From positions 55,880 to 119,879 of the forward strand of contig JABIBA010000013.1 of assembly GCA_018652955.1 (NCBI GenBank): a stretch of 64,000 nucleotides of DNA. Direction: 5' to 3'. Every line of letters starts with the position of its first letter. Within the stretch, counting starts at the first letter, position 1. A model generated the notes under the pieces. It saw only the letters and a list, made by a program, of their open reading frames with translations. It was not told the origin of the DNA and did no database searches. The position numbers and the translations under genes were made by a program. The stretch comes from Candidatus Peribacter sp. GTDB taxonomy: Bacteria > Patescibacteriota > Gracilibacteria > Peribacterales > Peribacteraceae. This document shows positions 1-64,000 of the stretch, one piece after another.

Positions 1-350
1 AAAATTCCTATAATCGGAATAATTTCGCTGTGTTCATCATTGGCATCCATGACACCATCGGACCACTTCAGTGACTGATGGTCGGGGTGTGAGTTTCGCC
101 ATGGTGTTCCTGAATCATCTTTTTTGATCCATGCCCAGCCATCTCGGTCGTATCGTACATTTCCTATTTCTGCATCTTCAGCTTTTTTCTTTCCAAACAA
201 ATAGACTCTGTATAGACGCTGCTCACGTGCAAGTTCGCGGTTGGTACGTAGGCGACATGCATCTGTAGATGCAATGGGATCTGCAGCACCTACGAGAGCA
301 GGTGAGCTAAGGAATATGAGGGCCAGAGTTATGGAGAGCAGGCGTTGCAT
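1..350 (-). CDS. Secreted hypothetical protein, N-terminal part only (gene runs off the window start)
   Basis: My own minus-strand translation from the ATG at 350-348 gives MQRLLSITLALIFLSSPALVGAADPIASTDACRL..., which is signal-peptide-like. The frame stays open to position 1. Its ATG shares one base with the TAA stop of the upstream 1347-aa ORF (TAATG overlap). It is absent from the ORF track because it is truncated. Confidence 0.5.
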   Translation of the reverse strand, partial: MQRLLSITLALIFLSSPALVGAADPIASTDACRLRTNRELAREQRLYRVYLFGKKKAEDAEIGNVRYDRDGWAWIKKDDSGTPWRNSHPDHQSLKWSDGVMDANDEHSEIIPIIGI

Positions 351-3300
351 TATGGGTTAGTAGGAGGGGTGCAGAAGTTATCCGTGCAGACTTCTCCTGG
401 CAGCAGAGGCTTTGGTTCAAACCGTTCGATGTATCTTTCGATACGTTCCGCTTCTGGTACACGGAAGTTTTCAAACATTTCTTCCTGTGGCATGTCGTAG
501 CGGAATCGATCATCTGGATTTGTTATGATGTTACTACTTTCGTCACGTACACGTTCCCGTACATCTAGCATAAGCGCATCGGGATCGTAGTCGCTTGTAA
601 CATCCAACATCCATCCATCACGTGGTTTACGCTCGTAGAAGTTATACAGCTGACACGCCCAGTCTTCGCGTTGACAGTATGTTTGTCCGTGGACGATTGG
701 ATCACGGAACTTTCCTACAGAACGCATATCATCCTTGAGGAAGATAGCAGGTCTAGCGCCTATGCGTTGGAAGCGTTCGTCGAGGTCTGCTTCGAAGTGC
801 ACGCATTTTTCTTTAGGGTCATTATGCGGTCGAATGCAATCTTGTTCTGTGCCCTCTCGTACACACCCACTTGTTTCACCTGCTTCGCATTTTTCGAGCG
901 TGAGACTCTTCCAGAAGAGTTCATATTCTCTACTCATTCCATCTATGAGGTAGTAGGTTTGGAAGAGGAATACCGTAAGACTTAGGAAGTCTACGGTTGG
1001 CATTTTAATTTTTGGGAATGGGTCTCCAACTCTTGATTGCGTTGTTGTGCTAAACACTGCAGCCTCTTTAAATGAGGGAAGATCTGGGTGCCCTGCAGGA
1101 GTAATGACCCTAGGGAGGCCAGCGATAATTTCATCCGAAAGAGTATCAGGGAATGCAGGGAGCGGTGCCAATACGGGGTATTCGTCTGGTTCTTTGTCCT
1201 GCTCTAGCGGTGGTGGTTCGATGTCATCAAATGCAATACGGATTTGAATGGGTTTTAAGATCGGTAGCTTTATTGTGCGTTGTGGCTCTCTGAATGCTGT
1301 GAAGTCCAACACGATATCTGGATCTCGAATAGTATTCGGTAATTGTGGTAGTAGCGGAGGAAGAGGGAAGAAGCGATCGCAAACAGCAGGGTCTGGGAAT
1401 ACTTTAGGACCATTCTCTATTCGAGTTCGAATAACGAATTCAGCGCAGTCGAAGTATTCCGCAAACAGACTTAGGTCCAGTGCTCCACAACTTGGTATAA
1501 AGCCTTGGACACATTCTTGGAGTGTTTGATCTGCGATGGTACATAGGCTGACGAGGTCTGTATTTTGAATGGCTTGGAAGCATTGTGTGTACTGCCGCAT
1601 GCCTCCTGTGGTGTCTCCAAAATTCTCTCTTCCTGGTAGCCAAGGGTCGAGGAGAGAATATACCGGAGAAGTAAATCGCTCATTGCGCGGCCACGGGAAT
1701 GCTTTTTCGTCATGGAGATCCCAATATTCCGATTGTATAAATTGCCAGACCGCTTGGAAGTATTGAATCCCTGCTTCTACAAGTAGATACGTTCGGTAGC
1801 TTTGAATGTTTTCATCCAGCCAGTCTGCTAGTTTTTTGCTGACCACTCTTTGTTCTTTAAGCATTGCCCCTGCATAGCGTGGTAGCTCTGCTCGAAGTTT
1901 GCGTACTTTGTCTGCTTGGTCTGCATAGAGTTGTAGTTGTACAGAAACTGCTCTGGCAGGAGCTTCTCCAGGGAGTCCTTTGTTCCGCTGTTTGCGTGCC
2001 CAAATTTCCCAACCCTGAGCGATGGCACGTAGCTCTGTAGGGTTTACTATGGGTACAACAATAGGCACAGGCTCTCCTTCGATGCGAAGCAGTAGGGCTC
2101 GTTCCATAAAGCTCACGACATCTCCTAGTAGATCTTCCCTCGCTTGTACTTGCACTTCTATAGATTCAGATCGAATATCTGGAGACAGCTCCCCAGGCTC
2201 TGGATCTTCTGGCGGTGTGTAGAGAGGATCTAATGGGTTTAAGTCTATGGTCCATGTTGTTGGAAGCATGAGACGCACAGTTGGGAGTGTGAAGTTCTTG
2301 TGCATCTGTGTCTCTACCATGTGCCACCATTCCACCATAGTGCGGCGCTCTTTGGTAAAGTCTTTTTCTATGGTGATCGTATCATCTGGTGTACGAATAA
2401 GTGCTCCACTGCTGAGTAGCCGCTTTGTATCGAGCTGAACACTTGCACGCTGTTTGGCACTGTCTGTTGTCAGTAGCGTGAAGGAGAAGTCTCCATGGAA
2501 TGTGTTCCCAAAGACTTCATCGTTAATCATAGAGAATGCTCCTAAATTTATATTTCCTCCCCGCAAGTTTGGCCACCAGAGATCTTTGTCTTGAGCAAAC
2601 GGCCTAGTGGGATTGCCGAACGGATTGTCGTTGAGGAAGTCTTTGAATGCTCCCTTTCCTCGTTGTGTTTCTTTCATCTTCCAGAAGTTTACTTGGTCTC
2701 CATCTCCGTCATCTGCTTCGTAGTACGCCGCAATGGTGCAACGTTTATCTTTGTTTTCAATCTTTTCAAGTTTTGCATCCTCAGGAGCAAGATCGTACAT
2801 GCCGTAACACGCTACGGGGATGTTCTCTTTCTTGTGGTCGTCTTGCGGTACTTGCTGCAACAACGTTTGAGATCGTTCGTAGCTGGCATCTGCGTACTCA
2901 CGGAAGAATGAAATATATTCACGGTTTTGTACTATCTTTCGTAAGTTTTCATCTGGATCTGTCCACGCTCCTATGTTTACGCCGAGGTTACTTGGGTCAA
3001 ATCCTAATGTAATCAACTGATTAACTAGTTCGGTCGAATCTTGAGGGATCCCAATTAAACATTTTTCTGGTAGATCCGCTGGGAAAGGCTCTAACCAAAC
3101 ATCATTAACAATAACCTCATTGGTATCCGGGAAGAGTCGACAGTCCTCACCAAAGCAAGGCTTACAACTTTCCCCTTTGTGATCTTGGTCGTATGTTTTG
3201 CCCCCAGAATAGGGGTCATCACTACAACACTCATACACATTGCCCTCATTCCAGTTATCTTCGCGTTTTTTTTCGCTATGTTCACTGGTGTCTACTTCTG

Positions 3301-4393
3301 CAGGGAAACCGCATACCCCTTTTTCATAAAGATAGATGGGAATAGGAATCGGAATAGAGACATCAAGAACCGTTATAAAGTCTATGCAAATGTGCACGAG
3401 CTTATTCCACCGAATATATACCCAACTATTAAGATCTTGGCATACCCCTGCGAGTTGACCATTTTCATCTAACTCTTGGCAAAAGCCATCGTCTGGTCCT
3501 TTGGTTTCTTTTCCTCCACAAGAATATTTTACGAGGTCTTCTTTGGGTTCGTACGGTTCCTGTCTGCCACATTGCACTTGTGTAGAGTCTTCTTCGTCCC
3601 AGTTATCAGGTTTTCCTGGGTCATCGAGAGGTCTTTGGCAGGGCTGCTCACAGAAGAATTGTGCGGTGTCTCTTCGTGGAGCATTCTGGTATCCCGATGG
3701 TGGAATTTGCCTGATATCAGGGTGTCCTGAGGGTCTGCATACAGTAGTGAGCCCACAGGTTGTTGCTCTGTTCGTTGGATAGTCAAATCCTGTGCGTTGC
3801 TCTGGCTGAATGTATGCACGTCTACCTTGCCCTGGATTAAACTCAATATCTTTTGCCGTTCCCCCTGTCTCTCTTCTCTGTCCAAGTCCTGACCGAATGT
3901 TTCCGTAGGCGCGTTCGGTATCACGACCGGGGACTCCTTCTACTTTTGGAATTTGCCCTTGTTGAGGATCAGTTTTCTTCGCATTTGCTTCCATTGCTGC
4001 GTCTCCCTGTGTGTCGGTGGATCCTTCTTTTGTCCATTCATTTATGTTCGTCTTTTTCCAAAATGCATTCCCGCTATCTTGGCAACGTGCCCCAAATGGT
4101 TCATCTACCGTTGGTGGGCATACGGGTTCTTCTTGGTCGAATACACCGTTTACTTCGAGGAGCCAGTTCCATCCTCCAGAAAATGCTTCTTGTAAGTTTG
4201 AGTGAATGTTTTCATCGGGGTCATTACTCTCGCCTTCTATAATCACTTTTTTAATTTCGTCGTAGTCACCAGGGTTTTTATCTGGAATGGAATATGGCTG
4301 ATGATCATTCGCTGCAAGTACGGGTGTGACGCAGAGTACGAGCACACTCATGACAATGAGATATGCAATGTTCGAGCGGTGGTGGGGTTTCAA
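350..4393 (-). CDS. Giant secreted Cys-rich protein of unknown function (1347 aa)
   Basis: Long uninterrupted ORF with a TTG start. The N-terminus MKPHHRSNIAYLIVMSVLVLCVTPVLAAND looks like a signal peptide. About 35 Cys are spread along the chain, there is no later TM helix, and I recognise no domain. Confidence 0.85.
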   Translation of the reverse strand: MKPHHRSNIAYLIVMSVLVLCVTPVLAANDHQPYSIPDKNPGDYDEIKKVIIEGESNDPDENIHSNLQEAFSGGWNWLLEVNGVFDQEEPVCPPTVDEPFGARCQDSGNAFWKKTNINEWTKEGSTDTQGDAAMEANAKKTDPQQGQIPKVEGVPGRDTERAYGNIRSGLGQRRETGGTAKDIEFNPGQGRRAYIQPEQRTGFDYPTNRATTCGLTTVCRPSGHPDIRQIPPSGYQNAPRRDTAQFFCEQPCQRPLDDPGKPDNWDEEDSTQVQCGRQEPYEPKEDLVKYSCGGKETKGPDDGFCQELDENGQLAGVCQDLNSWVYIRWNKLVHICIDFITVLDVSIPIPIPIYLYEKGVCGFPAEVDTSEHSEKKREDNWNEGNVYECCSDDPYSGGKTYDQDHKGESCKPCFGEDCRLFPDTNEVIVNDVWLEPFPADLPEKCLIGIPQDSTELVNQLITLGFDPSNLGVNIGAWTDPDENLRKIVQNREYISFFREYADASYERSQTLLQQVPQDDHKKENIPVACYGMYDLAPEDAKLEKIENKDKRCTIAAYYEADDGDGDQVNFWKMKETQRGKGAFKDFLNDNPFGNPTRPFAQDKDLWWPNLRGGNINLGAFSMINDEVFGNTFHGDFSFTLLTTDSAKQRASVQLDTKRLLSSGALIRTPDDTITIEKDFTKERRTMVEWWHMVETQMHKNFTLPTVRLMLPTTWTIDLNPLDPLYTPPEDPEPGELSPDIRSESIEVQVQAREDLLGDVVSFMERALLLRIEGEPVPIVVPIVNPTELRAIAQGWEIWARKQRNKGLPGEAPARAVSVQLQLYADQADKVRKLRAELPRYAGAMLKEQRVVSKKLADWLDENIQSYRTYLLVEAGIQYFQAVWQFIQSEYWDLHDEKAFPWPRNERFTSPVYSLLDPWLPGRENFGDTTGGMRQYTQCFQAIQNTDLVSLCTIADQTLQECVQGFIPSCGALDLSLFAEYFDCAEFVIRTRIENGPKVFPDPAVCDRFFPLPPLLPQLPNTIRDPDIVLDFTAFREPQRTIKLPILKPIQIRIAFDDIEPPPLEQDKEPDEYPVLAPLPAFPDTLSDEIIAGLPRVITPAGHPDLPSFKEAAVFSTTTQSRVGDPFPKIKMPTVDFLSLTVFLFQTYYLIDGMSREYELFWKSLTLEKCEAGETSGCVREGTEQDCIRPHNDPKEKCVHFEADLDERFQRIGARPAIFLKDDMRSVGKFRDPIVHGQTYCQREDWACQLYNFYERKPRDGWMLDVTSDYDPDALMLDVRERVRDESSNIITNPDDRFRYDMPQEEMFENFRVPEAERIERYIERFEPKPLLPGEVCTDNFCTPPTNP

Positions 4394-4583
4394 GGAAGGT
4401 ATAGTGCGTGATATCTTATCAAGAAGCGAAGAACTGTGCTTGGCGCATAGTGCGCAGAAGTATATCTACGCAACGAGAAAGATTTGCACGCAATGAGAAA
4501 TGATTGCGACACGCAAAAGCTAGGTGTACGTTTGTGCACATCTCAACTAGAGACCTCCTCTAATTCCATTCCCCCTTTGAGAT

Positions 4584-5462
4584 ATGTTTTCATTAAATCG
4601 CGTCCACATCATCGGTTACCAGACACAGCCCGTAGAGGTACGTCAGACTCCTGGCGGAACTTCCGTTACGGATTTAAATTTAGTTGTTCCCTACACCTTC
4701 AAGTCTGAAGCTGGAGAGACACTAAAAGGAAAAGGTTTTCACACGGTTACCCTTTGGGGTGCCATGGCTGACGTTGCAGGTCAGTATGTTAAAGCTGGCT
4801 CTCAGCTCTTTATTGCAGGTCGCCTGCAGACTGATAGCTGGGAAGACGAAAAGAGTGCTGAAAAGCGCTCTAAGACCAAAGTTGTTGGTCAGGACCTTAT
4901 TATGCTTGATCCGAAAGATGGTCAGATGCAAGCACCGGACAACGCACCAAACGTCTGTAATGTAGTAAACAAAGCAGAGGTTGTTGGTAATGTCACAAGA
5001 GACCCTGAAATGCGCACCACAACAAACGGTCAGCAAGTGCTTACCATCGGTGTTGCAACAAACGAGAGCTGGAAAGATAAGTCTTCTGGAGAAACCAAAG
5101 ATCGCACAGAGTTCCACAATGTTGTGATTTGGGGCGAGCTTGCAGAAGAAGTTTCTCGTACTATTAAAAAAGGAAACCGTGTCTACGCTTCTGGTCGTGT
5201 GCAAACACGAAGTTGGGAGACGCAGACAGGTTCTAAGCGAACAACAACAGAGATTATCGCAGACAGCGTATGCCTACTTGGTATCTCAAGTGCAGAAGCA
5301 AACGATGCAGTAAGCCGCAGTGCACAGGGTGCACCTGCACGTGCTTCATCTGATCAAGGTGCTCCTGCCCCTGCTCCAGTTGCTGGAGGAGGTGAGACAG
5401 CTGCTGCTGTTCCAGAAATTAGCTATACATCAGAAGTTAAAGCAGAAGATCTCCCGTTTTAA
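4584..5462 (+). CDS. ssb: Single-stranded DNA-binding protein with two tandem OB folds and a C-terminal acidic tip
   Basis: Two complete SSB-like OB units: NRVHIIGYQTQPVEVRQTPGGTSV...GRLQTDSWED and NKAEVVGNVTRDPEMRTTTNGQQV...GRVQTRSWET. These are followed by a low-complexity A/P/G tail ending in EDLPF. Confidence 0.9.
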   Translation: MFSLNRVHIIGYQTQPVEVRQTPGGTSVTDLNLVVPYTFKSEAGETLKGKGFHTVTLWGAMADVAGQYVKAGSQLFIAGRLQTDSWEDEKSAEKRSKTKVVGQDLIMLDPKDGQMQAPDNAPNVCNVVNKAEVVGNVTRDPEMRTTTNGQQVLTIGVATNESWKDKSSGETKDRTEFHNVVIWGELAEEVSRTIKKGNRVYASGRVQTRSWETQTGSKRTTTEIIADSVCLLGISSAEANDAVSRSAQGAPARASSDQGAPAPAPVAGGGETAAAVPEISYTSEVKAEDLPF

Positions 5463-5483
5463 AAGGGACTGACATTGTTTACG

Positions 5484-5510
5484 AAGGGCCGGCTTACGCT
5501 GGCCTTTTTG
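5484..5510 (+). terminator. Rho-independent terminator after ssb
   Basis: Stem ggccggc/gctggcc (one G-U pair) with loop ttac, followed by ttttt. Confidence 0.6.
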
Positions 5511-5916
5511 TTATCTATTCTTCTTGTCACTTTTCCGATGAAAAGTAACCAAAAATCTTAGCCACTGATGTGAACGAAGCAATAAAGACAGAATGTACCT
5601 GAGCGCTCCTGGACGAAGCCTGCTGCGCAGCTTCGCACTGCGTCGCTAAGTAGATCCTATAGCGGGGTAATCTTCGTCCACACTACAGTGGCATGACGAG
5701 TGACATAATTCGTAACGGCGAGCGCATTTGTTTGAGAGCGAAGAATAGACTCATTATTCTCATATAGCGCGTGAATGCCAAGTCCCGAAGGGAACTTGGT
5801 TGAACGTGCGCACAGAACAATACTTCTTGTATTACTTCGCACGAGTCTGCGCTCGTCTTGATTTTTTTGGTTCGTTTTTGCATTAAGGCAAAAATGAACA
5901 AAGAGAAAGAGATACA

Positions 5917-6780
5917 CTAGAACTCCAATGTTCCATCCTCTTTTACAAATCGCATTTCCACTTCGAGTCCTTCGGAGATTCCTTCGTCGATTGTTTTAAC
6001 AACATTCACTGCATCTTCGAACGTTGCGTCTCCATCGTTAATCAAAAAGTTCGCATGTTTTTCGCTGATGTGCACGCCGTTACTTTTTGTTTCTCGCAAG
6101 CCCGCAGTGTCTATCAGTTGCCATGCAGGAGTGTCGCCTACAGCTTTAAAGCATGAGCCTGCAGTTTTAACGTGTGGTTGTGTATCGAGTCTTTGTTGTA
6201 ACAAGCGACCTATTTCTGCTGTAATTTCTTCGGGATCTTTCTTCGGGATCGTCAGGTTCACAGACCAGATGATAGGAGAGTTTAATTTTTTAAATACACT
6301 TTCACGGTATTCAAATGCACACTCTTGCTTTTCCATTGTCTTCCAGCTTCCATCCACAAAACATTCAACGGATTCAATAAAACTATCAATCCAAATTCCC
6401 TTTGGTCCTTGTCCGGCATTTCCAAATACTGCACCTCCAACTGTTCCAAGGATTCCGGTAAAAGGGGAAAGATCAAAACCATCAGCTGCTAATTCATTAA
6501 TAAGCATAGGGAGATTTTTGGCAGCTTCTACAGTGACCAGAGATCCATCAATGGAAACTTCTGATGCTGCAATACGGACAACAAGTGCATTGATTTCCCC
6601 ATCAGCAAAGATCGTATTACTTCCTCCTCCCAGCATGATAAGTGGGATAGAATTCTCTTTCGCAAATTTGATTGCCGCTTCTACGTCTTCTTTTGCAGAA
6701 AGGTCTGCGTAGTACTTAGCAGTACCACCAATACGCATTGTTGTTTTGCCCTTGAGGGATACGTTCTCCTGAATGTCCAT
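5917..6780 (-). CDS. murB: UDP-N-acetylenolpyruvoylglucosamine reductase
   Basis: 287 aa. Contains the FAD-binding MurB N-terminus (TTMRIGGTAKYYADL...IPLIMLGGGSNTIF) and the C-terminal AGSCFK...ISEKHANFLIN motif region. Confidence 0.9.
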   Translation of the reverse strand: MDIQENVSLKGKTTMRIGGTAKYYADLSAKEDVEAAIKFAKENSIPLIMLGGGSNTIFADGEINALVVRIAASEVSIDGSLVTVEAAKNLPMLINELAADGFDLSPFTGILGTVGGAVFGNAGQGPKGIWIDSFIESVECFVDGSWKTMEKQECAFEYRESVFKKLNSPIIWSVNLTIPKKDPEEITAEIGRLLQQRLDTQPHVKTAGSCFKAVGDTPAWQLIDTAGLRETKSNGVHISEKHANFLINDGDATFEDAVNVVKTIDEGISEGLEVEMRFVKEDGTLEF

Positions 6781-6786
6781 ATAGCC

Positions 6787-7230
6787 CTATTTTGACACGA
6801 TACTCGTGATCTTCTCCATTGTATCCGTGAGTTTTTGGCTCTTTCCCTTCTTCTTTGCACGTCCTAGGGCAAATGCCAACACTCCGAGCCCGAGGATACC
6901 TCCAGCAATAATCAGAAATTCACGTTCTTTGAGGTAGATTCCCCAAGGAGCAAGAGCGATCTGGGCGATAGCTAAGACAAATACACCTGCAAGTACACCG
7001 ACTCCAAGTGTTACGGTGACGAGCTGTTCTTTGTTCTCTTGGCTGTCTTGCTGTGCAGAGGCGAGGTCTGTAAGAAGTTCGGAATCAATAATCACAGGCT
7101 CTTTTCCCCATTGCTTAAAGAGGCTTAAGACTTTGCGTTGCAGTACAAGTCCTACGAATGTTTTAAACGGCACAGCGGTCTTGCCTTCGACAATTGCTTT
7201 ACCGTGATCTGTTTTAAGTTTTGCGTCCAT
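6787..7230 (-). CDS. Hypothetical membrane protein (two predicted TM helices)
   Basis: The ORF track gives 6787..7287 with a TTG start. I prefer the first ATG at 7230 (MDAKLKTDHG...). Two hydrophobic stretches (VTVTLGVGVLAGVFVLAIAQIAL and FLIIAGGILGLGVLAFALG) precede a basic tail. Confidence 0.55.
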   Translation of the reverse strand: MDAKLKTDHGKAIVEGKTAVPFKTFVGLVLQRKVLSLFKQWGKEPVIIDSELLTDLASAQQDSQENKEQLVTVTLGVGVLAGVFVLAIAQIALAPWGIYLKEREFLIIAGGILGLGVLAFALGRAKKKGKSQKLTDTMEKITSIVSK

Positions 7231-7298
7231 ATTCCTATTGTAATGGAGATGATCATCTATGCCTACTTTCTTTTGTCTACCGCACAAAAGAAAGTAGC

Positions 7299-7360
7299 AA
7301 AGAAAAACCCACCGCCAGCCGAGCCCCCTCCACCTGCCGCAACACCCCCGCGCGGTGGCG
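7299..7360 (-). terminator. GC-rich hairpin plus T-run downstream of gltX (putative terminator)
   Basis: On the minus strand, CCACCGC (7358-7352) pairs with GCGGTGG (7315-7309) and is followed by GTTTTTCTTT. The unusually GC/G-tract-rich 36-nt interior stands out from the flanking composition. Confidence 0.4.
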
Positions 7361-7373
7361 GGTCCTGCCCAGG

Positions 7374-8858
7374 CTATAAAGAACCTTGAGCCTTTTTTAA
7401 CCTCGAGAGAGTTTTTTCTTTACCTAGTGCAGCTGCAACTTCAAAAGCACCTGGAGAGAAGGGAAGTCCTGTGAGGACTGCACGCAGTGGCCAGAGGAGT
7501 TGGCCTTTCTTTAACTCTTTCTCATCGCACACGGCAAATAAGACATCGTGCAGAGAAGTTTCAGAGAAGTCATCGAGGGGTTCTAGTGTTGCGATTAGTA
7601 GGTCGATCATTTCTTTGGCGAGTTTCTCGTCTAGCTTTTGTTTTTTGCTCGCAATCATTTCGATATCTACTGCTGGATCTTCGTAGTAGTAGCTGAGCAT
7701 CTCGGGTGCTTCGTGATCAAAGGTAATACGTTCTTGAATCAGCGTTGCACGCTCTACAAACTTTTCATCTTTAGCTGCTTCTGGATACTTTTCGGCAACG
7801 ATTGGTTGAATGCGAGCGGCAAATTCTGCAGCTGGAATACTACGCATCCATTGCCCTTGGAACCAGTCGAGCCTGGTTACATCAAACACTGCTCCACCCT
7901 TTTGAATACGATCGAGTGAGAAAGTATCGACAAGTTCTTTCATCGTAAACATCTCTTGTGTTGTTCCGGGGTTCCATCCGAGCAATGCAATAAAGTTTAC
8001 GACTGCTTCTGGGAGGTATCCTTTATCAATGTAGTCACCGACAGCAACGTCGTTTTGTCTTTTGCTGAGCTTTCCTCCACCTTGGTTAAGTAGTAGTGGC
8101 ACGTGTGCGTAGCGCGGTGATTGCCATCCGAGGTATTCAAATAACAGTAAGTGTTTTGGTGTAGAGCTAAGCCATTCTTCTCCTCTTACTACAAGATTGA
8201 TATCCATCAAATGATCATCAACAACGTTTGCAAGATGATACGTTGGAAACCCATCACTCTTAATCAAAATCTGGTCATCAATTTCCATTCCTTTAAATTC
8301 CACTTTGCCACGAATATCATCGGTAAACCGAATTACATTTCCTTCAGGGATAAGCATGCGTATTACGTACGGGTCTCCATCTTCTAGCTTCTTCTTCCAC
8401 TCTTCTTCTGGAAGCGTGAGAGAGTTTTTCATAGTGGCGCGCACAGAGGCATCATATTTTGGCGCAGGGTTTCCAGCGACGGATTCACGCTCTCGCATGT
8501 GGTCGAGATCTTCTTTGGTATCGAATGCGTAGTAGGCGAACTTTTTTTCGATGAGTTCTTCGGCGTACTTTCGGTACAGATCAAATCTTTTGGATTGTGT
8601 GTACGGTCCGTGCGTTCCTTCTTCGACAATTGCACCATCACGCATCATCACTCCTTCGTCAGGGTCTATCCCTGCCCAATGTAGTGCTGTGAGAATGTTT
8701 TCTACTGCTCCGTCTACACTACGCGCTTGGTCGGTATCTTCAATACGTAGCAAAAACTTCCCGCCTTCTTGTACTGCAGCTAAATAGGCAAACAGGGCAG
8801 TACGCAGGCCTCCAATATGAAGCATTCCAGTCGGAGAAGGGGCGAAACGAGTACGCAT
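7374..8858 (-). CDS. gltX: Glutamyl-tRNA synthetase
   Basis: 494 aa. Starts MRTRFAPSPTGMLHIGGLRTALF (HIGH-type motif) and contains KLSKR. Confidence 0.95.
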   Translation of the reverse strand: MRTRFAPSPTGMLHIGGLRTALFAYLAAVQEGGKFLLRIEDTDQARSVDGAVENILTALHWAGIDPDEGVMMRDGAIVEEGTHGPYTQSKRFDLYRKYAEELIEKKFAYYAFDTKEDLDHMRERESVAGNPAPKYDASVRATMKNSLTLPEEEWKKKLEDGDPYVIRMLIPEGNVIRFTDDIRGKVEFKGMEIDDQILIKSDGFPTYHLANVVDDHLMDINLVVRGEEWLSSTPKHLLLFEYLGWQSPRYAHVPLLLNQGGGKLSKRQNDVAVGDYIDKGYLPEAVVNFIALLGWNPGTTQEMFTMKELVDTFSLDRIQKGGAVFDVTRLDWFQGQWMRSIPAAEFAARIQPIVAEKYPEAAKDEKFVERATLIQERITFDHEAPEMLSYYYEDPAVDIEMIASKKQKLDEKLAKEMIDLLIATLEPLDDFSETSLHDVLFAVCDEKELKKGQLLWPLRAVLTGLPFSPGAFEVAAALGKEKTLSRLKKAQGSL

Positions 8859-8862
8859 GTGA

Positions 8863-9603
8863 TTATTCTACCACTTCCACCGTGTAGGTGATTGCCTTTA
8901 CTGGCATATCATTTGGGTGTTTCTCGGCGTTAGCGATGGCATCAACAATATCCATACCGTCTGTAACTTCTCCAAATACAGTGTGCTTGCCTTCTAGCCA
9001 CGCTGTGCCGCCTTTCTTCTGGATAATGAAGAACTGTGAACCATTGGTGTTTGGCCCGCTGTTCGCCATAGCGATAGCACCTTTCTTCATGGAAAGAGAC
9101 TTGAGATTGTCGTTAAAGCTGTATCCCTGCAATTGTAGGTAGTCTTTTACGGTTGCATCCTTGAGCTCTGGTGGAAGTGCACCGTCTACTTCGTTTTTAA
9201 GCTTCTTTTTGTGGAGACCATAACTATCGGCGTTGATCTCATCTTCAAATGAAGAGCCAAATACACTCTCTCCTCCTGTTCCGTTTCCGTTTGGGTCACC
9301 TCCTTGAATCATGAAGTCTGTAATAACGCGGTGGAATGTTAGCCCGTCGTAGTAGCCCATTTTGGCGAGCACCACGAAGTTTGTTACTGTTTTAGGGGCA
9401 GCATCTGCATCGAGCTCTAACGTAATATCTCCTTCTGACGTGTGCAAGATTACTTCGTAGTCTCCTTTGAGAAGCTTGCCGTCAAAAGCAGTATCACTAG
9501 GTGGGTTATTTGAGTCGTCCATAGGAGTGTCGGTTGATTCTCCGCAACCTGCGAGAAGAGCGAGTGCGAAGAGGGGAATTATCAGAATGTGGAGTTGTTT
9601 CAT
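8863..9603 (-). CDS. Cyclophilin-type peptidyl-prolyl cis-trans isomerase, lipoprotein-like signal
   Basis: Lipobox-like N-terminus LALLAGC. Cyclophilin core: FHRVITDFMIQGGDP...GSQFFI...LEGKHTVFGEV. Confidence 0.9.
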   Translation of the reverse strand: MKQLHILIIPLFALALLAGCGESTDTPMDDSNNPPSDTAFDGKLLKGDYEVILHTSEGDITLELDADAAPKTVTNFVVLAKMGYYDGLTFHRVITDFMIQGGDPNGNGTGGESVFGSSFEDEINADSYGLHKKKLKNEVDGALPPELKDATVKDYLQLQGYSFNDNLKSLSMKKGAIAMANSGPNTNGSQFFIIQKKGGTAWLEGKHTVFGEVTDGMDIVDAIANAEKHPNDMPVKAITYTVEVVE

Positions 9604-9615
9604 AGCCGCAATAGG

Positions 9616-10659
9616 CTACTGATCTCCACCGCAGGAATCAAGAGTTTGGGCAATGATTTTTGCTATCTGTAAAGCGGCGTCTGACTTGTTGAGTGTGGCA
9701 AATTTCTGTCCCATCTCCCCTCGCAATTTTGCATCAGCAATAAGTGCATGCACTGTGGGTAATAATTTTTTAGAGAGGTCTGATTGTTCAAGATGAGTAC
9801 ATCCATACTGCGCTGCAATTTTTGCATTGTTATATTGATGATCATGACCAACTCCCCGCAGTGGAATGACAATGCTTGCAATAGCATTGGCAGAAAGTTC
9901 TGCAAGGGAACCAGCCCCTGCTCTACTGATTGCAAGATCTGTCGCTGCGTAAAAGTGTGCGAGTTCTTCGTTCACAAATTCTGTTTGATAGTAATGATTT
10001 GTGTTGGGGAGTTGCGCGTTATATTTTCCGCGGCCTGTTACGTGGATGATGTCACATCGAAGCAGGAGGTCGTCGAGTTGCTCGAAAACAATTTCATTAA
10101 TAGCTTTGGCTCCTTGGCTTCCACCCATTACAAGTAGCACAGGCTTTGTTCCATCGAATCCTGTAATGCGCAGTCCTTCCTCTTTAGATCCATCTGTCAC
10201 TCCTGTACGTAGTGGGTTACCTGTGTGGTTATGTCTAGAGGGAAACCCTGTACAGATTTGCTTCGCCCATCGAGCAACAATTCTATTTGCGTGTCCGCTT
10301 ACGGAATCTGATTCGTGCATCACGATAGGAATTCTTTTTTTCTTTGCAGCAAAACATAGTGGAAGACTAACGTAGCTGCCCTTTGAAAATATGATGTCAG
10401 GTTTTTGTATGTCGAGAATTTTTTTCGCATGCATCACCGCTATTAAAAATGCGAACGGAAAAAGCACCGATGTTCGTGGTGCCTTGAGCACGGAATACGA
10501 AAGCTGATTGTCTTCCAAAAATTGTGCATCGTCTCTTCTTGGACTGCAGACAAAATGTGCCTTCGCATCTGGGATCAACGTATTACATTCTTGCCACACA
10601 GCAACCGCGGGTGCGATGTGTCCAACGGAGCCGCCACCAACAAAGAGGATATTCGTCAT
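9616..10659 (-). CDS. murG: Undecaprenyldiphospho-muramoylpentapeptide beta-N-acetylglucosaminyltransferase
   Basis: 347 aa. N-terminal GGGSVGHIAPAVAV, GT28 architecture, and adjacent to ftsW. Confidence 0.9.
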   Translation of the reverse strand: MTNILFVGGGSVGHIAPAVAVWQECNTLIPDAKAHFVCSPRRDDAQFLEDNQLSYSVLKAPRTSVLFPFAFLIAVMHAKKILDIQKPDIIFSKGSYVSLPLCFAAKKKRIPIVMHESDSVSGHANRIVARWAKQICTGFPSRHNHTGNPLRTGVTDGSKEEGLRITGFDGTKPVLLVMGGSQGAKAINEIVFEQLDDLLLRCDIIHVTGRGKYNAQLPNTNHYYQTEFVNEELAHFYAATDLAISRAGAGSLAELSANAIASIVIPLRGVGHDHQYNNAKIAAQYGCTHLEQSDLSKKLLPTVHALIADAKLRGEMGQKFATLNKSDAALQIAKIIAQTLDSCGGDQ

Positions 10660-10675
10660 GAGTGAGTAGTATCTA

Positions 10676-11869
10676 CTAATACGCTCTGCTTGCCCTAGGA
10701 TTTCGCTTCCTTTGTTGTGTTTTTCGCTCTACGGCCATTGCTTGGGTTGAATGCATCGAAATATTGATGAGAATACCCGTCGCAAGGAGCAAGGAAACAA
10801 GCGAAGACCCTCCATAGCTAATAAAGGGCATGGTGATACCCGTAAGAGGGAATAGAGACAAGTTTACCGCCATATTCAGCAATGTTTGTGCCGCAACCCA
10901 GGTGGTAATACCGGTAGCTACTAAGAAGCCAAAGCGGTCAGGGGCTTCCATGGCAGTCCTATATCCGCGGTGTACGAAGATGGCATACATGCTGAGGATA
11001 ATCATCAGGCGCATGAATCCAAGTTCTTCTGCCATCGCAGCAAAGATGGTGTCGCTTTGTACCTCGGGGAGGTATCCGAATTTCTGAATAGACTTTCCGT
11101 ACCCGAGACCAAAGAATCCTCCAGATCCTATGGCGATGAGAGCTTGTTTTATCTGAAATCCGATCGTCTCACTGATAGAAGGATCATCGGGCGTGAGAAA
11201 CGCTTTAAATCGGTTTTGGATGTATTGCTTCTGTAAAATAATTGGCAGACCAATTGTTGCTGCCATAGAACCTCCCAAGATCACGTGGAAAATATTTCCT
11301 CCTGCAACAAAGAACATCACGACTGCGATAGAGGAGAGTACGAGGAACGAACCAAGGTCTGGTTGCAGTGCAACGAGTACAGTTGATAAAGAAAGAAGAA
11401 TAGCAAAGGGAATAAATCCGTCTTTCCATGTCCCGATAAGCTGCTCACGTTTTTGAAGCCACAGTGCCAGATAAAAAATCATCGTCATCTTCAGGAACTC
11501 AGATGGTTGCAAAGAGAACGGCCCGAGTCGCAACCAACTGTATGCCGTTCCGTAGTCCGCACTAATTCCCGGAAGGAATACCATTAGTAGTAGTACGAGT
11601 GTTACGAGGAATAGGGGCATCGCGAGACGTTCCCATACGCGATAGGGAATGATCATCGTGCAAAACATCGCACAGAATCCTACAAGCACGTGGAAGAAGC
11701 TTCTCAATAGATAAAATGAATTACTGGTTTCTTCACGGAGTCCCTGGGCTACAAGACGCGTGGTAATTTGATAACTTTCAAACACCGATACACTCGCAAT
11801 CATCGCAAGTCCAAAGAGTACGAGCACCGCTGCAAGGCCGAAGAGCAGGAGATCCATTCTTCTAAACAT
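10676..11869 (-). CDS. ftsW: SEDS-family peptidoglycan polymerase (FtsW/RodA)
   Basis: 397 aa and polytopic. Has a conserved SEDS tail (LPEVQSDTIFAAMAEELG...PLTGITMPFISYGGSS). It lies immediately upstream of murG. Confidence 0.85.
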   Translation of the reverse strand: MFRRMDLLLFGLAAVLVLFGLAMIASVSVFESYQITTRLVAQGLREETSNSFYLLRSFFHVLVGFCAMFCTMIIPYRVWERLAMPLFLVTLVLLLMVFLPGISADYGTAYSWLRLGPFSLQPSEFLKMTMIFYLALWLQKREQLIGTWKDGFIPFAILLSLSTVLVALQPDLGSFLVLSSIAVVMFFVAGGNIFHVILGGSMAATIGLPIILQKQYIQNRFKAFLTPDDPSISETIGFQIKQALIAIGSGGFFGLGYGKSIQKFGYLPEVQSDTIFAAMAEELGFMRLMIILSMYAIFVHRGYRTAMEAPDRFGFLVATGITTWVAAQTLLNMAVNLSLFPLTGITMPFISYGGSSLVSLLLATGILINISMHSTQAMAVERKTQQRKRNPRASRAY

Positions 11870-11883
11870 AGATCCATTGTAGC

Positions 11884-12729
11884 TTAAAGCTTATTGATGC
11901 CGCGCAAAAAAGCTTTGCGGTGTCTTCCTGCCATTGTAGGAAGTAGTGCGGCTACAGAGTACGCCATCTTCTTCCATCCTCGTGGCAGACGATCGAACTC
12001 TGGTACTGCCTTCGCAAGAACGACTGCAGCTTTTCCAATTGTTTCCATTCGCCTCAGGGAGTCTTCCATTGTAATGACATGATGATGAAAGCCGAGAGAC
12101 TTCGACTCAAAGTACACACGTACACCAGCGTTTTTTAGCCTGTTTCCCCACTCAACATCTTCCCAACCATATAATGCGATATCGTCACGAAAGGAAATAC
12201 GCTCGGCCACCTCTGTCGGCAGACTAATGTTTGCTGTGTACGAATATTGATGCTGCATGTTTTTTGGCAAAATGCCTCCTGCGTACTTCTGTATCTTTGG
12301 ATAGCCAAATTGCCATCCGCTTTGCATGAGCCATTTCATAACAGCTGTCACCTCGATGTCGTGTGCCCACTCGATAGAACCAAGCACGGCAATGGGTGTA
12401 CTGGCGTGCTCGTGAGCTTCGACATGAAGCGCACAAGCGTCGGGTGCCAAAAGAATATCATCACCGATAAATAGCAAGGTGGACGAGCGTGCTTTTTGCA
12501 CTCCTTTGTTCCTTGCGACCCCTTGATGACATGGCGAAATTGTTTCAAAAGATACAGGTATTTGCCAAGCAGAGTTGGCTATACGTTCGTACTCCTTGTC
12601 ATTTTGGACATCATTGATCACGATGACCTCGATATCCTCTGCGATGGTCTGTGACTCCAAATGCGTCAGGCATTTTTCGAGGATATTCGCCCTATTATGG
12701 GTAGGAATGATGACGGAAAGAAGAGGCAT
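11884..12729 (-). CDS. Family 2 glycosyltransferase
   Basis: N-terminus LSVIIPTHNRANILEKCL...VIVINDV...FIGDDILL is a typical GT2 (GT-A, DxD) signature. Confidence 0.8.
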   Translation of the reverse strand: MPLLSVIIPTHNRANILEKCLTHLESQTIAEDIEVIVINDVQNDKEYERIANSAWQIPVSFETISPCHQGVARNKGVQKARSSTLLFIGDDILLAPDACALHVEAHEHASTPIAVLGSIEWAHDIEVTAVMKWLMQSGWQFGYPKIQKYAGGILPKNMQHQYSYTANISLPTEVAERISFRDDIALYGWEDVEWGNRLKNAGVRVYFESKSLGFHHHVITMEDSLRRMETIGKAAVVLAKAVPEFDRLPRGWKKMAYSVAALLPTMAGRHRKAFLRGINKL

Positions 12730-12842
12730 ATCATCGGTATTATCCCGTAATAACTACAAAGAACTAAGTATTATGGGCTTTTTCCTGAAAATGCACTTTT
12801 TTGGCTTTCCTTTGCGTATAAGAGTGCTAGATTGTTCTAAAA

Positions 12843-14141
12843 ATGAATGCTGAAAATCAGGTAAACGGCAACGGGAGCAGTGCTTCTACAGAGACGGAAG
12901 CGGCATCCTTGACCAAGAAAGAGGCAGCAGAAATGTTTAATGTATCAGAAAAAACGATCGATAGATGGGGGCAAAAATACGAGTTACCTGTAGCGCCGAT
13001 GGGTGCGAACGGATGTCGGCAAAAGAGATATGTTCTTGCAGGATTGCGGCAATTTAGCGAAAAGTATCAGGAGGTTGTGGAGCGTGCAGGTTCATTTAGT
13101 TTGATGAGTGACGAAGAGCGCAGGGGGTATTTATCTCGAGGAGAAGCATTGCTGGAGTCTGGGAAGACTCGCATAGAGGTTATCAGAACTCTTGCGCAAG
13201 AGAGTGGGCGGTCACGAGAAGCAATACGGTATTTACTAAAGGGCATTAATGTAATGAGCCTTAAGGAGAGAGAACAATGCGCGAGGACACAAGAAGCATC
13301 TCAGTGGAATTTGAAACATATTCCTACAGAGGAGTTTCTTGAGCCAGATGCAGAAAAACGTATTTTTACTCCTACTCCCGAGAACGAAAAGGCAAGAAGG
13401 ACGAAGCCGCCTGCAGGACTTCCTCCGTACCTTGCCTCGTTGTACGAGACTCCACTGATGTCTCGTGAGCAGGAGCAGCATGTATTTCGACGGTTACATT
13501 TTGCACTATTTCGTGTGTCACAAATCTTGCCTGAAGATCTTAGTCAGGTGACACAGGAAGAATTGGAACAGGCACAGAAATATATGCAGATCGCTACCGA
13601 AGACGAACAGTTTATTATTAAGTCCAATCTTCGCCTGCCTGTGAGCATTGCTAAAAAATTTGCAAGAGGAGAGGAGATGTTTGATTTAGTGAGTGACTAT
13701 AATATGTCGCTAATGAAAGCAGTTAGAATGTTTGATTATTCTCGTGGATTTAAGTTTAGTACGTATGCTACGTATGCAATAAAAAATAATGCTTCTCGTG
13801 AGTTCGATAAGGAAAACGCACGCAAGAGGCACTTTGCAAATGGAAAAGGAGAAATGCTCGACGAGACCGCAGACACACGCTCGGATGAGACGGCTCTATT
13901 AATAGAGCAGGGAAGGAATGAAGAACAAGCCAGGGAGCTCATGAGTTGTCTGGACGATCGAGAAGTAGAGATCATTTGCAGGCGATACGGCTTTGGTATT
14001 GAGGAGCCGGAAACACTTAAGACTGTTGGCGAAGCTCTTGGTGTAACGAAGGAGCGTATTCGCCAAATACAAAGTAGGGCCGAAAGAAAAATGCGAGAGT
14101 TAAGTACGCTACAATCAAGATCAAAGACTCAATCATTTTAG
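12843..14141 (+). CDS. Sigma-70 family RNA polymerase sigma factor with an extra N-terminal HTH domain
   Basis: Region 2 (IIKSNLRLPVSIAKKF...DLVSDYNMSLMKAVRMFDYSRGFKFSTYATYAIKN) and region 4.2 (LKTVGEALGVTKERIRQIQSRAERKM) are present. The N-terminus carries an excisionase/MerR-like HTH (LTKKEAAEMFNVSEKTIDRWGQKYELP). Confidence 0.85.
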   Translation: MNAENQVNGNGSSASTETEAASLTKKEAAEMFNVSEKTIDRWGQKYELPVAPMGANGCRQKRYVLAGLRQFSEKYQEVVERAGSFSLMSDEERRGYLSRGEALLESGKTRIEVIRTLAQESGRSREAIRYLLKGINVMSLKEREQCARTQEASQWNLKHIPTEEFLEPDAEKRIFTPTPENEKARRTKPPAGLPPYLASLYETPLMSREQEQHVFRRLHFALFRVSQILPEDLSQVTQEELEQAQKYMQIATEDEQFIIKSNLRLPVSIAKKFARGEEMFDLVSDYNMSLMKAVRMFDYSRGFKFSTYATYAIKNNASREFDKENARKRHFANGKGEMLDETADTRSDETALLIEQGRNEEQARELMSCLDDREVEIICRRYGFGIEEPETLKTVGEALGVTKERIRQIQSRAERKMRELSTLQSRSKTQSF

Positions 14142-14143
14142 AT

Positions 14144-14713
14144 ATGCATACACTCTTTCTAGATCTCGCTTCTCACGACGCACTTATTGCCTGCTGCGAT
14201 GAGCAGCATACGGTCGCTTCGCAGTCAGTTCATGCGCGTATTGGAGATCACGAAGTGATCCCCATGATTGAGAAGGTATTGGCAGAGGCAGGATGGAAGT
14301 TTGAAGACCTTGAGCGTATCGCATGCATAGTCGGACCTGGAGGGTTCACTTCTCTGCGCGTTGCGGTGACATTTGCCAATGTACTTGCAGATCAGTTGCA
14401 GATTCCTTCTGTAGGGATTCATCTATCAGATCTTTATCAGGCTCGATCGCAAGACTCAGAGGTGTACTGGGTACACTCTACAAAGAAAGATCAGCTATTT
14501 ATTCGAGGAGGGCAGTGGGAAGAGCCGACTCTTATTTCTTTGGATGAGCTCCCAACTGTGTCTTGGATGGGGGAGCTTATTGATGAACACCGAGAAGTTA
14601 TCAAATCAGATCCAGTCACTCTTCAGCCTATTGAAGAAGTTCTTCCTGCCCTACTGCACAGCCAAAAATATGATCAGGAAATAGTGACTCCTTGGTATGG
14701 GAGGGGGTGGTGA
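14144..14713 (+). CDS. tsaB: tRNA t6A biosynthesis protein TsaB (YeaZ-like), short form
   Basis: 189 aa. LFLDLASHDALIA...IACIVGPGGFTSLRVAVTFANVLA matches the TsaB/YeaZ pattern. Confidence 0.7.
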   Translation: MHTLFLDLASHDALIACCDEQHTVASQSVHARIGDHEVIPMIEKVLAEAGWKFEDLERIACIVGPGGFTSLRVAVTFANVLADQLQIPSVGIHLSDLYQARSQDSEVYWVHSTKKDQLFIRGGQWEEPTLISLDELPTVSWMGELIDEHREVIKSDPVTLQPIEEVLPALLHSQKYDQEIVTPWYGRGW

Positions 14714-14731
14714 TCTGCTATCCTCTGTGCG

Positions 14732-17422
14732 ATGTCTTTAATGGATTCCCTCAACCGGCTACTCGGAGACCCAAACGAGAAGGAGCTTAAGAAGCTCCGT
14801 CCCTATATTGCTAAGGTGAGAGCTGAGCAGGAGAAAGATGAGTACAAGAAGCTCACGCTAGAGGATTTACCAAAGCAGTCTGATGCCTTTCGTGCAAGAC
14901 TTGAAAAAGGAGAGACCGTTGACGCCCTTGTTCCAGAGGCGTTCGCTTTGGTTGCTCGTGCATGTGAACTGCTTACAGGTACAAAGTATAAAGAAGAAGG
15001 CATAGACTTTGTCTGGGAGATTCAAAACCCTTTTGATGTACAGATCATTGGAGGAGTAGCGCTGCACCAAGGAAACGTTGCAGAAATGCGTACGGGTGAA
15101 GGAAAAACATTTGTATGTACCATGCCGATTTACCTGAATGCACTCCTTGGAAAAGGTGTGCACGTTGTTACCGTTAACGATTACCTCGCACGTCGAGATG
15201 CTGCATGGATGAAAGTGTTATACGAAGCACTTGGCTTAACTGTTGGTGTGATCTTGCATGAGAAAAATCACGAAGAACGCCAAGAGGCTTATGGGTGTGA
15301 CGTGACATACGGTACCAACAACGAGTTTGGGTTCGATTACCTGCGTGACAACATGGCAGTAAGTAAAGACCGCCAAGTACAGCGTGGATTGCACTACGCC
15401 ATTGTGGATGAGGTGGACTCTATTTTGATTGATGAAGCGAGGACACCACTAATTATCTCGCAGCCTGCGGGGGAATCGACTACAAAGTATCAGCAGTACT
15501 CTATCTACGTAAAAGAGCTACAAGAGAATGTGCACTACAACAAAGACGAGAAGCAAAAAGCAGCAGTACTCTCTGAAGAAGGTATTAAAAAAATGGAGGA
15601 GCTACTCGGGCTCGAAAACATTTATACCGAAAAAGGATTCGAAGAAGTGCACCACATAGAACAAGCACTCCGTGCGAGCGCTATGTACGAACTGGATACC
15701 GATTACGTTGTTCGTGATGGTGAGGTGATTATTGTTGATGAATTCACAGGACGTTTGATGCCAGGACGTCGTTACAGCCACGGGCTGCACCAAGCTATCG
15801 AAGCTAAAGAAGGTGTAGAAGTGCAGCGTGAAAGCAAAACTCTCGCAACGATTACGTTCCAGAACTACTTTAGGCTTTACGACAAGCTTGCAGGAATGAC
15901 GGGTACTGCAAAAACAGAAGAAGAGGAATTCGAATCTATCTATAAACTTGGCACAATAGTTATCCCTACAAACAAGCCTGTAGTTAGGGCAGATCACGCA
16001 GATGCAATCTACCGAACAGTTGAGGCTAAGTTTATGGCTGTAGCTAAGATGGCACGAGAGATGAATGCAAAAGGACAGCCTGTGCTTATTGGTACGACAT
16101 CAATCGAAAAGTCTGAAGCGCTGAGTTCACTTCTTACAAGTGAGAAGATTGAACACAATGTACTTAACGCCAAACAACATGAAAAAGAAGCGGAGATTGT
16201 CGCAGGGGCTGATCAGCAAAGTGCTATTACTATCGCGACGAACATGGCAGGACGAGGAACAGATATCAAGCTTGGTGACGGTGTAAAAGAAATAGGAGGC
16301 CTTGCAATCCTTGGTACTGAACGTCACGAATCTCGTCGTATCGATAACCAGTTGCGTGGTCGTTCTGGAAGGCAGGGTGACCCAGGAGAAAGCAGGTTCT
16401 TTGTCTCTATGGAAGATGACTTAATGCGTCTGTTTGGTGGAGATCGCTTAAAAGACATGATGGAGAAGCTAAAAGTTCCAGATGATGTTCCTCTAGAAAA
16501 CACTATTGTTTCACGAAGCATCGAAGGTGCGCAGAAGCGTGTCGAAGGAAAGAACTTTGATATTCGTCGTCACACAGTTCAGTACGATGACGTGATGAAC
16601 AAGCACCGAGAAATCATCTATGTACGTAGGCAGAAAATTTTGGATCGTCTTGCAGAAGTAGAACAAGAAGAGGTGCAAGGAGAGCAGCCACTCCACGAAA
16701 ATATCTTAGAGTCACTACGCAACGAAGGATCTGCAATTGTTGAGAGTCATGCTAGGGGAGATGATGCAGAGCGTTGGGATAACAAAGAAATGAGTGAGAC
16801 AGTAGCCACACTGCATCCTGTGCTTGGTCAAAAGTTTACTGAGCAAGTTTTCGCTGCATTCCCAGACAAAGAAACTGCACAGCAAGAACTTGGAGAATTC
16901 TTGGTACACTTCTACGAAGCCAAGTGTGAAGAGGAAGATGCTGCAATGGTCGCGAGGGCAGAGCGTGTTATTACACTACAATCGATTGATACACGATGGA
17001 TGGATCACATTGATGATATGTCTCATTTGCGAGAACAAGTGGCTTTTGCAGGGTTTGCACAGAGAGATCCACTTATTGAGTACAAGGATCAAGGATTCCA
17101 AAGGTTCCAGCAACTTCTTGCGACTGTTGAGAACAGTATTATCAGAATGCTTCTACAGGCGGACTTTGCACAGTTTGCACCGCGCGCGTTCTTGCAAGAT
17201 GCACAAGATGCCCTTGATGGGCTGCAGACAAATGAAGATGTAATAGAAGAAGGGCTTGGACAGGGAGTAGGAGGAGCTGCGAAGCAATCACAGAATCCAA
17301 TAGTTATGAATGCTGATGATCACGCCGCTGCAGGTACTGCTCCACTTTCTGTAGACAAGATTGGTCGAAATGACCCATGCCCTTGTGGTAGCGGAAAGAA
17401 ATATAAGAAGTGCCATGGGTAG
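14732..17422 (+). CDS. secA: Preprotein translocase ATPase SecA
   Basis: 896 aa. Contains MRTGEGKT, the DEAD-like [29 protein letters not shown], and a C-terminal zinc motif [14 protein letters not shown]. Confidence 0.97.
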
Positions 17423-17446
17423 TGGTTTGCTCTATACTGAGCTGCC

Positions 17447-18415
17447 ATGCCAAAGTTGCACCCAATCATCGGACATGCATCCCAGCAAGATCAGTTGCGC
17501 AGCGATTTAGAAAAGGGCAACGTTGCACATGCATATCTCTTTTCGGGCCCTGCGCACCTCGGAAAAATGCCTATGGCTTTGCAGTTTGCGTATGAGCTTT
17601 TGTCTACAGACGTTCCCGATGACGAAAAAGAGCAGATGCAATCACAGTTTGAAAAATTGACGCATCCAGATCTTCTTATTCTTGATCAGCTATGGATGGA
17701 GGAGGTATGTAATGATTGGGACGTTATCGCGAAGACTTCTAATGTGCCACAGATACATCGGTCGAAAGCGCCAAAATCTAAGACAGATATTATCAGCATA
17801 GATGATGTTCGTGCGCTTCATGAGAGACTAATGGATACGGGTTCTGGTACGTATCGCTGTTGCATAATTCGAAGCGTAGAACGCATGAAAGATGCAGCTG
17901 CTAATGCATTCTTAAAGATACTTGAAGAGCCACCGAAAGGACTGGTCTTTATTCTTACGACACAGCATCAAACCTCTTTGCTTCCAACCATTATTTCCCG
18001 CACACGTGTTATTCCATTTCGATGTGTTTCAATGCAAGACATGCATGGCTTATTGGATGGAGTAGCAGAGGATGATAGGAAATTTATATTACATATTACC
18101 TCTGGTGCACCGGGACTTGCGGTACGGCTACGTGATGACCCAGATTTGTTGCGAATGCATCGTACACTCCATACGACAGCACAGTCCTTTTGGAGGACTC
18201 AGTCGCTAAGAGAGCGGTTGCAGATTTTGTCTCCGTTACATAAGCGTGGAAAAGAATCTGATGATCTAATGCTTCATTTAGGGCTAACGTTACGCGAACA
18301 ACCAGTATCAACTGTATGCAAAAATGCAGCGGTATATAGCCAACTTGCTGCGGATTTTCAGACAAATACCCATCGACAACTGTTGTCACAAAAATTTGCG
18401 CTGGCAATAGTTTAA
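17447..18415 (+). CDS. holB: DNA polymerase III delta-prime subunit
   Basis: GNVAHAYLFSGPAHLGK, ...FLKILEEPP..., and the SRT-like ISRTRVIPF are typical clamp-loader delta-prime signatures. Confidence 0.8.
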   Translation: MPKLHPIIGHASQQDQLRSDLEKGNVAHAYLFSGPAHLGKMPMALQFAYELLSTDVPDDEKEQMQSQFEKLTHPDLLILDQLWMEEVCNDWDVIAKTSNVPQIHRSKAPKSKTDIISIDDVRALHERLMDTGSGTYRCCIIRSVERMKDAAANAFLKILEEPPKGLVFILTTQHQTSLLPTIISRTRVIPFRCVSMQDMHGLLDGVAEDDRKFILHITSGAPGLAVRLRDDPDLLRMHRTLHTTAQSFWRTQSLRERLQILSPLHKRGKESDDLMLHLGLTLREQPVSTVCKNAAVYSQLAADFQTNTHRQLLSQKFALAIV

Positions 18416-18464
18416 TCCAATCACCCTTGCGGAGGATTTTACTAGGGTGTAGCCTTTTTCTCCG

Positions 18465-19226
18465 TTGATTTACATCCTTGTCCTTTTCGGCTCTTTCTTT
18501 GGAATCTGCGCGATACTCGGTGCACGAGTTGCGTTTAAAAATCGTAATGTTCGCAAGTTTGTGCGTGGTATTTCTAAGCGTTCAGAAAAAGCAAAAGAGC
18601 GTGGTCTTACCATGAAAGAAACACGAATAGACAAGCCACATAAGAACCCGCGTGTTTCTGCAATTGAAATGCAGAAGGTGCGCACACTTCTTCGCGAAGC
18701 AGAAAAATCTACTGCGCGTAGAAAGTATGATGAGACAGAAAAACTATTGATTCAAGCACTTACCCTCAGTCCTGAGTCTGTTGAAGTGCGTGCAGAACTT
18801 GCAAAGTTGTATCTGACAATGGAGAGAGACCCTAAGGCAGAAGCACTGTACAGAGAGCTTCTTCTTGATGCAGACGAAGTGAGCTTTCATGCGAACCTTG
18901 GTCTTGCTTGTTATAAGCAGGGAAAATTTGAACATGCGTGCGTGTCGTATCAAGAAGCGCTTAATAGAGATCCTAAGAGCCCAGAGAGAGCAGCAGCTCT
19001 CGGTCGTTGTTGTATGGCTGCAAAAAGATTTTTAGAGGCTGCAGACTTACTGGAAAAAGCATCCGAGCGACTTTCTCGGGATACAGAAATTTTGCATATG
19101 ATTGGAGAGTGTTATGAGCAGCTTGGTGACTTACGTTCTGCAGAAGATGCCTACATGCGTATTCATCGTTTACAACCGTACGACGAAGCAGTGAAGCAAA
19201 AACTCAATGCACTTGCAGGAGTTTAA
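18465..19226 (+). CDS. Membrane-anchored TPR-repeat protein
   Basis: TTG start. N-terminal TM helix IYILVLFGSFFGICAILG followed by several TPR-like 34-aa repeats (AEALYRELL..., ACVSYQEALNRDPKS..., AEDAYMRIHRLQP). Confidence 0.7.
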   Translation: MIYILVLFGSFFGICAILGARVAFKNRNVRKFVRGISKRSEKAKERGLTMKETRIDKPHKNPRVSAIEMQKVRTLLREAEKSTARRKYDETEKLLIQALTLSPESVEVRAELAKLYLTMERDPKAEALYRELLLDADEVSFHANLGLACYKQGKFEHACVSYQEALNRDPKSPERAAALGRCCMAAKRFLEAADLLEKASERLSRDTEILHMIGECYEQLGDLRSAEDAYMRIHRLQPYDEAVKQKLNALAGV

Positions 19227-19507
19227 CCTTCGACAAGCTCTAGTTCGGTGTCTCCGTTAACTACTGCCTGACATCCGAGGCGCTCGTCTTCATCGGTGAT
19301 ACCCATGTTCTCTTCTTTGTCGTTTCTCTCACCCAAGTTTTCTCCACCGGCTTTTACTTTGCAGAGACATGTTGTGCAGAATCCATTTCCGCCACAGGCG
19401 TGTTCTATAGGCACTCCGTTATCGAGCGCTATTTGTAGAACAGTTTTTCCTGCCGTATCTTCTACTTCTGTTTTTTGGCCGTTGATGACAAATGTTACCT
19501 TTGGCAT
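19223..19507 (-). CDS. 2Fe-2S ferredoxin
   Basis: 94 aa with CGGNGFCTTCLC and a later C. Divergent from sufC. Overlaps the TPR gene stop by 4 nt (convergent). Confidence 0.8.
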   Translation of the reverse strand: MPKVTFVINGQKTEVEDTAGKTVLQIALDNGVPIEHACGGNGFCTTCLCKVKAGGENLGERNDKEENMGITDEDERLGCQAVVNGDTELELVEG

Positions 19508-19590
19508 CTGCAGAGAGTATGGATCAAGATAGATGAATAATGAAGAGGAAATTCTTCGTAAATCTCAGTGACTAATTCATACTCCTTTTA

Positions 19591-20343
19591 ATGCTTAATG
19601 CACACAATCTTCATATATCGGTAGACGATAAGGAAATCGTTAAGGGCATCGATCTAAACATCGAAGAGGGGCAAATTCACGCCATTATGGGCCCAAATGG
19701 GAGTGGTAAATCTACGCTGGTTAGTACTTTGATGGGACATCCTGGATACACCGTTACGGCAGGATCTGTGGAATTTATGGGCAAAGATCTTCTTGCTCAG
19801 GCTCCGCATGAGAGGGCACAGGCAGGCCTCTTCTTGGCGTTTCAGTATCCTAAAGAGATTGCAGGGGTGACACTACGAAGCTTCTTATTTGCAGCATATA
19901 AAGCACAGATGAAAGTAAGAAATCCAGAGATGAAAGTATCATCACCTATCAAATTTAAAGCATTACTCGAAGGCGCAATGAAAAGCCTCAAGATGGATAC
20001 GGCGTTTGCAGAGCGCTTTGTAAACCAAGGATTCTCTGGTGGAGAAAAGAAAAAAGCTGAGGTGTTGCAGATGCATATCTTGCAGCCGTCACTTGCCTTG
20101 ATGGACGAAACCGATTCTGGACTCGATGTCGATGCATTAAAAATTGTTGCTGACGGTGTAAATGCGTTAAAAGAGCGATCAGACTTTAGCGCACTTGTTG
20201 TGACACACTACGCACGTATCTTAGATCACATTCATCCAGACCATGTTCATGTTATGGTCGACGGAAAAATCGTAGAGAGTGGCGGTAAAGAGTTTGCACA
20301 GCAACTGGAAGAGGGGGGATATGAGAAATATTTGCAAAGCTAA
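19591..20343 (+). CDS. sufC: Fe-S cluster assembly ATPase SufC
   Basis: 250 aa. Walker A GPNGSGKST, the signature-like FSGGEKKK, and the Walker B region LALMDETDSGLD. Confidence 0.93.
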   Translation: MLNAHNLHISVDDKEIVKGIDLNIEEGQIHAIMGPNGSGKSTLVSTLMGHPGYTVTAGSVEFMGKDLLAQAPHERAQAGLFLAFQYPKEIAGVTLRSFLFAAYKAQMKVRNPEMKVSSPIKFKALLEGAMKSLKMDTAFAERFVNQGFSGGEKKKAEVLQMHILQPSLALMDETDSGLDVDALKIVADGVNALKERSDFSALVVTHYARILDHIHPDHVHVMVDGKIVESGGKEFAQQLEEGGYEKYLQS

Positions 20344-20383
20344 AACAAGAAGGGGATACTTATTTCCATTCCCCAATAGCTTT

Positions 20384-20644
20384 ATGGTTAAACAAGTCCT
20401 TGGTGTCTCTCAAGGTATTACTGCACTTGATGAAGATGGAAAATTAGCAGATCTATTAACACAGGTGAATGAACTTCTTGTGCAACAACTTCACAACGGA
20501 CAAGAGGTATTTATGGTGTTAGATGATCCCAATGTAGAAAAGCCAGCAAGAAGAACTCCAACTACACCACAATTCGGTCATGTTTTTGATGATACTGCAG
20601 AAATGTATTCTGGTGGAGTATCAGATGGAAAAATCTGGCAGTAG
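20384..20644 (+). CDS. Hypothetical small protein (86 aa)
   Basis: The ORF track entry 20279..20644 overlaps the sufC 3' end. I trimmed it to the first ATG after the sufC stop (MVKQVLGVSQG...). No recognisable domain. Confidence 0.4.
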   Translation: MVKQVLGVSQGITALDEDGKLADLLTQVNELLVQQLHNGQEVFMVLDDPNVEKPARRTPTTPQFGHVFDDTAEMYSGGVSDGKIWQ

Positions 20645-20703
20645 ATTTTCAGTTTTTCTGAAAAAATAGAGTATAATTGTTTTGAATATTCCCCCTTACT
20701 CTT

Positions 20704-21462
20704 ATGGAAGAAAAAGCAATTTACCTCAAGCCCCCAGTGTGGCTCCCTGTTCTCGTCGCACTCATAGCCGGTGGACTTTATGTTACTGGTAAGTACGTCG
20801 AAACTCGGCACATGGATCAGTTTACTATTTCTATTCAAGGAAGCGGAAAAGTAAGCGCAGTTCCAGATATCGCATCACTAAACTTTGGTGTGCAGACTGG
20901 CCGTCAAAAAACGGCAGCTGGAGCAATGAATATGCTGACAGATAACATGACAGCAGTTGTAGAAGCTATTAAAGAATCTGGAGTAGAAGAAAAAGATATT
21001 CGTACACAGTACCTAAACCTTAATCCTGCATACGACTGGAATGAGGGAAAGAGGGTGGACAGAGGGTTTGAAGCGACACAGTCGTTGGTTGTTAAGGTGC
21101 GCGATCTCGATAAGATCTCTGCGGTACTCGATGCAGCTGTTAAGGCAGGTGCTAACCAAGCAGGATCTGTTGGATTTACGATCGATGACCCAGATGAATT
21201 GCGAGAGCAGGCTAGAGCTGAGGCTATAGAAGACGCCCAGATAAAAGCTATGAAGCTTGCAAAAGACCTCGGGGTAACTCTTGGCGCTATGCAAGGGTTC
21301 TGGGAAGACCAAGGATACGGTGGACCTCAGCCTATGATGATGCGTTCAGAGTCTATGGATGCTTCTGGTGGATACGGAGGAGGTGGCATGAAGGCACCGC
21401 CAATCCCAGCAGGAGAACAAGAAGTAATGGTAAACGTAAACATCACGTACAAGATAAAGTAG
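20704..21462 (+). CDS. SIMPL/DUF541-family secreted or membrane-anchored protein
   Basis: N-terminal TM/signal (WLPVLVALIAGGLYV) followed by ISIQGSGKVSAVPDIASLNFGV...DIRTQYLNLNPAYDW...GFEATQSLVVKVRDL. This pattern is typical of SIMPL-domain proteins. Confidence 0.75.
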   Translation: MEEKAIYLKPPVWLPVLVALIAGGLYVTGKYVETRHMDQFTISIQGSGKVSAVPDIASLNFGVQTGRQKTAAGAMNMLTDNMTAVVEAIKESGVEEKDIRTQYLNLNPAYDWNEGKRVDRGFEATQSLVVKVRDLDKISAVLDAAVKAGANQAGSVGFTIDDPDELREQARAEAIEDAQIKAMKLAKDLGVTLGAMQGFWEDQGYGGPQPMMMRSESMDASGGYGGGGMKAPPIPAGEQEVMVNVNITYKIK

Positions 21463-21481
21463 TACGTAAAGCAGTGTAGTT

Positions 21482-21507
21482 AAAGGGCGTCTACGGGCGC
21501 CTTTTTT
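21482..21507 (+). terminator. Rho-independent terminator between convergent genes
   Basis: aaagggcgtc-tacg-ggcgccttt stem-loop followed by a T-run (aaagggcgtctacgggcgcctttttt). It sits between the 21462 (+) and 21506 (-) gene ends. Confidence 0.6.
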
Positions 21508-22159
21508 ACATTGTAATGGCTATGGAATCATTGAGCTGAAAACGCAGTCCATCTATTTCATTTTGAATTGCAGGCAATACATCTCCCCCTTGATGTAGAA
21601 GATCTTGTAATTTTGTCGTAAGTGCATTCCATGTTTCGGCTATAGGATGTACTTTTGCTCCGTAGGAAACAGCTTTTGTTGGTGCACGTTTATTCATGAT
21701 AAGCATCATTTGCGTATTTGCCTCTTGGGCTAAATCTGAAAATAACCTATTGGTTTCATGAAGTTGAGATTGCAGAGTATCGAGCCGTACTTCCATTTTC
21801 TGTATTATAGGTTTTGCATTCACATTCCAATACACCTCTCTGTGGTTTTTACCCTTTCTTGCTATTGCCTTTTTTCGAACTGTAAATTTCTTTCCTACTT
21901 TCTTACGTGTTTTTAATCGCATTTTTTCTATGGCAGTTTCTATTTTTCTTAGTTGATCAATACAACCTTCAAAGCTTAACAAGCACGCTTCAAGGGCAAG
22001 CACATGATTTTCACGATAACGTTCTTTTTCACTTAATTTTGCTACAAGTAATTCTTGTGCTTTATGACTCATGTTTGGGTGATATACCTTTACCCATGCC
22101 TTGGCCTCTTCAGGGGTCATTTCTTCTTGATAATCTGGATCGTGAAAGGTGTTACTCAT
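21506..22159 (-). CDS. Hypothetical coiled-coil-rich protein (217 aa)
   Basis: Clean ORF with charged heptad-like segments (IDQLRKIETAIEKMRLKTRKK; RLDTLQSQLHETNRLFSDLAQE). No known domain recognised. Confidence 0.6.
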   Translation of the reverse strand: MSNTFHDPDYQEEMTPEEAKAWVKVYHPNMSHKAQELLVAKLSEKERYRENHVLALEACLLSFEGCIDQLRKIETAIEKMRLKTRKKVGKKFTVRKKAIARKGKNHREVYWNVNAKPIIQKMEVRLDTLQSQLHETNRLFSDLAQEANTQMMLIMNKRAPTKAVSYGAKVHPIAETWNALTTKLQDLLHQGGDVLPAIQNEIDGLRFQLNDSIAITM

Positions 22160-22207
22160 AAAAAAAGACGAACCGAAGCCCGTCTACTATATACCATGTC
22201 TCGCCCC

Positions 22208-22804
22208 TTACTTTTTGCTCTTCTTCTTCCGGTGCATAGTTTTTGCCTTACAGGCAGCAACTACAGCACTGGCAGACATGGTGTTCTTCTTTGGAGAGCG
22301 ACGTTTTGCTGCTGTTGGCTTGGTTCTTGCTCCAAGCTCGAAGCAAATATCTGTAATTACTTCGTGGAAGTTCTTAGACCCGATTGAGCGTTTGAGTGTT
22401 GCTGCTAACCATCCGAGTGTTATAAAACCACACACGATAAAGATCGCGCGCCATTCTGCAGGACCAAGACCGAGAGCACGTTTAAAGTTTGAGGTAATAA
22501 GAGCAATAAAAATTGTAGTTAGTGTAGAGAGTGGTGCAATCCATTCACGCTTACCAAGCTGTGCAATATTACGTTTGAGTGTCAGAAGTGTTTTGTCTTG
22601 TGTAACAATAATGAGTCTCTGGTTTGTATTCTTGTGAATACCAATAACACGGGTATCTAAATCTCCTGCAAGAGTATTGAGGAATGATGGTGTTGCGTTT
22701 CCTTCTACCTCGTCTTCTGTGGTGTCAATATCTGCTTCTAAAACTGCTCGTTCGCGGTAATCTGGGTCTGCTAGAAGACGGTTAAGAGAGGAGTTCATTC
22801 CCAT
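22208..22804 (-). CDS. Hypothetical membrane protein with a lysine/arginine-rich C-terminal tail (198 aa)
   Basis: Two hydrophobic helices (LSTLTTIFIALITS and AIFIVCGFITLGWLAATL) and the tail KPTAAKRRSPKK...HRKKKSKK. A promoter-like element lies upstream. Confidence 0.6.
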   Translation of the reverse strand: MGMNSSLNRLLADPDYRERAVLEADIDTTEDEVEGNATPSFLNTLAGDLDTRVIGIHKNTNQRLIIVTQDKTLLTLKRNIAQLGKREWIAPLSTLTTIFIALITSNFKRALGLGPAEWRAIFIVCGFITLGWLAATLKRSIGSKNFHEVITDICFELGARTKPTAAKRRSPKKNTMSASAVVAACKAKTMHRKKKSKK

Positions 22805-22836
22805 GGGTTTTGGTGGTAGATATTACTAAGTACTGA

Positions 22837-22865
22837 AATGTACATCTAGTACAATCTATTGTCAA
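22837..22865 (-). promoter_or_regulatory. Sigma-70-like promoter for the 22804-21506 two-gene unit
   Basis: The minus strand reads TTGACA, a 17-nt spacer, then TACATT, 32 nt upstream of the ATG at 22804. Confidence 0.4.
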
Positions 22866-22889
22866 AGAAACTAATGTGAAGAATTGTAT

Positions 22890-23357
22890 TTATTTAGATT
22901 TAGTACCTTTTCCAGTCATTTGTGTGATTACTATGCGAAACAGTGTGGCCTTTTTACCATCTATAGTAAGAGGCACGGGCATTCCTTCTATGTCGATTGG
23001 CACATCGACGCCGACAACATCTTGGACAGTTGCGAGGCGATCGCTTAAATATTTAACGGCATCAATCGATTCCTTTTTGTCGAGACTTCTAAAGTCTAGC
23101 TCTTCAAATTCTCCTTCACACAACACGCTTCTCCAGACACGCCCTTTGGTATCTCCTACGTGGAAGCAACAGTGAGGATTGCTGCGCAGCACTTGTGTCT
23201 TTCGTCCGTCGACCGTTTGGCCATATAAAATACCGGACTTGTATGCGAATGCCATGGGCACAAGGTACGGCCTGTCATCTATACAACACGCCAAGTGTCC
23301 TAGTACCTGTGTTGCTAGTACTTCTTTCATCTCTTCTTCGGTGAGGTCATGTGTCAT
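22890..23357 (-). CDS. Pyridoxamine 5'-phosphate oxidase-like FMN-binding protein
   Basis: EMKEVLATQVLGHLACCIDDRPYLVPMAFAY...ILYGQTVDGRKTQVLRSNPHCCFHV...SVLCEGEFEEL matches the Pyridox_ox_2 / general-stress-26-like pattern. Start set to the third in-frame Met of the track ORF (Met9, the MTHDL Met). Confidence 0.7.
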   Translation of the reverse strand: MTHDLTEEEMKEVLATQVLGHLACCIDDRPYLVPMAFAYKSGILYGQTVDGRKTQVLRSNPHCCFHVGDTKGRVWRSVLCEGEFEELDFRSLDKKESIDAVKYLSDRLATVQDVVGVDVPIDIEGMPVPLTIDGKKATLFRIVITQMTGKGTKSK

Positions 23358-23422
23358 GTGCACAAGTATACACATAATCAAAAAGACCTCGGAAGGTCTT
23401 TTGATGTTGGTGTGAGTAGAAC

Positions 23423-23536
23423 TTACTCAGATGCTTCTTCTGTTGCTTCTTCAGCAGCAGGTGCAGCAGAGTCGTCTCCGTGAGCGCTTCCGCATCCGCA
23501 TCCGTCGCCGTCGTCAAATAGTGAACTGTAATCCAT
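23423..23536 (-). CDS. Candidate small ORF, 37-aa acidic peptide with a CGCG motif
   Basis: My own translation gives MDYSSLFDDGDGCGCGSAHGDDSAAPAAEEATEEASE*. It is below the ORF-track cutoff. It lies directly upstream of, and co-directional with, the PNPOx-like gene. A TTGTCA-15 nt-TATAAC promoter-like element sits upstream on the same strand. Confidence 0.3.
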   Translation of the reverse strand: MDYSSLFDDGDGCGCGSAHGDDSAAPAAEEATEEASE

Positions 23537-23626
23537 AAAATTAGGTGGGAAAAATTACAACTCCATTGTTATATACCCGAAGGTGTTTTGACAAGGAAGT
23601 ATTCTATACTTTGTTTATCTATAGCC

Positions 23627-24037
23627 TTATTGTGGTAGTTGGGTTGCGTCACCATGGGCGAGCAACTCATGCATTTCTTGTACAAATTTATCTGAACTGA
23701 ACGGTTTAGGTAGCAGTATATGAGGTGAGCATTCACTCTGTGCTTTTTCGCTAAACTCAGAAGAGCTTAAATGGGCTGAGTGGAGCACACGGTAAATATC
23801 AGGTCGGTTCTCTTGTACCCATTTTAAGACTGCAATTCCATCCATACCTGTGCCAAGATCGAAGTCTGAAACAACAATATGTGTATCATTGGTAATGAGA
23901 CGCAAGCCTTCTTCTCCTGTTGGTGCTAATACGATTTCTCCTAGTTTTTGATCATCTGCGAAGCTATCTAAGCTCCATTTAAAACTTTTTCGATTCATTT
24001 CACGGTCATCAATGTATAGGAGGGTCTTTTCTGTCAT
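23627..24037 (-). CDS. Stand-alone response-regulator receiver domain (CheY-like)
   Basis: 136 aa starting at MTEKTLLYIDD. Contains an acidic pocket DD, phospho-acceptor-like VVSDFDL, and conserved LLPKPF. The longer track ORF (to 24364) overlaps sufB and was trimmed. Confidence 0.75.
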   Translation of the reverse strand: MTEKTLLYIDDREMNRKSFKWSLDSFADDQKLGEIVLAPTGEEGLRLITNDTHIVVSDFDLGTGMDGIAVLKWVQENRPDIYRVLHSAHLSSSEFSEKAQSECSPHILLPKPFSSDKFVQEMHELLAHGDATQLPQ

Positions 24038-24125
24038 AAATGTATTTAAGCAATATATATTATTAATGTCAAACATAGTGTCATTTATGGGGTATACATC
24101 CGAAATAGTGCTATGATTTGGCTTC

Positions 24126-25529
24126 ATGACTGATCCTAAGATATTTGCCGGCCTCAATCGCGATACGTTTGATACGGCTAATCCCGCTCCGTATGCAGAT
24201 GGAGCGACGCGTGGAGTATCCGAAGAGCTGGTCCGCAAGATCAGTGCAGATAAGGAGGAGCCTGAGTGGCTACTTGAGCATCGCCTAGAGTCACTAAAGA
24301 TCTTCTTAGAAAAGCCACTGCCAAAGTGGGGAGCAGATATCTCTAGTCTCGATTTGGATGACATTATTTATTACGCCTCGGCAGGAGCTGAAGAAACCGA
24401 TAACTGGGACGAAGTGCCAGAAGATATTCGGCGTGTGTATGACCGACTTGGAATCCCTGAGGCAGAACGCAAGATGCTCGCAGGAGTTGGAGCACAATAC
24501 GAAAGTGACATGGTGTACCACTCGCTCAAGGCGAAGTGGGAGGACCTTGGTGTTATCTTTTTAGATATGGATAAAGCGGTGCAAGAACATCCGAAACTTG
24601 TGCAGGAATATTTTATGAAGTGTGTCCCGAATACAGACCACAAGTTTGCAGCACTGCATGGAGCCGTGTGGAGTGGGGGAACATTTTTGTATGTACCAGA
24701 AGGAGTAACAGTAGAAGAGCCGCTGCAGGCGTACTTTCGTATGAACGCAAAGAACATGGGACAGTTTGAACACACGCTCATCATCGCAGAAGCAGGTTCC
24801 AATGTGCATTACATCGAAGGGTGCAGTGCTCCGAAATATGGATCACAAGCATTACACGCAGGGTGCGTAGAGATCTTTGTAAAGGAAGGCGCGAAGGCGC
24901 GGTACTCATCTGTAGAAAACTGGAGTCGTGATACGTATAACTTAAACACTAAGCGTGCGATTGTGCAGAAAGATGCAACGATGGAATGGATAGGAGGGAA
25001 CATGGGGTCTGGTGTGACGATGCTCTATCCGTGCAGTGTTCTTGTTGGAGAAGGTGCTCGGTGTGATCATCTCGCCTTAGCTTTCGCCAATAAAGATCAG
25101 TGGCAAGACACGGGTGCAAAAGTCATTCACCAAGCACCACACACGTCATCGAATGTAGTTTCCAAAAGCATCAGCAAAGAAGGGGGAGTGTCTGTGTATC
25201 GCGGTCTTTTGAAAATTGCACCGAAGGCACACGATTGTATAGCGAGTGTGGAATGCGATGCACTACTTCTCGATGAAGAGAGTCGTACTGATACAATTCC
25301 TGATATTCAAATTCGTAATAACGATGTGACCGTTGCCCACGAAGCGACCGTCGGGAAACTAAGTGAAGAAGATGTTTTCTACTTAACCTCTCGTGGTATC
25401 GCTGAAGAAGAGGCGAAGGCTATGATCGTAAATGGCTTTATTGAGCCGATAGTCAGGCAGCTTCCTCTCGAGTACGCAGTAGAGATGAATCGCCTTATAG
25501 AGCTAGAAATGGAGGGTTCTGTGGGATAG
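24126..25529 (+). CDS. sufB: Fe-S cluster assembly scaffold SufB
   Basis: 467 aa. FLYVPEGV..., HTLIIAEAGS.VHYIEGCSAP, and the C-terminus ATVGKLSEEDVFYLTSRGIAEEEAKAMIVNGF are all typical of SufB. Confidence 0.95.
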   Translation: MTDPKIFAGLNRDTFDTANPAPYADGATRGVSEELVRKISADKEEPEWLLEHRLESLKIFLEKPLPKWGADISSLDLDDIIYYASAGAEETDNWDEVPEDIRRVYDRLGIPEAERKMLAGVGAQYESDMVYHSLKAKWEDLGVIFLDMDKAVQEHPKLVQEYFMKCVPNTDHKFAALHGAVWSGGTFLYVPEGVTVEEPLQAYFRMNAKNMGQFEHTLIIAEAGSNVHYIEGCSAPKYGSQALHAGCVEIFVKEGAKARYSSVENWSRDTYNLNTKRAIVQKDATMEWIGGNMGSGVTMLYPCSVLVGEGARCDHLALAFANKDQWQDTGAKVIHQAPHTSSNVVSKSISKEGGVSVYRGLLKIAPKAHDCIASVECDALLLDEESRTDTIPDIQIRNNDVTVAHEATVGKLSEEDVFYLTSRGIAEEEAKAMIVNGFIEPIVRQLPLEYAVEMNRLIELEMEGSVG

Positions 25530-25557
25530 TTGCATTTATATTATATATACGTATAAT
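25530..25557 (+). promoter_or_regulatory. Near-consensus promoter placing the TSS at or next to the ATG of the following ORF (leaderless candidate)
   Basis: TTGCAT (25530-25535), a 16-nt spacer, then TATAAT (25552-25557). The ATG at 25564 lies only 6 nt after the -10 element. Confidence 0.45.
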
Positions 25558-25563
25558 AACAGT

Positions 25564-25776
25564 ATGGTAAGCACATTAAATGAAGGCGGCTCCGCTGTGG
25601 ATGTTGAATCTCTCATGCATGATTTGCCTGAAAATGCTGAATTGGGTGATAAGATAGATCGGCTCTCTTCACTTTCAGATACACAATTAAAAGGGATTAT
25701 GAGTGGAGTAGATGATGTAGCTAGTCAGGCTGCAGCAGTTATTTTATGGCAAAGAAAACCTCGTAAGGCGAAGTAA
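25564..25776 (+). CDS. Hypothetical small protein (70 aa)
   Basis: ORF directly behind a near-consensus promoter. Acidic N-terminus and basic C-terminus (WQRKPRKAK). No known domain. Confidence 0.45.
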   Translation: MVSTLNEGGSAVDVESLMHDLPENAELGDKIDRLSSLSDTQLKGIMSGVDDVASQAAAVILWQRKPRKAK

Positions 25777-25785
25777 GAATTTTTC

Positions 25786-26172
25786 TTATGCGATTACATC
25801 CATAGTAGGATCATCGTCCGTAGGATATTTGTTCCATCCTAAAGCCTCGTAAATCTTTACTCGATCTGATGAAACTCGGTCAACAATTGTTTTGAGTAAA
25901 CCTTGTTTTGGATAATTCTCACCTCTACCTGCTAGGCTCTCAGCCATTATGTTGTATTGTCTTCTTGTTAAGAGGTTATTATCAATTAAGTATTGCAAGG
26001 CAGGCTCTAGTGTATTGTTTGCTTCTATGGCTACACTTGCAGCTTGGTTTGCAGGTATATAATCAAGAAATCTTATAACTTTATCTCTTAATATAGGATC
26101 ATGAATCTCGAATTCCCGATCATCTCCTCCCTGTGCTCGTAGTGAGTCTTCACGCATATGTATATTATACAT
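25786..26172 (-). CDS. Hypothetical protein (128 aa)
   Basis: Clean ORF between sufB and sufD on the opposite strand. No recognisable domain. Confidence 0.5.
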   Translation of the reverse strand: MYNIHMREDSLRAQGGDDREFEIHDPILRDKVIRFLDYIPANQAASVAIEANNTLEPALQYLIDNNLLTRRQYNIMAESLAGRGENYPKQGLLKTIVDRVSSDRVKIYEALGWNKYPTDDDPTMDVIA

Positions 26173-26194
26173 CAGAGCTAATATTTTGTCGATC

Positions 26195-26207
26195 GCCTAA
26201 ATTAGGC
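26195..26207. promoter_or_regulatory. Perfect 13-nt palindrome in the divergent region upstream of sufD (possible operator)
   Basis: gcctaa-a-ttaggc lies between the divergent starts at 26172 (-) and 26222 (+). Confidence 0.25.
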
Positions 26208-26221
26208 TACAGTGTGGCTCT

Positions 26222-27049
26222 ATGGACGCACCAGAACTAGGATCACTACTCGATGTGGACTCAGAATCAGAGGTTTCTGTGCAGCGTTTTGCAGCAGGGT
26301 CTCAGCATAGAGAACCTGTCTCTCTTATTATTGATTCGCCTACACATCTGTTGATTGTAGTAGGAGAAGATGCACAGGTCACTGTGGAAGTGACAGTACG
26401 AAGTACATGTTCTATGGAAATTATCGCAGAGGAAAATGCGTCGGTTACTGTTATTTGTGTGCAGCAAACATCGGGGAGTATCAGGCAACGAAGTTCTATT
26501 GGTGCAGGTGCATCTATCAAATTTCAAAATGTTACGTTGGCATCAGAAGTTGAGCATCATGTGCAGTCACATCTTACGGGTCGTGGAGCAACGAGTGACA
26601 TCGACTGGATCTTCTATGCAAAAGACAAAGACACCCAAGACCTTACTGCGCGTAATATGTTTGAGGCAGCAGAAGGTGGGGGAGAGATTACGATGAAGGG
26701 TATCGCAGAACAGAATGCGTATGTGCGTTGTGATGGACTGATTGATATTGGATTACAAGGAGGCGGAACAGATACGTATTTGTCCGAAGATGTTCTCATG
26801 CTTGATGACACCGCGAAAGTAGATGCAATTCCTGGGCTCGAAATTAAAACGAATGATGTAAAAGCGTCGCACTCAGCAACAATATCTAAGGTAACCCCTG
26901 AGGATTTGTTTTATTTTGCTTCACGTGGAATCGCAGAGAAAGAAGCACGGCGAATGTATGTGCAGGGATTTTTGGGAGACTTAACAAAGCGCATAGAACA
27001 TACAGCGTTGCGAGAAAGTGTTCTGGAAAAGATTATAGCTCGTTATTAA
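26222..27049 (+). CDS. sufD: SufD-like Fe-S assembly protein, short form
   Basis: 275 aa. The C-terminus AIPGLEIKTNDVKASHSATISKVTPEDLFYFASRGIAEKEARRMYVQGF is the SufB/SufD family core. The N-terminal domain is much shorter than in typical SufD. Confidence 0.8.
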   Translation: MDAPELGSLLDVDSESEVSVQRFAAGSQHREPVSLIIDSPTHLLIVVGEDAQVTVEVTVRSTCSMEIIAEENASVTVICVQQTSGSIRQRSSIGAGASIKFQNVTLASEVEHHVQSHLTGRGATSDIDWIFYAKDKDTQDLTARNMFEAAEGGGEITMKGIAEQNAYVRCDGLIDIGLQGGGTDTYLSEDVLMLDDTAKVDAIPGLEIKTNDVKASHSATISKVTPEDLFYFASRGIAEKEARRMYVQGFLGDLTKRIEHTALRESVLEKIIARY

Positions 27050-27695
27050 TCATCTCCTGAATACCACTGCTATCTACAAAGAGAAGAGTTGGTGTGAGGG
27101 GATAGTCTTCTTCTTGGTCGAATTCGTTTTGTACTTGAGATGCAAATGCATCAAACAATGAGAAGTCTTTGTGCCAGAAGATGAGGAAATCGCGAGTAGG
27201 GATTGCAGCAATGTAGCTTTCTCCAAGCTCTCTTGTAATTGCTTTGCGTACTCCATCGCTGAGTAAGCGCGCCGCTGCGTATCCATCATCGAGTTCGACG
27301 ATTACGTACTTTGCTGTTTCATCTTCTTCTGAGGCTTGCGCTACTTCTACTTTGATATTGCGAGAGATAGCATCGAGGTTGTTGCTTGCTTGTGCGTAGA
27401 GCGTATCTTCATCGATGTTCCATTCTTCAAGCATGACACTATTAACAAATTGATATTTTGTTCCTGCATCTATCACCACTCCTACATCTACCTCAGAGAT
27501 AAATGGTCTGTGGAGAACATCAATATTTTCTTTATGTGTGGCGGGCATCAGTTGTAATACCACGTCATCACGTATGTTACGCCACCCCTCATTTGCATTG
27601 CGCGCAGAGATGAATATTAGTCCTGAGCTCGCTACCGCTAGAATGATACCGATAAGGACGATGTTGGTGGATTGCTTTCGAAACATGAATTGCAT
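27033..27695 (-). CDS. Membrane-anchored hypothetical protein (possibly DUF1444-like)
   Basis: N-terminal TM helix (IVLIGIILAVASSGLIFI). The soluble part, with GYAAARLL...YIAAIPTRDFLIFW, is reminiscent of UPF0354/DUF1444. This assignment is tentative. Confidence 0.55.
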   Translation of the reverse strand: MQFMFRKQSTNIVLIGIILAVASSGLIFISARNANEGWRNIRDDVVLQLMPATHKENIDVLHRPFISEVDVGVVIDAGTKYQFVNSVMLEEWNIDEDTLYAQASNNLDAISRNIKVEVAQASEEDETAKYVIVELDDGYAAARLLSDGVRKAITRELGESYIAAIPTRDFLIFWHKDFSLFDAFASQVQNEFDQEEDYPLTPTLLFVDSSGIQEMINNEL

Positions 27696-27911
27696 TGTAG
27701 CAATTTTGGCCTATTGAACCACGCTTTTCTTTAGATTTCGATTACTAAAAAGCGCCTTCAAAGCACCGTAGAAGTAGAAATGATCTCGAGCTTCCGTATC
27801 CCAATTCCTTCGAGGAAAGAATCAGAATACGAAAGAGTGTCTCTCGAGCAATCAAAATGCGTGTTGGCTTTAGACACTGTCCAGAGCACGCTACCAAAGA
27901 TTATTCCCTGG

Positions 27912-29378
<1,467 letters not shown>

Positions 29379-29650
29379 GAAGTGTTTTGAGTTGTGCCAC
29401 TGTAGTTCAGTGGCGGTTCAAAGGAATACTAACGAAGTTAGTATAATAAATTTTAATTTAGTGGAGTCCATGCTCGAAAGCTCGAAAGCTTAAGAGATGG
29501 ATATAATATTTTCTACTCTACGATGCTGTGAAGGAGCTCTTGCCCACGCACAGATGCATAAGAGGCAAAAGCCAGTTAAGCAGCATACGGGGGTAAAGTA
29601 TCTGCCTCCCCTTTGCCCACTAAATGGACCAGTTGGGAGGGAGCTGGGGA

Positions 29651-29678
29651 ATTTTACCTTCAAGAAACGTTACGTCAA
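29651..29678 (-). promoter_or_regulatory. Candidate rRNA promoter (P1-like), about 270 nt upstream of the mature 16S 5' end
   Basis: The minus strand reads TTGACG, a 16-nt spacer, then TAAAAT. A weaker TGGACT-16 nt-TATTAT element lies at 29443-29470. Confidence 0.4.
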
Positions 29679-29716
29679 GGAATTTTAACGTAAAACCGAC
29701 TTATTTTTGAGCTTTC

Positions 29717-29752
29717 AAGAAAAGACGCCGTCACGGGGACAGCGTCTTTCTG
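29717..29752 (-). terminator. Rho-independent terminator after the 94-aa membrane ORF
   Basis: 8-bp stem AAAGACGC/GCGTCTTT with a 13-nt loop, followed by TCTT on the minus strand. Confidence 0.5.
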
Positions 29753-29772
29753 GAATTTGCGGTGGCTGGGCT

Positions 29773-30057
29773 CTAGAGGAGTCCAGCCTGTTTCAGCGTT
29801 TCTTCGTATACGAACAAACAGTGAAAGTAGACGACGAGGGCAGGTGCAGTCAGAGTGCAGAAGCCAAGAACCCAATAGGGCACGTGGAACTGTTTCGCTC
29901 CGCAGAACGAGTATTCTGAACTCTTTAGCCTGGCGACGATCTGACGCTTTAGAATGATCGCACAGCAACAAGTTGCGGCGACAAACAAAGCGACGATTGC
30001 GATACCAAGACCAAAACGAACCATTGAATCGACAGACATGTGGGTGAACAGTGACAT
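29773..30057 (-). CDS. Small two-TM membrane protein (94 aa)
   Basis: Two hydrophobic helices (FGLGIAIVALFVAATCCCAIIL and VLGFCTLTAPALVVYFHCLFV). GGAG sits 8 nt before the ATG, an extended -10 TGGTATAAT lies at 30143-30135, and the gene has its own terminator. The overlapping 132-aa frame is rejected. Confidence 0.5.
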   Translation of the reverse strand: MSLFTHMSVDSMVRFGLGIAIVALFVAATCCCAIILKRQIVARLKSSEYSFCGAKQFHVPYWVLGFCTLTAPALVVYFHCLFVYEETLKQAGLL

Positions 30058-30165
30058 AAGTCAAGCTCCTCAAGCAGTGGACAAACGGTCGTTCCTGTTA
30101 CATACAGAAACGGTGATAGCAAAGACCTACTAGTATTATACCATTAAAAGGTAATGTTGGGAATA

Positions 30166-30921
30166 CTAGGAATTTGTAGGTATTTCCTGCTTTTGGCTTA
30201 TATTCTGCCCAGAAAGCATTCGTATTCTCTTGGATTTAACCGCTGCCCATGGAATCAGGCAAAAGAACTTTATAAAGTTCCAAGGGCCTCTTAGGCCTGG
30301 AGAAAGCTTGGATACACCGATTCTATGATCATAGGAGATGGGCTCATACAAAATTGTCGCTCGCTCTTTTCCGGCACAGACCATAAGTACGATATGGAGA
30401 GAGAACCAATTGGGATAGAGCTCTTTATATCTCTCTATCAGTTCTTTCTTACAGATGCGAAGACCAGAGTTGATGTCATCAATCTTTTGGCCAGAGCAAA
30501 CTTCCGCAAAGCGCCTTAGAAGGCCACGTGCATTTCTATGCAAGAACGGCCCTTTTGTAAGCTCTCTCCTAAATCCTACGATCATATCGGCCTCCTGTAT
30601 TTGTACATTCTCATATAGGCGAGGGATATCTTCTGGACGGTAGGTGTTGTCTGCATCAATCGTGGCGATCCATTCCCCTTTGGCGTGCTCTATTCCTGTG
30701 ACAATGGCAGCGCCATTCCCTGTATTTTTAATATGGCGAACTATTCGTAAAGAGGGGAGATCGATCTTCTTAAGTATCCCAGGCGTTGCATCCGTACTCC
30801 CGTCATCGACGGCGATAATTTCGTATCCTCCTTCTACTCCTTTAAGGGCTGCATCACTTCTTCTAATGATATCTTCTACAGCACCTGCTTCGTTATAGAT
30901 TGGGATGACAAGACTTAACAT
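30166..30921 (-). CDS. GT2 glycosyltransferase, polyprenyl-phosphate sugar synthase-like (Dpm1/GtrB/ArnC type)
   Basis: LSLVIPIYNEAGAVEDII...YEIIAVDDGSTDAT...ATIDADNTYRPEDIP is a typical GT2 DxD architecture of the Dpm1-like class. Confidence 0.85.
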   Translation of the reverse strand: MLSLVIPIYNEAGAVEDIIRRSDAALKGVEGGYEIIAVDDGSTDATPGILKKIDLPSLRIVRHIKNTGNGAAIVTGIEHAKGEWIATIDADNTYRPEDIPRLYENVQIQEADMIVGFRRELTKGPFLHRNARGLLRRFAEVCSGQKIDDINSGLRICKKELIERYKELYPNWFSLHIVLMVCAGKERATILYEPISYDHRIGVSKLSPGLRGPWNFIKFFCLIPWAAVKSKRIRMLSGQNISQKQEIPTNS

Positions 30922-30970
30922 TAATTAGAGGATAGTGGATAATGCATTATTTTCAATCTACAATCTGATT

Positions 30971-31708
30971 ATGTCGCTAAAAACCGCGAGCATCTCCGTT
31001 GTTATGCCTTCTTATAATGAGAGGGGTAATATTCCTGAAGCAGTTGAGAGAATTGTAGAGACTTTGGGTGATAGTCTTTTTGAAATACTTATTGTTGATG
31101 ACAACAGTCCAGATAAAACATGGGAGCTTGTAGAGGAGATGCACAAAGAAGATCCGCGGGTTAAAGTAATACGTCGCATAGAAAAGAGAGGACTGGCTTC
31201 GGCACTTGCTGATGGAACGAATGCAGCAGAGGGTGAGATTATTGTGTGGCTTGATTGTGATCTTGGTATTCCACCAGAAGACATCACAAAGTTGGTCGCA
31301 AAGATTCCAGAATACGACATCGCTATCGGATCGAGGTATCTCCCTGGAGGTATGGATACGAGGCATTGGTTTCGTGGTTGGTTGAGTACGGTTTTTAATG
31401 TTTACACACGAGCGATTCTTGGTCGTCACTTTTGGGATTGGACTTCTGGTTTTGCCGCAGCAAAGAAAGATGTGATGCGAAAGTGCCCTCTCACAGAAGA
31501 AGGGTTCGGTGAGTACTTTATTGAGTGGGTCTACATGTGTACGCTCAGAGATTTTAAGATGGTTGAGGTGCCATATCGCTATGGACTCCGTAAAGCTGGA
31601 GAATCCAAGACAGACAGTGATATCCGGGTATTTCTAAAGTTGGCAATTAACTATGCATGGCGAGTACTAGCCATTAGGATGAAACACGGTTCCCGAAAGA
31701 AATCATGA
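30971..31708 (+). CDS. GT2 glycosyltransferase, dolichyl/polyprenyl-phosphate mannose synthase-like
   Basis: ISVVMPSYNERGNIPEAV...ILIVDDNSPDKT...RIEKRGLASA...WLDCDLGIPPED. The track ORF starts at GTG 30935; I prefer ATG 30971. Confidence 0.85.
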   Translation: MSLKTASISVVMPSYNERGNIPEAVERIVETLGDSLFEILIVDDNSPDKTWELVEEMHKEDPRVKVIRRIEKRGLASALADGTNAAEGEIIVWLDCDLGIPPEDITKLVAKIPEYDIAIGSRYLPGGMDTRHWFRGWLSTVFNVYTRAILGRHFWDWTSGFAAAKKDVMRKCPLTEEGFGEYFIEWVYMCTLRDFKMVEVPYRYGLRKAGESKTDSDIRVFLKLAINYAWRVLAIRMKHGSRKKS

Positions 31709-32958
31709 GCTCTTTGCCCGCTATTCCAGAAACGACCTGTATTACAAAGTGCAGGGTATGCCAGTCCGATCAATTTACGGATTTGTATTCTGTAGGAGAT
31801 TTATACATCTCTAACTTTCCAGACAAGGCAGATGACGGAATCAAGGCACCTCTAGAAATGGTGATGTGTAACAAGTGTAAGTTGGTGCAATTACGTCACA
31901 GTGCTCCGCAAGAACTTCTCTACAGTCGGTTTTATTGGTATCGCTCTGGAGTGACAGACACGATGAAAAAAGCGCTGCGTAATATTACAGAAAGTATCGA
32001 ACAGCGTATGGACTTACAAGAAGGTGACGTGGTGCTTGATATTGGAAGTAACGACGGGACAATGCTGCGCACCTACGAAGCACCAGGCATCATTAAAGTT
32101 GGAGTAGAGCCTGCTTCTAATCTTGCAGAGGAAGGAGAAAAAGAGCTCGATCATTTTATTAATGATTTCTGGGAGTATGACAGCTACTTTGCAGAGGTAG
32201 GGAAGAAGGCAAAAGTCATAACAGCGATCGGAATGTTTTATGACATGGAAGACCCAGGAAAGTTTGTCGCAGATGCCGCAAAGGCACTAACAAATGACGG
32301 TATGTTTGTAACACAGTTGATGTGTCTTAAAAATCAACTTGATACCAATGACGTTGGAAACATTTGCCACGAGCACTTGGAGTTTTATTCATTACATTCA
32401 CTCGAGTACATGTTGAATGCCAACGGGTTCGAGATTATCGACTTAGAACACAACCTCGTAAACGGTGGAAGTTACCGTGTGTATTGTGGACTTAAAGGAG
32501 GCAATCCTCCTAAGGTCGAAGGGTCTGAAGAACGCATCGCAAAGTTTCGTAAAGAAGAAGAAGGAATAGACACCGAAGAAGTACACAAAGAATTTTTTGC
32601 TCGCATGGAAGAAAACAAAAGACAGTGTGTCGAATTTATTCGCGCAGAGGTCGCTAAGGGAAAGAAGGTGTGGGTGTATGGCGCTTCTACAAAAGGAAAC
32701 ACCATCTTGCAGTATTACGGACTGGACCACCGCGATATCGAAGCGGCATCTGAGCGCAGCCCAGAAAAGTGGGGAAAAGTAACAGTCGGAACAGGCATTC
32801 CAATTGTTTCTGAAGACGAAGCACGTAAAGCAAACCCAGACTACTTCTTAGTACTGCCGTATGCATTCTTTGATGAGTTTTATAAGCGCGAAGAGGAGTG
32901 GAGAAACGGAGGTGGAAAGTTCATAGTTCCTTTACCTGAATTCCGCGTTGTGTCATGA
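31705..32958 (+). CDS. NDP-sugar C-methyltransferase-like enzyme (TylCIII-type architecture)
   Basis: N-terminal Cys4 zinc ribbon (CRVCQS...CNKCKLVQL), SAM motif VLDIGSNDGT, and a C-terminal Rossmann-like part (VWVYGASTKGNT). Has ATGA overlaps with both neighbouring genes. Confidence 0.75.
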   Translation: MSSLPAIPETTCITKCRVCQSDQFTDLYSVGDLYISNFPDKADDGIKAPLEMVMCNKCKLVQLRHSAPQELLYSRFYWYRSGVTDTMKKALRNITESIEQRMDLQEGDVVLDIGSNDGTMLRTYEAPGIIKVGVEPASNLAEEGEKELDHFINDFWEYDSYFAEVGKKAKVITAIGMFYDMEDPGKFVADAAKALTNDGMFVTQLMCLKNQLDTNDVGNICHEHLEFYSLHSLEYMLNANGFEIIDLEHNLVNGGSYRVYCGLKGGNPPKVEGSEERIAKFRKEEEGIDTEEVHKEFFARMEENKRQCVEFIRAEVAKGKKVWVYGASTKGNTILQYYGLDHRDIEAASERSPEKWGKVTVGTGIPIVSEDEARKANPDYFLVLPYAFFDEFYKREEEWRNGGGKFIVPLPEFRVVS

Positions 32959-33926
32959 GCAAGAAAGCCCTCATCCTCGGTATCGGTGGCCAAGATGGTT
33001 CGTATCTTGCAGAGCTTTTGCTTAGCAAGGGATACGAAGTACACGGTTTGATTCGCAGATCTGCCACAGGAAATACGAGTAATATCGATCACCTAGAAGA
33101 TGACATTACATTGCACAGAGGAGACTTGGCTGATGTGCCTTCACTCTATGCTGCGATAAGTGCGAGTAATCCAGATGAGATTTATAACGAAGCAGATCAA
33201 GACCATGCAGGATGGAGTTATAGCCTTGTCGACTATGCGTCAGACATAACAGGTGCTGCACCTGGTCGAATTTTGGAGATCATTAAGCAACTTAATCCGA
33301 AGATCAAATACTTCCAGCCACTGACGTCTAACATGTTTGGAATGAGCGAGAGTGAAACGCAAAACGAAACCACACCGCTAAACCCACAAAGCCCTTACGC
33401 TTGCGCAAAAGCGTATGCGTGGTCGCTGACAAAGTACTATCGTCAGGTGCATGGAATATTTGCTTCTACAGCGATCTTTTTTAACCACGAATCTCCACGT
33501 CGCACCGATAGTTACGTAACACGTAAGATCACAAAGTCAGCTGCAAGAATCAAATTAGGATTACAGGATCAACTCTTGCTTGGAGACTTAACCGCTAAGC
33601 TCGATTTTGGTTTTGCAGGGGAGTATATGGAAGCTGCACATAACATTATGCAGCTCGATAGCCCTGATGACTTTTGTATCGGGACAGGAGAAGCAGTATC
33701 TGTTCAGCAATTTTTGGATGAGACGTTTGCTCAGGCAGGGCTCGACCCAAAAAGTTGTGTAGGAACAGACGAACGGTTTATGCGACCAGGAAAAACAAGT
33801 ACGCTCATCGCAGATTACTCTAAGGCAAATAAGACATTCGGCTACGAGCCAAAGGTAAAGTATGCAGATCTTATCAAGATTATGTTGGAGCACGATCTAA
33901 AGGAGGAGGGAAAACTGATTGTATAA
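32955..33926 (+). CDS. GDP-mannose 4,6-dehydratase-family NDP-sugar dehydratase (short paralog)
   Basis: [34 protein letters not shown]..., catalytic YACAKAY, and NHESPRR. It is a paralog of the canonical gmd at 38452. Confidence 0.8.
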   Translation: MSKKALILGIGGQDGSYLAELLLSKGYEVHGLIRRSATGNTSNIDHLEDDITLHRGDLADVPSLYAAISASNPDEIYNEADQDHAGWSYSLVDYASDITGAAPGRILEIIKQLNPKIKYFQPLTSNMFGMSESETQNETTPLNPQSPYACAKAYAWSLTKYYRQVHGIFASTAIFFNHESPRRTDSYVTRKITKSAARIKLGLQDQLLLGDLTAKLDFGFAGEYMEAAHNIMQLDSPDDFCIGTGEAVSVQQFLDETFAQAGLDPKSCVGTDERFMRPGKTSTLIADYSKANKTFGYEPKVKYADLIKIMLEHDLKEEGKLIV

Positions 33927-33960
33927 AAAAACCCGACCGAAGTGGTCGGGGACGTTTTGA
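33925..33960. terminator. Bidirectional hairpin terminator between convergent genes
   Basis: aaaaaaa-cccgacc-gaagt-ggtcggg-gacgtttt: a perfect 7-bp GC-rich stem flanked by an A-run and a T-run. Confidence 0.65.
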
Positions 33961-33976
33961 TGAGCCGTTGCTCATT

Positions 33977-34651
33977 TTAGGAAAAGTGGTACGGATGGAC
34001 ACCTTCTTCTTCAAGCTGAGCAGTCAGATGTTCAAAGAATGTTTGGAACACTTCGGCGCGTCTTCTGCCGCGTGCCATTCCTTCTTTGGTGCGAATGCAG
34101 ACATCGCTGTCTGGGTTCACCCAGTCGAGTGAGTACGCGATGTCTCGCAGGACGGACTTCGGTTCGCGGTACGACGCCTCTGGATCGTCGAGCATGTTTC
34201 TGTAATCCACAGCGGGCAAGTTTGCGTAGTGTTGACCCGAGCGGATGAACAAGTCGACGTCCAAGTTGACCACACGGTCTGCGTCCTTCAGCGCGATGGC
34301 AACTTCCAATTCATCATCATCGTTCACATCGCTGTGCTTCGAGACAGCGTCTACGATGATGTTTGTCGAAGGATAGTCCAATGAAGCTCCAATCCATTCG
34401 CGCACTAGATCACTAGGGTCTTCGCTACCTGTTTTCTGGCAAATGCGGTCAGCGTTGTGGCACAGACCTGCAATACCTGCGAGGTTTGCATTGCGTACAC
34501 TGCCCCATTCTGCCATGACGATTTGCATCGCCTGTTCGCCGACCCTGAACGCATGGATCCAATCGTGGTGGCCAACGAGGCCAGCCTCTTCATGTGATTT
34601 GCGAACTCGGGCTGCAAGTTCTGAGTACAAATCCCAAATGCGATGAGTCAT
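33977..34651 (-). CDS. HD-domain metal-dependent phosphohydrolase
   Basis: GHHDWIHAFRV...GLCHNADR carries H..HD-type metal ligands. Preceded by a canonical GGAGGTG 6 nt before the ATG. Composition is visibly more GC- and CpG-rich than its neighbours. Confidence 0.7.
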   Translation of the reverse strand: MTHRIWDLYSELAARVRKSHEEAGLVGHHDWIHAFRVGEQAMQIVMAEWGSVRNANLAGIAGLCHNADRICQKTGSEDPSDLVREWIGASLDYPSTNIIVDAVSKHSDVNDDDELEVAIALKDADRVVNLDVDLFIRSGQHYANLPAVDYRNMLDDPEASYREPKSVLRDIAYSLDWVNPDSDVCIRTKEGMARGRRRAEVFQTFFEHLTAQLEEEGVHPYHFS

Positions 34652-34745
34652 AAAGCACCTCCAATTCCTTTTGTTAATGAGCGGCTTATCTTGACCAGAT
34701 TACGTATCTGATACTTATAAAATAATACAATATTTATACTTAATG

Positions 34746-36500
34746 TCAATTAACCTCGTAGACTATAAATCTACCATTCTTGTAAAGAATAGAGGCAGAT
34801 TTTGGTATTTGAATAGCTCTCTCGTCCTTCGTATCTGCCACAAGATATCGTACGTTGTACTTCTTAAGATATTCTTCGTAATTACTATCAATTTCAGCGC
34901 TTAGCTTCAGGGCATTTTGAATGTACGCATCTCCGCCAATCAGATCCATTGGGTCTACGGTAATCTTTTCATTTACGGATCCATCAAGCCCAAAGAGGAA
35001 TGTCTTTGCGACTCCTAGTGGAGTTGTATCTGGATAGGCACTGAGATACCTCAGTGAGTATGTAGGGTTAAGCCCTGCGTAATTCGATACTGACTCTCGT
35101 AAGAATGCTTCGTCGATATGGCCTGAGTAGGCGACGAGGAATCGCTCAAGCAACTCTTCGTCCGGTGCAACATGCAGAGCGGCTCTTGGTGTAAAGAGTA
35201 TGCCATTCGGTGAATAGAGAGGAATGTAAAAACTAAGCATTGGCCCTCCATGCAAGACGGCGTCATGAACACCTTCTTGTTCAAGGGCTGCAAACACATC
35301 TGCAAATCCACTGATATTTTCATGTGCTTCTACAACGCGCTCTTTGTAGGGCGAGAGTGTGTACGAGTAGGAGTTTTTTCTGATGAATGCTCGGTTCACT
35401 GTTGTAAAAATCATCGCTGCAACACACAGAATTATGACCATCTTCTCACACTGTGTTTTTCGCTTAGACAAGCTTTGTATGAGTATTGGGATTGCAACAA
35501 TATTTACCAACAGTGCTAGTCGCCATGGGTGCGTCACAAAATCCATAACCTTACCGGTAATCACATTGCTTGTAGCAGCTATCACCACTGCAGATGTGAG
35601 TAAAAGCAGGAGCGCTTCTTCGGATGAGAAGTGACGACGAAATCTTAGAAGCACTAGAGTGCCAATCAGTACAATGCTGTATTTATTATTATAAATAGTC
35701 AGAGGCAAAACAATGTGTGTATCTATCAAACCAGAGCGTGTATTGATTGCCGAGGCGACAGGATCGGTAAACAAAGAGATTGTTGTGAGGATTTGCGGAA
35801 TGCATGCAACGATAATTCCTACACCCATCATCATCAGAAGCTTGATTGTCTTGGTATCGCGACTAAAGAGAGCATATAAAAAGAAGAGTCCGATGGAGGT
35901 GAAGTTTTGCATCCACAAGTGCGGATACAAGTAGAAGGCAATGGCACTGATAATTCCTAGTGGCACGTATCTCTTAGCTTCATGTGGACTACGTAGCACC
36001 ATGAGTAGTGCAATCATAAATAATCCAAAGACGGGATAGATGGTTTGCATTATTCCTGGCCGAGAAATCAAGTTCGCAAGAGAGGCTATTCCCACGATGG
36101 TTATGAGCGCAGAGACTACGAGTCTTCCTTGTAATATTTTCCTATTCAGTACAAAGATAATGCCTCCAGTAATTGCTGCGTACAATACTGCGTTTATCGC
36201 ATAAACTACATGTATATCAAACCCAAGAAGCCCTGGAATAGACGCTAAATAGATGGGCAATAGAAGGCCGGGGAATGCGCTGTCTCTGTATTCAAGAAAG
36301 TAGGGGTTTCCGAGTGTAGCGTGCCCTGAGAGGACCTGTTGAATGTGTGTCAGGTAGTAGATCGTATCCGTTTCAAGTTGGGGAATAATTGCAGGAATCC
36401 AGCTGCCAAATGTTAGTTTATAAAAGAGAAACGGAACAAAGACAGCGAGGATAGAGCCCAGTATTACCACAGCCCATGAGTACTTCTCTTTTAGTTGCAT
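34746..36500 (-). CDS. Polytopic membrane protein with a C-terminal extracytoplasmic domain (GT-C-like glycosyltransferase/polymerase candidate)
   Basis: 584 aa. Roughly 10-12 hydrophobic helices occupy the first 370 aa, followed by a soluble tail of about 200 aa. It sits beside GT2, GtrA and sugar-nucleotide genes. Confidence 0.65.
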   Translation of the reverse strand: MQLKEKYSWAVVILGSILAVFVPFLFYKLTFGSWIPAIIPQLETDTIYYLTHIQQVLSGHATLGNPYFLEYRDSAFPGLLLPIYLASIPGLLGFDIHVVYAINAVLYAAITGGIIFVLNRKILQGRLVVSALITIVGIASLANLISRPGIMQTIYPVFGLFMIALLMVLRSPHEAKRYVPLGIISAIAFYLYPHLWMQNFTSIGLFFLYALFSRDTKTIKLLMMMGVGIIVACIPQILTTISLFTDPVASAINTRSGLIDTHIVLPLTIYNNKYSIVLIGTLVLLRFRRHFSSEEALLLLLTSAVVIAATSNVITGKVMDFVTHPWRLALLVNIVAIPILIQSLSKRKTQCEKMVIILCVAAMIFTTVNRAFIRKNSYSYTLSPYKERVVEAHENISGFADVFAALEQEGVHDAVLHGGPMLSFYIPLYSPNGILFTPRAALHVAPDEELLERFLVAYSGHIDEAFLRESVSNYAGLNPTYSLRYLSAYPDTTPLGVAKTFLFGLDGSVNEKITVDPMDLIGGDAYIQNALKLSAEIDSNYEEYLKKYNVRYLVADTKDERAIQIPKSASILYKNGRFIVYEVN

Positions 36501-37579
36501 ACTGAACGCATGGTCTCACAGACGTATGCTATTTGCTCGTCTGTAATTGCAAGACCAGAAGGAAGATAGAAACCACGTGCAGATGCATCTTCGGTTACCG
36601 GGAAGCTGTCATCTGTCTGTACGGCAATTGCAGGCTGGCTGTGGCACGGGAGGAAGAACTCGCGTGTATCTACTCCTTTTTCTTTTAGGCGGGCACACAG
36701 CTCATCTCTACCACTTTCTACCATGACGGCATACATCCAGTAGACATGTGTTGCGTAGTCTTTCTCTTGCGGGAGGCGTAAACCTTCTATTCCACTCAAG
36801 CCTTCTTTGTAGAGCGCTGCCATCGAACGTTTTCGTTCGAGTAAGTCATCGATTGCTTCGAGTTGTCCAAGTCCTACTGCAGCTTGCAGGTTAGTAGGGC
36901 GATAGTTAAACCCAAGTTCTTCATGGCGAAACCTCTTGGTCGGTGAGTGTGCAAGATCTTTGAGCCACCGCGCACGCTTCGCAAGCGCATCATCATCTGT
37001 CGTGATCATTCCCCCTTCTCCTGTAGTGATAATTTTATTTCCGTAAAAACTAAAGGCGTTGATGGTTCCAATGGAGCCACATTTTTTTCCTTTGTACTCG
37101 GCTCCATGTACTTCGGCTGCATCTTCGATGATTGCGAGATTATGCTTGGCGGCAATTTCGAGAATTGGATCCATATCACACGGAAGTCCGTAGATGTGCA
37201 CGGGCATTATTGCTTTTGTGCGGTCTGTGATTTTCGCTTCAATTAGCGCTGCATCTATATTCAAAGTTTCTGGATCAATATCGACAAAGACCGGAGTAGC
37301 TCCTGTGTACATCACCGAGAACGGTGAGGCGATCATCGTAAAGTTTGGAATGATCACTTCGTCACCTGGTCCGATATTTAATGTGCGAGCTGCAGTGTGT
37401 AGTGCGGATGTTCCACTGTTTGTAAAGATGGCATGCTTTACTCCAATAAACTTTGCAAAAGCTTCTTCAAATTTTTCTACACATGGACCTGCAGAAGAAA
37501 TCCAACCGGTATCCATTGCGTCTGCTACATACAACTTTGCAGCATCGGTAATCAGTGGTTCGTTTACGGGGACCTTCAT
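36491..37579 (-). CDS. DegT/DnrJ/EryC1-family aminotransferase, GDP-perosamine synthase-like
   Basis: 362 aa starting at MKVPVNEPLI. TGWISSAGPCVEKFEEAF, NSGTSALH, FSFYGNKIITTGEGGMI and NYRPTNLQAAVGLGQLE closely track the Per/RfbE pattern as I recall it. The N-terminal extension of the track ORF is rejected. Confidence 0.8.
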   Translation of the reverse strand: MKVPVNEPLITDAAKLYVADAMDTGWISSAGPCVEKFEEAFAKFIGVKHAIFTNSGTSALHTAARTLNIGPGDEVIIPNFTMIASPFSVMYTGATPVFVDIDPETLNIDAALIEAKITDRTKAIMPVHIYGLPCDMDPILEIAAKHNLAIIEDAAEVHGAEYKGKKCGSIGTINAFSFYGNKIITTGEGGMITTDDDALAKRARWLKDLAHSPTKRFRHEELGFNYRPTNLQAAVGLGQLEAIDDLLERKRSMAALYKEGLSGIEGLRLPQEKDYATHVYWMYAVMVESGRDELCARLKEKGVDTREFFLPCHSQPAIAVQTDDSFPVTEDASARGFYLPSGLAITDEQIAYVCETMRSVCN

Positions 37580-37989
37580 GATGCATCGCGGAATGTTTTC
37601 TCTTTTTCTCGTCCTGGGTATGGACCCTGCTTTACTTCGAGAATGCGTGTTGGCTCTAACATGGTGAGCGCATGTCCGCCCTTTAGAATGACAATGCATT
37701 CGCTGCCATTCACGGTTACTTCTTCGATAACATTCCAATCGTCATCAAATATTTTCACTGCAACGCTACCACTTTGAATCCAGATAAATTCTCCAGGAGG
37801 GGAGAGTTCGACACTCAGTGGATTATGTCTGTGCGGTACTACTTCGTATCCTTCCTCTCTATCAAAAAGCCCTACCTGCAATGGGTCTTCATCTTTTGTA
37901 AAAAATTTCACACCGTTCTCTACTGGTGTATCAGCAGTAAAAACGTGTGCGTAAATCTCTCCGTTATGTTCGATAGTTTGTTGAGACAT
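37576..37989 (-). CDS. Cupin-fold protein (sugar-nucleotide tailoring enzyme candidate)
   Basis: 137 aa. Cupin-like VPHRHNP...GEFIWIQSGSVAVKIFD...VILKGGHAL. ATGA overlap with the aminotransferase. Confidence 0.6.
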   Translation of the reverse strand: MSQQTIEHNGEIYAHVFTADTPVENGVKFFTKDEDPLQVGLFDREEGYEVVPHRHNPLSVELSPPGEFIWIQSGSVAVKIFDDDWNVIEEVTVNGSECIVILKGGHALTMLEPTRILEVKQGPYPGREKEKTFRDAS

Positions 37990-38046
37990 GTAATAAGTAT
38001 AGAGGTGGCTAGGGGGCAGAGGCCAAATCTTGTAAGATAAATCTCA

Positions 38047-38430
38047 ATGAAGAGATTTCTCCCTCATCTCACACGCTTTGCGCTGTATATTTTCAGTGGC
38101 TGTAGTGCGGCTGTGGCCGATATCGGCAGTTATATGCTGATGATTAATATCAATGTCTGGTACATATACGCCTCTATTATCAGTGGAGTTATTGGCTTTA
38201 TAACCGCGTTTTTGCTGCATAAATACATTGTATTTCAGAAGAAAGAGGCGTTTATGCGACACCTTGGAAGGTACTTTGTGGTGGATATGATCAATCTGAG
38301 TATCGTGACTGGCCTCTTGTATGTTTTGGTAGATTTGTGGAGTATGGACCCAATGCCAGCTAAATTCGTTGCTCTTGCCCCTGTAGTTCTCTGGAATTTC
38401 TTTGTGTATAAGTTTGTCGTATATGTCTAA
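38047..38430 (+). CDS. GtrA-family membrane protein (polyprenyl-phosphate sugar translocation candidate)
   Basis: 127 aa with four hydrophobic helices. FALYIFSGCSAAVADIGSY...FLLHKYIVFQKK is typical of the GtrA-like family. Confidence 0.75.
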   Translation: MKRFLPHLTRFALYIFSGCSAAVADIGSYMLMININVWYIYASIISGVIGFITAFLLHKYIVFQKKEAFMRHLGRYFVVDMINLSIVTGLLYVLVDLWSMDPMPAKFVALAPVVLWNFFVYKFVVYV

Positions 38431-38451
38431 ATACGGCTAATATTAGGCTTA

Positions 38452-39510
38452 ATGAGCAAGAAAGCCCTTATCACAGGAATAACAGGACAAGATGGTTCGT
38501 ATCTTGCCGAGTTGCTTATAGAGAAGGGGTATGAGGTACATGGGATAGTTCGTCGTAGCTCTACATTTAATCGTGGTCGTATCGATCATCTTTTCTCTGA
38601 TGAACAAGGTTCAGGAATTCACACAGAGCTTCATTACGGAGACCTTGGAGATGGGAACTCTCTCATTCGTATTCTTTCTGCGGTAAAGCCTGATGAGATT
38701 TATAACTTAGCTGCTCAAAGTCACGTTGCGATTAGTTTTGATATTCCAGAATACACTGGAGATGTAACGGGTATAGGAGCTGCACGACTTCTCGAAGCTG
38801 TTCGGAGTTTGGATCTTGATTCTAAAATTTACCAAGCAAGTTCTTCTGAGTTGTATGGACAAGTACGCGAAACTCCGCAGACAGAAGACACACCGTTCCA
38901 TCCACGCAGTCCGTATGGATGTGCAAAAGCGTACGCGTTTTACATGATGCAAAACTACAGAGAGAGTTACGGAATGTATGCCGTAAATGGAATCTTGTTT
39001 AACCATGAATCTCCACGCAGAGGAAAGAACTTCGTTACACGAAAAATTACCTACACACTTGCAGCTATCGTTGCTGGGAAACAAGAGAAGCTATACCTCG
39101 GTAATCTCGATGCAACGCGTGACTGGGGATACACAAAAGAATACGTCGAAGGAATGTGGCGCATGTTGCAGCAAGACACACCAGAAGATTACGTACTTGC
39201 TACTGGGAAGATGGCATCGGTACGAGATTTCTTAGAGCTCTGTCTTCGTCGCTGTGGTTACACATTTGCACGGCAGGGTGAAGGTATAAATGAAAAGTAC
39301 GTAGACGTCGATACTGGTAAGACTATTGTTGAAATTGATGAGAGATACTATCGCCCAGCAGAAGTAGATCTTTTGTGTGGAGATCCTTCTAAGGCTAAGG
39401 AAAAACTTGGCTGGGAAGCTACAGTGCACATGGAAGGATTGGCGGACATCATGTTGGAGTCTGACTTTGCAAAGATGGGTCTTACACTTCCGTCCACGGT
39501 CGCTGCTTAA
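38452..39510 (+). CDS. gmd: GDP-mannose 4,6-dehydratase
   Basis: 352 aa. [69 protein letters not shown] and [11 protein letters not shown] are all canonical Gmd. Confidence 0.92.
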
Positions 39511-40264
39511 GGTCTTTCGGGTGACCTCCTAGCTTTCCTTTAAACATTGCAGGTCTAAAGATATTTTCGGGTGCATTAAGTACAAAATGTTTTTGCGCTA
39601 TGTCTTCGCGGACAAAGAATGCGTTTACTCCTCTGCAATCCGTTGCGATGAGTGTATATCCTTTTTCTTTTCCAAGTTGAACCAGTGCGCTGAGACTTGC
39701 CCCGTAGTAGTCTGTCTTATCCCACGAAAAGTCTGCCTTATATGGAACAGTCACTGCTGGCTCATAGGGAATGCAGGCGTTGTATTCCATTATTACTACG
39801 CGCGGTGAGTATCCTTCTATTGCCTTCCAGACCCAGTAGTCGTTGCCATCAATATCAATACTGAGCAGATCAAACTCTGTCGGAACGTTATATTTTGCAA
39901 AAAGATTGTTGATGTTCTCTGCAGTAATAAACTCTTGTTTGATGCCGCTCTCTGGCGTGTTTTCTCTTCCATCCATAAGAAGTCCTGTCCAGCCTTTTCG
40001 TGTTAGCTGCTTTGTATTGCACTCTGTTCCGTCTTCAGTTCCAAATTCTACGTAGTATGCATCTGTAGTGCCGATCACTCCAAACAGTGCATGAATCATT
40101 CCGTCTTCCCAGTTCTGGGATGTGACTCTTCGTTCGAAAAGATTGAGATTGGAGATCTGTTTTCCAGTCAGACGATAGAGCCGAAGTGTGATGTGCCAGT
40201 GCAACATGCCAGCTAGCCACTTTGTCGTTTTTTGAACCCGACGCTGCATGCGGTAGGCAATCAT
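39482..40264 (-). CDS. Methyltransferase-like protein (FkbM-related, tentative)
   Basis: [36 protein letters not shown]...[14 protein letters not shown] is a motif set seen in FkbM-type or class I methyltransferases of glycan loci. Start set at the ATG forming an ATGA overlap with the upstream gene. Confidence 0.5.
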
Positions 40265-41565
40265 GCTGTGAGCTCCGTAATAAGTGATACGATGCGTTCT
40301 GTACTCTTTCCATCGAGTAGTGCCCACTCAGACCCTCGTTGCTTTTGCTCACTCACACAGGAGCTGTAATAGGTGTCGTCGTGCAATAGGAGCTCGAAGT
40401 GCGGGAGGAGTTTCTTTTTATCTTTTACTATTTCCGTTCCGGGTGCGCCGTCGTAGACGGGATAATCAAATCCATAGAAATCGATGACTACACTTGGTTT
40501 TGCCATGGCGACAGCTTGAGCTATTACGCTTGAGTAACTGGAAATCACGATGTCGGCTTTTGGCAGCAGTGCATAGATTCTTTCATCAGAAATCTGCAGC
40601 CCTGCCTCATCTGCGAGTGGCTGGTACCATGAACGATCGCTACGTGGATGCAGGTTTAGAATTACCTTTGCTTTAGTGGCTGCGAGAGTCTTAAACAGGA
40701 ACTGCATCTCTTCTTTGTGTTTGTCCCATGGAAGCAAGTCGTGCTCTCCGAAGTTTGGCACAGAACAGAGAATAACTTTCTCAGTGTGTGTATTTTCAGT
40801 AGTGAGCTGTGCAGCAATGTCATCCAGTGAAGGTTTTCCTGTCACTATCATTTTGTCCGCAGACATTCCTTGTTCCAGTAGTTGATTGCGTAGTGCTTCA
40901 CTTTCTACGGCCATCTTGGTTGCCGCACCACCACCAATGATCCACGGCGCCTTCGGCATGATGCCGAGAAGCTTTGCTGCAAGTGCTGTGTACGGAGGCT
41001 GGAAAAAGAGCGGAGTATTTTTGTAGACGAATATCCACGAAGGAAAGATGAATCGTAATAAGTATCGCAGTGGGTTTGAGACTGCATACTGTCCACCACG
41101 CTTGCCAGAGCGCAGCCTTGGTTCTGCAGCAGCTTCACGAAAACTCATTGCAAATGGGACGATCAAACTAGGAATATTATTCTTATTTGCCTGTGCAATG
41201 ACTGCGGTTTCTATCCCGATACTGCGATCTCCAGAAACAACTATAAGACTAATATCTTTGTGTTTCTCCAAGAGTTTTTTGGCACGTCGGCACTCAGATC
41301 GCATCTGCAAGAATCCTTTTGCAAGAGAGGGGAGAAATCGATGAAGTGTGCTCTTGGGAGTGGCTGAGTTTCGACTTTCGACTTTCGGGGTTTGATTTAT
41401 CTCCAGAGGAGATCCATCTGAAGCAATAGCGGGAATATCTCCGATCAGTGTTTGCAGTGGTGCTACCTTTTTATCGAGGCAGAATACTGCATTTGGAATT
41501 GATGTAGCAATTGGAAGCATTTCCAAAAGATTCCCCTTAGATAGCGGAAGAAAGAGGACAACCAT
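40261..41565 (-). CDS. GT-B-like glycosyl/phosphoglycosyl transferase of uncertain family (434 aa)
   Basis: The C-terminal half (VILNLHPRSD...ADIVISSYSSVIAQAVAMAKPSVVIDFYG) resembles the acceptor/donor halves of capsule-type GT-B enzymes. No secure family call. Confidence 0.5.
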   Translation of the reverse strand: MVVLFLPLSKGNLLEMLPIATSIPNAVFCLDKKVAPLQTLIGDIPAIASDGSPLEINQTPKVESRNSATPKSTLHRFLPSLAKGFLQMRSECRRAKKLLEKHKDISLIVVSGDRSIGIETAVIAQANKNNIPSLIVPFAMSFREAAAEPRLRSGKRGGQYAVSNPLRYLLRFIFPSWIFVYKNTPLFFQPPYTALAAKLLGIMPKAPWIIGGGAATKMAVESEALRNQLLEQGMSADKMIVTGKPSLDDIAAQLTTENTHTEKVILCSVPNFGEHDLLPWDKHKEEMQFLFKTLAATKAKVILNLHPRSDRSWYQPLADEAGLQISDERIYALLPKADIVISSYSSVIAQAVAMAKPSVVIDFYGFDYPVYDGAPGTEIVKDKKKLLPHFELLLHDDTYYSSCVSEQKQRGSEWALLDGKSTERIVSLITELTA

Positions 41566-41568
41566 GCC

Positions 41569-42153
41569 TTAGGCAGGGAAGAGATGATCTTCGACGAGTT
41601 CACAGATGAGGTGTTCTATGACGATATGACTCTCTTGTGTGCATTGGGTGTCTTCTCCTGGCACTGCAACGGTGTGTGTAGAGTCACAGGAAAGCCCTGC
41701 ACTTCCTGTTAATCCAATGGTTACGAGACCACGTTTTGCAGCTTCTTCACAAGCGAGTACTACATTTTTTGATGATCCACTGGTAGTAATCCCGAGGAGC
41801 ACATCACCTTCTTTTCCGAGTGCTTCTACCTGACGCGCAAATATTCCTTCGAAGTTGATGTCGTTTGCAAAGGCCGTAAGAAACGATGTATCTGTTGTAA
41901 GAGCTATTGCAGGCAGTGCATCCCTTGGTCGGTCTTTACGAAGTCTGCTAGTAAACTCTGCAGCCATATGTTGTGAATCTGCAGCGCTCCCACCGTTTCC
42001 GCAAATCAATAACTTGTTACCATTTTTAAAGGCAGTGCTGATGAGATCTGCTGCCTCTAGAATACTTGGAATACACTCAGTAGCTACAGCTTCCAAGGTT
42101 TTCGTACTACGTTCCAGATGACTCTGGATGGTGGCGGTGCGTGGATCTGTCAT
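41569..42153 (-). CDS. gmhA: SIS-domain sedoheptulose-7-phosphate isomerase (GmhA family)
   Basis: LLICGNGGSAADSQHMAAEF...RPRDALPAIALTTDTS...NDINFEGIFARQVEALGKEGDVLLGITTSGSSKNV closely tracks E. coli GmhA as I recall it. Confidence 0.8.
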   Translation of the reverse strand: MTDPRTATIQSHLERSTKTLEAVATECIPSILEAADLISTAFKNGNKLLICGNGGSAADSQHMAAEFTSRLRKDRPRDALPAIALTTDTSFLTAFANDINFEGIFARQVEALGKEGDVLLGITTSGSSKNVVLACEEAAKRGLVTIGLTGSAGLSCDSTHTVAVPGEDTQCTQESHIVIEHLICELVEDHLFPA

Positions 42154-42155
42154 GA

Positions 42156-43010
42156 TTATTTTCTGCGAAGCTTTTCTATGATTGGCAGCTCACTATCGTA
42201 GACATGTTTTACTCCATCTCCTCTTGCTTCTTCCCAAGCGCGAATATCACGAACAAGTCGTGCAAATCCTTGTGGCTCGATGGATGCTGGTTGGTCACTT
42301 CCCCACATAGCTCTATCTAAAGTGATGTGACGTTCCACAACTGAAGAGCCAAGTACTGCAGCAGCAAAGCTTGTAGAGAGCCCTACTTCGTGTCCTGAGT
42401 ATCCAACAGGTACTCCGTATTTCTGTGCAAGTACTGGAATCATTGAAAGGTTGAGTTCTTCTAGTTGAGCAGGGTACGTACTTGTTGCGTGAAGAATAAT
42501 AAGGTCTTCTTTACCCAGTACCTCTACTGCGTGGTCGATCTGTTCCTGTGTACTCATTCCTGTAGAGATGATCATTGGTTTATTTTTTGAGCGGTGGTGT
42601 TTTAGAAGCTCATCATCGGTAAGAGATGCAGAGGCAATCTTGTAACATGGTGGGTCGAATGCATCGATGAAATCGACAGCTCCTTCGTCCCAACATGAGG
42701 CAAGCCACATGATACCTTTTTCTTTGCAGTAACTATCAATCTCTCCATATTCTGCTTCGCCAAACTCTAAGCCACGTTTTAGATCTCCGTTAGTATCACC
42801 AAAAGGATTCTCTCGTGGTCGTGCAAGCTCTTCTTCTGTGTAGACTACTTCTACTGTGCGTTTTTGGAATTTTACAGCGTTGCATCCAGCTTCTGCTGAT
42901 GCATCAATAAGCTGCTTTGCAATTTTCATATCACCATTGTGGTTGATACCAATTTCTGCGATAACCAAGCATGCTTCGTTTGGGCCTATGGTGTGATTTC
43001 CAATTTTCAT
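42156..43010 (-). CDS. NeuB-family PEP-condensing ulosonic-acid synthase, lacking the C-terminal SAF domain
   Basis: 284 aa. CLVIAEIGINHNGDMKIAKQLIDASAEAGCNAVKFQ, YKIASASL, MIISTGMST, YSGHEVG and VERHITLD. It ends where the TIM barrel ends. Confidence 0.85.
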   Translation of the reverse strand: MKIGNHTIGPNEACLVIAEIGINHNGDMKIAKQLIDASAEAGCNAVKFQKRTVEVVYTEEELARPRENPFGDTNGDLKRGLEFGEAEYGEIDSYCKEKGIMWLASCWDEGAVDFIDAFDPPCYKIASASLTDDELLKHHRSKNKPMIISTGMSTQEQIDHAVEVLGKEDLIILHATSTYPAQLEELNLSMIPVLAQKYGVPVGYSGHEVGLSTSFAAAVLGSSVVERHITLDRAMWGSDQPASIEPQGFARLVRDIRAWEEARGDGVKHVYDSELPIIEKLRRK

Positions 43011-43032
43011 GCAGGAGTAGTGTGCCTATGTA

Positions 43033-43866
43033 TTATCGGACAGTCCACCCACCATCTACAGAAATTCCTTGGCCTGTTATATAGCTTCCAGCATCAGAAG
43101 AAAGCAGTAAAAGGGCTCCAATTAGCTCTCTGGGCACTCCTGTGCGACCGAGACAGGTTTTGTCGTTCAAGACTTTTAGGAAGGGGGCATTTGGATCAAC
43201 GGCATTTGCTCCAGTTCCTTCAGTATTTGCGAAGGGTCCTGGGTGGATGGCATTTACACGAATGCCATGCTCTCCCCAGAAGGATGCCGCATATCTGGTG
43301 AGCTGCATAAGAGCTGCTTTTGCAGAGCCATATCCTGCAGGGTTCATCTTATCAGTTCCTCTATAGAGTGCAGGGTCTGGAGCAACAATCGAGTACATCG
43401 TGCATGTATTTATTATACTTCCGTTACCCTTCTCTTTCATTCCAGGGAACACTGCTTGCATTGCAAGGACAGGTCCTGTCATTCCCCCAGAAAGATTATT
43501 GTTAAAGTGTTCAAGTGGTGCAGTTTCGAGTGCCGCACCCGGTTGGTTAAACCCACAACCTGGTCCCATCTCGTGTGCGTTATTGACGAGCACATCGACA
43601 GTACCTGTTTTTGCTACTGCTTCACCGAGAGTGTTTTTAAGAACGTCTGTGTCGTACATGTCGACGGTGTATCCATCGACTTGTGCCTCTCCAAATTCAT
43701 TTGCGAGTTCTGTTTTTAAAGCCTCCAGTTTTTCTGATCTTCCAAATAGAATAACCTTCGCATCATTTTCTACAAGTGAACGTGCCATTTCGGAGCCTAG
43801 AAAACCAGATGCTCCTGTGAGGAGAACAGTTTTACCTTGAAGAGAAAAGAGATCTGAAGCTTTCAT
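43033..43866 (-). CDS. Short-chain dehydrogenase/reductase
   Basis: TGASGFLGSEM and YGSAK motifs. Start set at MKASDL so as not to overlap the upstream gene. Confidence 0.8.
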   Translation of the reverse strand: MKASDLFSLQGKTVLLTGASGFLGSEMARSLVENDAKVILFGRSEKLEALKTELANEFGEAQVDGYTVDMYDTDVLKNTLGEAVAKTGTVDVLVNNAHEMGPGCGFNQPGAALETAPLEHFNNNLSGGMTGPVLAMQAVFPGMKEKGNGSIINTCTMYSIVAPDPALYRGTDKMNPAGYGSAKAALMQLTRYAASFWGEHGIRVNAIHPGPFANTEGTGANAVDPNAPFLKVLNDKTCLGRTGVPRELIGALLLLSSDAGSYITGQGISVDGGWTVR

Positions 43867-43882
43867 AAGAGTACGGGGAAGA

Positions 43883-44683
43883 TTACCAGCAAGTACGGCC
43901 ACCATCGACAACAAGATTTTGTCCGGTCATATACGATGAAGCATCACTGCAAAGAAATAGCACTGCACCTTGGTACTCTGTCTCTTGTGCCATGCGACCA
44001 AGTGGAATGCGTGAAGAAATATCTTTAACAAATTCTGGAGGCTGACTTGTGTATACGCCACCAGGAGAAAGTGCGTTTACGCGAACGTGTGGGCAGTAAT
44101 AGGTGGAGAAGTATTTTGTAAGACCGACAAGCCCTGCTTTTGCCACACTGTATGTTACAGGTTTTACAGCTTGCTCATCTTCGGGCACACCTTCTTTTCT
44201 ATAGAGTCTTTGGTCGGGGGCTGACACAGAAAGCTCTGACGCAATATTTAAGATCACACCAGACTTTTGTTTCATCATCTGTTCACCAAATGCTTGAACA
44301 CAGAGGAACGCACCGAGAAGACCAACATTCAAATCATCTACCCACTGCTCGAGAGGGAAGTTGCTTACGCGAGAGAAGTTTACCTTTGCGCCTGCTTCTA
44401 CTTTCGGGTTATTTGCTGCGTTATTGACGAGGATATCTACCTTCCCATATTTTCCCATTACGGTTTCAAATGCTTGTTGTACAGAGTCTTGGTCTGCGAT
44501 GTTGGTTTCTATAAATAGCGCATCAAGTTCATCAGCGATCTTCTGACCACTTTCTGCGTTATGTTCCAGAATAACAGGGATACCACCAGCTGCTTTAATG
44601 GCCTCGCAGTGCCGTCTTCCCAAAAGTCCTCCACCGCCTGTTACGACAGCGACGCGTCCTGTGAGGTCAAATAGCGTATTCAT
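43883..44683 (-). CDS. Short-chain dehydrogenase/reductase
   Basis: VTGGGGLLG, NNAA and YSVAKAG motifs. Confidence 0.85.
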   Translation of the reverse strand: MNTLFDLTGRVAVVTGGGGLLGRRHCEAIKAAGGIPVILEHNAESGQKIADELDALFIETNIADQDSVQQAFETVMGKYGKVDILVNNAANNPKVEAGAKVNFSRVSNFPLEQWVDDLNVGLLGAFLCVQAFGEQMMKQKSGVILNIASELSVSAPDQRLYRKEGVPEDEQAVKPVTYSVAKAGLVGLTKYFSTYYCPHVRVNALSPGGVYTSQPPEFVKDISSRIPLGRMAQETEYQGAVLFLCSDASSYMTGQNLVVDGGRTCW

Positions 44684-44696
44684 CGGGCGAATTGTA

Positions 44697-45524
44697 TCAC
44701 GCTACGCCAAATGTCTGCGTTGAAAAAGTGTGATATTTGCGTATTTGCTCTACTTCTTTCCCTTCTTCTCCACGAGCCCCCTGGAGCGTAAACAGTCCGT
44801 CAAACTGCAGTCGGTCGAGTTCTTCTTTTACCGCTGCGAAGTCTGTATCACCTGTACCGAGTTCTACGGTGGAGCTGTTGAGTATGCGGTCTTTGATGTG
44901 CACACTACCAAGATGTTCCCCGTAGGCGGCAAGTTCTTCTTTGGGGTTATACCCCATCCCTGCACTGTTACCGGTGTCGTACGTTACTTTTACGCTTGGG
45001 TGATTGATTTGCTTCAGGAAGTACACAAAATTTTCTGGATCAAGTGACGTCTCTAGGTGGAGTTCCATATCTAACTTCTCCAGTACTGGAAGAATCGATT
45101 GTAGAGCAAGAGCTGCTTGGTCGATTTCTTCTTTGGTATTGAGGGCAGAGTTATCGAGAAATGGAATTCCAAGATGCGCAGCGCCTACTTTTTTTGCTTG
45201 ATGAAATAGAAGGTCTAAAAGCTGTAGTCGCTCTTCACGTTCTTGCTCTGTGCAACGAACAAGCGGCTCTTCCATAAACGAGTCTGCACAAATAGATGGA
45301 ATAGCAACACCGTACTTCTTCATCAGCGCTAACATCTCCTCTACTCCTTCATCTGTTCTAAGTGGAGTGATATCTGCTCCGTATGTATCATCAATCCATT
45401 CTATATTTGGAACACCTGCTTGCGCAGCACACGCAAATTCCTCTCGCCACGAATTTCTTGGGAACGATTGGAACCGTCCATCTTCTTGAGGGCTTAGTCG
45501 ATTATGCATTACTGCAAGTTTCAT
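44697..45524 (-). CDS. Xylose-isomerase-like TIM-barrel sugar (phosphate) isomerase/epimerase
   Basis: 275 aa. HLETSLDP...VTYDTGNSAG...HIKDR is the pattern of the AP_endonuc_2 / sugar epimerase fold. Confidence 0.7.
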   Translation of the reverse strand: MKLAVMHNRLSPQEDGRFQSFPRNSWREEFACAAQAGVPNIEWIDDTYGADITPLRTDEGVEEMLALMKKYGVAIPSICADSFMEEPLVRCTEQEREERLQLLDLLFHQAKKVGAAHLGIPFLDNSALNTKEEIDQAALALQSILPVLEKLDMELHLETSLDPENFVYFLKQINHPSVKVTYDTGNSAGMGYNPKEELAAYGEHLGSVHIKDRILNSSTVELGTGDTDFAAVKEELDRLQFDGLFTLQGARGEEGKEVEQIRKYHTFSTQTFGVA

Positions 45525-46687
45525 TATTTCTTGGCGGCTAATAACTTGTCACTGAATTCGCGAACAGCACCTTGGCCGCCTGGTGTGGATAGCACTATGC
45601 GAGCAGCGCCAAGTACAGATGGGTCTGCATCTGCAACAACAACAGGGAAACCCACCATGTGCAGACACTCTAAATCGTTCATGTCATTACCGAGGTAGGC
45701 AACTTTGGAAGCATCGATATTTTCTTTCTGGAGATACTCCGTAAGATACTTTGCTTTGTTGCCGATGCCTTGATGACATGGAAGCTGTAACTTTTCGCAT
45801 CGCAGCTTTACGATCGGATGTTTCTCTGTAGAGAGAACAATCATTGGAATGTTTGCATCGCGGAGATGATCTATTCCTAATCCGTCACTGCGGTTGCAAC
45901 GGACAAACTCATCACCATTTTCTGTGACTTCTACTTTGTTGTCGGTCATTACTCCATCAAAATCAAATACGACGAGTTCGATGTCGCTTGGCCAGTCGGC
46001 TTTGTCTTGTCGTACAATCCATCGTACGAGGTCTACTTGCTGTGCAGTATCTACTTGGAACGAGTGAAACTCGTCCATTAAATATACACTGGTCTTTCCG
46101 CCAAGGCGGTTGCCTTTTTCCCTAAGGAGAGAGGTTTTAGTGACATAGAGTGATCCGTTTTCTCTGTACTGTTCTTCCATATCTTGCTCACGTTTTCGAG
46201 TTTCGTAATCGTAATTTAACGATTTCAAACCATCTGATGCTTTGTTCCAAATAAGTGCGTAGTTTCTGCAGGCAGAAAAGATAGAATCTACATCTTCATC
46301 AATCAGTTGTTGAATAGCATTGTCGATATCATCTTCTTTGCGCACGGGTGATGTGCATTGTAAAAAGACGACGAGGTCTGGGTCTTCTTTTCCTTGTTTC
46401 TTTCGTTCATCAAGTACATGCAGCAAAGCAGATTCACTTGTTGCTGTAGCTGATGCAAGTTCCTCTGTTCGCGTAATAACTTCTGCACCGTACTTTTTTG
46501 CTTCGCGTGTAATCTCTGCATCTTCTGTAGAGACAATCACTTCATCAACAAGCTTTGCGCTGCGCGCGTGCAATATGCTGTGTGCCAAAATTGGAATACC
46601 GGCGAGTGGTAGTAAGTTTTTCCCAGGGATACGTTCGGACCCTCCGCGGGCAGGGATGATTACGATGACGGAAATGTCGGTGCTCAT
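45524..46687 (-). CDS. Fusion of an acylneuraminate-type cytidylyltransferase (N-terminal) and a KdsC-like HAD sugar-acid phosphatase (C-terminal)
   Basis: N-terminus: VIIPARGGSERIPGKNLLPLAGIPILAHSI (CMP-sugar synthetase). C-terminus: VVFDFDGVMTDNKV...SDGLGI...YLGNDMNDL...GGQGAVREF (KdsC/YrbI-type HAD). Confidence 0.85.
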   Translation of the reverse strand: MSTDISVIVIIPARGGSERIPGKNLLPLAGIPILAHSILHARSAKLVDEVIVSTEDAEITREAKKYGAEVITRTEELASATATSESALLHVLDERKKQGKEDPDLVVFLQCTSPVRKEDDIDNAIQQLIDEDVDSIFSACRNYALIWNKASDGLKSLNYDYETRKREQDMEEQYRENGSLYVTKTSLLREKGNRLGGKTSVYLMDEFHSFQVDTAQQVDLVRWIVRQDKADWPSDIELVVFDFDGVMTDNKVEVTENGDEFVRCNRSDGLGIDHLRDANIPMIVLSTEKHPIVKLRCEKLQLPCHQGIGNKAKYLTEYLQKENIDASKVAYLGNDMNDLECLHMVGFPVVVADADPSVLGAARIVLSTPGGQGAVREFSDKLLAAKK

Positions 46688-47520
46688 AGTAGATCTTCAT
46701 TGTAGTACACATACACATCAGTCTGCTCTTCTTTAAAGGTAAAGCCTGCATCCTCAATTGTTTTTATAGCTTTCTTAATATCCTCTGCATCAGAAATCAT
46801 GTGATGCACCTCGACAATAAGCACTGAGACGTGGCGTTTCAGTATATCAATTTCTTTTTCGATGAGGTCGAGCTCTGCTCCTTCGATATCAATCACCAGT
46901 GATACCTTGTTCCATCCTCTCTCTTCAATCAGTTTACCAATTGTTATTGCAGGCACAGTGACTGCAGTTCCTGTTGCACGTTGTGCGCTTCCACCGACAG
47001 AAAGTTTGTGCAGGTAAAACGTCACTTCTGGACCGTTCTGGTCGAGTGCTGCGTGCATCACTTCGTAGTTTGCATTATTTAGCTTGCGATTGGTTTCCAG
47101 TATTCCAAGAAGATCTGGGTTCGCCTCTATAACTATGTGGTCTTCTGGCTTGGTCAGTTTTCTGTTTATAACATTCGAGATCACTCCGATAGATCCTCCT
47201 CCTTCTATAACAGGTAGGTCTGCAGGAACATGTTCTTCTACAAGGCGTCGTTCTTTGTCTTCGTATGTTCCCCAGAAAAATCGACTCTTTACAGTGCGAG
47301 AAATTGCAGGAGCATCAAAAGAGTAGGTGAGCCCATCAAGCTTCCACTTGTTTCCGAGAAGTTCGATACATCTCCCTACTAGCTGATTTCGAAACCATGA
47401 TTTTCCACGACTGAGGCGGTAGGGCACTTCTTTAGCCAAACGTACCAAAAAGCCCCAAACGCCTTCGCGCTTGAAATACTTCCAGCAATTGCCTGATGCG
47501 GTACGAATGTTCGTTAGCAT
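46684..47520 (-). CDS. FkbM-family methyltransferase
   Basis: VIEGGGSIGVISN...LVIDIEGAELDLI is the FkbM pattern. ATGA overlap with the downstream gene. Confidence 0.7.
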   Translation of the reverse strand: MLTNIRTASGNCWKYFKREGVWGFLVRLAKEVPYRLSRGKSWFRNQLVGRCIELLGNKWKLDGLTYSFDAPAISRTVKSRFFWGTYEDKERRLVEEHVPADLPVIEGGGSIGVISNVINRKLTKPEDHIVIEANPDLLGILETNRKLNNANYEVMHAALDQNGPEVTFYLHKLSVGGSAQRATGTAVTVPAITIGKLIEERGWNKVSLVIDIEGAELDLIEKEIDILKRHVSVLIVEVHHMISDAEDIKKAIKTIEDAGFTFKEEQTDVYVYYNEDLL

Positions 47521-47591
47521 AGTATCGGCACTCTACTTGAAAATTCTGTAGAAGTTAACGGAATAGACGAGGTTTGTGTTATTGTTTCTCT

Positions 47592-48680
47592 ATGCAATAC
47601 CCCTTGCTGTCTCGGCTGTTTCTTTCACGCTACCGCACCCCTGGTACGCCGAGTATTGGTATGTCGTCTTCTCAGCTAAAGGGTATAGAGGAGTACAACA
47701 AAAAGTGCGAGAGTGGTGAGTATAGTTTCGAGCGTGTGCCTTGTTTGTGTGGATCTTCTAAGTCCTATTGTGTTGGGCTTGCATGTCGGTATGGGCTTTC
47801 CACAGAGTCACACCTGTGTCTAAAGTGTGGAATGCTTCGTACGGATCCTCGTCCAACAGAAGAAAGCCTGAACAAGTTTTACAAAGAACTCTACGGAACG
47901 ATCTATGAGTTTGCTGCAGATCAAGAAGTGTTTGATTCGGAGCTTCGAGTAGAACAAAGATATCAAGAGCAAAAGAAGAGAGGAGAGTGGCTGTATCAAG
48001 AAATCAAATCAAAGCTCCCAACCGACAGAGCTCCAAAAGTATTTGATATTGGATGTAACTCGGGTGCTGCATTGCTGGCCTTTAAAGAGGCAGGCTGTGA
48101 ATGTTTTGGTTGTGACCTTGGTGTGAGTAGCTTCGAACGTGGACGCAAAGAAGGGCTCACGCTAGTAGAAGGAGACGAGACAGCACTCAAACAGTTTGGC
48201 ACTGCAGACTTTGTGTTCTTAAGTCATGTCATGGAACACCTGCCGCACCCTGGGGCAACGTTTAATAATATTCGTGGACTACTAGGTGATGGAGGACATC
48301 TTTATGTTGAGGTGCCAGGAATGTTGCGGTTTCATACGCGGGCACAAGGCATGATGCAGTATTTGCAGAATGCACACCTCTATCATTTCTCACTCGGGAC
48401 ACTGACAGACCTCGCAAGACAGTCAGGATTTGTACGCTACAAAGGATCACAACTCGTCTCAGGATTCTTTACGAAAGACTCAAAAAACACACTGCCAGTC
48501 TGTCGTCATTATTTGCGCCCGTATTTGTATCTTCTCTATATCTTCTTTGTAGAGATCCTCTATAAAACAAGGTTATTACCCGCTTTTATGGCTGCATACT
48601 TCTTTGCGCGCAGAGGAGTGCGTCACATGATTTGGGATATATGGGGATTTATTGTGCGCAAAAAGAAAAATCAAGGGTAA
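47592..48680 (+). CDS. Class I SAM-dependent methyltransferase with a zinc ribbon and hydrophobic C-terminus
   Basis: CLCGSS...CLKCGM, SAM motif VFDIGCNSGAALL, and acidic loop CDLG. The start is uncertain (TTG 47574, ATG 47592 or ATG 47661). Confidence 0.7.
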   Translation: MQYPLLSRLFLSRYRTPGTPSIGMSSSQLKGIEEYNKKCESGEYSFERVPCLCGSSKSYCVGLACRYGLSTESHLCLKCGMLRTDPRPTEESLNKFYKELYGTIYEFAADQEVFDSELRVEQRYQEQKKRGEWLYQEIKSKLPTDRAPKVFDIGCNSGAALLAFKEAGCECFGCDLGVSSFERGRKEGLTLVEGDETALKQFGTADFVFLSHVMEHLPHPGATFNNIRGLLGDGGHLYVEVPGMLRFHTRAQGMMQYLQNAHLYHFSLGTLTDLARQSGFVRYKGSQLVSGFFTKDSKNTLPVCRHYLRPYLYLLYIFFVEILYKTRLLPAFMAAYFFARRGVRHMIWDIWGFIVRKKKNQG

Positions 48681-48689
48681 GATTTTGCT

Positions 48690-49814
48690 ATGCGTATTTG
48701 CATTCTCCAGCACGTGTTTGATCCATACAAAGGTGCGAATCATCTTCCACTCTTTGCTGCTATGCAGGAGTGTCAGTTTACGATTGTCTGTAATGCATCA
48801 AAAATTTCTGATGCAGAGCTTCCAGCAAATGTAACAGTGGTGACGGTGCCGGGCCGCATTGGACCATACTACTACGGTATCCGCGATTATCTTTTTGCTA
48901 CATTGCTATTAAAACGTTATCCAATTGGAGATCAGTTTTGGAATCAGTTTGATGCTATTCATTGCAATCAAATCATGGGGCCGGCGCTAAGGAAACTTCG
49001 TCAGCTCAAAGCCCCTCTTCTTCTCACCATTCATCATCCTGTGACTGCGGATCGTGAAGTTGCTGTACAGGAATCAGGCGTACTCAGTGCACTACATTGG
49101 AAGCTCAAGTATTTCTTGCTCGTACGGTGGCAGCGTGCAATGTGTCACAATTGCAATACTCTTATCACAGTGTCTTCCACTGTACGTGATCGTTTAGTTT
49201 CTGATTACGGATGCGATGCATCATCTATAACGATTGTCCCCAATGGTGTTGATGGCGAAGAGTTTTGTATTGGCTCAGATCAAAATCAGTATGACGTAGT
49301 TGCGATGGGGTCGTTTGTTCATCCGCGTAAAGGATTCCCGTATCTCCTAAAAACGTATCAAGCGTTATCAGATGCAGGGAAACACATTGCCGATATTGGG
49401 AGAAGGACGGATGCACAACGCAGCGCATTAGAAAAAATTTCTGGTGTCACAACGTTTGGCACTATCCCTGGCGATGAGTTGATTCATGTCTTGCAACGAT
49501 CTGCAGTACTTATTTCTGTATCCCTCTACGAAGGATTTGGACTCTCTCTTATCGAAGCACTTTCCTGTGGAAAGCCTACATTCGCATTTGGTGGAGGAGC
49601 GGTACAGGAGGTATTAGACCCTATCGATCCTACATTTACCGTTTCGTTACGTGATACAGATATTCTCATCGAAAGAGTGCAGGCGTTTTTGGCATTTTCT
49701 GAAGAAGAGAGAAAGCAAAAAGGAGAACAGTATCGACAAAAAGTAATAGAGCTCTACGCACTTAAGAAGAGTGCTACAGCATTACAATCAGTATACGAGA
49801 AAGCTACTTCTTAA
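48690..49814 (+). CDS. GT4 (GT-B) glycosyltransferase
   Basis: EGFGLSLIEALSCGKP is the E-x7-E region typical of group 1 glycosyltransferases. Confidence 0.85.
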   Translation: MRICILQHVFDPYKGANHLPLFAAMQECQFTIVCNASKISDAELPANVTVVTVPGRIGPYYYGIRDYLFATLLLKRYPIGDQFWNQFDAIHCNQIMGPALRKLRQLKAPLLLTIHHPVTADREVAVQESGVLSALHWKLKYFLLVRWQRAMCHNCNTLITVSSTVRDRLVSDYGCDASSITIVPNGVDGEEFCIGSDQNQYDVVAMGSFVHPRKGFPYLLKTYQALSDAGKHIADIGRRTDAQRSALEKISGVTTFGTIPGDELIHVLQRSAVLISVSLYEGFGLSLIEALSCGKPTFAFGGGAVQEVLDPIDPTFTVSLRDTDILIERVQAFLAFSEEERKQKGEQYRQKVIELYALKKSATALQSVYEKATS

Positions 49815-50550
49815 TAGAGAAGTGCACCATGAGCTGCCATTGCTTCGGTGGATTTTTTGGTAGATCATGAGAGAAGTAGATGTGATCTACATGGTCTCCA
49901 AAGAGATCTAAAATGGCTTGTACACTTTCAAGTCGATCTTTTCCACATACTTCATATCCGAGGTTTTTCTCTATCTGCTCACCGGAAATCGATGTGTACT
50001 CCACGCCAACAGCGACAATTCCTCCATTGCGTGTTACACGGATAATTTCGTCTGCTGCTTTTTTTCGGTTATCACTATAAGTGATTACCCAACCGAGCAT
50101 CGTTACTTCAAAAGCATTATCTTTATATGGCATAGCGTGCATATCTCCGAGGTCTATCCATGGAGAGTACGTCATCAAGTCTAGTCCTCGTACATTTCTA
50201 AATCCTGCTCCAAGAAGGTTGAGTATTTCTCCTTCGGACCGTGGTCCAATACTAAGCACTGGTGCACTGCGACTTACACGGATAGCAGTGAGAGGTTGTA
50301 CCATCAGATTTGAACGATTTACTCCCATGTAACTAAATGTTTTGAGGCCTTTTAAATTCATGAAGACTGTATTTACACCAACGTCTCCTGTGTCAGGCTC
50401 GAGTGTCTTAAGCCTTCTAAGAATAATTACCAAGCAGAAGTAACGGATAGCAGCAATAAATTGACGGACGATATCTACACGTAGCAGTTGGTAAAAAAAC
50501 TGCTTTGTTTCGTATGCAAAATTCCACAGAAACGAATGGTTTTTTTTCAT
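49804..50550 (-). CDS. Class I SAM-dependent methyltransferase
   Basis: VLSIGPRSEGEI...GLDL...MPYKDNAFEV...RVTRNGGIV is the Methyltransf_11-like order of motifs. Confidence 0.65.
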   Translation of the reverse strand: MKKNHSFLWNFAYETKQFFYQLLRVDIVRQFIAAIRYFCLVIILRRLKTLEPDTGDVGVNTVFMNLKGLKTFSYMGVNRSNLMVQPLTAIRVSRSAPVLSIGPRSEGEILNLLGAGFRNVRGLDLMTYSPWIDLGDMHAMPYKDNAFEVTMLGWVITYSDNRKKAADEIIRVTRNGGIVAVGVEYTSISGEQIEKNLGYEVCGKDRLESVQAILDLFGDHVDHIYFSHDLPKNPPKQWQLMVHFSIKK

Positions 50551-50562
50551 GGAGTAGTTTGA

Positions 50563-51498
50563 TTAAGATTTAGGATGGGGATCTTTGGGGACACCACTAA
50601 TAGTAAGGCTATCAATGCCGTCACGTTCTAGCTGCTCGTACCACGGTAGAATATTTGGAACAAAGAAGAATGAGACGATATCACGGAATGCTTTTCGTGG
50701 AGCAACTGCACGGTGGAAGAAGTTTTGATCTAAGATTGTTGCATCTCCAGCATTAGCGTCGTTATGGAATGGTCGGTATGGAAGCTTGTGTTCTTTTGCA
50801 AAGTCTTGCAGGTCTGCGTAGCGTTCATCAAGTTGCTGTCCAAAGTATCCTGCATCGCGGTACGCCATTGTATCTTCGCGGTTCATGAGTTGTGTTGCAC
50901 CGGTATCTTCCATCGCCTCTGTAAGATGCAGAAATAATTTGCAGGTGTGTGGTGGAAAAGAATCCGAATGCCAGAACCATGAGCCGGCAATAGCTTCAGA
51001 TGGAACAGAGCGGTAACACGTTGCCCATTCGATACGATAGTTACTCTGAAAGAAATTCAGCAATGCCGCATTAACAGCAGGTGTGTGCAGTACGTCGAGC
51101 AAGTCTTCACCTAAAGTAATAAGCGGCTGCTTGATACCAATAGAAAGACCACTTGCATCTTTATAGTCTACGGATGGATCTTTTTGTTCAATGAGCGCAG
51201 AAATCTTATCCACATGTGCTTTTGCTCTTTGCGCTGGGAATGCATTTTGTACAAGTGTTCCACCATCTACGATGAGAGGTGATATATCGAAGTTTTGTTC
51301 CCCATTTAGGTCTTTGTAGTGCTTTTTACATTCAGCAGCGTAGCGTACGTAGGTTCTATTAATTCGTGGTGGGAGCGTATTATTGTATTTTCTGTAATAG
51401 TGCCGAGAACGCTGTATGTGCTTGAGAACTGAATCTGCCACTGTATGAAGTACCTTCATCATGGACTGCAGTCTATGGTTCACCTCAATAGTGTGCAA
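50563..51498 (-). CDS. Fe(II)/2-oxoglutarate dioxygenase, PhyH-like (tentative)
   Basis: WHSD (H-x-D) and a distal FFHRA His, then RDIVSF. TTG start in the track; the first ATG is at 51462. Confidence 0.55.
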   Translation of the reverse strand: MHTIEVNHRLQSMMKVLHTVADSVLKHIQRSRHYYRKYNNTLPPRINRTYVRYAAECKKHYKDLNGEQNFDISPLIVDGGTLVQNAFPAQRAKAHVDKISALIEQKDPSVDYKDASGLSIGIKQPLITLGEDLLDVLHTPAVNAALLNFFQSNYRIEWATCYRSVPSEAIAGSWFWHSDSFPPHTCKLFLHLTEAMEDTGATQLMNREDTMAYRDAGYFGQQLDERYADLQDFAKEHKLPYRPFHNDANAGDATILDQNFFHRAVAPRKAFRDIVSFFFVPNILPWYEQLERDGIDSLTISGVPKDPHPKS

Positions 51499-51560
51499 GC
51501 AACTTGGGTATCTTCGTATACCTTTTCCTTGCTCCTTAGGAGGACATTCATTAGCCTTAT

Positions 51561-53384
51561 TTGGCTATTCTTATGGAAGAAATACCTCAAACATCGATAG
51601 GTCAGTTAAAGTTTCTTCTTCGGAAGATCCATTTTAAGCCGTGGTATATCGCAGTTCCTATTACTTTTGGCCTATTTGCTGCTGCATTTGAGGGTGTGGG
51701 TATGGGTTTGCTTATTCCTATACTTACTGGATTTCTGGATCAGAATTTTACATTCCTTCTAGAGACACCTGTACTTGGTAGTATCGTTAAGAAATTACCT
51801 GAGTCTATTCTTACGAATGACCGTCTCTTATTTCTGATATTGTTTTCTGCATTTATGACGGCGTACATTCTCCGGAGTAGCTTGCGATTTTTGTCGGTGT
51901 TTTCTATGGCGCATTTTTCCGAGCGTCTTGTACACCATCTACGTAAGTCTCTTTTTGTGCGATATCTGACTTTTGGAAAACTCTTCTTTGATACGACAAA
52001 TGTTGGGCATCATAGCGCAGTGTTTATGGAGTTTGCTCGCAAGTCTCTTCAGCCGCTCATTAGCTTAGACAAGTTTCTTAATGCACTGTTCGCACTCGTT
52101 GCATACCTTGTTGTAATGGTTACTATTTCGTGGAGACTCACTCTTATTGCTCTGCCACTCTTTTTGATGTTGCACCTTGTAGTGAAGTTTTTGGTTGTTC
52201 GTTTGCGCAAGCTCTCGCACGCAACTTCTTTGCGTGGTTCAGAACTCAACAGAAAATCGATTGAGATTCTTTCGACAATACCACTAGTCAAAGCGAATCG
52301 AACAGAGCGAGAGGAAATGGAGCGCTTTAAAGAGATTAGTGACCAGAAAGCACAATTAGATTTTCGTGGTAGCGTGTTTCTGTATGTGGTTCAGCCTATT
52401 CAAGAAATTGTTACGCTCATCGTAGCGTCGGCAATTTTCTTTGGTGCCATTTATGTTCTTGGACGAGATCAAATTGCGTCTGCCCCTGCAATCATTGTGT
52501 ATTTCTATACAGTGATTAATGCAACGAGTAAGTTTGGTACGGTGTCTGGGTACCGCGGTATTATTGCGCATGCAGCAGGTCAGTTGGAGGCTGTGGTGGA
52601 AGTGTTTAATGATGAGGGAAAGTTTTTCGTTAAAGATGGTACTGAAGAGCTTAAAGAAATAACAACGGGTATTGAATGTAAAGATCTTACCTTTTCTTAC
52701 ACCGATCGTTCTGTATTGGAACATGTGTCGTTTGAGATTGAAAAGGGAAAAATGACGGCCATTGTAGGACCTTCCGGAGCAGGTAAAAGTACTATCATTA
52801 ATTTGCTGATGCGGTTTTATGATTGCCCTCCTGGGACACTCTTTATCGATGGAAAAGATATTCGATCGTATACACTTGATTCCTATCTTGAACATGTCGG
52901 TATCGTAAGTCAGGAAACGTTACTGCTTCATGACACTCTTCGTCATAATATTCTATATGGATTGAGTGACGTCTCAGAAGATCAACTTCAAGATGCTCTA
53001 AAACGGTCTCAGCTTTCTGGGTTTATCGAGAAGCTTCCAGATGGATTGAATACTATAATTGGCGATAGAGGAGTAAAGCTTTCTGGCGGAGAGAAGCAGC
53101 GAATCTCCATTGCTCGTGCGCTTCTAAAAGGCCCAGAGATCCTTATTCTTGATGAAGCTACGAGCTCACTCGATAGCCAGACTGAGAAGCAGATCCAGGC
53201 AGCTATTGATGAGGCAGTCTCTGGTCGTACCGCTATTGTCATAGCCCACCGCCTATCGACGATTAAGCATGCAGATAAGATAATTACGATGAAAGACGGT
53301 CAATTGGCCGAAGAAGGCACTTTAGATGAGCTATTGGAGAAGAAAGGCGTATTCTACGGTCTCTGGCAGGAGCAGAAATTCTAG
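51561..53384 (+). CDS. Fused TMD-NBD ABC exporter (MsbA/PglK-like)
   Basis: Six N-terminal helices, then Walker A GPSGAGKST, signature LSGGEKQR, and Walker B ILILDEATS. Confidence 0.9.
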   Translation: MAILMEEIPQTSIGQLKFLLRKIHFKPWYIAVPITFGLFAAAFEGVGMGLLIPILTGFLDQNFTFLLETPVLGSIVKKLPESILTNDRLLFLILFSAFMTAYILRSSLRFLSVFSMAHFSERLVHHLRKSLFVRYLTFGKLFFDTTNVGHHSAVFMEFARKSLQPLISLDKFLNALFALVAYLVVMVTISWRLTLIALPLFLMLHLVVKFLVVRLRKLSHATSLRGSELNRKSIEILSTIPLVKANRTEREEMERFKEISDQKAQLDFRGSVFLYVVQPIQEIVTLIVASAIFFGAIYVLGRDQIASAPAIIVYFYTVINATSKFGTVSGYRGIIAHAAGQLEAVVEVFNDEGKFFVKDGTEELKEITTGIECKDLTFSYTDRSVLEHVSFEIEKGKMTAIVGPSGAGKSTIINLLMRFYDCPPGTLFIDGKDIRSYTLDSYLEHVGIVSQETLLLHDTLRHNILYGLSDVSEDQLQDALKRSQLSGFIEKLPDGLNTIIGDRGVKLSGGEKQRISIARALLKGPEILILDEATSSLDSQTEKQIQAAIDEAVSGRTAIVIAHRLSTIKHADKIITMKDGQLAEEGTLDELLEKKGVFYGLWQEQKF

Positions 53385-53429
53385 TCTTTTCTAGCTGTAG
53401 GACCTAAATAGAGCTAGTATTCGGCCGTT

Positions 53430-54131
53430 ATGGGAGTACTTGCAATTATCCCTGCTAGGGCAGGTTCGAAAACTATTCGGCATAAGAATATTCAGCTCGT
53501 AGGCGGAAAACCGCTTATCGTGCATTCTATCGAACACGGGCTTAAGAGCGGTTTAATCGATCGCGTGATCGTAAGTACCGACAGCGAAGAGTATGCAGAA
53601 CTTGCAAGGGCTGCAGGTGCTGAAGTTCCGTTTATGCGACCAGAGGAACTTGCAGGAGACCTCTCTACTGATCTTGAAACATTTAAACATGCATTGGAGT
53701 GGCTAAAAGAGCATGAAGACTATCACCCAGAGATTTGTGTAAACCTTCGCCCAACATTTCCATTACGAAAAATAGAAGACGTTGATGCTGTTGTTGCACT
53801 TCTGAAAGATCAGGAGAATCTTGATAGTGTTCGCAGCGTAGTTCCTGCATTGCACACGCCATACAAAATGTGGTTTACCGATGCGGATGGTACATTAAAG
53901 CCGATCATAGAACATGACATTGATGATGCACATAACCTGCCGCGTCAGGCCTTACCGAAGACCTATTTACAGAACGCTTGTATCGATGCAGTGCGCTCAT
54001 CAGTAATTCTTGAAAAAGATTCGATGTCGGGTGATACAATCTATGGGTATCACATGGAAGATTTCTTTGATATTGATACACCAGAAGACCTTAAGCGTGC
54101 GAACGAAGCACTTTCCCTTCTCCTAAAATGA
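53430..54131 (+). CDS. Acylneuraminate-type cytidylyltransferase (CMP-ulosonic acid synthetase)
   Basis: LAIIPARAGSKTIRHKNIQLVGGKPLIVHSIE is the typical NeuA/PseF/LegF/KdsB-like N-terminus. Confidence 0.85.
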   Translation: MGVLAIIPARAGSKTIRHKNIQLVGGKPLIVHSIEHGLKSGLIDRVIVSTDSEEYAELARAAGAEVPFMRPEELAGDLSTDLETFKHALEWLKEHEDYHPEICVNLRPTFPLRKIEDVDAVVALLKDQENLDSVRSVVPALHTPYKMWFTDADGTLKPIIEHDIDDAHNLPRQALPKTYLQNACIDAVRSSVILEKDSMSGDTIYGYHMEDFFDIDTPEDLKRANEALSLLLK

Positions 54132-55630
54132 ACAATCCATTATTCAATAAATTATTTGTATGTGATGTGGCGAACAACCACCAAGGTAGTGTCGATCATG
54201 GTCGTAAGATTATTGATGGAATGGCGAAGGTTGCAAAAGAAAACGATGTTCGCATTGGACTGAAGTTTCAGTTTCGTGAACTGGATAGTTTTATCCACCC
54301 TCAGTTTAAGGACAACAAAGACGTAAAACATATCGATCGATTTTTAAGTACACGTCTGAGTGCAGAAGAGTTTAACGGGATGGTGGAGTACGCAGCTGCA
54401 CAAGGCTTAACAACTATTGCAACTCCTTTCGATGAAGCATCTGTACAACAGTGTCTTGATTGCAATGTCGACATTATTAAAATTGCAAGTTGCAGCGCTC
54501 TCGATTGGCCATTACTTGAAGCAGTCGCGAATGCAGGTAAGCCAGTGATCATCTCTTCTGGTGGACTAGTCTTTGCAGAGATTGATAAGATCGTAAGCTT
54601 CTTAGAGCACAAGAATGTGGACTTTGCTCTTATGCATTGTGTAAGTGTGTACCCAACACCAAATACATTGGTGCACATGGAAACAGTACGTCGATTTAAA
54701 AATAGATACCCAACTATTCCTGTTGGATACAGTGGGCATGAGTCGCCAGAAAATAATGAGGTAGCTGTTGTTGCCATCTCTAAAGGTGCTCAGCTTATAG
54801 AGCGACATGTTGGGGTAGAGACAGAGGACATCAAGCTGAACGCGTACTCTATGACACAAGAGCAAACTGATGCATGGGTGAAGGCAGGGCTTCGTGCATG
54901 GGAGATTGCAGGAAATGACGAAAAGCAGGTTTCTGATGAGGAAAAGGCCTCTCTTGTTACCTTGATGCGTGGTACGTATGCTTCAAAGCCGATTAAAAAA
55001 GGCGATGTGGTAACTCCTGATGATGTGTACTTTGCGATGCCCCTACAAGACGGACAGCTTTGTAGTGGGGACTTTGGAAGCTATCGCAGTGTCTATACTG
55101 CGACACGTGACTACGCTCCTGACGAGCCAGTTGTAGAAACCTCTTCTCCTGACCCTATTCACTCTGTGCGTAATGCGATTCACAAGGCGAAGGGAATGCT
55201 GAATGAAGCGAGTGTGTGTATTGGTAATGAATGTAGTATTGAACTTTCTCACCACTATGGTCTCGATCGTTTCGAAGAAGTTGGAGCTACTATCATTAAT
55301 AGTATCAACCGTGAGTACTGCAAAAAGTTTATCGTAGTATTCGCTGGGCAAAAGCATCCACCACACAAGCACGAGAAGAAAGAAGAAACCTTCGAGGTTC
55401 TATGGGGAGACCTAGAGGTACATTTGGACGATGAAGTTCTCTTCTTAAAACCTGGGGACAGCGTCTTAGTAAAACGAAACACATGGCACAGTTTTTCTTC
55501 TGTAAATGGTGCAATCTTCGAAGAGATTTCTACAACACACTACCGTGATGATTCACACTACGAAGATGAGAACATCAGCAAAATGGATCCGATGGAACGT
55601 AAAACTCTTATCGATCCGTGGAACGGTTAA
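54128..55630 (+). CDS. NeuB-family synthase fused to SAF and a C-terminal sugar-isomerase-like cupin
   Basis: NeuB core: VANNHQGSVDHG...KFQFR...IKIASCS...IISSGG...YSGHE...ERHV. SAF-like segment: ASKPIKKGDVVTPDDV. C-terminal cupin: FAGQKHPPHKHEKKEETFEVLWGDLEVHL...GDSVLV..NTWHSF. Confidence 0.8.
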   Translation: MNNPLFNKLFVCDVANNHQGSVDHGRKIIDGMAKVAKENDVRIGLKFQFRELDSFIHPQFKDNKDVKHIDRFLSTRLSAEEFNGMVEYAAAQGLTTIATPFDEASVQQCLDCNVDIIKIASCSALDWPLLEAVANAGKPVIISSGGLVFAEIDKIVSFLEHKNVDFALMHCVSVYPTPNTLVHMETVRRFKNRYPTIPVGYSGHESPENNEVAVVAISKGAQLIERHVGVETEDIKLNAYSMTQEQTDAWVKAGLRAWEIAGNDEKQVSDEEKASLVTLMRGTYASKPIKKGDVVTPDDVYFAMPLQDGQLCSGDFGSYRSVYTATRDYAPDEPVVETSSPDPIHSVRNAIHKAKGMLNEASVCIGNECSIELSHHYGLDRFEEVGATIINSINREYCKKFIVVFAGQKHPPHKHEKKEETFEVLWGDLEVHLDDEVLFLKPGDSVLVKRNTWHSFSSVNGAIFEEISTTHYRDDSHYEDENISKMDPMERKTLIDPWNG

Positions 55631-56415
55631 GCAAGCTTGAAGTGATATACACCGACTGCGCCTTCTTGCTTTGCGTCTCCCATAAACGGGACACTGTAGT
55701 TTTCGAGCCACGATAGTAATTCGTCGATGCGCTCTTGCGGGATTTTCCAACCTGCATCGCGTGCAACATTGGGCAGACGCCTTTTAAAGTCTTCGACCAT
55801 CTTCATTCCACCTCCCCATTCGCGGTCTACTGTAGACCATTCTAAATTCATGCTGAGTTCTTTTGCCCATTCTTCAAAGTTAAGTGGTGTTAGGTAGTGC
55901 AAGTCTGCCAGTGTGATTGGTGCACGGAACAAGTGCCACAGTGTTTGCAGTATGTATCCTCTTGGGTTTAACCAGTTTGGACTCGTCATAATAAGTGAAC
56001 CTCCTGGGTTTAGTTTTTCTTTCCAAGCCTTCAACGTTCCTAGTGGGTCATCCATATGTTCAAGAGTTCCGTTTGAAATAATGACATCAAAAGTTTGTTC
56101 AATCTCATCAACATTAATACAGGCGTACTTGAGGTTCGGTGCTTCATATTTCTTTTGCGCTTCTTCAATGGCACTTTCTGCAAAATCTACTCCGAGTACA
56201 GATTTCGCTCCTGCATCGGAGATCAAAGCGCACATATCTCCGGTACCGCATCCTGCGTCCATGACATCTTTGTCTTCCCATGACATTAGGGCAAATACAG
56301 CAGAAAATTCATCAGGCATATCACCCTTTTGGAGACGAAAGTACGTGTAGTGCTCTTTCTCTCCTTTCTTGTATACACCGTCGTAGAATGCTTTCAGATC
56401 TGTATTCTTTTTCAT
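55627..56415 (-). CDS. Class I SAM-dependent methyltransferase
   Basis: VMDAGCGTGDM...GVDF...VIISNGTLEHM. Confidence 0.8.
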   Translation of the reverse strand: MKKNTDLKAFYDGVYKKGEKEHYTYFRLQKGDMPDEFSAVFALMSWEDKDVMDAGCGTGDMCALISDAGAKSVLGVDFAESAIEEAQKKYEAPNLKYACINVDEIEQTFDVIISNGTLEHMDDPLGTLKAWKEKLNPGGSLIMTSPNWLNPRGYILQTLWHLFRAPITLADLHYLTPLNFEEWAKELSMNLEWSTVDREWGGGMKMVEDFKRRLPNVARDAGWKIPQERIDELLSWLENYSVPFMGDAKQEGAVGVYHFKLA

Positions 56416-56494
56416 GAGCCAGATCCTATCACACCTATTTTGCGTTTTCCTGTAAATACTTGCTTCTTTACGGTATTTACCTCAATACTGGGGC

Positions 56495-57973
56495 GTGCCT
56501 AAGCCTATACGCGCCATCATTTCACACTTCTCGTTCGATTTCTCCTATGCAGCTATCGAGGCTGTTATGAAGGAACGTTCGTTTGAGCATTGTGCAATCA
56601 TCTCTACTCCAGAGGTTCCTCGGCATTTCAGTGGCCTACCTCAGGAGAACCAAGAGTGGTTTAACTCTAGTGATATTCGTGGGTGTGATTACGGTACTGT
56701 GCAGTGGGATACGTTGCTACCTCTCGACGAAGAACTTATCTATGCGATGTATCATTGCGAGGCACTGTTTATGGAAACGGTTTGTCGGCAAGAATGGAAA
56801 TATGAAATTACGTATACACAGCGAAAGCAGTGGTACCTCAAGCAGTTGCGATTTTGGAATGATTACATTCAGAAGCACAGTATTAATTTGTATCTTGCTG
56901 CGTGGCTTCCACATGAAGTTCCTGATGTGGTGATTTACCACCTCTGTAAATATTATGACGTGCCGATTGTGTATTTTCATATGGCGATAGAGCAGGACAC
57001 TGGGTTTATTGAGAGCGACATAGAAGAGTCTGCAGTACAGATACAGAAGCGTTTTATAGAGTTGCAAAAAGAGTACGTACAAGAACAAAATCCTCTAGCC
57101 ATTGAGTTAAACGAACAGTTTGCTGCGCGGTACGAAAACCTTACGGCGCTCGAAGCGCAAAAACCAATCCTCGAAAGCCTAAAACGTAAAACATACTTCG
57201 GAAACGTACTGGAGATGTTTCTGAAAAAACCTGTGCACGTTGTTAAATGCATTGGGTTGTTTTGTACTCCTTACGGGGTAACGCGCTTACAGAGAACATG
57301 GAAACGTCGTCGTATAATAAGAGAGCGTAATGCGTATTACACTAAATATGCTGTGCATCCAGATCTCTCACAGCCTTACGTATATGTTGCACTTCACTTT
57401 CAGCCAGAAGCATCTACTACTCCGATGGGTGGTGTGTTTGCTAATCAACTTCTTCTTGTGCAGATGCTTGATGCGCATCTACCCGAAGGTGTGTTTATTT
57501 ATGTCAAAGAACATCCGAAGGAGAGTTCATGGCTTAGTAGGAGTATCGAAGAGTACGAAAGTCTTGTGTCGATTCCTCGTGTGCGTCTCGTTGCCCGTGA
57601 GGTGGATACTTTTGCTCTGCGCGAACACTGCACAGCAGTGGGTACTGCTACGGGCTCTGTGGGGTACGAGGCTCTCTTTCGCAGTAAGCCAGTCTTTATG
57701 TTTGGTCATCGGTTTTATCAATATGCTAGTGGCGTCTACCGCATTCATATGGACATAGACTTACAAGAAGCAATTCAGGCAGTCTTTGAGCGAGGGGAGA
57801 CACCGACGCTTAAAGATGCGAGGCTCTATCTGAAAGCTATGGAGGATACGCGTGTGCATGGCACTGTAAACCCTTGGGATCGCAAAGTGTCTAAATTAAG
57901 CGACAAAGAGCATGCTAAGGCTTGTAGCATATCTATCCTTGAAAAACTGGCAGAAATAGAGTCTGAGGCTTAG
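56495..57973 (+). CDS. Capsule_synth (KpsC/KpsS/LpsZ)-like glycosyltransferase, paralog A
   Basis: [25 protein letters not shown] and [26 protein letters not shown] fit the LQ..D / K.HP / StvG.EAl..gkPv..G..fY layout of beta-Kdo-transferase-type capsule proteins. GTG start. Confidence 0.6.
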
Positions 57974-57986
57974 TATTGGACGTACC

Positions 57987-58892
57987 ATGAAGAATATGTC
58001 GCATATTCGGCAGCTTGAAGCGGAGAGCATCCATATTCTTCGTGAGGTCGTTGCGTCATTTGAAAACCCAGTAATGCTGTATTCGATTGGGAAAGATTCT
58101 TCCGTGCTTTTGCACCTTGCTCGTAAAGCGTTTCATCCTGGTAAGCCACCGTTCCCTCTATTGCACGTTGATACAACGTTTAAGTTTAAAGAGATGACTG
58201 CGTTTCGTGACTCGTACGTACGTGATGAGCTTGGACTTGATCTTATTGTGCATACAAATGCTGACGGAGTAGAGAAGCAGGTCACGCCGTTTTCTCATGG
58301 AAGTTCTGCTTACACCGACATAATGAAAACAGAAGGGTTACGACAGGCGATGAGCAAGCATGGTTTTGATGCTGCTATTGGTGGGGCGCGTAGAGACGAG
58401 GAAAAATCTCGCAGTAAAGAACGTGTATTTTCTTTTCGCAATGCAGATCAGAGATGGGATCCAAAATCCCAACGACCAGAATTATGGCACTTGTATAACA
58501 CGCGTGTGCGCACTGGAGAAAGTATGCGAGTATTCCCACTAAGTAACTGGACTGAAGTTGATGTATGGCTTTACATTCTCCTAGAGCAAATTCCGATTGT
58601 TCCACTCTACTTTGCTGCTAAGAGACCAGTGGTCGAGCGCGATGGGACACTCATCATGGTTGATGACGAACGGCTGCCGTTGCTTCCTGGAGAAACACCG
58701 AAAGAGAAAATGATTCGGTTCCGTACACTTGGTTGTTATCCGCTAACTGGAGCGAACGAGTCTACTGCGCAAACGGTATCAGAAATTATCGAAGAACTCT
58801 TAAGCTGCCCTAACTCCGAACGTTTCGATCGTCTTATCGATTTTGATCAACCCTCTTCTATGGAAGAAAAAAAGAAGGCAGGATACTTTTAG
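57987..58892 (+). CDS. cysD: Sulfate adenylyltransferase subunit 2
   Basis: [27 protein letters not shown], and [17 protein letters not shown], which is classical CysD/NodP. Confidence 0.93.
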
Positions 58893-58894
58893 TT

Positions 58895-60715
58895 ATGACT
58901 AATCCGTATGTCATTAACGGCCCAATCCAAAAGTTCTTGCAGCGGCATGAGCGGTGCGATCTTGTGCGTGTGCTTACATGTGGAAGTGTCGATGATGGAA
59001 AAAGCACATTGATCGGAAGACTTCTTCTTGATGCGAGTGTTCTTCCGAAAGATACACTTGCAGCACTCGAAAAAGATTCGAAGCAATACGGCACACAAGA
59101 TGGTGCGTTGGACCCCGCTCTTTTAATAGATGGATTAAAGGCAGAGCGTGAGCAGAAGATTACGATTGATGTTGCACATCGGTTTTTCTCTTCTGAGGAA
59201 CGGACATTTATCGTTGCAGATACTCCAGGACATGAGCAGTACACACGCAATATGGTGACAGCAGCTTCGAATGCAGACATGGTGATTATCCTTCTAGATG
59301 CACGTAATGGAGTACTAGAGCAGTCTCGTCGGCATGCCTTTATTGCCTCATTGCTTGGCATAAAACACGCCATAGTTGCGGTAAATAAGATGGACCTCGT
59401 AGACTTTTCTGAGGACGTTTTTGAGGAGATCAAGAAAGACTTCTTGGTCTTTGCAGAGCGATTGCAGATTACCGATCTGCACTTTGTGCCGTTGTCTGCT
59501 CTTTCTGGAGATAATGTCATGGACCCAAGTACAAACATGCCATGGTACAAAGGGGGAACATTGATGCACCTGCTTAATACGATTCATGTCGTTTCCGATC
59601 GTAACCTCATCGACTTTCGATTTCCTGTGCAGTATGTGTCTCGTCCGTCACCTGACTATCGAGCATTCAGTGGCACAGTGGCCTCTGGGTCTGTGCGACC
59701 AGGTGATGAGGTACTTGTACTCCCTAGTCATAAAACAACGCGTGTACAGTCTATAGATACCTTTGATGGAGAACTCAGTAAGGCGTCCGCACTTTCTGCT
59801 GTCACACTTCGTCTCGAAGATAATATTGATATTAGTAGAGGAGATATGATTGTTCCGGTGCACAATGTTCCAGAACAAAGTCGCCAGTTTGATGCATTTT
59901 TGGTCTGGATGGACGAAGAGTCTTTGCAAGACGATAAAGAATACATCATTAAGCACACGACAAAGATGACGACTGCGCGTATCCGAACGGTGCGGTATGT
60001 CATGGATGTTAATACATTACGCAGAGGTGAAGCGGCACCACTTACAGCAAATGACATCGGACGTTGTGCTCTAACTATTGCAGAGCCTTTGCCCATTGAT
60101 AGTTACGAACGTAACCGCATTACAGGCTCTTTCGTTCTGATTGATCCTGTTTCCCATCAAACCAGCGCCGCTGGAATGATTGTAGATAGAAAAACTGAAG
60201 AAGGATTAGAAGGCGAAGAATCCTCTGCACGTCAGACATCAGATTTTCCTATCCTCTGGCTTACAGGAAATACAGGTTCTGGAAAATCTACCCTTGCGCA
60301 AGCAGCCGAAAGGCACGTCAATCGAAGTGCTCCTTCTTGGAATGCTGCAGCACGAAAACTTGTCGTGCTTGATGGTGACGAGTTGCGTGAAACTATCTCA
60401 CTTGATGAAGACCTTTCTGCAGAAGGGCGCAGAAAACATAACTTGCGCACAGCACGTCTTGCAAAGCTTTTGCAGCAAAAAGGATTCCTTGTTGTCGTAT
60501 CGGTTATTGCACCGTTTGAGTCTTTACGAAAAGAGATAGATGCCATCTGCAAACCTCAGTGGATTTATGTTGAGCGGTCTGGCATCACATCAGAAGACAG
60601 GCCATACGATGTGCCTAGCAACCCAGATTTTACTGTAAATACAGATACGCTAAACGAGCAAGAAGGCACACAGTCGTTTATTGACTATATGGTAGATGTG
60701 CTCGGAAACGATTAG
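58895..60715 (+). CDS. cysNC: Bifunctional sulfate adenylyltransferase subunit 1 (GTPase) / APS kinase
   Basis: GSVDDGKSTLIGRLL, DTPGHEQY and NKMD (CysN). The C-terminal P-loop is GNTGSGKSTLA, with LDGDELRE (APS kinase). NodQ-like fusion. Confidence 0.93.
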   Translation: MTNPYVINGPIQKFLQRHERCDLVRVLTCGSVDDGKSTLIGRLLLDASVLPKDTLAALEKDSKQYGTQDGALDPALLIDGLKAEREQKITIDVAHRFFSSEERTFIVADTPGHEQYTRNMVTAASNADMVIILLDARNGVLEQSRRHAFIASLLGIKHAIVAVNKMDLVDFSEDVFEEIKKDFLVFAERLQITDLHFVPLSALSGDNVMDPSTNMPWYKGGTLMHLLNTIHVVSDRNLIDFRFPVQYVSRPSPDYRAFSGTVASGSVRPGDEVLVLPSHKTTRVQSIDTFDGELSKASALSAVTLRLEDNIDISRGDMIVPVHNVPEQSRQFDAFLVWMDEESLQDDKEYIIKHTTKMTTARIRTVRYVMDVNTLRRGEAAPLTANDIGRCALTIAEPLPIDSYERNRITGSFVLIDPVSHQTSAAGMIVDRKTEEGLEGEESSARQTSDFPILWLTGNTGSGKSTLAQAAERHVNRSAPSWNAAARKLVVLDGDELRETISLDEDLSAEGRRKHNLRTARLAKLLQQKGFLVVVSVIAPFESLRKEIDAICKPQWIYVERSGITSEDRPYDVPSNPDFTVNTDTLNEQEGTQSFIDYMVDVLGND

Positions 60716-61680
60716 AAATAGGTCCCAGGACAGAGAGTCTCAAGCTGCAGGTTGTGCTCATTGTTTAGCAGTGTATTAGATTCTTTAAAGTAGGCATGGA
60801 GATCTTTTCGGAGTTGCTCGTCATGTACTTTTTTGTTTCCTAGTAGCGCAAAAGAGAGCTTCGATTGCAACATGTTGCGTACAAGAGAGACATCCAGTTT
60901 TCCAATACCAGGTACACGAATATTTGGAATAAGTGGGCTCTCGTTAAATGCAGAACGTACAAATCGATTTAAGAATCTTGCGGTTGCAATTTGCCTGCTG
61001 CCGTATCCTTTGTTTTGGTGACGGTCATCAAATTGCATATCTTCTGTGCCCATCCAATTCGTAATTTTTTGCACAAAAGCATGATTATCTTTTTTGAGTA
61101 ATTCAAACGGAAGAACTAATACATTCTCTTTACCAAAACATTCTGCGTAATAGCCTATTGCCGGTTTGTAATCTAGTTGATGAATACTGATACCGGATAA
61201 CCATCTCTTTGTTAGAGTTTCAAAAGATCCATCGTCGTAGCGAAGGAAATTGCGCAGGGGCTTTCTTCCGCCTAGGTGAACGTATTGTTTGTACAAAGAG
61301 ATCGCGAGATCATATTGATTACGTACAACGAATAACACTTTAGCCTTTGGAAATACTGTTGATAGGCGAGTGGCAATTACTTTTCCATTAACAAAATGAT
61401 CGAGAGATGCGTCACCACCAATAAATGCTTCGTGGGAGATGATGTTTTTCCCTGGGTGGCATGCTGCAGTTATTTCTTTTGACGTTTGTGCTTCACGGAA
61501 GTGGTATGCATCTGAATACATGATATCGCAGAATGCATCAGGGCAACTGTTGTAATTTACATAGTGCATGTCTTTGATATGTGGAAACACCTCTTTCTGT
61601 AGAAAGGTAGAACCTGTCTTTAGGTATCCCACATGAAGAAAGATTTCGTTGTTCATTGCTGTAGTATTGCTGTGGGTCAT
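60712..61680 (-). CDS. PAPS-dependent sulfotransferase-like protein
   Basis: The N-terminus HVGYLKTGSTFLQ resembles the 5'-phosphosulfate-binding loop. VVRNQYDLAISLYKQY resembles the 3'-phosphate-binding motif. Convergent with cysNC, with overlapping stops. Confidence 0.7.
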   Translation of the reverse strand: MTHSNTTAMNNEIFLHVGYLKTGSTFLQKEVFPHIKDMHYVNYNSCPDAFCDIMYSDAYHFREAQTSKEITAACHPGKNIISHEAFIGGDASLDHFVNGKVIATRLSTVFPKAKVLFVVRNQYDLAISLYKQYVHLGGRKPLRNFLRYDDGSFETLTKRWLSGISIHQLDYKPAIGYYAECFGKENVLVLPFELLKKDNHAFVQKITNWMGTEDMQFDDRHQNKGYGSRQIATARFLNRFVRSAFNESPLIPNIRVPGIGKLDVSLVRNMLQSKLSFALLGNKKVHDEQLRKDLHAYFKESNTLLNNEHNLQLETLCPGTYF

Positions 61681-63152
61681 AGCTCTGTAAATAGCGGTGT
61701 CAGTGTCTTGTGTATAATTTTGCCAGTGTCTATCAGGTACGTATTTTGGAGATCTCTCTGTTTATCGGTAGCAGGCTTCATGATGTATGGAGTACTTGCA
61801 TCTTGCATCGCTTTGAGAAATAGACGTAAATCATGCAGAGAAGGAGTTTCTTCGTCTTGAAAAATACTTTGTACTGCATTTCGGCAGTCATCATTAGTAT
61901 GAATTCTATAGATACCTGGTGCGTATTGATAAAACCGGTGCCCAAACATCAGTACAGGCTTTTCTCGAAATATTGCTTCTATACCTACAGTTCCAGTCAC
62001 TGTTGCTACTGCTTTTGCATTTCGCATCAACTGAAAAGTATCTGTATTACGAGGCATGAATTTCACTGAAGGTATTTGTAATAGCGTGCGATAAAACTCT
62101 TCGCTTCTGCATAATTCCCCTTGGGCAGGGTGCTCTTTAATGTAAATATTTACGCCAGGAGGTATGTGCGCAGCAAGCATCTGCATAATTAATTCTTGGT
62201 TTTGAAATGCTCCACCCCTAGGTGAAACAGACTCCTCCGGTTGCATATGCAGCGGAGCATAAATATATGGTGAAGAAAAATCTGGTTTTTCGACGTGGTC
62301 ATCATAAAATTGTGTCATTCGATGCTCTTTAAGTTTCCGAGACCAAACATTTGCAGAGCATAGTGAGGAGAAAAATTGCTTTGGTTTGTGGCGCAATGTC
62401 GATAACCCTTTTCGGTACCACTTTGTAAGAAAATGTTTTTTAGTGAGATGCTTTTCTCTTAGGGGAGTGCTTTGTGCAGCAATATCTTTTGTAGTTTGTA
62501 CTTTATAAAAATCTTCGTACGACTGAGATAGAGGAATAGGAAGTGATGGGTCACTATATTCTTGTTGCAACTTCTTGAATGCAGGGAGTAGTTGCTCACC
62601 AGATATTTCAAAATCTTGTAGCAGGGAAATCCCATCTACTACTAGATAGTGCTCCAAAAAATATGTTGGAATGCCTTTGAGTTTGCAGAGCATGTAGATC
62701 ACATAATCGTAGCATTGGTGTGGTGCATGAAATAACAGCAATAGATTAATATCTTCATTCTCGAGTGTGTGATTCCAATAGCGTAGGTGGTCTAAGTATT
62801 GTTGCCTTCGCTCTCGATACGGTATTTCACCGTGCAATGCGTAACGTTCTATCATAGAGAGAAACCCTATTTCGCAGTGACGCATTTTTTCTATAAGTTT
62901 TTCATCTAACGGTTTATACTTTGTCCAATCTATTTCTGGATAACGCCCAGCTCTCAAATCTTTTGCTGACATCCATTGTATATCTTGCGCATCAATATCG
63001 GGTGTGTACTCTTCTCCATTAGTGATGGAAATGCACTTCCCAATTTTACGATTGAGAAAAGCTTCTGTAACTATTTTCTTATGAAGTGGTCCGTCGAATG
63101 CCTTTAGAATAATATTCACCATTTCGATTCTATAAAAGAAATATGTACCCAT
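61677..63152 (-). CDS. Capsule_synth (KpsC/KpsS/LpsZ)-like glycosyltransferase, paralog B
   Basis: Collinear with paralog A over its full length: [64 protein letters not shown] overlap with the sulfotransferase. Confidence 0.6.
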   Translation of the reverse strand: MGTYFFYRIEMVNIILKAFDGPLHKKIVTEAFLNRKIGKCISITNGEEYTPDIDAQDIQWMSAKDLRAGRYPEIDWTKYKPLDEKLIEKMRHCEIGFLSMIERYALHGEIPYRERRQQYLDHLRYWNHTLENEDINLLLLFHAPHQCYDYVIYMLCKLKGIPTYFLEHYLVVDGISLLQDFEISGEQLLPAFKKLQQEYSDPSLPIPLSQSYEDFYKVQTTKDIAAQSTPLREKHLTKKHFLTKWYRKGLSTLRHKPKQFFSSLCSANVWSRKLKEHRMTQFYDDHVEKPDFSSPYIYAPLHMQPEESVSPRGGAFQNQELIMQMLAAHIPPGVNIYIKEHPAQGELCRSEEFYRTLLQIPSVKFMPRNTDTFQLMRNAKAVATVTGTVGIEAIFREKPVLMFGHRFYQYAPGIYRIHTNDDCRNAVQSIFQDEETPSLHDLRLFLKAMQDASTPYIMKPATDKQRDLQNTYLIDTGKIIHKTLTPLFTEL

Positions 63153-63202
63153 GATTTTTGCTCAAAATTGCCCCTCTTCCTACAATTTTGTTCTTTTAAT
63201 TC

Positions 63203-63925
63203 ATGGCAATGATTTATAATGCGATGTATCATTCATTTATGTTAAAAACTGTCAAAAACGCAGTATATAAAGGATTAAAGGCTAATAGCTCCGATTGCTC
63301 TCTCCATCCTTGTGTTAGTTATAACAACATTATCAAGACGCTATATTTACAGAGAATGCTTGCCCACGTGCAAGATATTCCTGGCGATGTAGTGGAGTGC
63401 GGTGTAGGAAAAGGTGAGAGCTTATTGATATTCACTTCCCTGCTTCAGGCAACTGGAAGTAAAAAGCATGTTTGGGGATTTGATTCCTTTGAAGGATTTC
63501 CAGAGCCTTCAAAGGAAGATGACAGTATCCGCAATCCTAAAAAAGGTGAATGGAGTGATACCAGTTTGACTGGCGTATTAGGCATGTTGCGTGAGGCAGG
63601 GTTTAGCCCATTAGATCTTCGGAAGAACGTTACTCTTGTACAAGGTTTTTTTAACGAAAGCTTATCGAAGTACAGAGGCGATACTATTGCACTTCTTCAT
63701 GTTGATGTTGATTTATATCAATCATATATAGATGTCTTAAGCGCTCTCTATCCTAAAGTGATTAAGGGGGGAGTTGTTATGTTTGATGAATACATGAGCA
63801 CTGGCGATCAGTTACGTTTTCCTGGAGCTCAAAAAGCGATAGATGAGTATTTTGGAGATAGGGTTTCTTGGATACAGAGAGATGAAGGTATGGGAAAATA
63901 CTATCTCATAAAGCAAGAAGATTAA
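63203..63925 (+). CDS. TylF/MycF-family O-methyltransferase
   Basis: GDVVECGVGKGESL, GFDSFEGFPEP and LHVDVDLYQSY...GGVVMFDEY form the macrocin-O-methyltransferase-like motif set. Confidence 0.75.
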   Translation: MAMIYNAMYHSFMLKTVKNAVYKGLKANSSDCSLHPCVSYNNIIKTLYLQRMLAHVQDIPGDVVECGVGKGESLLIFTSLLQATGSKKHVWGFDSFEGFPEPSKEDDSIRNPKKGEWSDTSLTGVLGMLREAGFSPLDLRKNVTLVQGFFNESLSKYRGDTIALLHVDVDLYQSYIDVLSALYPKVIKGGVVMFDEYMSTGDQLRFPGAQKAIDEYFGDRVSWIQRDEGMGKYYLIKQED

Positions 63926-64000
63926 ATTAAGAATCTATTTTCAACTCTACTTCTTGTACAGCGATAGAGAGAGGGGAATTCTTAAGAAATTGCTTTATCA

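Follow-up and report, generated by a model that had tools for sequence, protein, structure and literature searches.

What does a bacterium with a small genome make with a run of carbohydrate genes that fills half of a 64,000-nucleotide window (the whole stretch of DNA analysed), and is it one product or several? An earlier note had described here a contiguous glycan locus of more than 33 kb in an apparently reduced genome, with about 1 Mb, as in many CPR bacteria, as a supposed size. The source is an uncultivated, small-genome CPR/Patescibacteria bacterium of the Peribacteraceae. Its genome measures 1,199,557 bp (1.2 Mb; completeness 99.14%, contamination 0.29%), and the best 80 SufB matches come from CPR genomes in 80 of 80 cases, almost all labelled Peribacteria or Peregrinibacteria. 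The locus proves to be larger than described. It spans C9:86045–147806 in contig coordinates, 61,762 bp (61.8 kb) with about 62 genes and 97% coding density, and makes up 5.15% of the genome, in agreement with the several percent of coding capacity that had been projected. The right end corresponds to window coordinate 91927, outside the window, and the portion inside is the left 55% of the island. Genes for SAH hydrolase and a PfkB kinase adjoin the island, and its left edge is sharp, with housekeeping genes upstream and the following marker:

27912..29378, minus strand: 16S rRNA gene (Rfam RF00177, 1467.6 bits, full length), outside the island; the sole SSU gene in the genome, unlinked to any 23S gene

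A locus of this size could be an assembly chimera, or could have been acquired recently from a large-genome organism. Mild GC heterogeneity (39–40% at 60712–63925, and 52.7% in the ORF at 33977–34651) is what such an origin might leave, as are a large serine recombinase 4 kb past the right end and the breaking of contigs within the island in congener assemblies (MAGs). Nevertheless, gene order is identical in six independent assemblies, over a stretch that begins with SufB, includes the island and extends past SAH hydrolase (JGI 3300025770, as one 110.5-kb contig, GCA_018676795.1, GCA_018664905.1, GCA_018660645.1, ERZ23491230 and JGI 3300072015). No tetranucleotide break is found inside the island, its 10-kb windows lying at the 5th–68th percentile of distance from the genome mean. 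Both ends of the island (its arms) and their flanks occupy the same chromosomal position in congeners, and the GT-C enzyme of the core arm is specific to the source family. Synteny, unbroken composition and shared flanks therefore establish the island as genuine, and the chimera that the earlier note had raised as a danger is not seen. As far as sequence data go this origin is refuted, and we give it next to no credence.

The left part of the island comprises, in window coordinates:

30166..30921, minus: GT2a, family 2 glycosyltransferase of polyprenyl-phosphate sugar synthase type (PF00535, E=6.3e-29; IPIYNE motif), opening the island
30935..31708, plus: GT2b, Dpm1/ArnC-like polyprenyl-phosphate glycosyltransferase (PF00535, E=1.7e-36)
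31705..32958, plus: NDP-sugar C-methyltransferase, TylC3 type, zinc-binding N-terminus (PF08484, E=1.8e-39; PF13489; PF08421)
32955..33926, plus: Gmd-like extended SDR (PF16363, E=5.1e-89), 45% identical to its paralog Gmd; probably a GDP-4-keto-6-deoxy-sugar reductase or dehydratase
33977..34651, minus: 224-aa ORF, no function assigned
34746..36500, minus: 584-aa membrane glycosyltransferase of predicted GT-C fold (at least 9 TM helices by TM scan, C-terminal soluble domain)
36491..37738, minus: DegT/perosamine-synthase-like PLP aminotransferase (PF01041, E=1.1e-122); gene callers choose a later start, giving 362 aa
38047..38430, plus: GtrA-family small membrane protein, putative flippase for polyprenyl-phosphate sugars (PF04138, E=2.6e-21)
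38452..39510, plus: GDP-mannose 4,6-dehydratase, Gmd (PF16363, E=2.1e-141)

GT2a has a homolog of 78% identity at the same place in the congener G001, and GT2b is 80% identical to its counterpart in the relative G007. The 584-aa protein has no Pfam match, its family being without a Pfam model. Since its AlphaFold (AF2) model (pLDDT 89.8) matches STT3, PglB, AftA and ArnT at Foldseek probability 1.0, a GT-C fold is predicted, so that its earlier description as GT-C-like is upheld by model and Foldseek, not by Pfam. D45, in the first loop, and Y49 are invariant, and a profile of the protein collects 754 clusters at E≤1e-10. Absence of sequence conservation is a known trait of the GT-C enzymes in three-component systems (PMC9574508). 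The 224-aa ORF is a GC outlier against its neighbours (about 44%), is missing from the G007 island and is possibly not glycan-related; it was formerly called an HD hydrolase, but only an H..HD motif can be seen by eye, with no match in Pfam, NCBIfam or PDB.

The genes that follow, as far as the end of the window, are:

39482..40327, minus: 281-aa ORF, weakly FkbM-methyltransferase-like (PF05050, E=0.016, below cut-off; no NCBIfam match)
40261..41565, minus: GT-B transferase, TagB/TagF- and polysialyltransferase-like (PF04464, E=1.9e-8; PF07388, E=1.8e-5)
41569..42153, minus: SIS-domain (GmhA-like) sugar-phosphate isomerase (PF13580, E=1.9e-26)
42156..43010, minus: NeuB1, divergent NeuB-family synthase without SAF domain (PF03102, E=1.8e-76; below the NeuB and PseI equivalog cut-offs)
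43033..43914 and 43883..44683, minus: two short-chain dehydrogenases/reductases (PF13561, PF00106)
44697..45524, minus: xylose-isomerase-like TIM-barrel enzyme (PF01261, AP_endonuc_2, E=5.9e-23)
45524..46687, minus: CMP-ulosonic acid synthetase fused to a KdsC/KDN-9-P-type HAD phosphatase (PF02348, CTP_transf_3, E=1.6e-26; PF08282)
46684..47520, minus: FkbM-family methyltransferase (PF05050, E=8.1e-11)
47574..48680, plus: class I SAM methyltransferase (PF13489, E=6.9e-18)
48690..49814, plus: GT4 glycosyltransferase (PF13439, PF00534)
49804..50550, minus: methyltransferase (Methyltransf_11; PF08241, E=1.1e-7)
50563..51498, minus: 311-aa ORF, no function assigned (PF05721, PhyH, E=0.061 only)
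51561..53384, plus: type IV ABC half-transporter (ABCB/MsbA/PglK class), putative lipid-linked-glycan exporter/flippase (PF00664, PF00005)
53430..54131, plus: CMP-ulosonic acid synthetase 2 (PF02348, E=2.5e-25; PseF-like, below cut-off)
54128..55630, plus: NeuB2-cupin fusion, divergent synthase (PF03102, E=6e-44; PF07883, E=5.5e-12)
55627..56415, minus: class I SAM methyltransferase (PF13489, PF08241)
56495..57973, plus: KpsC/KpsS-like (Capsule_synth) transferase 1 (PF05159, E=3e-9), 35% identical to transferase 2
57987..58892, plus: CysD, sulfate adenylyltransferase subunit 2 (PF01507, E=3.9e-54)
58895..60715, plus: CysN-CysC fusion, sulfate adenylyltransferase GTPase subunit with APS kinase, PAPS-making (PF00009, PF22594, PF01583)
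60712..61680, minus: predicted PAPS-dependent sulfotransferase (PF00685, E=1.1e-9; weak PDB sulfotransferase matches)
61677..63152, minus: KpsC/KpsS-like (Capsule_synth) transferase 2 (PF05159, E=3.8e-13; PDB KpsC, E about 1e-3)
63203..63925, plus: TylF-type O-methyltransferase (PF05711, E=1.7e-30)
63927..64000, minus: 3′ end of a PseB/PglF-like dehydratase gene, the last window feature; the island goes on for 28 kb, to C9:147806

All gene functions are read from family-level homology or fold, and the KpsC/S-like and TagB-like assignments are weak matches (E 1e-3 to 1e-13). For 29 of the 32 genes at 30166–63925, the Pfam domain named in the earlier inventory is present or, for one of them, the fold. 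Pfam bears out two GT2, one GT4 and three GT-B-like enzymes (one Glyphos_transf/polysialyltransferase-like, two Capsule_synth), GtrA, the ABC exporter, two Gmd-family enzymes, the DegT aminotransferase and the cupin, found in fusion with NeuB. It likewise identifies two NeuB proteins, two cytidylyltransferases, the GmhA-like SIS protein, two SDRs, the TIM barrel, CysD, the CysN–APS-kinase fusion and the sulfotransferase. The three genes that drop out are the HD hydrolase, the seventh of "at least 7" methyltransferases (the 281-aa ORF; six are firm) and a dioxygenase (the 311-aa ORF), for which NCBIfam and PDB give no support. Five ORFs of the island (224, 311, 281, 415 and 324 aa) are without assignable function and may lack any glycan link.

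Of the three NeuB proteins in the island, two miss the NCBIfam equivalog cut-offs, as do all three CMP-transferases, the synthetase–phosphatase fusion matching PseF, KdsC and KDN-9-P phosphatase at sub-cut-off scores. Long ORFs comparable to NeuB2-cupin occur in G069 and G142. The GT-B protein at 40261..41565 weakly matches NF046086, BFO_1060, the family of a Tannerella Pse/Leg transferase (PMC5420450), and is a candidate CMP-ulosonic-acid transferase. Beyond the window Pfam finds a legionaminic-type pathway with an acetamidino branch (NCBIfam WbuX, 363 bits), a GT4, a polysaccharide deacetylase, two UDP-sugar dehydrogenases, four epimerases, GtrA, a GT2-GtrA fusion and a second GT-C enzyme; the third NeuB lies there as well (NeuB_NnaB, 441 bits, above cut-off). 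The paralogs share 26–45% identity and are old. With regard to sulfation, full-length homologs of CysN-CysC are present in 9 of 151 family genomes. Homologs of the sulfotransferase bear PF00685 and PF13469, and it is the single one detected in the genome (phmmer against all ORFs returns only itself). Because no CysH-like paralog of CysD is found in the genome, PAPS is probably dedicated to sulfation.

Macrolide sugar tailoring typically employs TylC3-type C-methyltransferases, TylF O-methyltransferases, DegT and deoxysugar enzymes. The presence of the Methyltransf_14, TylF and DegT families, and of an ABCB-type exporter that could be a drug pump, would also suit a cluster for a glycosylated, antibiotic-like natural product. 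We consider this highly improbable, as no PKS, NRPS, terpene or RiPP core enzyme is among the approximately 62 genes scanned, and the island holds CMP-ulosonic acid pathways, GtrA, GT-C and KpsC/S-like enzymes, which are hallmarks of surface glycans.

The anatomy is that of a mosaic, not of one operon, with two conserved arms, a strain-variable centre and 22 alternating strand blocks. Each arm carries a complete GT2, GtrA and GT-C set for lipid-carrier decoration with its own sugar supply. The GT-C enzyme of the right arm (TM389) has a GT-C fold, no Pfam model and an invariant acidic pair, D29-E30, in its first loop. Three NeuB/CMP-ulosonic-acid pathways occupy the centre, together with GT-B transferases, six or more methyltransferases, the ABCB/MsbA-type exporter, and the sulfotransferase with its PAPS synthesis genes. 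Synteny across relatives, which the earlier note had pointed to, displays the same division. In G007 both arms are kept at 58–91% identity, while the centre is reshuffled and the whole Leg/acetamidino module is missing. The right arm is 75–93% identical in G001 and G005, and G177 and G142 have 45–46-kb islands with the same core arm, KpsC/S pair, ABC exporter and NeuB modules. Of 22 genomes of the same family, 19 have TM389, against 0 of about 178 genomes outside the family; strong NeuB matches occur in only 10 of the 22, and at least 8 of the 19 genomes with the right arm are without NeuB.

The earlier note had envisaged one complex surface polymer, for which the roughly 62 genes would act jointly. 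Contiguity and dense coding speak for it, as do the stable gene order across assemblies of the source organism and the fact that the island has just one exporter and one sulfotransferase; we hold it unlikely all the same. The right arm also occurs in relatives without NeuB, from which it follows that the island has more than one pathway or product to serve. G007 keeps both arms without the Leg/acetamidino module, and the strand blocks and the two separately supplied decoration sets point the same way. We therefore read the locus, with a probability of roughly 70%, as a chromosomal surface-glycan "super-island" that pools most nucleotide-sugar and glycosyltransferase genes of the genome and gives several products, not one polymer.

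None of the island genes scanned belongs to the Wzx, Wzy, Wzz or KpsMT families, as had been noticed, and an initiating transferase is likewise missing from the island. The conclusion that export and polymerisation depart from the textbook does not follow. A GT2, GtrA and GT-C set and an ABCB-type exporter beside KpsC/S-like transferases are both textbook designs; the island has two such sets, and its exporter adjoins the KpsC/S-like transferases. Elsewhere in the genome are a Bac_transf phosphoglycosyltransferase, two MraY/WecA-family enzymes, one Wzx-like protein, three Wzy_C proteins, one ABC2 permease and one LCP ligase. The exporter matches ABCB1, MsbA and BmrA in PDB, a class that also includes multidrug pumps, and has 58–61% identical homologs in the G007, G177 and G069 islands.

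These parts also permit a specific version of the super-island reading, not exclusive of it, in which an ulosonic-acid-capped lipid-linked oligosaccharide is transferred en bloc by Wzy_C/PglL-like enzymes to S-layer, pilin or large secreted proteins. Such general protein O-glycosylation would resemble that of Tannerella forsythia, or would use an array of ulosonic acids comparable to the one on Campylobacter flagellin. The Wzy_C-domain proteins, the weak match of the TagB-like GT-B to the Tannerella NulO-transferase family and the PglK/MsbA class of the exporter are consistent with it. Acceptors could be found among the large exported Cys-rich proteins, S-layer genes and type IV pili in which Peribacter genomes are rich (PMC4736985); a 1347-aa ORF at 350–4393 of the window, with no Pfam match, may be another. 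However, the island is without an oligosaccharyltransferase and, by Pfam, a Maf-type transferase, the LCP ligase and ABC2 exporter suit wall-linked polymers equally well, and the KpsC/S-like pair suggests a lipid-anchored polymer. This version is tentative, possible rather than probable.

Under the super-island reading, the cytoplasm would be supplied with GDP-mannose-derived 6-deoxy, amino and C-methyl sugars through Gmd, the Gmd-like enzyme, DegT and the C-methyltransferase, with UDP-GlcA-derived sugars through the two dehydrogenases and four epimerase/decarboxylase-type SDRs, and with what appear from sequence to be three different CMP-activated ulosonic acids. The first would be a legionaminic-type 5,7-diamino sugar, its acetamidino branch made via WbuX and HisH/HisF-like proteins. 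The second would arise by a phosphate route (SIS isomerase, SAF-less NeuB and the KdsC-like phosphatase fused to the CMP-transferase), and the third from the NeuB-cupin fusion. Phosphoglycosyltransferases encoded outside the island would initiate acidic glycans on a lipid carrier, to be assembled on the cytoplasmic side of the membrane by the GT4, the TagB/polysialyltransferase-like and the paired KpsC/S-like transferases. At least six methyltransferases would methylate them, SAH hydrolase and the PfkB kinase being kept alongside, and the sole sulfotransferase would be fed by PAPS made locally by CysD and CysN-CysC. The product may then be flipped by the ABCB/MsbA/PglK-class exporter and attached to peptidoglycan via the LCP ligase, or to proteins via Wzy_C/PglL-like enzymes. 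Independently in each arm, GT2 would load polyprenyl phosphate, GtrA would flip it, and GT-C would transfer the sugar to a surface acceptor.

The island is not unique. Comparable islands of 45–55 kb are present in one congener and two other genera, and Anantharaman et al. reported in 2016 that surface-glycan synthesis is prioritised in Peribacteria (PMC4736985). The arms are conserved and the centre varies, probably because phages, grazers or partners exert diversifying selection on the exposed glycan.

ORFs were called and all 32 genes lying between window positions 30166 and 63925 were compared with Pfam, and nearly every glycan gene that an earlier note had listed there was matched. The glycosyltransferases are 2 GT2, 1 GT4 and 3 GT-B-like enzymes, the last comprising one TagB/polysialyltransferase-like protein and two Capsule_synth (KpsC/S-like) paralogs. 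Membrane transport is represented by GtrA and an ABC_membrane+ABC_tran exporter. Pfam also identified 2 Gmd-family enzymes, a DegT aminotransferase, a SIS isomerase, 2 SDRs, a TIM-barrel enzyme, 2 NeuB proteins (one as a cupin fusion), 2 CTP_transf_3 proteins (one fused to a KdsC-like HAD phosphatase) and the sulfation genes CysD, a CysN-APS-kinase fusion and a sulfotransferase. At least seven methyltransferases had been claimed; six are firm, while the seventh (39482–40327) matches FkbM at E = 0.016 only. The proposed dioxygenase (50563–51498) is unconfirmed, with PhyH at E = 0.061 only, and the gene taken for an HD hydrolase (33977–34651) has no match in Pfam, NCBIfam or PDB, its H..HD motif being read by eye only. 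ORFs of 224, 311, 281, 415 and 324 aa gave nothing usable in Pfam, NCBIfam and PDB sequence searches. The 224-aa ORF is that same HD-like gene on the minus strand; its GC content is 52.7% against about 44% in its neighbours, it is missing from the congener's island, and it may have been inserted recently and have no part in glycan synthesis.

The left edge of this locus is sharp, with housekeeping genes followed by a lone 16S rRNA gene, and its right edge lies outside the window. Pfam searches on the next 34 kb of contig JABIBA010000013.1 (coordinates prefixed C9) found that it continues to C9:147806, directly after which come a PfkB kinase and an SAH hydrolase; farther on lie a PolX-like gene, a gene for a large serine recombinase and one for a 1893-aa protein. 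The island is 61,762 bp long, rising to 64,180 bp if PfkB and SAH hydrolase are counted, and over these 61.8–64.2 kb carries about 62 genes, arranged as 22 blocks of alternating strand, at 97% coding density. By Pfam and NCBIfam on some 60 genes, nucleotide-sugar synthesis, glycosyltransferases, modification enzymes and an exporter are co-located, as in a surface-glycan cluster. A natural-product cluster was rejected, since no core synthase was found among the roughly 62 genes scanned.

Features of the island and its flanks (window coordinates unless prefixed C9)
1–27700: housekeeping genes ssb, murB, gltX, murG, ftsW, sigma-70, secA, holB, sufCBD
27912–29378 (-): lone 16S rRNA gene
30166–30921 (-): GT2a
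30935–31708 (+): GT2b
34746–36500 (-): 584-aa membrane protein, putative GT-C
38047–38430: GtrA (PF04138), first of three
42156–43010: NeuB1, without SAF domain
54128–55630: NeuB2-cupin fusion
C9:119806–131920, beyond the window: Leg-type pathway (Pfam and NCBIfam), including NeuB3
C9:136986–137426, beyond the window: second GtrA (Pfam)
C9:142992–144083, beyond the window: GT2-GtrA fusion (Pfam)
C9:144367–145536 (L106:10001–11170), beyond the window: TM389, 389 aa, 8 TM helices, no Pfam model
Elsewhere in the island beyond the window (Pfam): PHP-ATP-grasp protein and class III aminotransferase
Elsewhere in the island beyond the window (Pfam): GT4, polysaccharide deacetylase, two UDP-sugar dehydrogenases, four epimerase-type SDRs

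The 16S gene that abuts the left edge is the only one in the genome, and neither a 23S gene nor a tRNA was found in the 64-kb window. Past the right edge, C9:150756–159361 comprises the PolX-like polymerase, the serine recombinase (Resolvase+Recombinase+Zn_ribbon_recom), a 112-aa ORF and the 1893-aa protein, and may be an integrated element; the 10-kb window at C9:150–160k stands at the 90th percentile of tetranucleotide distance. SAH hydrolase adjoins the right arm with UGDH and TM389 across genera (C9:147850–150224 here, and also in G001, G005, G007, G009, G017 and G177), and the adenosine-kinase-like PfkB gene is likewise beside this arm in the genomes inspected. Such a linkage to the methyl cycle fits the many methyltransferases of the island.

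The assembly totals 1,199,557 bp in 17 contigs, with 99.14% completeness and 0.29% contamination. The best 80 SufB relatives in a species-representative collection are all CPR MAGs (79–92% identity), nearly all labelled Candidatus Peribacteria, Peregrinibacteria or Peribacteraceae. The guess of a CPR genome of about 1 Mb was correct. Since the island occupies 61,762 bp of 1,199,557 bp, its share is 5.15% (5.35% including PfkB and SAH hydrolase), in line with the several percent of coding capacity anticipated for it. Alternatively, the locus could be a chimera of assembly or foreign to this genome. The 10-kb windows of the island lie between the 5th and 68th percentiles of tetranucleotide distance from the genome mean, with no break. 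Gene order was followed by exact-protein look-ups at four island points, together spanning SufB to the recombinase, and is identical in six independent assemblies: a single 110.5-kb contig of JGI 3300025770, the NCBI assemblies GCA_018676795.1, GCA_018664905.1 and GCA_018660645.1, ERZ23491230 (ENA), and a second JGI sample, 3300072015. As far as sequence data go, these assemblies, the unbroken composition and the synteny with congeners rule out both possibilities.

Comparison of synteny among relatives recovered an island with conserved arms and a reshuffled centre in congeners, and an island also in two further relatives, G177 and G142. In the congener G007 (SufB 84% identical, two contigs), SufB to SAH hydrolase spans 58.7 kb; both arms are kept at 58–91% protein identity, and the centre is reshuffled, retaining the SIS-NeuB1-SDR-TIM module, the ABC exporter, the KpsC/S pair and CysD/CysNC. 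Neither a Leg/acetamidino module nor a sulfotransferase homolog was found in the G007 island. In two more congeners, G001 and G005, the right arm is conserved at 75–93% identity, and contigs break inside the island (G001:C20/C21 and G005:C37/C1). MAG contigs typically break in this way where strains differ in a hypervariable region, so draft MAGs will underestimate the size of the island. G007, G001 and G005 share flanks and differ in the centre, that is, the island is conserved in position and variable in content. Outside the genus no island follows SufB in G008, G011 and G020; in other genera it sits away from SufB and was located via NeuB matches. The G177 and G142 islands, of about 45 and 46 kb respectively, contain the same core arm, a KpsC/S pair, an ABC exporter and NeuB modules, and at the site inspected in G164 there is just a Leg-type cluster of 8 kb. 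The KpsC/S paralogs are split by the PAPS cassette here, adjacent in G007 and G177, and separated by other genes in G142. Strong NeuB matches occur in 10 of 22 same-family genomes with one or two copies each; the three copies here are the maximum in a 201-genome sample of the class. The island is consequently not unique to this genome, being present in G007, G177 and G142 as well.

The earlier note had described a GT-C-like membrane protein in the left arm. This 584-aa protein has no Pfam or NCBIfam match, yet its AlphaFold model (pLDDT 89.8) bears the description out, matching STT3, PglB, AftA and ArnT at a TM of about 0.5, and D45 in the first outer loop is invariant. A word-indexed search returned 18 relatives, as if the family were very rare; this was rejected when an exhaustive profile search gave 754 clusters at E ≤ 1e-10. 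The model of TM389, the 389-aa protein of the right arm, likewise has a GT-C fold (pLDDT 91.5; best matches ALG12 at TMq 0.71 and ArnT at 0.67), with D29-E30 invariant in the first loop. Of 22 same-family genomes sampled, 19 encode TM389, against none of about 178 taken from elsewhere in the class; of at least 360 homologs, the named ones are Peribacteria or Peregrinibacteria, and one alone carries a Pfam domain. TM389 thus marks the family Peribacteraceae cleanly. On the strength of the models, both proteins are putative GT-C transferases. GT2a, GT2b and the GT2-GtrA fusion belong, at the family level by Pfam, with GT2 polyprenyl-phosphate sugar synthases, and Dpm1/ArnC-like N-terminal motifs are read in the GT2 proteins. 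With three PF04138 domains, the third in the fusion, the island is predicted to contain two full GT2 + GtrA + GT-C sets. The left set would be fed by GDP-mannose-derived amino and C-methyl 6-deoxy sugars, and the right set by UDP-GlcA-derived sugars. By analogy, the two sets would follow the textbook Gtr/Arn/CsbB-YfhO design, in which the sequence of the GT-C member is not conserved (PMC9574508).

The centre resembles an assembly line in the cytoplasm with ABC export, which would draw on three CMP-ulosonic acid supplies. The third of these, the Leg-type pathway, consists of a PglF/PseB-like dehydratase (Polysacc_synt_2), DegT, a hydrolysing 2-epimerase (Epimerase_2), a NeuB+SAF protein (NeuB3), the third CTP_transf_3 and a GNAT, with WbuX and a HisH/HisF-like acetamidino branch. 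NeuB3 scores 441 bits against the NeuB_NnaB cut-off of 399.65, and WbuX scores 363 bits (NCBIfam). The presence of Epimerase_2 instead of a PseG-type hydrolase favours Leg or Neu over Pse. NeuB1 and NeuB2 score 247.6 and 147.6 bits, both below the NeuB equivalog cut-off of 399.65, and 203.8 and 130 bits against PseI, below its cut-off of 340.25 (NCBIfam); they are NeuB-family enzymes by family match only and are not assignable as NeuB or PseI equivalogs. The predicted builders are the GT4 enzymes, the TagB/polysialyltransferase-like GT-B and the paired KpsC/S-like transferases. The TagB-like GT-B reaches 18.7 bits against the model of the BFO_1060 family, a Tannerella Pse/Leg transferase (cut-off 200). 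The two Capsule_synth proteins match PF05159 at E = 3e-9 and 3.8e-13, match KpsC in PDB weakly at about 1e-3 only, and have no NCBIfam match. Methyltransferases, the PAPS and sulfotransferase cassette and an exporter of the ABCB/MsbA class would complete the line.

The sulfation module consists of CysD and a CysN-CysC fusion, which supply ATP sulfurylase and APS kinase by family match, and a PF00685 sulfotransferase. Among all ORFs phmmer found no CysH-like paralog of CysD, which is weak evidence, and no second sulfotransferase was found in the genome by phmmer; PAPS is therefore probably made for sulfation alone. An APS kinase domain occurs in 39 of 151 Peribacteraceae genomes, about a quarter; full-length CysN-CysC is present in 9 of the 151 and a stand-alone APS kinase of about 175 aa in some 30 more. 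PAPS use may be common in the family.

The variable centre may specify a sulfated, multiply methylated glycan with up to three ulosonic acids, at least one of them new, serving as a strain-specific recognition or anti-phage coat; we give this tentative reading roughly one chance in four. There are two candidates for the new sugar: an acid of a phosphate route, in which the SAF-less NeuB1 would act on a GmhA-isomerised heptose phosphate, and the acid that the NeuB2-cupin fusion would make. If the reading is true, it would give the CPR its first described sulfated glycoconjugate.

The earlier note spoke of a single surface polymer. The right arm is kept in many relatives without NeuB, which argues for several products instead, and we regard the island as a shared workshop for glycans. 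It was also thought that export and polymerisation depart from textbook schemes. Pfam agrees with the observation behind this, as no Wzx, Wzy, initiating phosphoglycosyltransferase, KpsM or KpsT was found in the island, where the exporter is ABC_membrane+ABC_tran of ABCB type. The logic is nevertheless textbook, with two three-component sets and the ABCB-type exporter in the island and parts for initiation and attachment elsewhere in the genome: one Bac_transf phosphoglycosyltransferase, two MraY/WecA-family genes, one Wzx-like gene (Polysacc_synt, C9:26423), three Wzy_C genes and one LCP ligase. The sole ABC2_membrane permease is also encoded outside the island, with its ATPase, on contig C17.

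A second glycan cluster lies at about 179–201 kb of the same contig (C9:179404–201000; L124, L125). There, a GT2 and a 3-TM protein of 112 aa come after a 935-aa protein with 16 TM helices, an arrangement that may be a further GT-C set; the cluster also has an 8-TM protein of 565 aa, an epimerase, an RmlA-like nucleotidyltransferase and five GT4. Island and second cluster together make about 7% of the genome glycan-related. At the left end of the window, a 1347-aa ORF (350–4393, minus strand) without a Pfam match resembles the large exported proteins of Peribacter and is a candidate glycan acceptor.

The island fits none of the Campylobacter, Rha-CWPS/EPA, Kps and Tannerella systems fully. The flagellin O-glycosylation locus of Campylobacter jejuni has about 50 genes in a 1.6-Mb genome. 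The two are alike in placing one large, strain-variable locus in a small genome (PMC13130089), and in having more than one nonulosonic pathway (Pse and Leg clusters there), an acetamidino branch with a PseA/WbuX-type amidotransferase, and methylation. The island, however, is without maf transferases (none in any Pfam scan of it), nearby flagellin genes or G/C homopolymer tracts (no run of 7 or more), and adds an ABC exporter, KpsC/S-like enzymes, two GT-C sets and sulfation. Campylobacter-style phase variation was rejected, since these tracts are missing.

The rhamnose-rich cell-wall polysaccharide (Rha-CWPS) and EPA loci of Gram-positive cocci share the single-membrane logic of lipid-linked cytoplasmic assembly, ABC export and LCP encoded elsewhere, side chains added outside by GT-A, flippase and a sequence-unconserved GT-C, and a division into conserved and variable parts (PMC9574508). 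The island differs in lacking rhamnan genes, in an ABCB-type half-transporter in place of the ABC2 RgpCD-type pair, in the dominance of ulosonic acids, methylation and sulfation, and in being about twice as long. As in the Kps capsules of E. coli and Neisseria, two Capsule_synth paralogs lie beside an ABC exporter and CMP-ulosonic-acid synthesis; nevertheless, KpsM/KpsT (ABC2) and KpsD/KpsE are missing, KpsC is matched only distantly (E about 1e-3 in PDB), and the donor would be a NeuB-derived acid and not KdsA-derived Kdo. The combination known from Gtr/Arn/CsbB-GtcA-YfhO extracytoplasmic glycosylation, in which GT2 polyprenyl-phosphate sugar synthase and GtrA work with a polytopic GT-C, is found twice. 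The right-arm set adjoins a UDP-glucose dehydrogenase and decarboxylase/epimerase-type SDRs, and a polysaccharide deacetylase lies about 8 kb away within the island, which together recall ArnA, ArnC, ArnD and ArnT; yet both GT-C proteins lack a Pfam model and the right arm has no ArnB-type aminotransferase. General protein O-glycosylation in Tannerella forsythia, with its terminal Pse/Leg derivative, resembles the island in a TagB-like GT-B as nonulosonic-acid transferase, a putative one here, and in a modified (acetamidino) NulO with methylated sugars on a surface glycan (PMC5420450), whereas the match to BFO_1060 here stays far below its cut-off, and any protein acceptor of the island would be a candidate only.

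The nearest published organism is Candidatus Peribacter riflensis, alike in lineage and genome size (1.25-Mb genomes), for which Anantharaman et al. (2016) report genes for surface polysaccharide, amino sugars, sialic acid, rhamnose and perosamine in the passages searched (PMC4736985). The main inference of the earlier note is thus qualitatively in print already. Those passages describe no contiguous island of about 60 kb, arm/centre layout, three NeuB pathways or GT-C sets, and the absence of 'sulfat' from the text as searched indicates that a PAPS/sulfotransferase module is not part of that account (PMC4736985). In the literature searched, CPR combined with nonulosonic acids gave none and CPR with sulfotransferase nothing relevant; there was also no CPR genome with three NeuB pathways or a sulfation cassette, no contiguous island of about 60 kb in which the arms are conserved and the centre varies, and no two GT-C families of this kind.

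The island is a hypervariable surface-glycan island, of a kind already known. The heavy investment of Peribacteria in surface glycans has been published, and the gain is one of anatomy and testable enzymes without a new principle. The targets it offers are three orphan NeuB pathways, a sulfation cassette and two GT-C families without Pfam models, among which NeuB1, NeuB2-cupin, the sulfotransferase and the two GT-C families merit bench work. CPR bacteria have shed most biosynthesis, so that the genes they keep show which functions are indispensable. Here one block, 5% of a 1.2-Mb genome, is given to elaborate surface sugars, and the block with its reshuffled centre recurs family-wide, which fits a surface glycan that is a main interface with partners, phages and grazers.

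Follow-up and report, generated by a model that had tools for sequence, protein, structure and literature searches.

Candidatus Peribacter is a tiny uncultured groundwater bacterium, and the window (the whole 64-kb stretch of its DNA that was analysed) contains an operon that encodes a complete, uncharacterised predicted route to a CMP-activated sialic-acid-like sugar. ORF analysis combined with Pfam and NCBIfam domain assignment places six tightly packed genes on the minus strand, from 46687 to 41569 (Table 1). In the 5'->3' direction they encode a cytidylyltransferase-HAD phosphatase fusion (CTP::HAD), a xylose-isomerase-fold protein, SDR1, SDR2, a NeuB synthase lacking the SAF domain, and a GmhA-type isomerase. 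A preliminary description had listed the same proteins as co-directional and near-contiguous, and all were found where it had placed them; its count of seven genes should be corrected to six. Together with the co-oriented, overlapping or abutting genes on either side, which encode an FkbM-type methyltransferase at one end and a GT-B transferase at the other, they form an operon of at least eight genes. From FkbM, whose stop overlaps the start of the CTP::HAD gene, to GT-B, the successive gaps and overlaps are -4, -1, 13, 16, 22, 2, and 3 nt; the 2-nt gap lies between neuB and the downstream gmhA, which occupies the same position in other Peregrinibacteria, and GT-B follows gmhA after 3 nt. The catalytic motifs of NeuB, HAD, GmhA, and both SDRs are intact. 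Since NeuB homologues in many phyla are surrounded by the same genes, the arrangement is not due to chance.

Table 1. Genes of the operon and its flanks, with window positions and domain evidence
Feature	Position	Strand	Evidence
FkbM-family methyltransferase, 278 aa	46684..47520	-	PF05050 + TIGR01444 above cutoff
CTP::HAD bifunctional protein, 387 aa	45524..46687	-	CTP_transf_3 + KdsC/YrbI-type HAD
Xylose-isomerase-like TIM-barrel protein, 275 aa	44697..45524	-	PF01261 (AP_endonuc_2) 82 bits
Classical SDR oxidoreductase 1, 266 aa	43883..44683	-	adh_short/adh_short_C2; TGGGGLLG / YxxxK
Classical SDR oxidoreductase 2, 277 aa	43033..43866	-	adh_short/adh_short_C2
SAF-less NeuB-family PEP-condensing synthase, subfamily I, 284 aa	42156..43010	-	PF03102 257 bits
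GmhA-type SIS isomerase, 194 aa	41569..42153	-	SIS_2; gmhA TIGR00441
GT-B-like transferase, 434 aa	40261..41565	-	weak Pfam: Glyphos_transf, A-2_8-polyST

The window also holds a transferase-rich 34-kb glycan island, and it encodes GDP-mannose-using enzymes. A precedent within the window for coupling an isomerase to a synthase is a second NeuB, at 54128-55630, which has a cupin-type aldose-ketose isomerase domain as its fusion partner.

In the synthase of the operon, Pfam detects only the NeuB domain (aa 34-268), which bears out its earlier description as SAF-less; neither Pfam nor NCBIfam gives a SAF match, and the protein scores under the NCBIfam equivalog cutoffs for NeuB and PseI. Modelled with AF2, it adopts the NeuB TIM barrel (TM 0.80-0.83 to 6ncs, 8h2c, and 1xuu), a fold common to DAHP and Kdo8P synthases, and sequence comparison indicates that the metal and PEP residues are preserved. 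The same comparison reveals a Lys-Arg dyad after strand beta2 (KFQKRT) that the synthase has in common with the BT1714-type enzyme, which uses Man-6-P, and that is lacking in NeuB, PseI, and SpsE, which use ManNAc or 6-deoxy sugars. The synthase has over 8000 homologues that are 70-90% identical, and it falls into a very large, highly conserved, and uncharacterised group of SAF-less NeuB proteins (subfamily I; 61-77% identity, more than 10 phyla). The most conserved motif specific to this subfamily lies in the alpha2-beta2 loop, which in human NanS favours a phosphorylated substrate (PMC8208679). The Streptomyces Kdn/teichulosonic-acid cluster has its NeuB in the sister group, subfamily II (58-59% identity). 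In Chloroflexia and Acidimicrobiia, a single locus can hold members of both subfamilies, which are thus probably not redundant. Chloroflexia also possess a NeuB+SAF+AP_endonuc_2 fusion.

The best NCBIfam matches of the isomerase are phosphoheptose isomerase/gmhA models, just under the equivalog cutoffs (TIGR00441, 178 bits vs. a cutoff of 209), and it scores 157 bits against Burkholderia pseudomallei GmhA (2xbl). PGAP names it D-sedoheptulose 7-phosphate isomerase. In agreement with its initial likening to that enzyme, the canonical GmhA catalytic and binding motifs are preserved (GGSxxDxQH...E...SR, TTDTS, TSGxS, and QExH...H); unlike the KdsD type, it contains no CBS domains according to Pfam. 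On the basis of motif conservation, enzymes of its clade are assumed to prefer sedoheptulose-7-P over fructose-6-P. No GHMP kinase, PfkB/HldE, GmhB, or PF00483 nucleotidyltransferase turned up when essentially every ORF of 150 aa or longer in the window was scanned against Pfam, which confirms the earlier remark that heptose-activation partners are not visible there. Such genes are likewise not among the common families of 11 SIS-containing loci, and no gmhA or heptose entry is listed in the annotation table for Ca. Peribacter riflensis, whose complete genome is itself devoid of the module.

The fusion protein consists of an N-terminal NeuA/PseF-like cytidylyltransferase (aa 8-223, with CTP_transf_3 at aa 8-181/223; nt about 46019-46666) and a C-terminal KdsC/YrbI-family HAD phosphatase (aa 225-386; nt about 45530-46015). 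The former reaches 93.9 bits for CTP_transf_3 and 126.6 bits for PseF vs. about 47-73 bits for KdsB models; among PDB entries it scores 92-108 bits with NeuA/CMAS and up to 42 bits with KdsB. The HAD half gives 110.9 bits with the KdsC model and 140 bits with its best PDB match, 3mmz. The DxD nucleophile, on which the proposed phosphatase role had been made to depend, is found (DFDGV). At the positions of Glu56 and Lys67 in the Kdn-9-P phosphatase BT1713 (PMC6200933), the HAD half likewise has Glu and Lys; in E. coli KdsC they are occupied by Arg and Thr. Together, the type of the CTP domain and the Glu/Lys pair support activation with CMP of a long acid as the predicted function.

In NCBIfam, SDR1 is matched best by PtmA and by models of the sugar-acid dehydrogenase-like kind, each of them under cutoff. 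The SDR2 ORF extends to a TTG at 43914; inspection of the start favours the ATG at 43866 (277 aa). The TIM-barrel protein, which matches L-ribulose-5-P 3-epimerase and D-tagatose 3-epimerase only weakly, is a putative sugar(-phosphate) or keto-acid epimerase/isomerase. The FkbM enzyme, whose type is found repeatedly in related loci, probably O-methylates a sugar or glycan. The GT-B protein (Glyphos_transf, 34 bits; A-2_8-polyST, 24.9 bits with a cutoff of 23.3) may transfer or polymerise the CMP-sugar, a tentative assignment because BLAST finds no similarity between it and the polyST-like protein of Streptomyces.

Both the module and its sub-modules are conserved across phyla. The comparison set comprises 82 loci with a subfamily-I NeuB from about 80 other genomes, each fetched with about 10 kb on either side; 27 of the loci are CMP-type, meaning that they encode a CMP-transferase. 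A KdsC-type HAD adjoins the subfamily-I NeuB in 71 of the 82, and the CTP::HAD fusion occurs in 10 other loci. Homologues of SDR1 (47-69% identity) are encoded in 24/82 related loci and those of the TIM-barrel protein in 22/82, with SDR2 homologues (46-55%) in a subset. Two thirds of the CMP-type loci (18/27) have a GmhA homologue no more than 10 kb away; these 18 belong to Peregrinibacteria, Chloroflexota, Actinomycetota, Gemmatimonadota, Myxococcota, Nitrospirota, and Acidobacteriota, and the homologue is also present in minimal loci without TIM and SDR genes. In the other third, as in most TPP-type loci, gmhA is missing from that interval. Moreover, five Myxococcota loci encode a KdsC-HAD::GmhA fusion in a single ORF, with DVDG and GmhA motifs intact, and no further KdsC-type HAD was detected in these loci as fetched. 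These fusions probably stem from a single event.

It is therefore well supported that the operon forms a CMP-ulosonic acid by a phosphorylated route: the HAD adjacency, the recurrence of GmhA, and the fusions all fit the order already proposed, namely isomerase, PEP condensation on a sugar phosphate, phosphatase, and CMP activation. The Lys-Arg dyad and the alpha2-beta2 loop of the synthase also speak for a phosphorylated substrate. The accompanying claim that this logic is reproduced with non-orthologous parts was overstated, as HAD, cytidylyltransferase, and synthase are homologous to Kdn/sialic enzymes (BT1713-like, NeuA-like, and NeuB family, respectively) and the isomerase alone is foreign. 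All substrates and products, the order of tailoring, and the acceptor are inferred. The GmhA-type enzyme would isomerise sedoheptulose-7-P, a pentose-phosphate intermediate, yielding D-glycero-D-manno-heptose-7-P, which the synthase would condense with PEP to 3-deoxy-dec-2-ulosonate 10-phosphate, a homologue of Kdn-9-P longer by one carbon. The HAD half would then strip the terminal phosphate and the NeuA-like half would form the CMP-sugar. SDR1, SDR2, and the xylose-isomerase-fold enzyme may serve as an optional set that oxidises, epimerises or isomerises, and reduces either the free acid or a sugar-phosphate precursor; the downstream GT-B enzyme would transfer the CMP-sugar residue and the FkbM enzyme would methylate it. 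In Peribacteria glycolysis runs via the pentose phosphate pathway (PMC4736985), so sedoheptulose-7-P should be plentiful.

The use of heptose-7-P to give a C10 acid is the best-supported reading, with about an even chance of being correct. The gmhA-neuB adjacency, the recurrence of gmhA in CMP-type loci, the HAD::GmhA fusions, and the lack of heptose-activation genes in the window speak for it. That the product is not simply Kdn is suggested by the Kdn loci of subfamily II, which lack SIS, TIM, and SDR genes, and by the coexistence of both subfamilies. Against a C10 product, the nearest genetically anchored relative makes Kdn (C9), and the Kdn-9-P-type HAD residues suit a C9 acid equally well; the loci with no gmhA nearby, the probable single origin of the Myxococcota fusions, and the sub-cutoff gmhA scores of the isomerase also weigh against it. 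The main rival, possible though rather improbable, is a Kdn-type C9 product: NeuB would condense PEP with Man-6-P (or another hexose-6-P) to a C9 acid 9-phosphate, which HAD and CTP would turn into CMP-Kdn, the SDR/TIM set would epimerise it to a Kdn isomer, and the GmhA homologue would make Man-6-P from Fru-6-P, an equivalent 'manno' reaction on a chain shorter by one carbon, or be a passenger. Besides the 58-59% identity to the Streptomyces synthase and the Glu/Lys pair, it is favoured by the apparent presence of the CTP::HAD fusion in Streptomyces, by minimal CTP + HAD + NeuB loci (e.g., L004 of Bacteroidota), and by the GDP-mannose-using enzymes, which imply that mannose phosphates are present. 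It must contend, however, with single loci that hold both subfamilies, an invariant subfamily-I alpha2-beta2 loop unlike those of subfamily II and BT1714, Streptomyces Kdn loci without an SIS gene, and fully canonical GmhA motifs; phosphomannose isomerase activity is not known from any GmhA-family enzyme.

Glycan loci often mix genes for several sugars, and the island is rich in transferases; gmhA, labelled by PGAP as an ordinary sedoheptulose-7-P isomerase, might thus serve a separate heptose-glycan pathway whose kinase, phosphatase, and nucleotidyltransferase lie elsewhere, sharing the operon only because heptose and ulosonic acid enter the same surface polymer. This is unlikely given the KdsC-HAD::GmhA fusions, the position of gmhA beside subfamily-I NeuB in at least six phyla with common neighbours that include no heptose-activation genes, the lack of such genes in the window, and the Ca. 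Peribacter riflensis annotation. Very improbable is the use of a shorter universal aldose phosphate (erythrose-4-P, arabinose-5-P/ribose-5-P), leading to a C7 or C8 3-deoxy-ulosonic acid of the DAH/Dha/Kdo type. The fold shared with DAHP and Kdo8P synthases, KpsS/KpsC-like (Capsule_synth) proteins near related modules, and NeuB-I + HAD without a dedicated isomerase in most TPP-type loci are compatible with it, and the TPP-type acid may be an acyl donor, a C7 acid then giving a caryophyllose-like skeleton. The cytidylyltransferase is nevertheless unlike KdsB, the HAD residues are of the Kdn-9-P rather than the Kdo-8-P type, and the isomerase best matches gmhA and lacks KdsD-type CBS domains.

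If the C10 reading is true, the operon makes a ten-carbon acid sugar without any characterised pathway; no report of a non-aminated C10 ulosonic acid, free or glycan-bound, was found in the literature. A reported CMP-linked alpha-keto acid sugar with a backbone of more than nine carbons proves that such sugars exist, but its two N-acetyl groups and one O-acetyl group indicate a Leg/Pse-like diamino sugar; no genes are tied to the compound and nothing links it to the Peribacter module. Nucleotide-heptose pathways (GmhA-HldE/HddA-GmhB-HldC/HddC) share a canonical-looking GmhA as first enzyme, but their kinase, GmhB, and nucleotidyltransferase are missing from the window and not common in related loci, and the GmhA of the module is fused to or beside a KdsC-type phosphatase and a NeuB synthase. 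The Kdo pathway (KdsD-KdsA-KdsC-KdsB) has the same four steps, from ketose-P isomerase to CMP activation, and a KdsC-family HAD; the operon, however, has a NeuB-fold enzyme instead of KdsA, a GmhA-type isomerase instead of KdsD (SIS+CBS), and a NeuA-like enzyme instead of KdsB.

Closer is the CMP-Kdn pathway of Bacteroides thetaiotaomicron, formed by the Kdn-9-P synthase BT1714, the phosphatase BT1713, and the CMP-Kdn synthetase BT1715 (PMC6200933), with an equivalent in Prymnesium parvum. There, as predicted for the operon, a NeuB-family enzyme condenses PEP with a sugar phosphate, and the two systems share the synthase dyad, a KdsC-family HAD with Glu56/Lys67-type residues, and a NeuA-like cytidylyltransferase. 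The BT1714-type enzyme differs in having 346 aa and a SAF domain (34% identity to the window synthase), the pathway has no isomerase, SDR, or TIM-barrel genes, and in the Peribacter operon phosphatase and cytidylyltransferase are fused. The Streptomyces teichulosonic-acid (Kdn polymer) cluster SCO4873-SCO4882 (including SCO4879-4881; NeuA SCO4880, NeuB SCO4881) has a SAF-less NeuB of about 310 aa, directly upstream of it a KdsC-type HAD of the 3mmz type, and a sialyltransferase-like GT-B; in the Streptomyces locus L087, the HAD is apparently the C-terminal part of a longer ORF with a putative CTP half. Its NeuB belongs, however, to subfamily II, the alpha2-beta2 loops differ (WGRMTYIDYRHRVEF vs. 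FGDTNGDLKRGLEF), GmhA, TIM-barrel, and SDR genes are lacking, and its product is Kdn (C9) according to genetics and polymer chemistry.

Eight genes in one orientation occupy positions 47520 to 40261 of the minus strand (see table) and are spaced, in order, by -4, -1, 13, 16, 22, 2, and 3 nt. All the proteins that the preliminary description listed for the interval 41569-46687 are present there, encoded by six genes rather than seven. The specific NCBIfam equivalog cutoffs for NeuB, PseI, PseF, KdsC, and gmhA are all missed by the operon proteins, some of them narrowly; thus, none of them qualifies as a textbook orthologue. Identical window proteins were found by exact-sequence look-up on up to 47 contigs. 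Promoter and terminator scans of the window gave a signal no different from that of shuffled sequence. Homology of the downstream glycosyltransferase to the Streptomyces polysialyltransferase-like protein was considered and rejected, as BLAST similarity is absent.

Coordinates of the operon genes, of further features of the window, and of gene fusions at related loci
Feature	Location	Strand	Remarks
Operon gene 1		-	FkbM methyltransferase
Operon gene 2	45524-46687	-	387-aa CTP_transf_3 cytidylyltransferase fused to a KdsC/YrbI-type HAD phosphatase (CTP::HAD)
Operon gene 3	44697-45524	-	AP_endonuc_2 (xylose-isomerase-like) TIM-barrel protein
Operon genes 4-5		-	two classical SDRs (SDR1, SDR2)
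Operon gene 6	42156-43010	-	284 aa, NeuB domain alone
Operon gene 7		-	194-aa SIS_2 protein; top models gmhA/phosphoheptose isomerase
Operon gene 8		-	434-aa GT-B-like protein; weak CDP-glycerol glycerophosphotransferase and polysialyltransferase family matches
ORF overlapping the end of operon gene 8	39482-40327	-	281 aa; no Pfam match
ORF	350-4393	-	1347 aa; no Pfam match
Polytopic membrane protein	34746-36500	-	584 aa; no Pfam match
ORF	50563-51498	-	no Pfam match
GDP-mannose-4,6-dehydratase-family genes (two)	31705-33926, 36491-39510
Second ulosonic module	53430-55630 (+), 55627-56415 (-), 56495-57973 (+), 61677-63152 (-)
CysD-like protein	57987-58892		PAPS_reduct family
CysN/CysC fusion	58895-60715
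Sulfotransferase	60712-61680
NeuB+SAF+AP_endonuc_2 fusion	L013:18813-20747 (also L021:16231-18126, L048:17175-18509)		Chloroflexia
KdsC-family HAD::GmhA fusions	L017:14417-15553, L020:11553-12686, L022:14352-15530, L081:14386-15519, L052:7247-9085		Myxococcota

The synthase belongs to the NeuB family (PF03102, 257 bits across the full profile), and the metal-, PEP-, and sugar-binding set of N. meningitidis NeuB (E25, K53, Q55, K129, Y186, H215, E234, H236, and D247) is kept in full, aligning with E19, K47, Q49, K124, Y179, H207, E226, H228, and D239 of the window protein. In canonical NeuB, PseI, LegI, and NANS, a C-terminal SAF (antifreeze-like) domain provides the partner subunit with substrate-binding residues, e.g., Arg314. 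The window NeuB, described from the start as SAF-less, indeed has no SAF match and ends 16 residues after its NeuB domain, carrying in place of SAF the conserved tail GDGVKxVYxSExPxxxKLRR. Its scores lie below the cutoffs for both N-acetylneuraminate synthase (TIGR03569, 247.6 bits, cutoff 399.65) and pseudaminic acid synthase (TIGR03586, 203.8 bits, cutoff 340.25). The AF2 model (pLDDT 84) gives TM values of 0.80-0.83 to NeuB and PseI structures, and its pLDDT falls below 50 only at residues 67-79 and 234-241, where the two most invariant family motifs lie (FGxTNGDLKR and AMWGSDQP). In the model, these low-confidence loops are consistent with mobile, substrate-gated lids. The α2-β2 loop of human NanS favours a phosphorylated substrate (PMC8208679), and it is in the same α2-β2 region that the two subfamilies defined below differ, residues 67-79 of the window protein being the invariant loop there. 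According to a 2021 survey, which assigned them no function, approx. 30% of bacterial NeuB sequences lack SAF and are environmental (PMC8208679); a characterised SAF-less NeuB was not found in the literature searched.

Among the matches listed, more than 8000 database proteins match the window NeuB at E <1e-136; the listed relatives are approx. 289 aa long, contain the NeuB domain only, are 70-90% identical, and come from sources that include Peregrinibacteria, Planctomycetota, Bacteroidota, Verrucomicrobiota, Chloroflexota, and Acidobacteriota. At least 596 loci were identified in GTDB species genomes, and 80 of them were fetched (designated L0xx). Alignment and a neighbour-joining tree split the relatives into two subfamilies. 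Subfamily I (NeuB-I), to which the window protein belongs, has the invariant motifs KFQKRT, RPRE(N/S)PFGxTNGDLK(R/Y)GLEF, ASCWDE, and DRAMWGSD and, at its C-terminus, the GDGVK...KLRR tail. In subfamily II, identity is 55-59% and the loop reads (T)PWGxxTYxDYRxxVEF. A Lys-Arg dyad after β2 is common to both subfamilies and the BT1714 type, and is missing in NeuB, PseI, SpsE, and the Leptospira SAF-less NeuB 6ncs. The window NeuB was ruled out as an orthologue of BT1714 (Kdn-9-P synthase): the protein used for this comparison, encoded next to BT1713 (99% identical P0121), is a 346-aa NeuB+SAF protein and only 34% identical. In Streptomyces, subfamily II genes lie in the order GT2, DUF6716 (NeuE-like), KdsC-type HAD, and NeuB, which is that of SCO4878-SCO4881 in the teichulosonic-acid (Kdn-galactose polymer) cluster (PMC3479208, PMC13011467, PMC11481543); at one Streptomyces locus (L087), the HAD seems to form the C-terminal portion of a longer ORF, which may be a CTP::HAD fusion. 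Unlike the window operon, these Kdn loci contain no SIS gene. Both subfamilies occur together in single loci (L013, L015, L048, and L037), which argues for a NeuB-I substrate other than that of the Streptomyces Kdn-type paralogue. In Chloroflexia loci, subfamilies I and II are joined by a third NeuB paralogue, a 645-aa NeuB+SAF+AP_endonuc_2 fusion.

Co-occurrence was counted in 82 loci by searching every six-frame ORF with the window proteins (BLAST), because called ORFs are incomplete in high-GC loci. A KdsC-type HAD adjoins NeuB-I in 71 of the 82, and two mutually exclusive architectures can be distinguished. Type A (n=27) contains a CTP_transf_3 gene, fused to the HAD in 10 loci, together with the TIM-barrel protein in 15 and SDR1 in 17; in 18/27 of these loci, drawn from Peregrinibacteria, Chloroflexota, Actinomycetota, Gemmatimonadota, Myxococcota, Nitrospirota, and Acidobacteriota, a GmhA homologue (≥110 bits) is no further than 10 kb away. 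Type B (n=40) lacks the cytidylyltransferase and has an acetolactate-synthase/YerE-like TPP enzyme immediately after NeuB-HAD, as well as glucose-1-P cytidylyltransferase, CDP-glucose 4,6-dehydratase, and RfbH, each above its NCBIfam equivalog cutoff. The type B ulosonic acid may serve as a decarboxylative acyl (acyl-anion) donor in the synthesis of a branched higher sugar resembling yersiniose or caryophyllose. Type B makes up approx. half of the loci (L033 and 39 others, e.g., L046, L059, and L060); the Syntrophus locus L033:6519-19701 (chromosome OY762510.1) lies beside flgE and includes four radical-SAM/SPASM genes and a C-methyltransferase. Minimal type A loci have GmhA without TIM and SDR genes (L034, L037, L052, L062, and L065), whereas GmhA is missing at L011, L018, and L036, which do have TIM and SDR genes; the latter are also present in some type B loci. 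GmhA is therefore part of the core, and the TIM-barrel protein and SDRs are a separable tailoring cassette.

The window isomerase gives 157 bits to B. pseudomallei GmhA (2xbl), with which its QH..E, SR, TTDTS, TSGSS, and QESH...EH motifs align; the Zn/catalytic His-Glu-Gln-His set and the phosphate-binding Ser/Thr loops are intact. It narrowly misses gmhA TIGR00441 (178.1 bits, cutoff 209.45) and is also below cutoff for PRK13936 (180.8 bits, cutoff 276), near misses being usual among divergent CPR proteins. In five Myxococcota loci, a single ORF beside subfamily-I NeuB consists of an N-terminal KdsC-family HAD with an intact DVDG motif (80-96 bits to KdsC models) and a GmhA part at the C-terminus (189-207 bits), and no other KdsC-type HAD was detected in these fetched loci. 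The HAD part matches KdsC/Kdn-9-P phosphatase models, the GmhB model not being among the matches; steps one and three of the proposed route would thus be joined in one polypeptide. As noted initially, the usual heptose-activation partners are missing from the window: Pfam scans of the 64 kb, covering essentially all ORFs ≥150 aa, found no GHMP kinase, PfkB/HldE, GmhB, or PF00483 nucleotidyltransferase. Heptose kinase, GmhB, and nucleotidyltransferase are also absent among the 25 commonest families of 11 related loci, a weak negative because GC3-filtered ORF calling still under-called the high-GC loci. According to its annotation tables, the complete genome of Ca. Peribacter riflensis encodes an ordinary 351-aa NeuB and PseI, lacks the module, and has no gmhA or heptose entry; being module-less, it serves only as a negative control.

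In the CTP::HAD fusion protein, the HAD half retains motifs I-IV of the KdsC/YrbI family (DFDGV, S/T, K, and GNDMND), including the DxD nucleophile on which the original proposal had been made to depend; it scores 110.9 bits against KdsC PRK09484 and is borderline for TIGR01670 (106.1 bits, cutoff 106.95). Glu56 and Lys67 of BT1713 (an E56A structure exists, 4hgq) correspond to Glu and Lys in this half but to Arg and Thr in E. coli KdsC; these we take to be the positions that distinguish Kdn-9-P from Kdo-8-P phosphatases. The cytidylyltransferase half (PF02348, 93.9 bits) is NeuA/PseF-like, with 126.6 bits to PseF (below the equivalog cutoff of 205.7) versus 47-73 bits to KdsB models and, in a PDB search, 92-108 bits to NeuA/CMAS versus up to 42 bits to KdsB.

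Both SDRs carry TGxxxGxG and YxxxK motifs, and their best models, all below cutoff, are sugar-acid dehydrogenases (gluconate-5-DH, KduD, and mannonate oxidoreductase) and, weakly, PtmA. The SIS/SDR pair was rejected as analogues of PtmF/PtmA from the Campylobacter legionaminic pathway, since PtmF is a 326-aa oxidoreductase and not a SIS protein and the match of the SDRs to the PtmA model is weak (104 bits, cutoff 350). The TIM-barrel protein has faint similarity to L-ribulose-5-P 3-epimerase, D-tagatose 3-epimerase, and MJ1311, and its family is tied to NeuB-type synthases by the Chloroflexia fusion; PDB sequence searches with it and the SDRs gave generic or very weak matches only. The occurrence of these genes in both CMP-type and TPP-type loci suggests that they act before the pathways diverge, on the free acid or a sugar-phosphate precursor. 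As the simplest guess, the set would oxidise, epimerise, and then reduce its substrate.

From 30 kb on, the window is a glycan island, with two GDP-mannose-dehydratase-family genes, a DegT aminotransferase, a C-methyltransferase, GT2 and GT4 transferases, and an ABC exporter. One dehydratase gene pairs with the sugar C-methyltransferase (Methyltransf_14) and the other, of perosamine type, lies close to the DegT aminotransferase and to a small cupin-like ORF; several unusual deoxy sugars are thus predicted from one island. The second ulosonic module, independent of the operon, has a 233-aa CTP_transf_3 cytidylyltransferase that overlaps by 4 nt a 500-aa NeuB fusion (54128-55630), followed by a methyltransferase and two Capsule_synth (KpsS/KpsC-like) proteins. 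This second NeuB is fused to a Cupin_2/D-lyxose-isomerase-like domain, without SAF and with no HAD nearby; it may follow a non-phosphorylated route, e.g., from fructose via mannose to Kdn, and its presence makes the coupling of ketose-to-aldose isomerase and NeuB synthase a recurring design. The sulfate-activation genes and the sulfotransferase gene also lie inside the island and suggest that this CPR bacterium makes a sulfated surface glycan.

Taken as a general scheme, the operon very probably encodes a phosphorylated route to a CMP-ulosonic acid. Within that scheme, the view that the synthase condenses heptose-7-P to a C10 acid is evenly poised. It is supported by the GmhA association and GmhA fusions, the canonical GmhA motifs of the window isomerase, the absence of heptose-activation genes from the window and (a weak negative) from common neighbours, the coexistence of subfamilies I and II in one locus while Streptomyces Kdn loci lack SIS genes, and the lack of gmhA/heptose annotation in module-less Ca. 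Peribacter riflensis. In addition, glycolysis of Peribacteria runs via the pentose phosphate pathway (PMC4736985), and sedoheptulose-7-P should therefore be available. A hexose-6-P substrate yielding a C9 (Kdn-like) acid is rather unlikely; in its favour are the nearest anchored relative, which makes Kdn, HAD residues of the Kdn-9-P type, and minimal CTP/HAD/NeuB loci that have no gmhA nearby. The Lys-Arg dyad and the HAD adjacency bear indirectly on mannose-6-P use by the window NeuB. It is improbable that gmhA is a passenger gene. For a gene present about once per genome, occurrence within some 20 neighbouring genes in 18/27 loci is far above chance, although related genomes are not independent. 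Shorter acids (C7 or C8) are very improbable, as the cytidylyltransferase is NeuA-like rather than KdsB-like, the HAD residues are not of the KdsC type, and the isomerase is GmhA-type rather than KdsD-type.

If heptose-7-P is the substrate, the product, by analogy with Kdn, would be 3-deoxy-D-erythro-D-galacto-dec-2-ulosonic acid, a name that assumes NeuB-type facial selectivity; the literature searched contains no description of a deculosonic or other ten-carbon ulosonic acid. It is proposed tentatively, with somewhat more doubt than belief, that NeuB-I proteins are heptose-7-P:PEP synthases which, with GmhA and a KdsC-type phosphatase, form a widespread, unrecognised pathway to 3-deoxy-dec-2-ulosonic (C10) acids, which would have two fates. 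Such a pathway would extend to thousands of subfamily sequences, from CPR bacteria to Acidobacteria and Chloroflexi; its product would be CMP-activated for glycan assembly, as in the window, or, in approx. half of the loci, passed to the YerE-like thiamine-diphosphate enzyme, with a CDP-3,6-dideoxyhexose pathway alongside, to give very large branched sugars. The widespread NeuB-I module is annotated throughout as "N-acetylneuraminate synthase", so that a large body of automatic annotation would be corrected. The pathway would also widen the chemical range of bacterial glycans, open genetic access to "higher-carbon ulosonic acids", whose detection by mass spectrometry has just begun, and supply enzymes for the chemo-enzymatic synthesis of sialic-acid analogues. 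Even on the conservative reading, a NeuB subfamily emerges that is large, uncharacterised, and accompanied by a modular set of tailoring genes.

CMP-activated ulosonic acids (Kdo, sialic, legionaminic, and pseudaminic acids, and Kdn) are key surface sugars, and to our knowledge all characterised pathways to them end at eight or nine carbons. The module, common in uncultured and environmental bacteria, would add a ten-carbon homologue made by a three-enzyme core of GmhA, NeuB-I, and KdsC-type HAD. As first proposed, it follows the same logic as the Kdo and Kdn/Neu5Ac-9-P routes. The further idea that this logic is reproduced with non-orthologous parts applies to the isomerase, borrowed from heptose metabolism, and not to the HAD, cytidylyltransferase, and synthase, which are homologues of Kdn enzymes.

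Follow-up and report, generated by a model that had tools for sequence, protein, structure and literature searches.

A probable glycan-sulfation cassette within a nonulosonic-acid surface-glycan island of Candidatus Peribacter

Introduction

Rhizobia and Xanthomonas carry dedicated copies of CysD and of a CysN–APS kinase fusion beside a PAPS-dependent sulfotransferase, namely NodP/NodQ with NodH and RaxP/RaxQ with RaxST, respectively. In these systems, PAPS is made not for cysteine but for a molecule that is secreted or at the surface, namely a lipochitooligosaccharide or a peptide. KpsC/KpsS (GT107) and WbbB (GT99) are retaining β-Kdo transferases with a modified GT-B fold, in which the nucleophile motif is Q-x-x-x-D and the CMP-binding HP motif is followed by an S/T-x-G-F-E-A-L block. 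According to PMC12887879, which cites Walklett et al. 2024, KpsS1 of Acinetobacter baumannii (GT118) transfers Pse5Ac7Ac with retention; this PF05159-related enzyme uses a CMP-nonulosonic acid, and its gene lies with pseudaminic acid genes.

Here we describe a related locus in Candidatus Peribacter sp. (Peregrinibacteria, CPR), a host that had correctly been guessed to be CPR-like. The original prediction saw an architecture with no described precedent; we regard it instead as a variant of the NodPQ–NodH and RaxPQ–RaxST logic, with PAPS probably likewise made for a surface molecule. It differs from these systems in its reduced-genome CPR host, in the nonulosonic-acid glycan island that forms the acceptor context, and in a lid-less, short kinase domain specific to Peregrinibacteria. 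Furthermore, curated families show no relationship between its sulfotransferase and NodH, the former having no NCBIfam match.

Organization of the locus

We analyzed a 64-kb stretch of DNA, hereafter the window. An ORF check of the window shows five ORFs in 56495–63152, arranged as a plus-strand trio facing a minus-strand pair. The following features define the cassette and its surroundings:

51561..53384, plus strand: MsbA/PglK/HepA-like half ABC exporter (ABC_membrane and ABC_tran), probably the glycan's flippase or exporter
53430..54131, plus strand: CMP-ulosonic acid synthetase, PseF/NeuA-like (CTP_transf_3, E 2.5e-25)
54128..55630, plus strand: divergent NeuB-family synthase with a fused cupin domain (NeuB, E 6e-44; Cupin_2, E 5.5e-12)
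55627..56415, minus strand: SAM methyltransferase, in divergent orientation to the A-type paralog (Methyltransf_23/11/25)
56495..57973, plus strand: A-type paralog, putative CMP-ulosonic-acid glycosyltransferase, soluble GT-B (PF05159-like), 492 aa, GTG start, first gene of its operon
57987..58892, plus strand: cysD, sulfate adenylyltransferase small subunit (NF009214, PAPS_reduct)
58895..60226, plus strand: ATP sulfurylase GTPase subunit CysN, the first part of the fusion (GTP_EFTU, GTP-eEF1A_C, TIGR02034)
60227..60715, plus strand: short APS-kinase domain fused to CysN (APS_kinase Pfam match; canonical lid missing)
60712..61680, minus strand: PAPS-type sulfotransferase (Sulfotransfer_1/3), second gene of its operon
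61677..63152, minus strand: B-type paralog, putative CMP-ulosonic-acid glycosyltransferase, soluble GT-B (PF05159), 491 aa, first gene of its operon
63203..63925, plus strand: TylF-type O-methyltransferase, in divergent orientation to the B-type paralog (TylF, E 1.7e-30)

The plus-strand operon runs from the A-type glycosyltransferase through cysD to cysN–APS kinase, with intergenic gaps of 13 nt and 2 nt. The minus-strand operon runs from the B-type glycosyltransferase to the sulfotransferase, the stop of the former and the start of the latter overlapping in ATGA. The two operons meet stop to stop and share bases (TAG at 60713–60715 on the plus strand, TAA at 60712–60714 on the minus strand). 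All of these elements, including the tight plus-strand spacing, had been described in the original prediction and were found again. The annotated sulfotransferase start differs between sources, the NCBI start lying 8 codons further downstream (314 aa) than that of JGI (322 aa).

The cassette lies amid about 33 kb of glycan genes, among them three NeuB genes, two CMP-synthetases, and the ABC exporter. The exporter matches HepA-family (E 1.5e-134), MsbA (E 1e-111), and PglK (E 5e-63) models, all below their cut-offs, and lies close to the paralogs in 36 of 76 species loci. For the CMP-ulosonic acid synthetase, the best NCBIfam match is PseF (E 1.6e-39, below cut-off), while KdsB models reach only E 1e-14. 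The NeuB–cupin fusion adjoins the paralogs in three other loci (L001, L007, and L089) and is also present on the L008 contig; the SAM methyltransferase occupies the equivalent position in L001 and L007. Legionaminic-acid-like genes follow the TylF-type O-methyltransferase past the end of the window.

Across Peribacteria, the convergent A-type/B-type pair is kept in 29 of 32 two-copy loci, but the cargo between the two genes varies. Only this lineage and one 80% relative carry cysD, cysN–APS kinase, and the sulfotransferase inside the pair; in this relative (L007, an orthologous locus) the five-gene arrangement is identical. The mirrored paralogs bracketing PAPS genes are a real arrangement; the mirror itself is not special to sulfation.

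Sulfate activation

The identities of CysD and CysNC are defined by curated equivalog or subfamily cut-offs, which both proteins pass. CysD scores 503 bits against NF009214 (cut-off 413), contains a PAPS_reduct domain (E 4e-54), and carries the SIGKDS PP-loop. The CysN–APS kinase fusion scores 726 bits against NF004035 (cut-off 715). Its CysN part matches GTP_EFTU (E 6e-40), GTP-eEF1A_C (E 4e-23), and TIGR02034 (584 bits), and the translation contains the G1 (GSVDDGKST), G3 (DTPGH), and G4 (NKMD) motifs. Together with the Pfam scores of the sulfotransferase, these results support the gene identities first proposed for the interval between the paralogs.

The fused kinase domain is a short form. 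The APS_kinase Pfam match (E 1e-19) covers only positions 4–98 of the 152-position profile, and alignments with PDB chains break between query residues 112 and 125, opposite chain residues 110 and 146. Sequence alignment shows a Peregrinibacteria-specific deletion of ~22–25 aa that removes the canonical lid, RDxKGLYxKARxGE included. With this lid missing, we infer from the sequence that the domain may still synthesize PAPS; to our knowledge, no enzyme of the lid-less short form has been assayed. Some ATP sulfurylases carry inactive APS-kinase-like domains; the PDB matches of the short domain include 3cr8 and 1m8p/1i2d. By this precedent, and given the lid deletion and the partial Pfam coverage, the domain could be a dead structural or regulatory remnant; the cassette would then end at APS, with the sulfotransferase using APS or another donor, or with a separate cysC providing PAPS. 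We consider this unlikely, as the P-loop, DGDxxR, the HNxR helix, and RPYExP (RPYxxP) are all retained. In addition, the short form also occurs as a standalone protein (52–55% identity) encoded immediately next to sulfotransferases and a CysQ-like phosphatase, which is not expected of a mere scaffold domain.

CysNC belongs to a clade found only in Peregrinibacteria (53–68% identity), with Planctomycetes as the outgroup (48–50%). All three other clade members examined are located in nonulosonic-acid islands. In L087, CysNC lies beside Pse genes; the gene order is cysD-cysNC-hisH-hisF-sulfotransferase-NeuB-CMP-synthetase in L088 and paralog-CysQ-cysD-cysNC-Sulfotransfer_2-GT4 in L089. The standalone short kinase is flanked in L053 by a sulfotransferase, itself preceded by a paralog, and by a CysQ-like phosphatase, all consecutive, and is paired in L008 with a 64% orthologue of the sulfotransferase. 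PAPS genes are therefore repeatedly linked to sulfotransferases and nonulosonic-acid genes in Peregrinibacteria; outside the present lineage, CysQ-like phosphatases and sulfotransferases of unrelated families are among their partners.

A Pfam scan of all ORFs of at least 150 aa in the window reveals no sulfite reductase, sulfate permease, or CysQ, and no cysH, CysD being the sole PAPS_reduct match. This agrees with the earlier statement that cysH and sulfite reductase are missing from the window. The flanks of the examined relatives' loci likewise contain no cysH, sulfite reductase, or sulfate permease. The lack of a CysQ-type PAP phosphatase in the window, and of a sulfate uptake gene in the window and the examined flanks, counts against a sulfation cassette.

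Sulfotransferase

The profile search proposed for the sulfotransferase gave matches to Sulfotransfer_1 (E 1e-9) and Sulfotransfer_3 (E 1e-7), both above the gathering scores. No TM segments are predicted. The 5′-PSB motif reads K21-T-G-S-T, and R120 and S128 of the 3′-PB motif are invariant, as is E84, the candidate Glu base. In the AF2 model (pLDDT 86.6), these intact PAPS-binding motifs sit on a carbohydrate-sulfotransferase fold, and the best Foldseek matches are the bacterial 3rnl and the heparan sulfate NST domain and 3-O-sulfotransferase (3-OST) with PAP. Like these proteins, the predicted model has Glu in place of His at the candidate catalytic-base position, and it shares their fold and PAPS-binding loops. 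However, sequence identity to them is only 12–16% with TM-scores of 0.5–0.7, and the bacterial family of this sulfotransferase is set apart by a helical extension of ~80 residues at the C terminus.

The sulfotransferase falls into a large, uncharacterised family with 3002 clusters at E ≤ 1e-30, and its target might lie outside the island's glycan, as a lipid, a protein tyrosine (as for RaxST), or a small molecule, with the flanking paralogs as unrelated neighbours. Such a target seems improbable to us. The B-type glycosyltransferase stop and the sulfotransferase start overlap, the nearest structures are carbohydrate sulfotransferases with a Glu base, and relatives at 41–78% identity all lie within nonulosonic-acid islands. 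A 39% relative (L009) is found in another glycan cluster; this cluster has no NeuB genes, an observation that counts against the cassette reading.

A-type and B-type paralogs

Paralogs A and B align end to end with 35% identity (E 1e-97), consistent with the two collinear, face-to-face proteins of about 490 aa first noted. The motifs described for them, HFQPE/HMQPE, KEHP, and TG(S/T)VG.EA(L/I), are all present. Both paralogs pass the PF05159 (Capsule_synth) gathering threshold of 20 bits, A with 37 bits (residues 320–411) and B with 50 bits. No other Pfam family matches either protein at E ≤ 0.01, so the TagF-type match that had been considered is absent. Neither has predicted TM-like segments. 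Among PDB sequences, KpsC is the only family matched by paralog B, with the HP motif aligned; this CMP-binding motif and the following S/T-x-G-x-E-A-L block of the paralogs line up with KpsC. The AF2 model of paralog B (pLDDT 93.6) has a GT-B fold, and the superpositions proposed earlier gave KpsC and WbbB as the top TM-scores.

In addition to these features, A and B share with KpsC/KpsS/WbbB an acidic residue at the nucleophile position and the occurrence of two non-redundant homologous modules side by side. In contrast, QXXXD is replaced by H-x-x-x-E (HxQPE), where E306 is invariant and conservation is 90% or higher at H302, Q304, H341, and P342 (paralog B numbering). Since the literal QXXXD is missing, the chemistry may differ from that of KpsC/WbbB. 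The N-terminal half of A and B has no detectable sequence similarity to these enzymes. The two proteins form a family of their own, mostly in Peregrinibacteria, and are putatively ancient, non-redundant paralogs within the KpsC/KpsS/WbbB-type CMP-sugar-acid transferase superfamily.

NeuB-type synthases and CMP-synthetases adjoin the paralogs and Kdo genes do not, suggesting nonulosonic acids as the likely donors, of the 9-carbon NeuB type and not Kdo. In L001, L003, and L087, the pair follows PseB/C/G-H/I-like genes, reminiscent of the setting of KpsS1, to which A and B are likened by its published description.

PF05159 membership, the HP motif, the nearest structures, and a pairing that recalls KpsS plus KpsC, or two KpsC modules, would also suit true retaining β-Kdo transferases that assemble the kind of poly-Kdo lipid linker present in Gram-negative group 2 capsules. 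We find this improbable: H-x-Q-P-E, with an invariant Glu, stands in place of QXXXD, the window has no kdsA-type gene, the neighbours are NeuB-type synthases and a PseF-like cytidylyltransferase, and in relatives the pair directly follows complete pseudaminic-acid gene sets. Furthermore, no KpsMTED-type export genes were seen in the region examined. The proposed β-Kdo transferase layout holds for family, HP motif, and fold, but the β-Kdo label itself is not established.

Proposed function

That cysD and cysNC, although orthodox by curated models, serve cysteine synthesis, with cysH and sulfite reductase encoded at other sites and glycan genes as chance neighbours, is highly improbable, as the clade-specific cysD–cysNC or kinase recurs inside nonulosonic-acid islands in four further Peregrinibacteria lineages, these copies adjoin sulfotransferases and CysQ-like phosphatases and never cysH or cysI, the genes here are tightly packed or overlapping with glycosyltransferase and sulfotransferase, APS kinase is required for assimilation only where PAPS reductase is used, and the published study of complete Peribacter genomes, while reporting on sialic acid synthesis, makes no mention of sulfur assimilation (PMC4736985).

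A dedicated cassette for glycan sulfation is probable, judging from sequence and predicted models of an uncultivated organism. The recurrence of cysDNC in surface-glycan islands of other Peregrinibacteria makes a dedicated PAPS supply the best reading, and with the PAPS-binding motifs kept, the prediction that PAPS is made to sulfate an ulosonic-acid-containing glycan still fits best, as a putative function. CysD and CysN would adenylylate sulfate to APS, driven by GTP hydrolysis, and the fused short kinase domain would phosphorylate APS to PAPS. The soluble sulfotransferase would then place sulfate on a glycan intermediate under assembly at the cytoplasmic side, at a hydroxyl or amino group, the acceptor presumably being the island's glycan. 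The adjacent CMP-synthetases would activate NeuB-derived ulosonic acids for transfer by A and B, these donors being our assignment from context, and the nearby MsbA/PglK-like ABC exporter may carry the finished anionic glycan out.

The reduced genome of this CPR bacterium carries its own activated-sulfate genes plus a sulfotransferase. Their position between sugar-acid transferase genes suggests that they most likely serve the sulfation of a sialic-acid-like surface glycan rather than cysteine synthesis.

A five-gene cassette within a surface-glycan island

Five open reading frames make up the cassette, at exactly the coordinates originally predicted.

56495-57973, plus strand, A-type paralog, 492 aa
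57987-58892, plus strand, cysD, 301 aa
58895-60715, plus strand, cysN-APS kinase fusion (CysNC), 606 aa
60712-61680, minus strand, sulfotransferase, 322 aa
61677-63152, minus strand, B-type paralog, 491 aa

The outer proteins are indeed paralogs, aligning over their full length with 35% identity (E 1e-97), and all motifs quoted for both are present. The DNA also bears out the compact layout: the plus-strand genes are separated by 13 nt and 2 nt, the convergent genes have stop codons with bases in common at 60712-60715, and at 61677-61680 a stop and a start codon overlap in ATGA. In one public annotation the sulfotransferase begins 8 codons further downstream. A consensus scan of 56300-63300 found promoters (11 vs 14.6) and terminators (8 vs 5.2) not beyond shuffled expectation, and the operon boundaries are therefore based on spacing alone. 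Base composition gives no evident sign of recent horizontal insertion, with a GC content of 0.42-0.46 in the cassette and about 0.44-0.45 around it.

Peribacter is a member of the Peregrinibacteria, within the Candidate Phyla Radiation (CPR), and sialic acid genes have been mentioned in this organism (PMC4736985). The window contains housekeeping genes (SSB, MurB, MurG, FtsW, GluRS, SecA, SufBD) and a complete bacterial 16S rRNA gene at 27912-29378 on the minus strand (RF00177, 1468 bits), which accounts for a local GC rise to 0.50; no 23S gene adjoins it in the window. A 1347-aa protein without a Pfam match (350-4393, minus strand), possibly a surface protein, has an N-terminal hydrophobic segment.

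The stretch from about 30.2 kb onwards is a single large glycan island that reaches the window end. It comprises GT2 and GT4 transferases, a C-methyltransferase and several further methyltransferases, two GDP-mannose-dehydratase-like genes, a DegT aminotransferase, an MsbA/PglK-like ABC exporter, a PseF-like cytidylyltransferase and a NeuB-cupin fusion. Past the window end, the longer public contig carries more of the island, with a legionaminic-acid-like set and a third NeuB. The fusion (54128-55630, plus strand) is a NeuB-family synthase with a C-terminal cupin instead of the usual SAF domain, and scores far under the NeuB and PseI equivalog cut-offs. In Peribacteria it is conserved beside a cytidylyltransferase and the A/B pair (comparison loci L001, L007 and L089), and it also occurs on the L008 contig.

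A separate module at 41569-46687 (minus strand) encodes a SIS_2 isomerase, a short NeuB without SAF, two SDRs, a xylose-isomerase-like TIM barrel and a cytidylyltransferase-HAD phosphatase fusion. Together these genes appear to lead from a sugar phosphate to a Kdn-like CMP-ulosonic acid, as a second, separate ulosonic acid pathway of the island. The adjacent GT-B protein (40261-41565, minus strand) has weak matches to TagF-type Glyphos_transf (E 2e-8) and alpha-2,8-polysialyltransferase (E 2e-5), and is a candidate third CMP-sugar-acid transferase, which would match the three NeuB genes. Another island protein, of 584 aa (34746-36500, minus strand), matches no Pfam family and has about nine membrane-spanning segments; it could be a polymerase, a ligase or a GT-C-like enzyme.

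Probable PAPS supply by CysD and a short-kinase CysNC

CysD passes the curated model NF009214 (503 bits vs 413), and the CysN/APS kinase protein passes NF004035 (726 vs 715) and, for CysN, TIGR02034 (584 vs 336). The PP-loop of CysD and the GTPase motifs of CysN are present. The kinase domain keeps the P-loop, DGDxxR, the following helix and RPYxxP. Its Pfam match covers only profile positions 4-98 of 152, it scores under the cut-offs of the standalone APS-kinase NCBIfam models, and alignments to PDB sequences break within it, at 12 residues vs 36 in canonical enzymes. Alignment with Planctomycete CysNC and with E. coli CysC indicates that about 22-25 lid residues, among them RDxKGLYxKARxGE, are missing. 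The same segment is missing in the whole Peregrinibacteria clade, whether the kinase is fused or standalone.

The CysNC clade consists of proteins of 590-606 aa with 53-68% identity, and its taxon-labelled members are all annotated as Peregrinibacteria. Outside the clade, Planctomycete enzymes of 645 aa come next, at 48-50% identity. Some Peribacteria have the short kinase as a separate gene or joined to a CTP_transf_like-resembling domain of about 110 aa (L042 16233-17090, L008 11472-11774 and L053 12331-12828, all minus strand), with no CysD or CysN within 10 kb. The conservation of the kinase as a separate gene beside sulfotransferases and a PAP-phosphatase-like gene suggests that the short form is active.

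The sulfotransferase

As predicted, the product of 60712-61680 exceeds the Pfam gathering scores of both Sulfotransfer_1 (38.5 bits vs 22) and Sulfotransfer_3 (32.4 vs 27). PAPS-binding residues can be read from an alignment of 28 sequences: the 5'-PSB motif H-x-G-x-x-K21-T-G-S-T, and a 3'-phosphate motif in which R120 and S128 are invariant. S82-x-E84 is likewise invariant. The structural model (pLDDT 86.6) retrieves sulfotransferases solved with PAP at a Foldseek probability of 1.0. Its matches include the bacterial protein 3rnl and the PAP-bound heparan sulfate N- and 3-O-sulfotransferases, with TM-scores of 0.5-0.7. The heparan sulfate enzymes use a glutamate as base. The family is large and uncharacterised (3002 clusters at E<=1e-30), and NCBIfam gave no match for the window's protein. 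No membrane segment is found in the protein, so sulfation should be cytoplasmic and precede export.

Repeated linkage of PAPS genes to nonulosonic-acid islands

Three further members of the CysNC clade were located, all of them in nonulosonic-acid islands. Related loci show varied arrangements of the sulfation genes, with at least four different types of sulfotransferase recruited.

Sulfation genes at comparison loci from related genomes
L087: cysD-cysNC beside PseI/G-H/C/B-like genes, with an A/B pair 8 kb away
L088: cysD-cysNC-hisH-hisF-sulfotransferase-NeuB-cytidylyltransferase
L089: B/A-family paralog, uncharacterised gene, CysQ-like phosphatase, cysD, cysNC, Sulfotransfer_2 protein, then GT4 genes
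L053: paralog, sulfotransferase, standalone short kinase and CysQ-like phosphatase, consecutively
L008: 64% orthologue of the window sulfotransferase, and a standalone short kinase

The absence of cysH and sulfite reductase noted from the sequence holds for all 64 kb. Neither these genes nor a sulfate transporter turn up in the window, and the same is true within 10 kb of four related cysDN/kinase loci. The repeated linkage of PAPS genes with sulfotransferases and nonulosonic-acid islands, in the window and at related loci, is our main argument that PAPS is probably made for glycan decoration.

The outer paralogs are KpsC-like proteins with a variant motif

The original prediction gave both paralogs the layout of retaining beta-Kdo transferases. 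In support of it, they score 37.2 and 50.0 bits against PF05159 (Capsule_synth; gathering threshold 20), the sole Pfam family that either of them matches, and the match covers only the C-terminal Rossmann half. No NCBIfam model describes either protein, and KpsC is the sole family found in a search against PDB sequences. K339-E-H341-P342 of the B-type paralog aligns on V-K-V-H-P of KpsC, the CMP-binding HP motif, and TGTxGxEAxFRxKPVxxFG aligns on the corresponding KpsC block. In an alignment of 62 homologues, at least 90% of the sequences keep H341 and P342.

The model of paralog B built from this alignment (pLDDT 93.6) has two Rossmann-like halves, and all its top Foldseek matches are GT-B proteins. 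The best TM-scores are low in absolute terms, at 0.48 for KpsC (8fux/6mgd) and 0.38-0.39 for WbbB. A TagF-type identity was dropped, as neither paralog has a Glyphos_transf match at E<=0.01. UDP-GlcNAc 2-epimerases have the top Foldseek E-value; we read this similarity as generic to GT-B folds, with differences in domain orientation, and not as a sign of epimerase function. KpsC provides the only sequence-level PDB matches.

The retaining ulosonic-acid transferases of GT99, GT107, GT118 and GT140 are defined by the HP motif and an invariant QXXXD, of which the Asp is the nucleophile (PMC10148158, PMC12887879). The QXXXD of GT107/PF05159 is not kept here: following strand 1 of the C-terminal domain, the putatively equivalent stretch reads P-L-H302-M-Q304-P-E306, with E306 invariant across the 62 sequences and H302 and Q304 kept in at least 90% of them. 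We base this equivalence on the published KpsC peptide and the secondary structure of the model. E306 would correspond to KpsC D160, and H302 to Q156, by two registers, one counted from the end of the preceding strand and the other measured to the HP His, 35 residues away vs 34 in KpsC. The family thus belongs to the KpsC/KpsS superfamily, yet lacks the literal QXXXD.

The gene context in turn argues against Kdo as the donor: NeuB-family synthases and a PseF-like cytidylyltransferase lie next to the pair, and no KdsA turned up among the window genes. The pseudaminyltransferase KpsS1 (GT118) is encoded with pseudaminic acid genes. Relatives L001, L003, L087 and L088 carry such genes, in PseB/C/G-H/I-like sets; in the window the neighbours are the NeuB-cupin fusion, the PseF-like gene and the legionaminic-like set.

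A conserved frame with variable cargo

Homologues of the A/B proteins come overwhelmingly from Peregrinibacteria; the rest occur sporadically in other CPR groups, in cyanobacteria, in Bacteroidales and elsewhere. Two copies lie within 10 kb of each other at 34 of 76 species-level genome loci. When 32 two-copy loci were scored (genome loci plus L001, L003 and the locus of an approximately 80% relative, L007), 29 paired one A-type with one B-type gene, nearly always convergently, which indicates that the duplication is old and the two proteins non-redundant. NeuB homologues occur within 10 kb at 56/76 loci and an ABC exporter at 36/76; in L001 and L003 the pair immediately follows a pseudaminic-acid gene set.

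The interval between A and B ranges from about 20 nt to 9 kb, and elsewhere contains GT4 transferases, methyltransferases, a cytidylyltransferase, an epimerase or uncharacterised genes. The cysD-cysNC-sulfotransferase cargo is confined to the window's lineage and L007 (proteins 75-85% identical). The mirrored architecture is therefore real as a convergent pair but not particular to sulfation: as spacing and content differ among loci, the mirror is a conserved frame with variable cargo.

On the Patescibacteria contig of L003, a CysQ-like Inositol_P gene and a polysaccharide pyruvyl transferase adjoin the pair (13081-15104, minus strand), and no sulfotransferase is in view. Pyruvylation may be another way of making the same type of glycan more anionic. 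Across the nonulosonic-acid island loci examined, a family of about 420 aa without a Pfam match accounts for 27 ORFs (for example L087 17592-18860); it is present in L017, L025, L031, L032, L040, L053, L087, L088 and others, and no homologue was found in the window.

Proposed pathway and relation to known systems

In the pathway we propose, CysD/CysN would adenylylate sulfate and the fused short kinase would phosphorylate the resulting APS. The sulfotransferase would then use PAPS on a glycan intermediate, which the A and B enzymes would extend with CMP-activated NeuB-type acids before the ABC exporter takes the product out.

The original prediction knew of no described system with such an architecture. 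This does not hold, as NodPQ-NodH of rhizobia and RaxPQ-RaxST of Xanthomonas follow the same logic of PAPS genes beside a sulfotransferase; the locus extends a known principle and creates none. New with respect to these systems are the CPR host, the nonulosonic acid glycan context, the clade-specific short kinase and the transferases with an HxQPE variant of the nucleophile motif. Sialylation and sulfation co-occur in sludge polymers (PMC10483923). A literature search for sulfotransferases or PAPS in CPR/Patescibacteria found nothing relevant, within an incomplete coverage that is not proof of novelty.

A more far-reaching reading, which we regard as improbable, places the sulfate ester directly on the nonulosonic acid residue or its CMP-activated precursor, with A and B as a new glycosyltransferase family using an HxxxE nucleophile motif and with PAPS coming from a minimal synthase that arose in the CPR and has no lid. 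If true, bacteria would here make a sulfated sialic-acid-like sugar, for which we know of no prokaryotic precedent. On this reading a strongly anionic coat would be a trait of the Peregrinibacteria lineage, and could matter for host attachment or phage evasion.

CPR bacteria are believed to be attached to other cells, yet little is known of their surface chemistry. Our analysis predicts that some Peregrinibacteria spend ATP and GTP on sulfating a sialic-acid-like glycan, that a reduced genome can keep a PAPS pathway purely for decoration, that an APS kinase without a lid still works, and that a KpsC-like transferase family has swapped the Asp/Gln catalytic motif for Glu/His.
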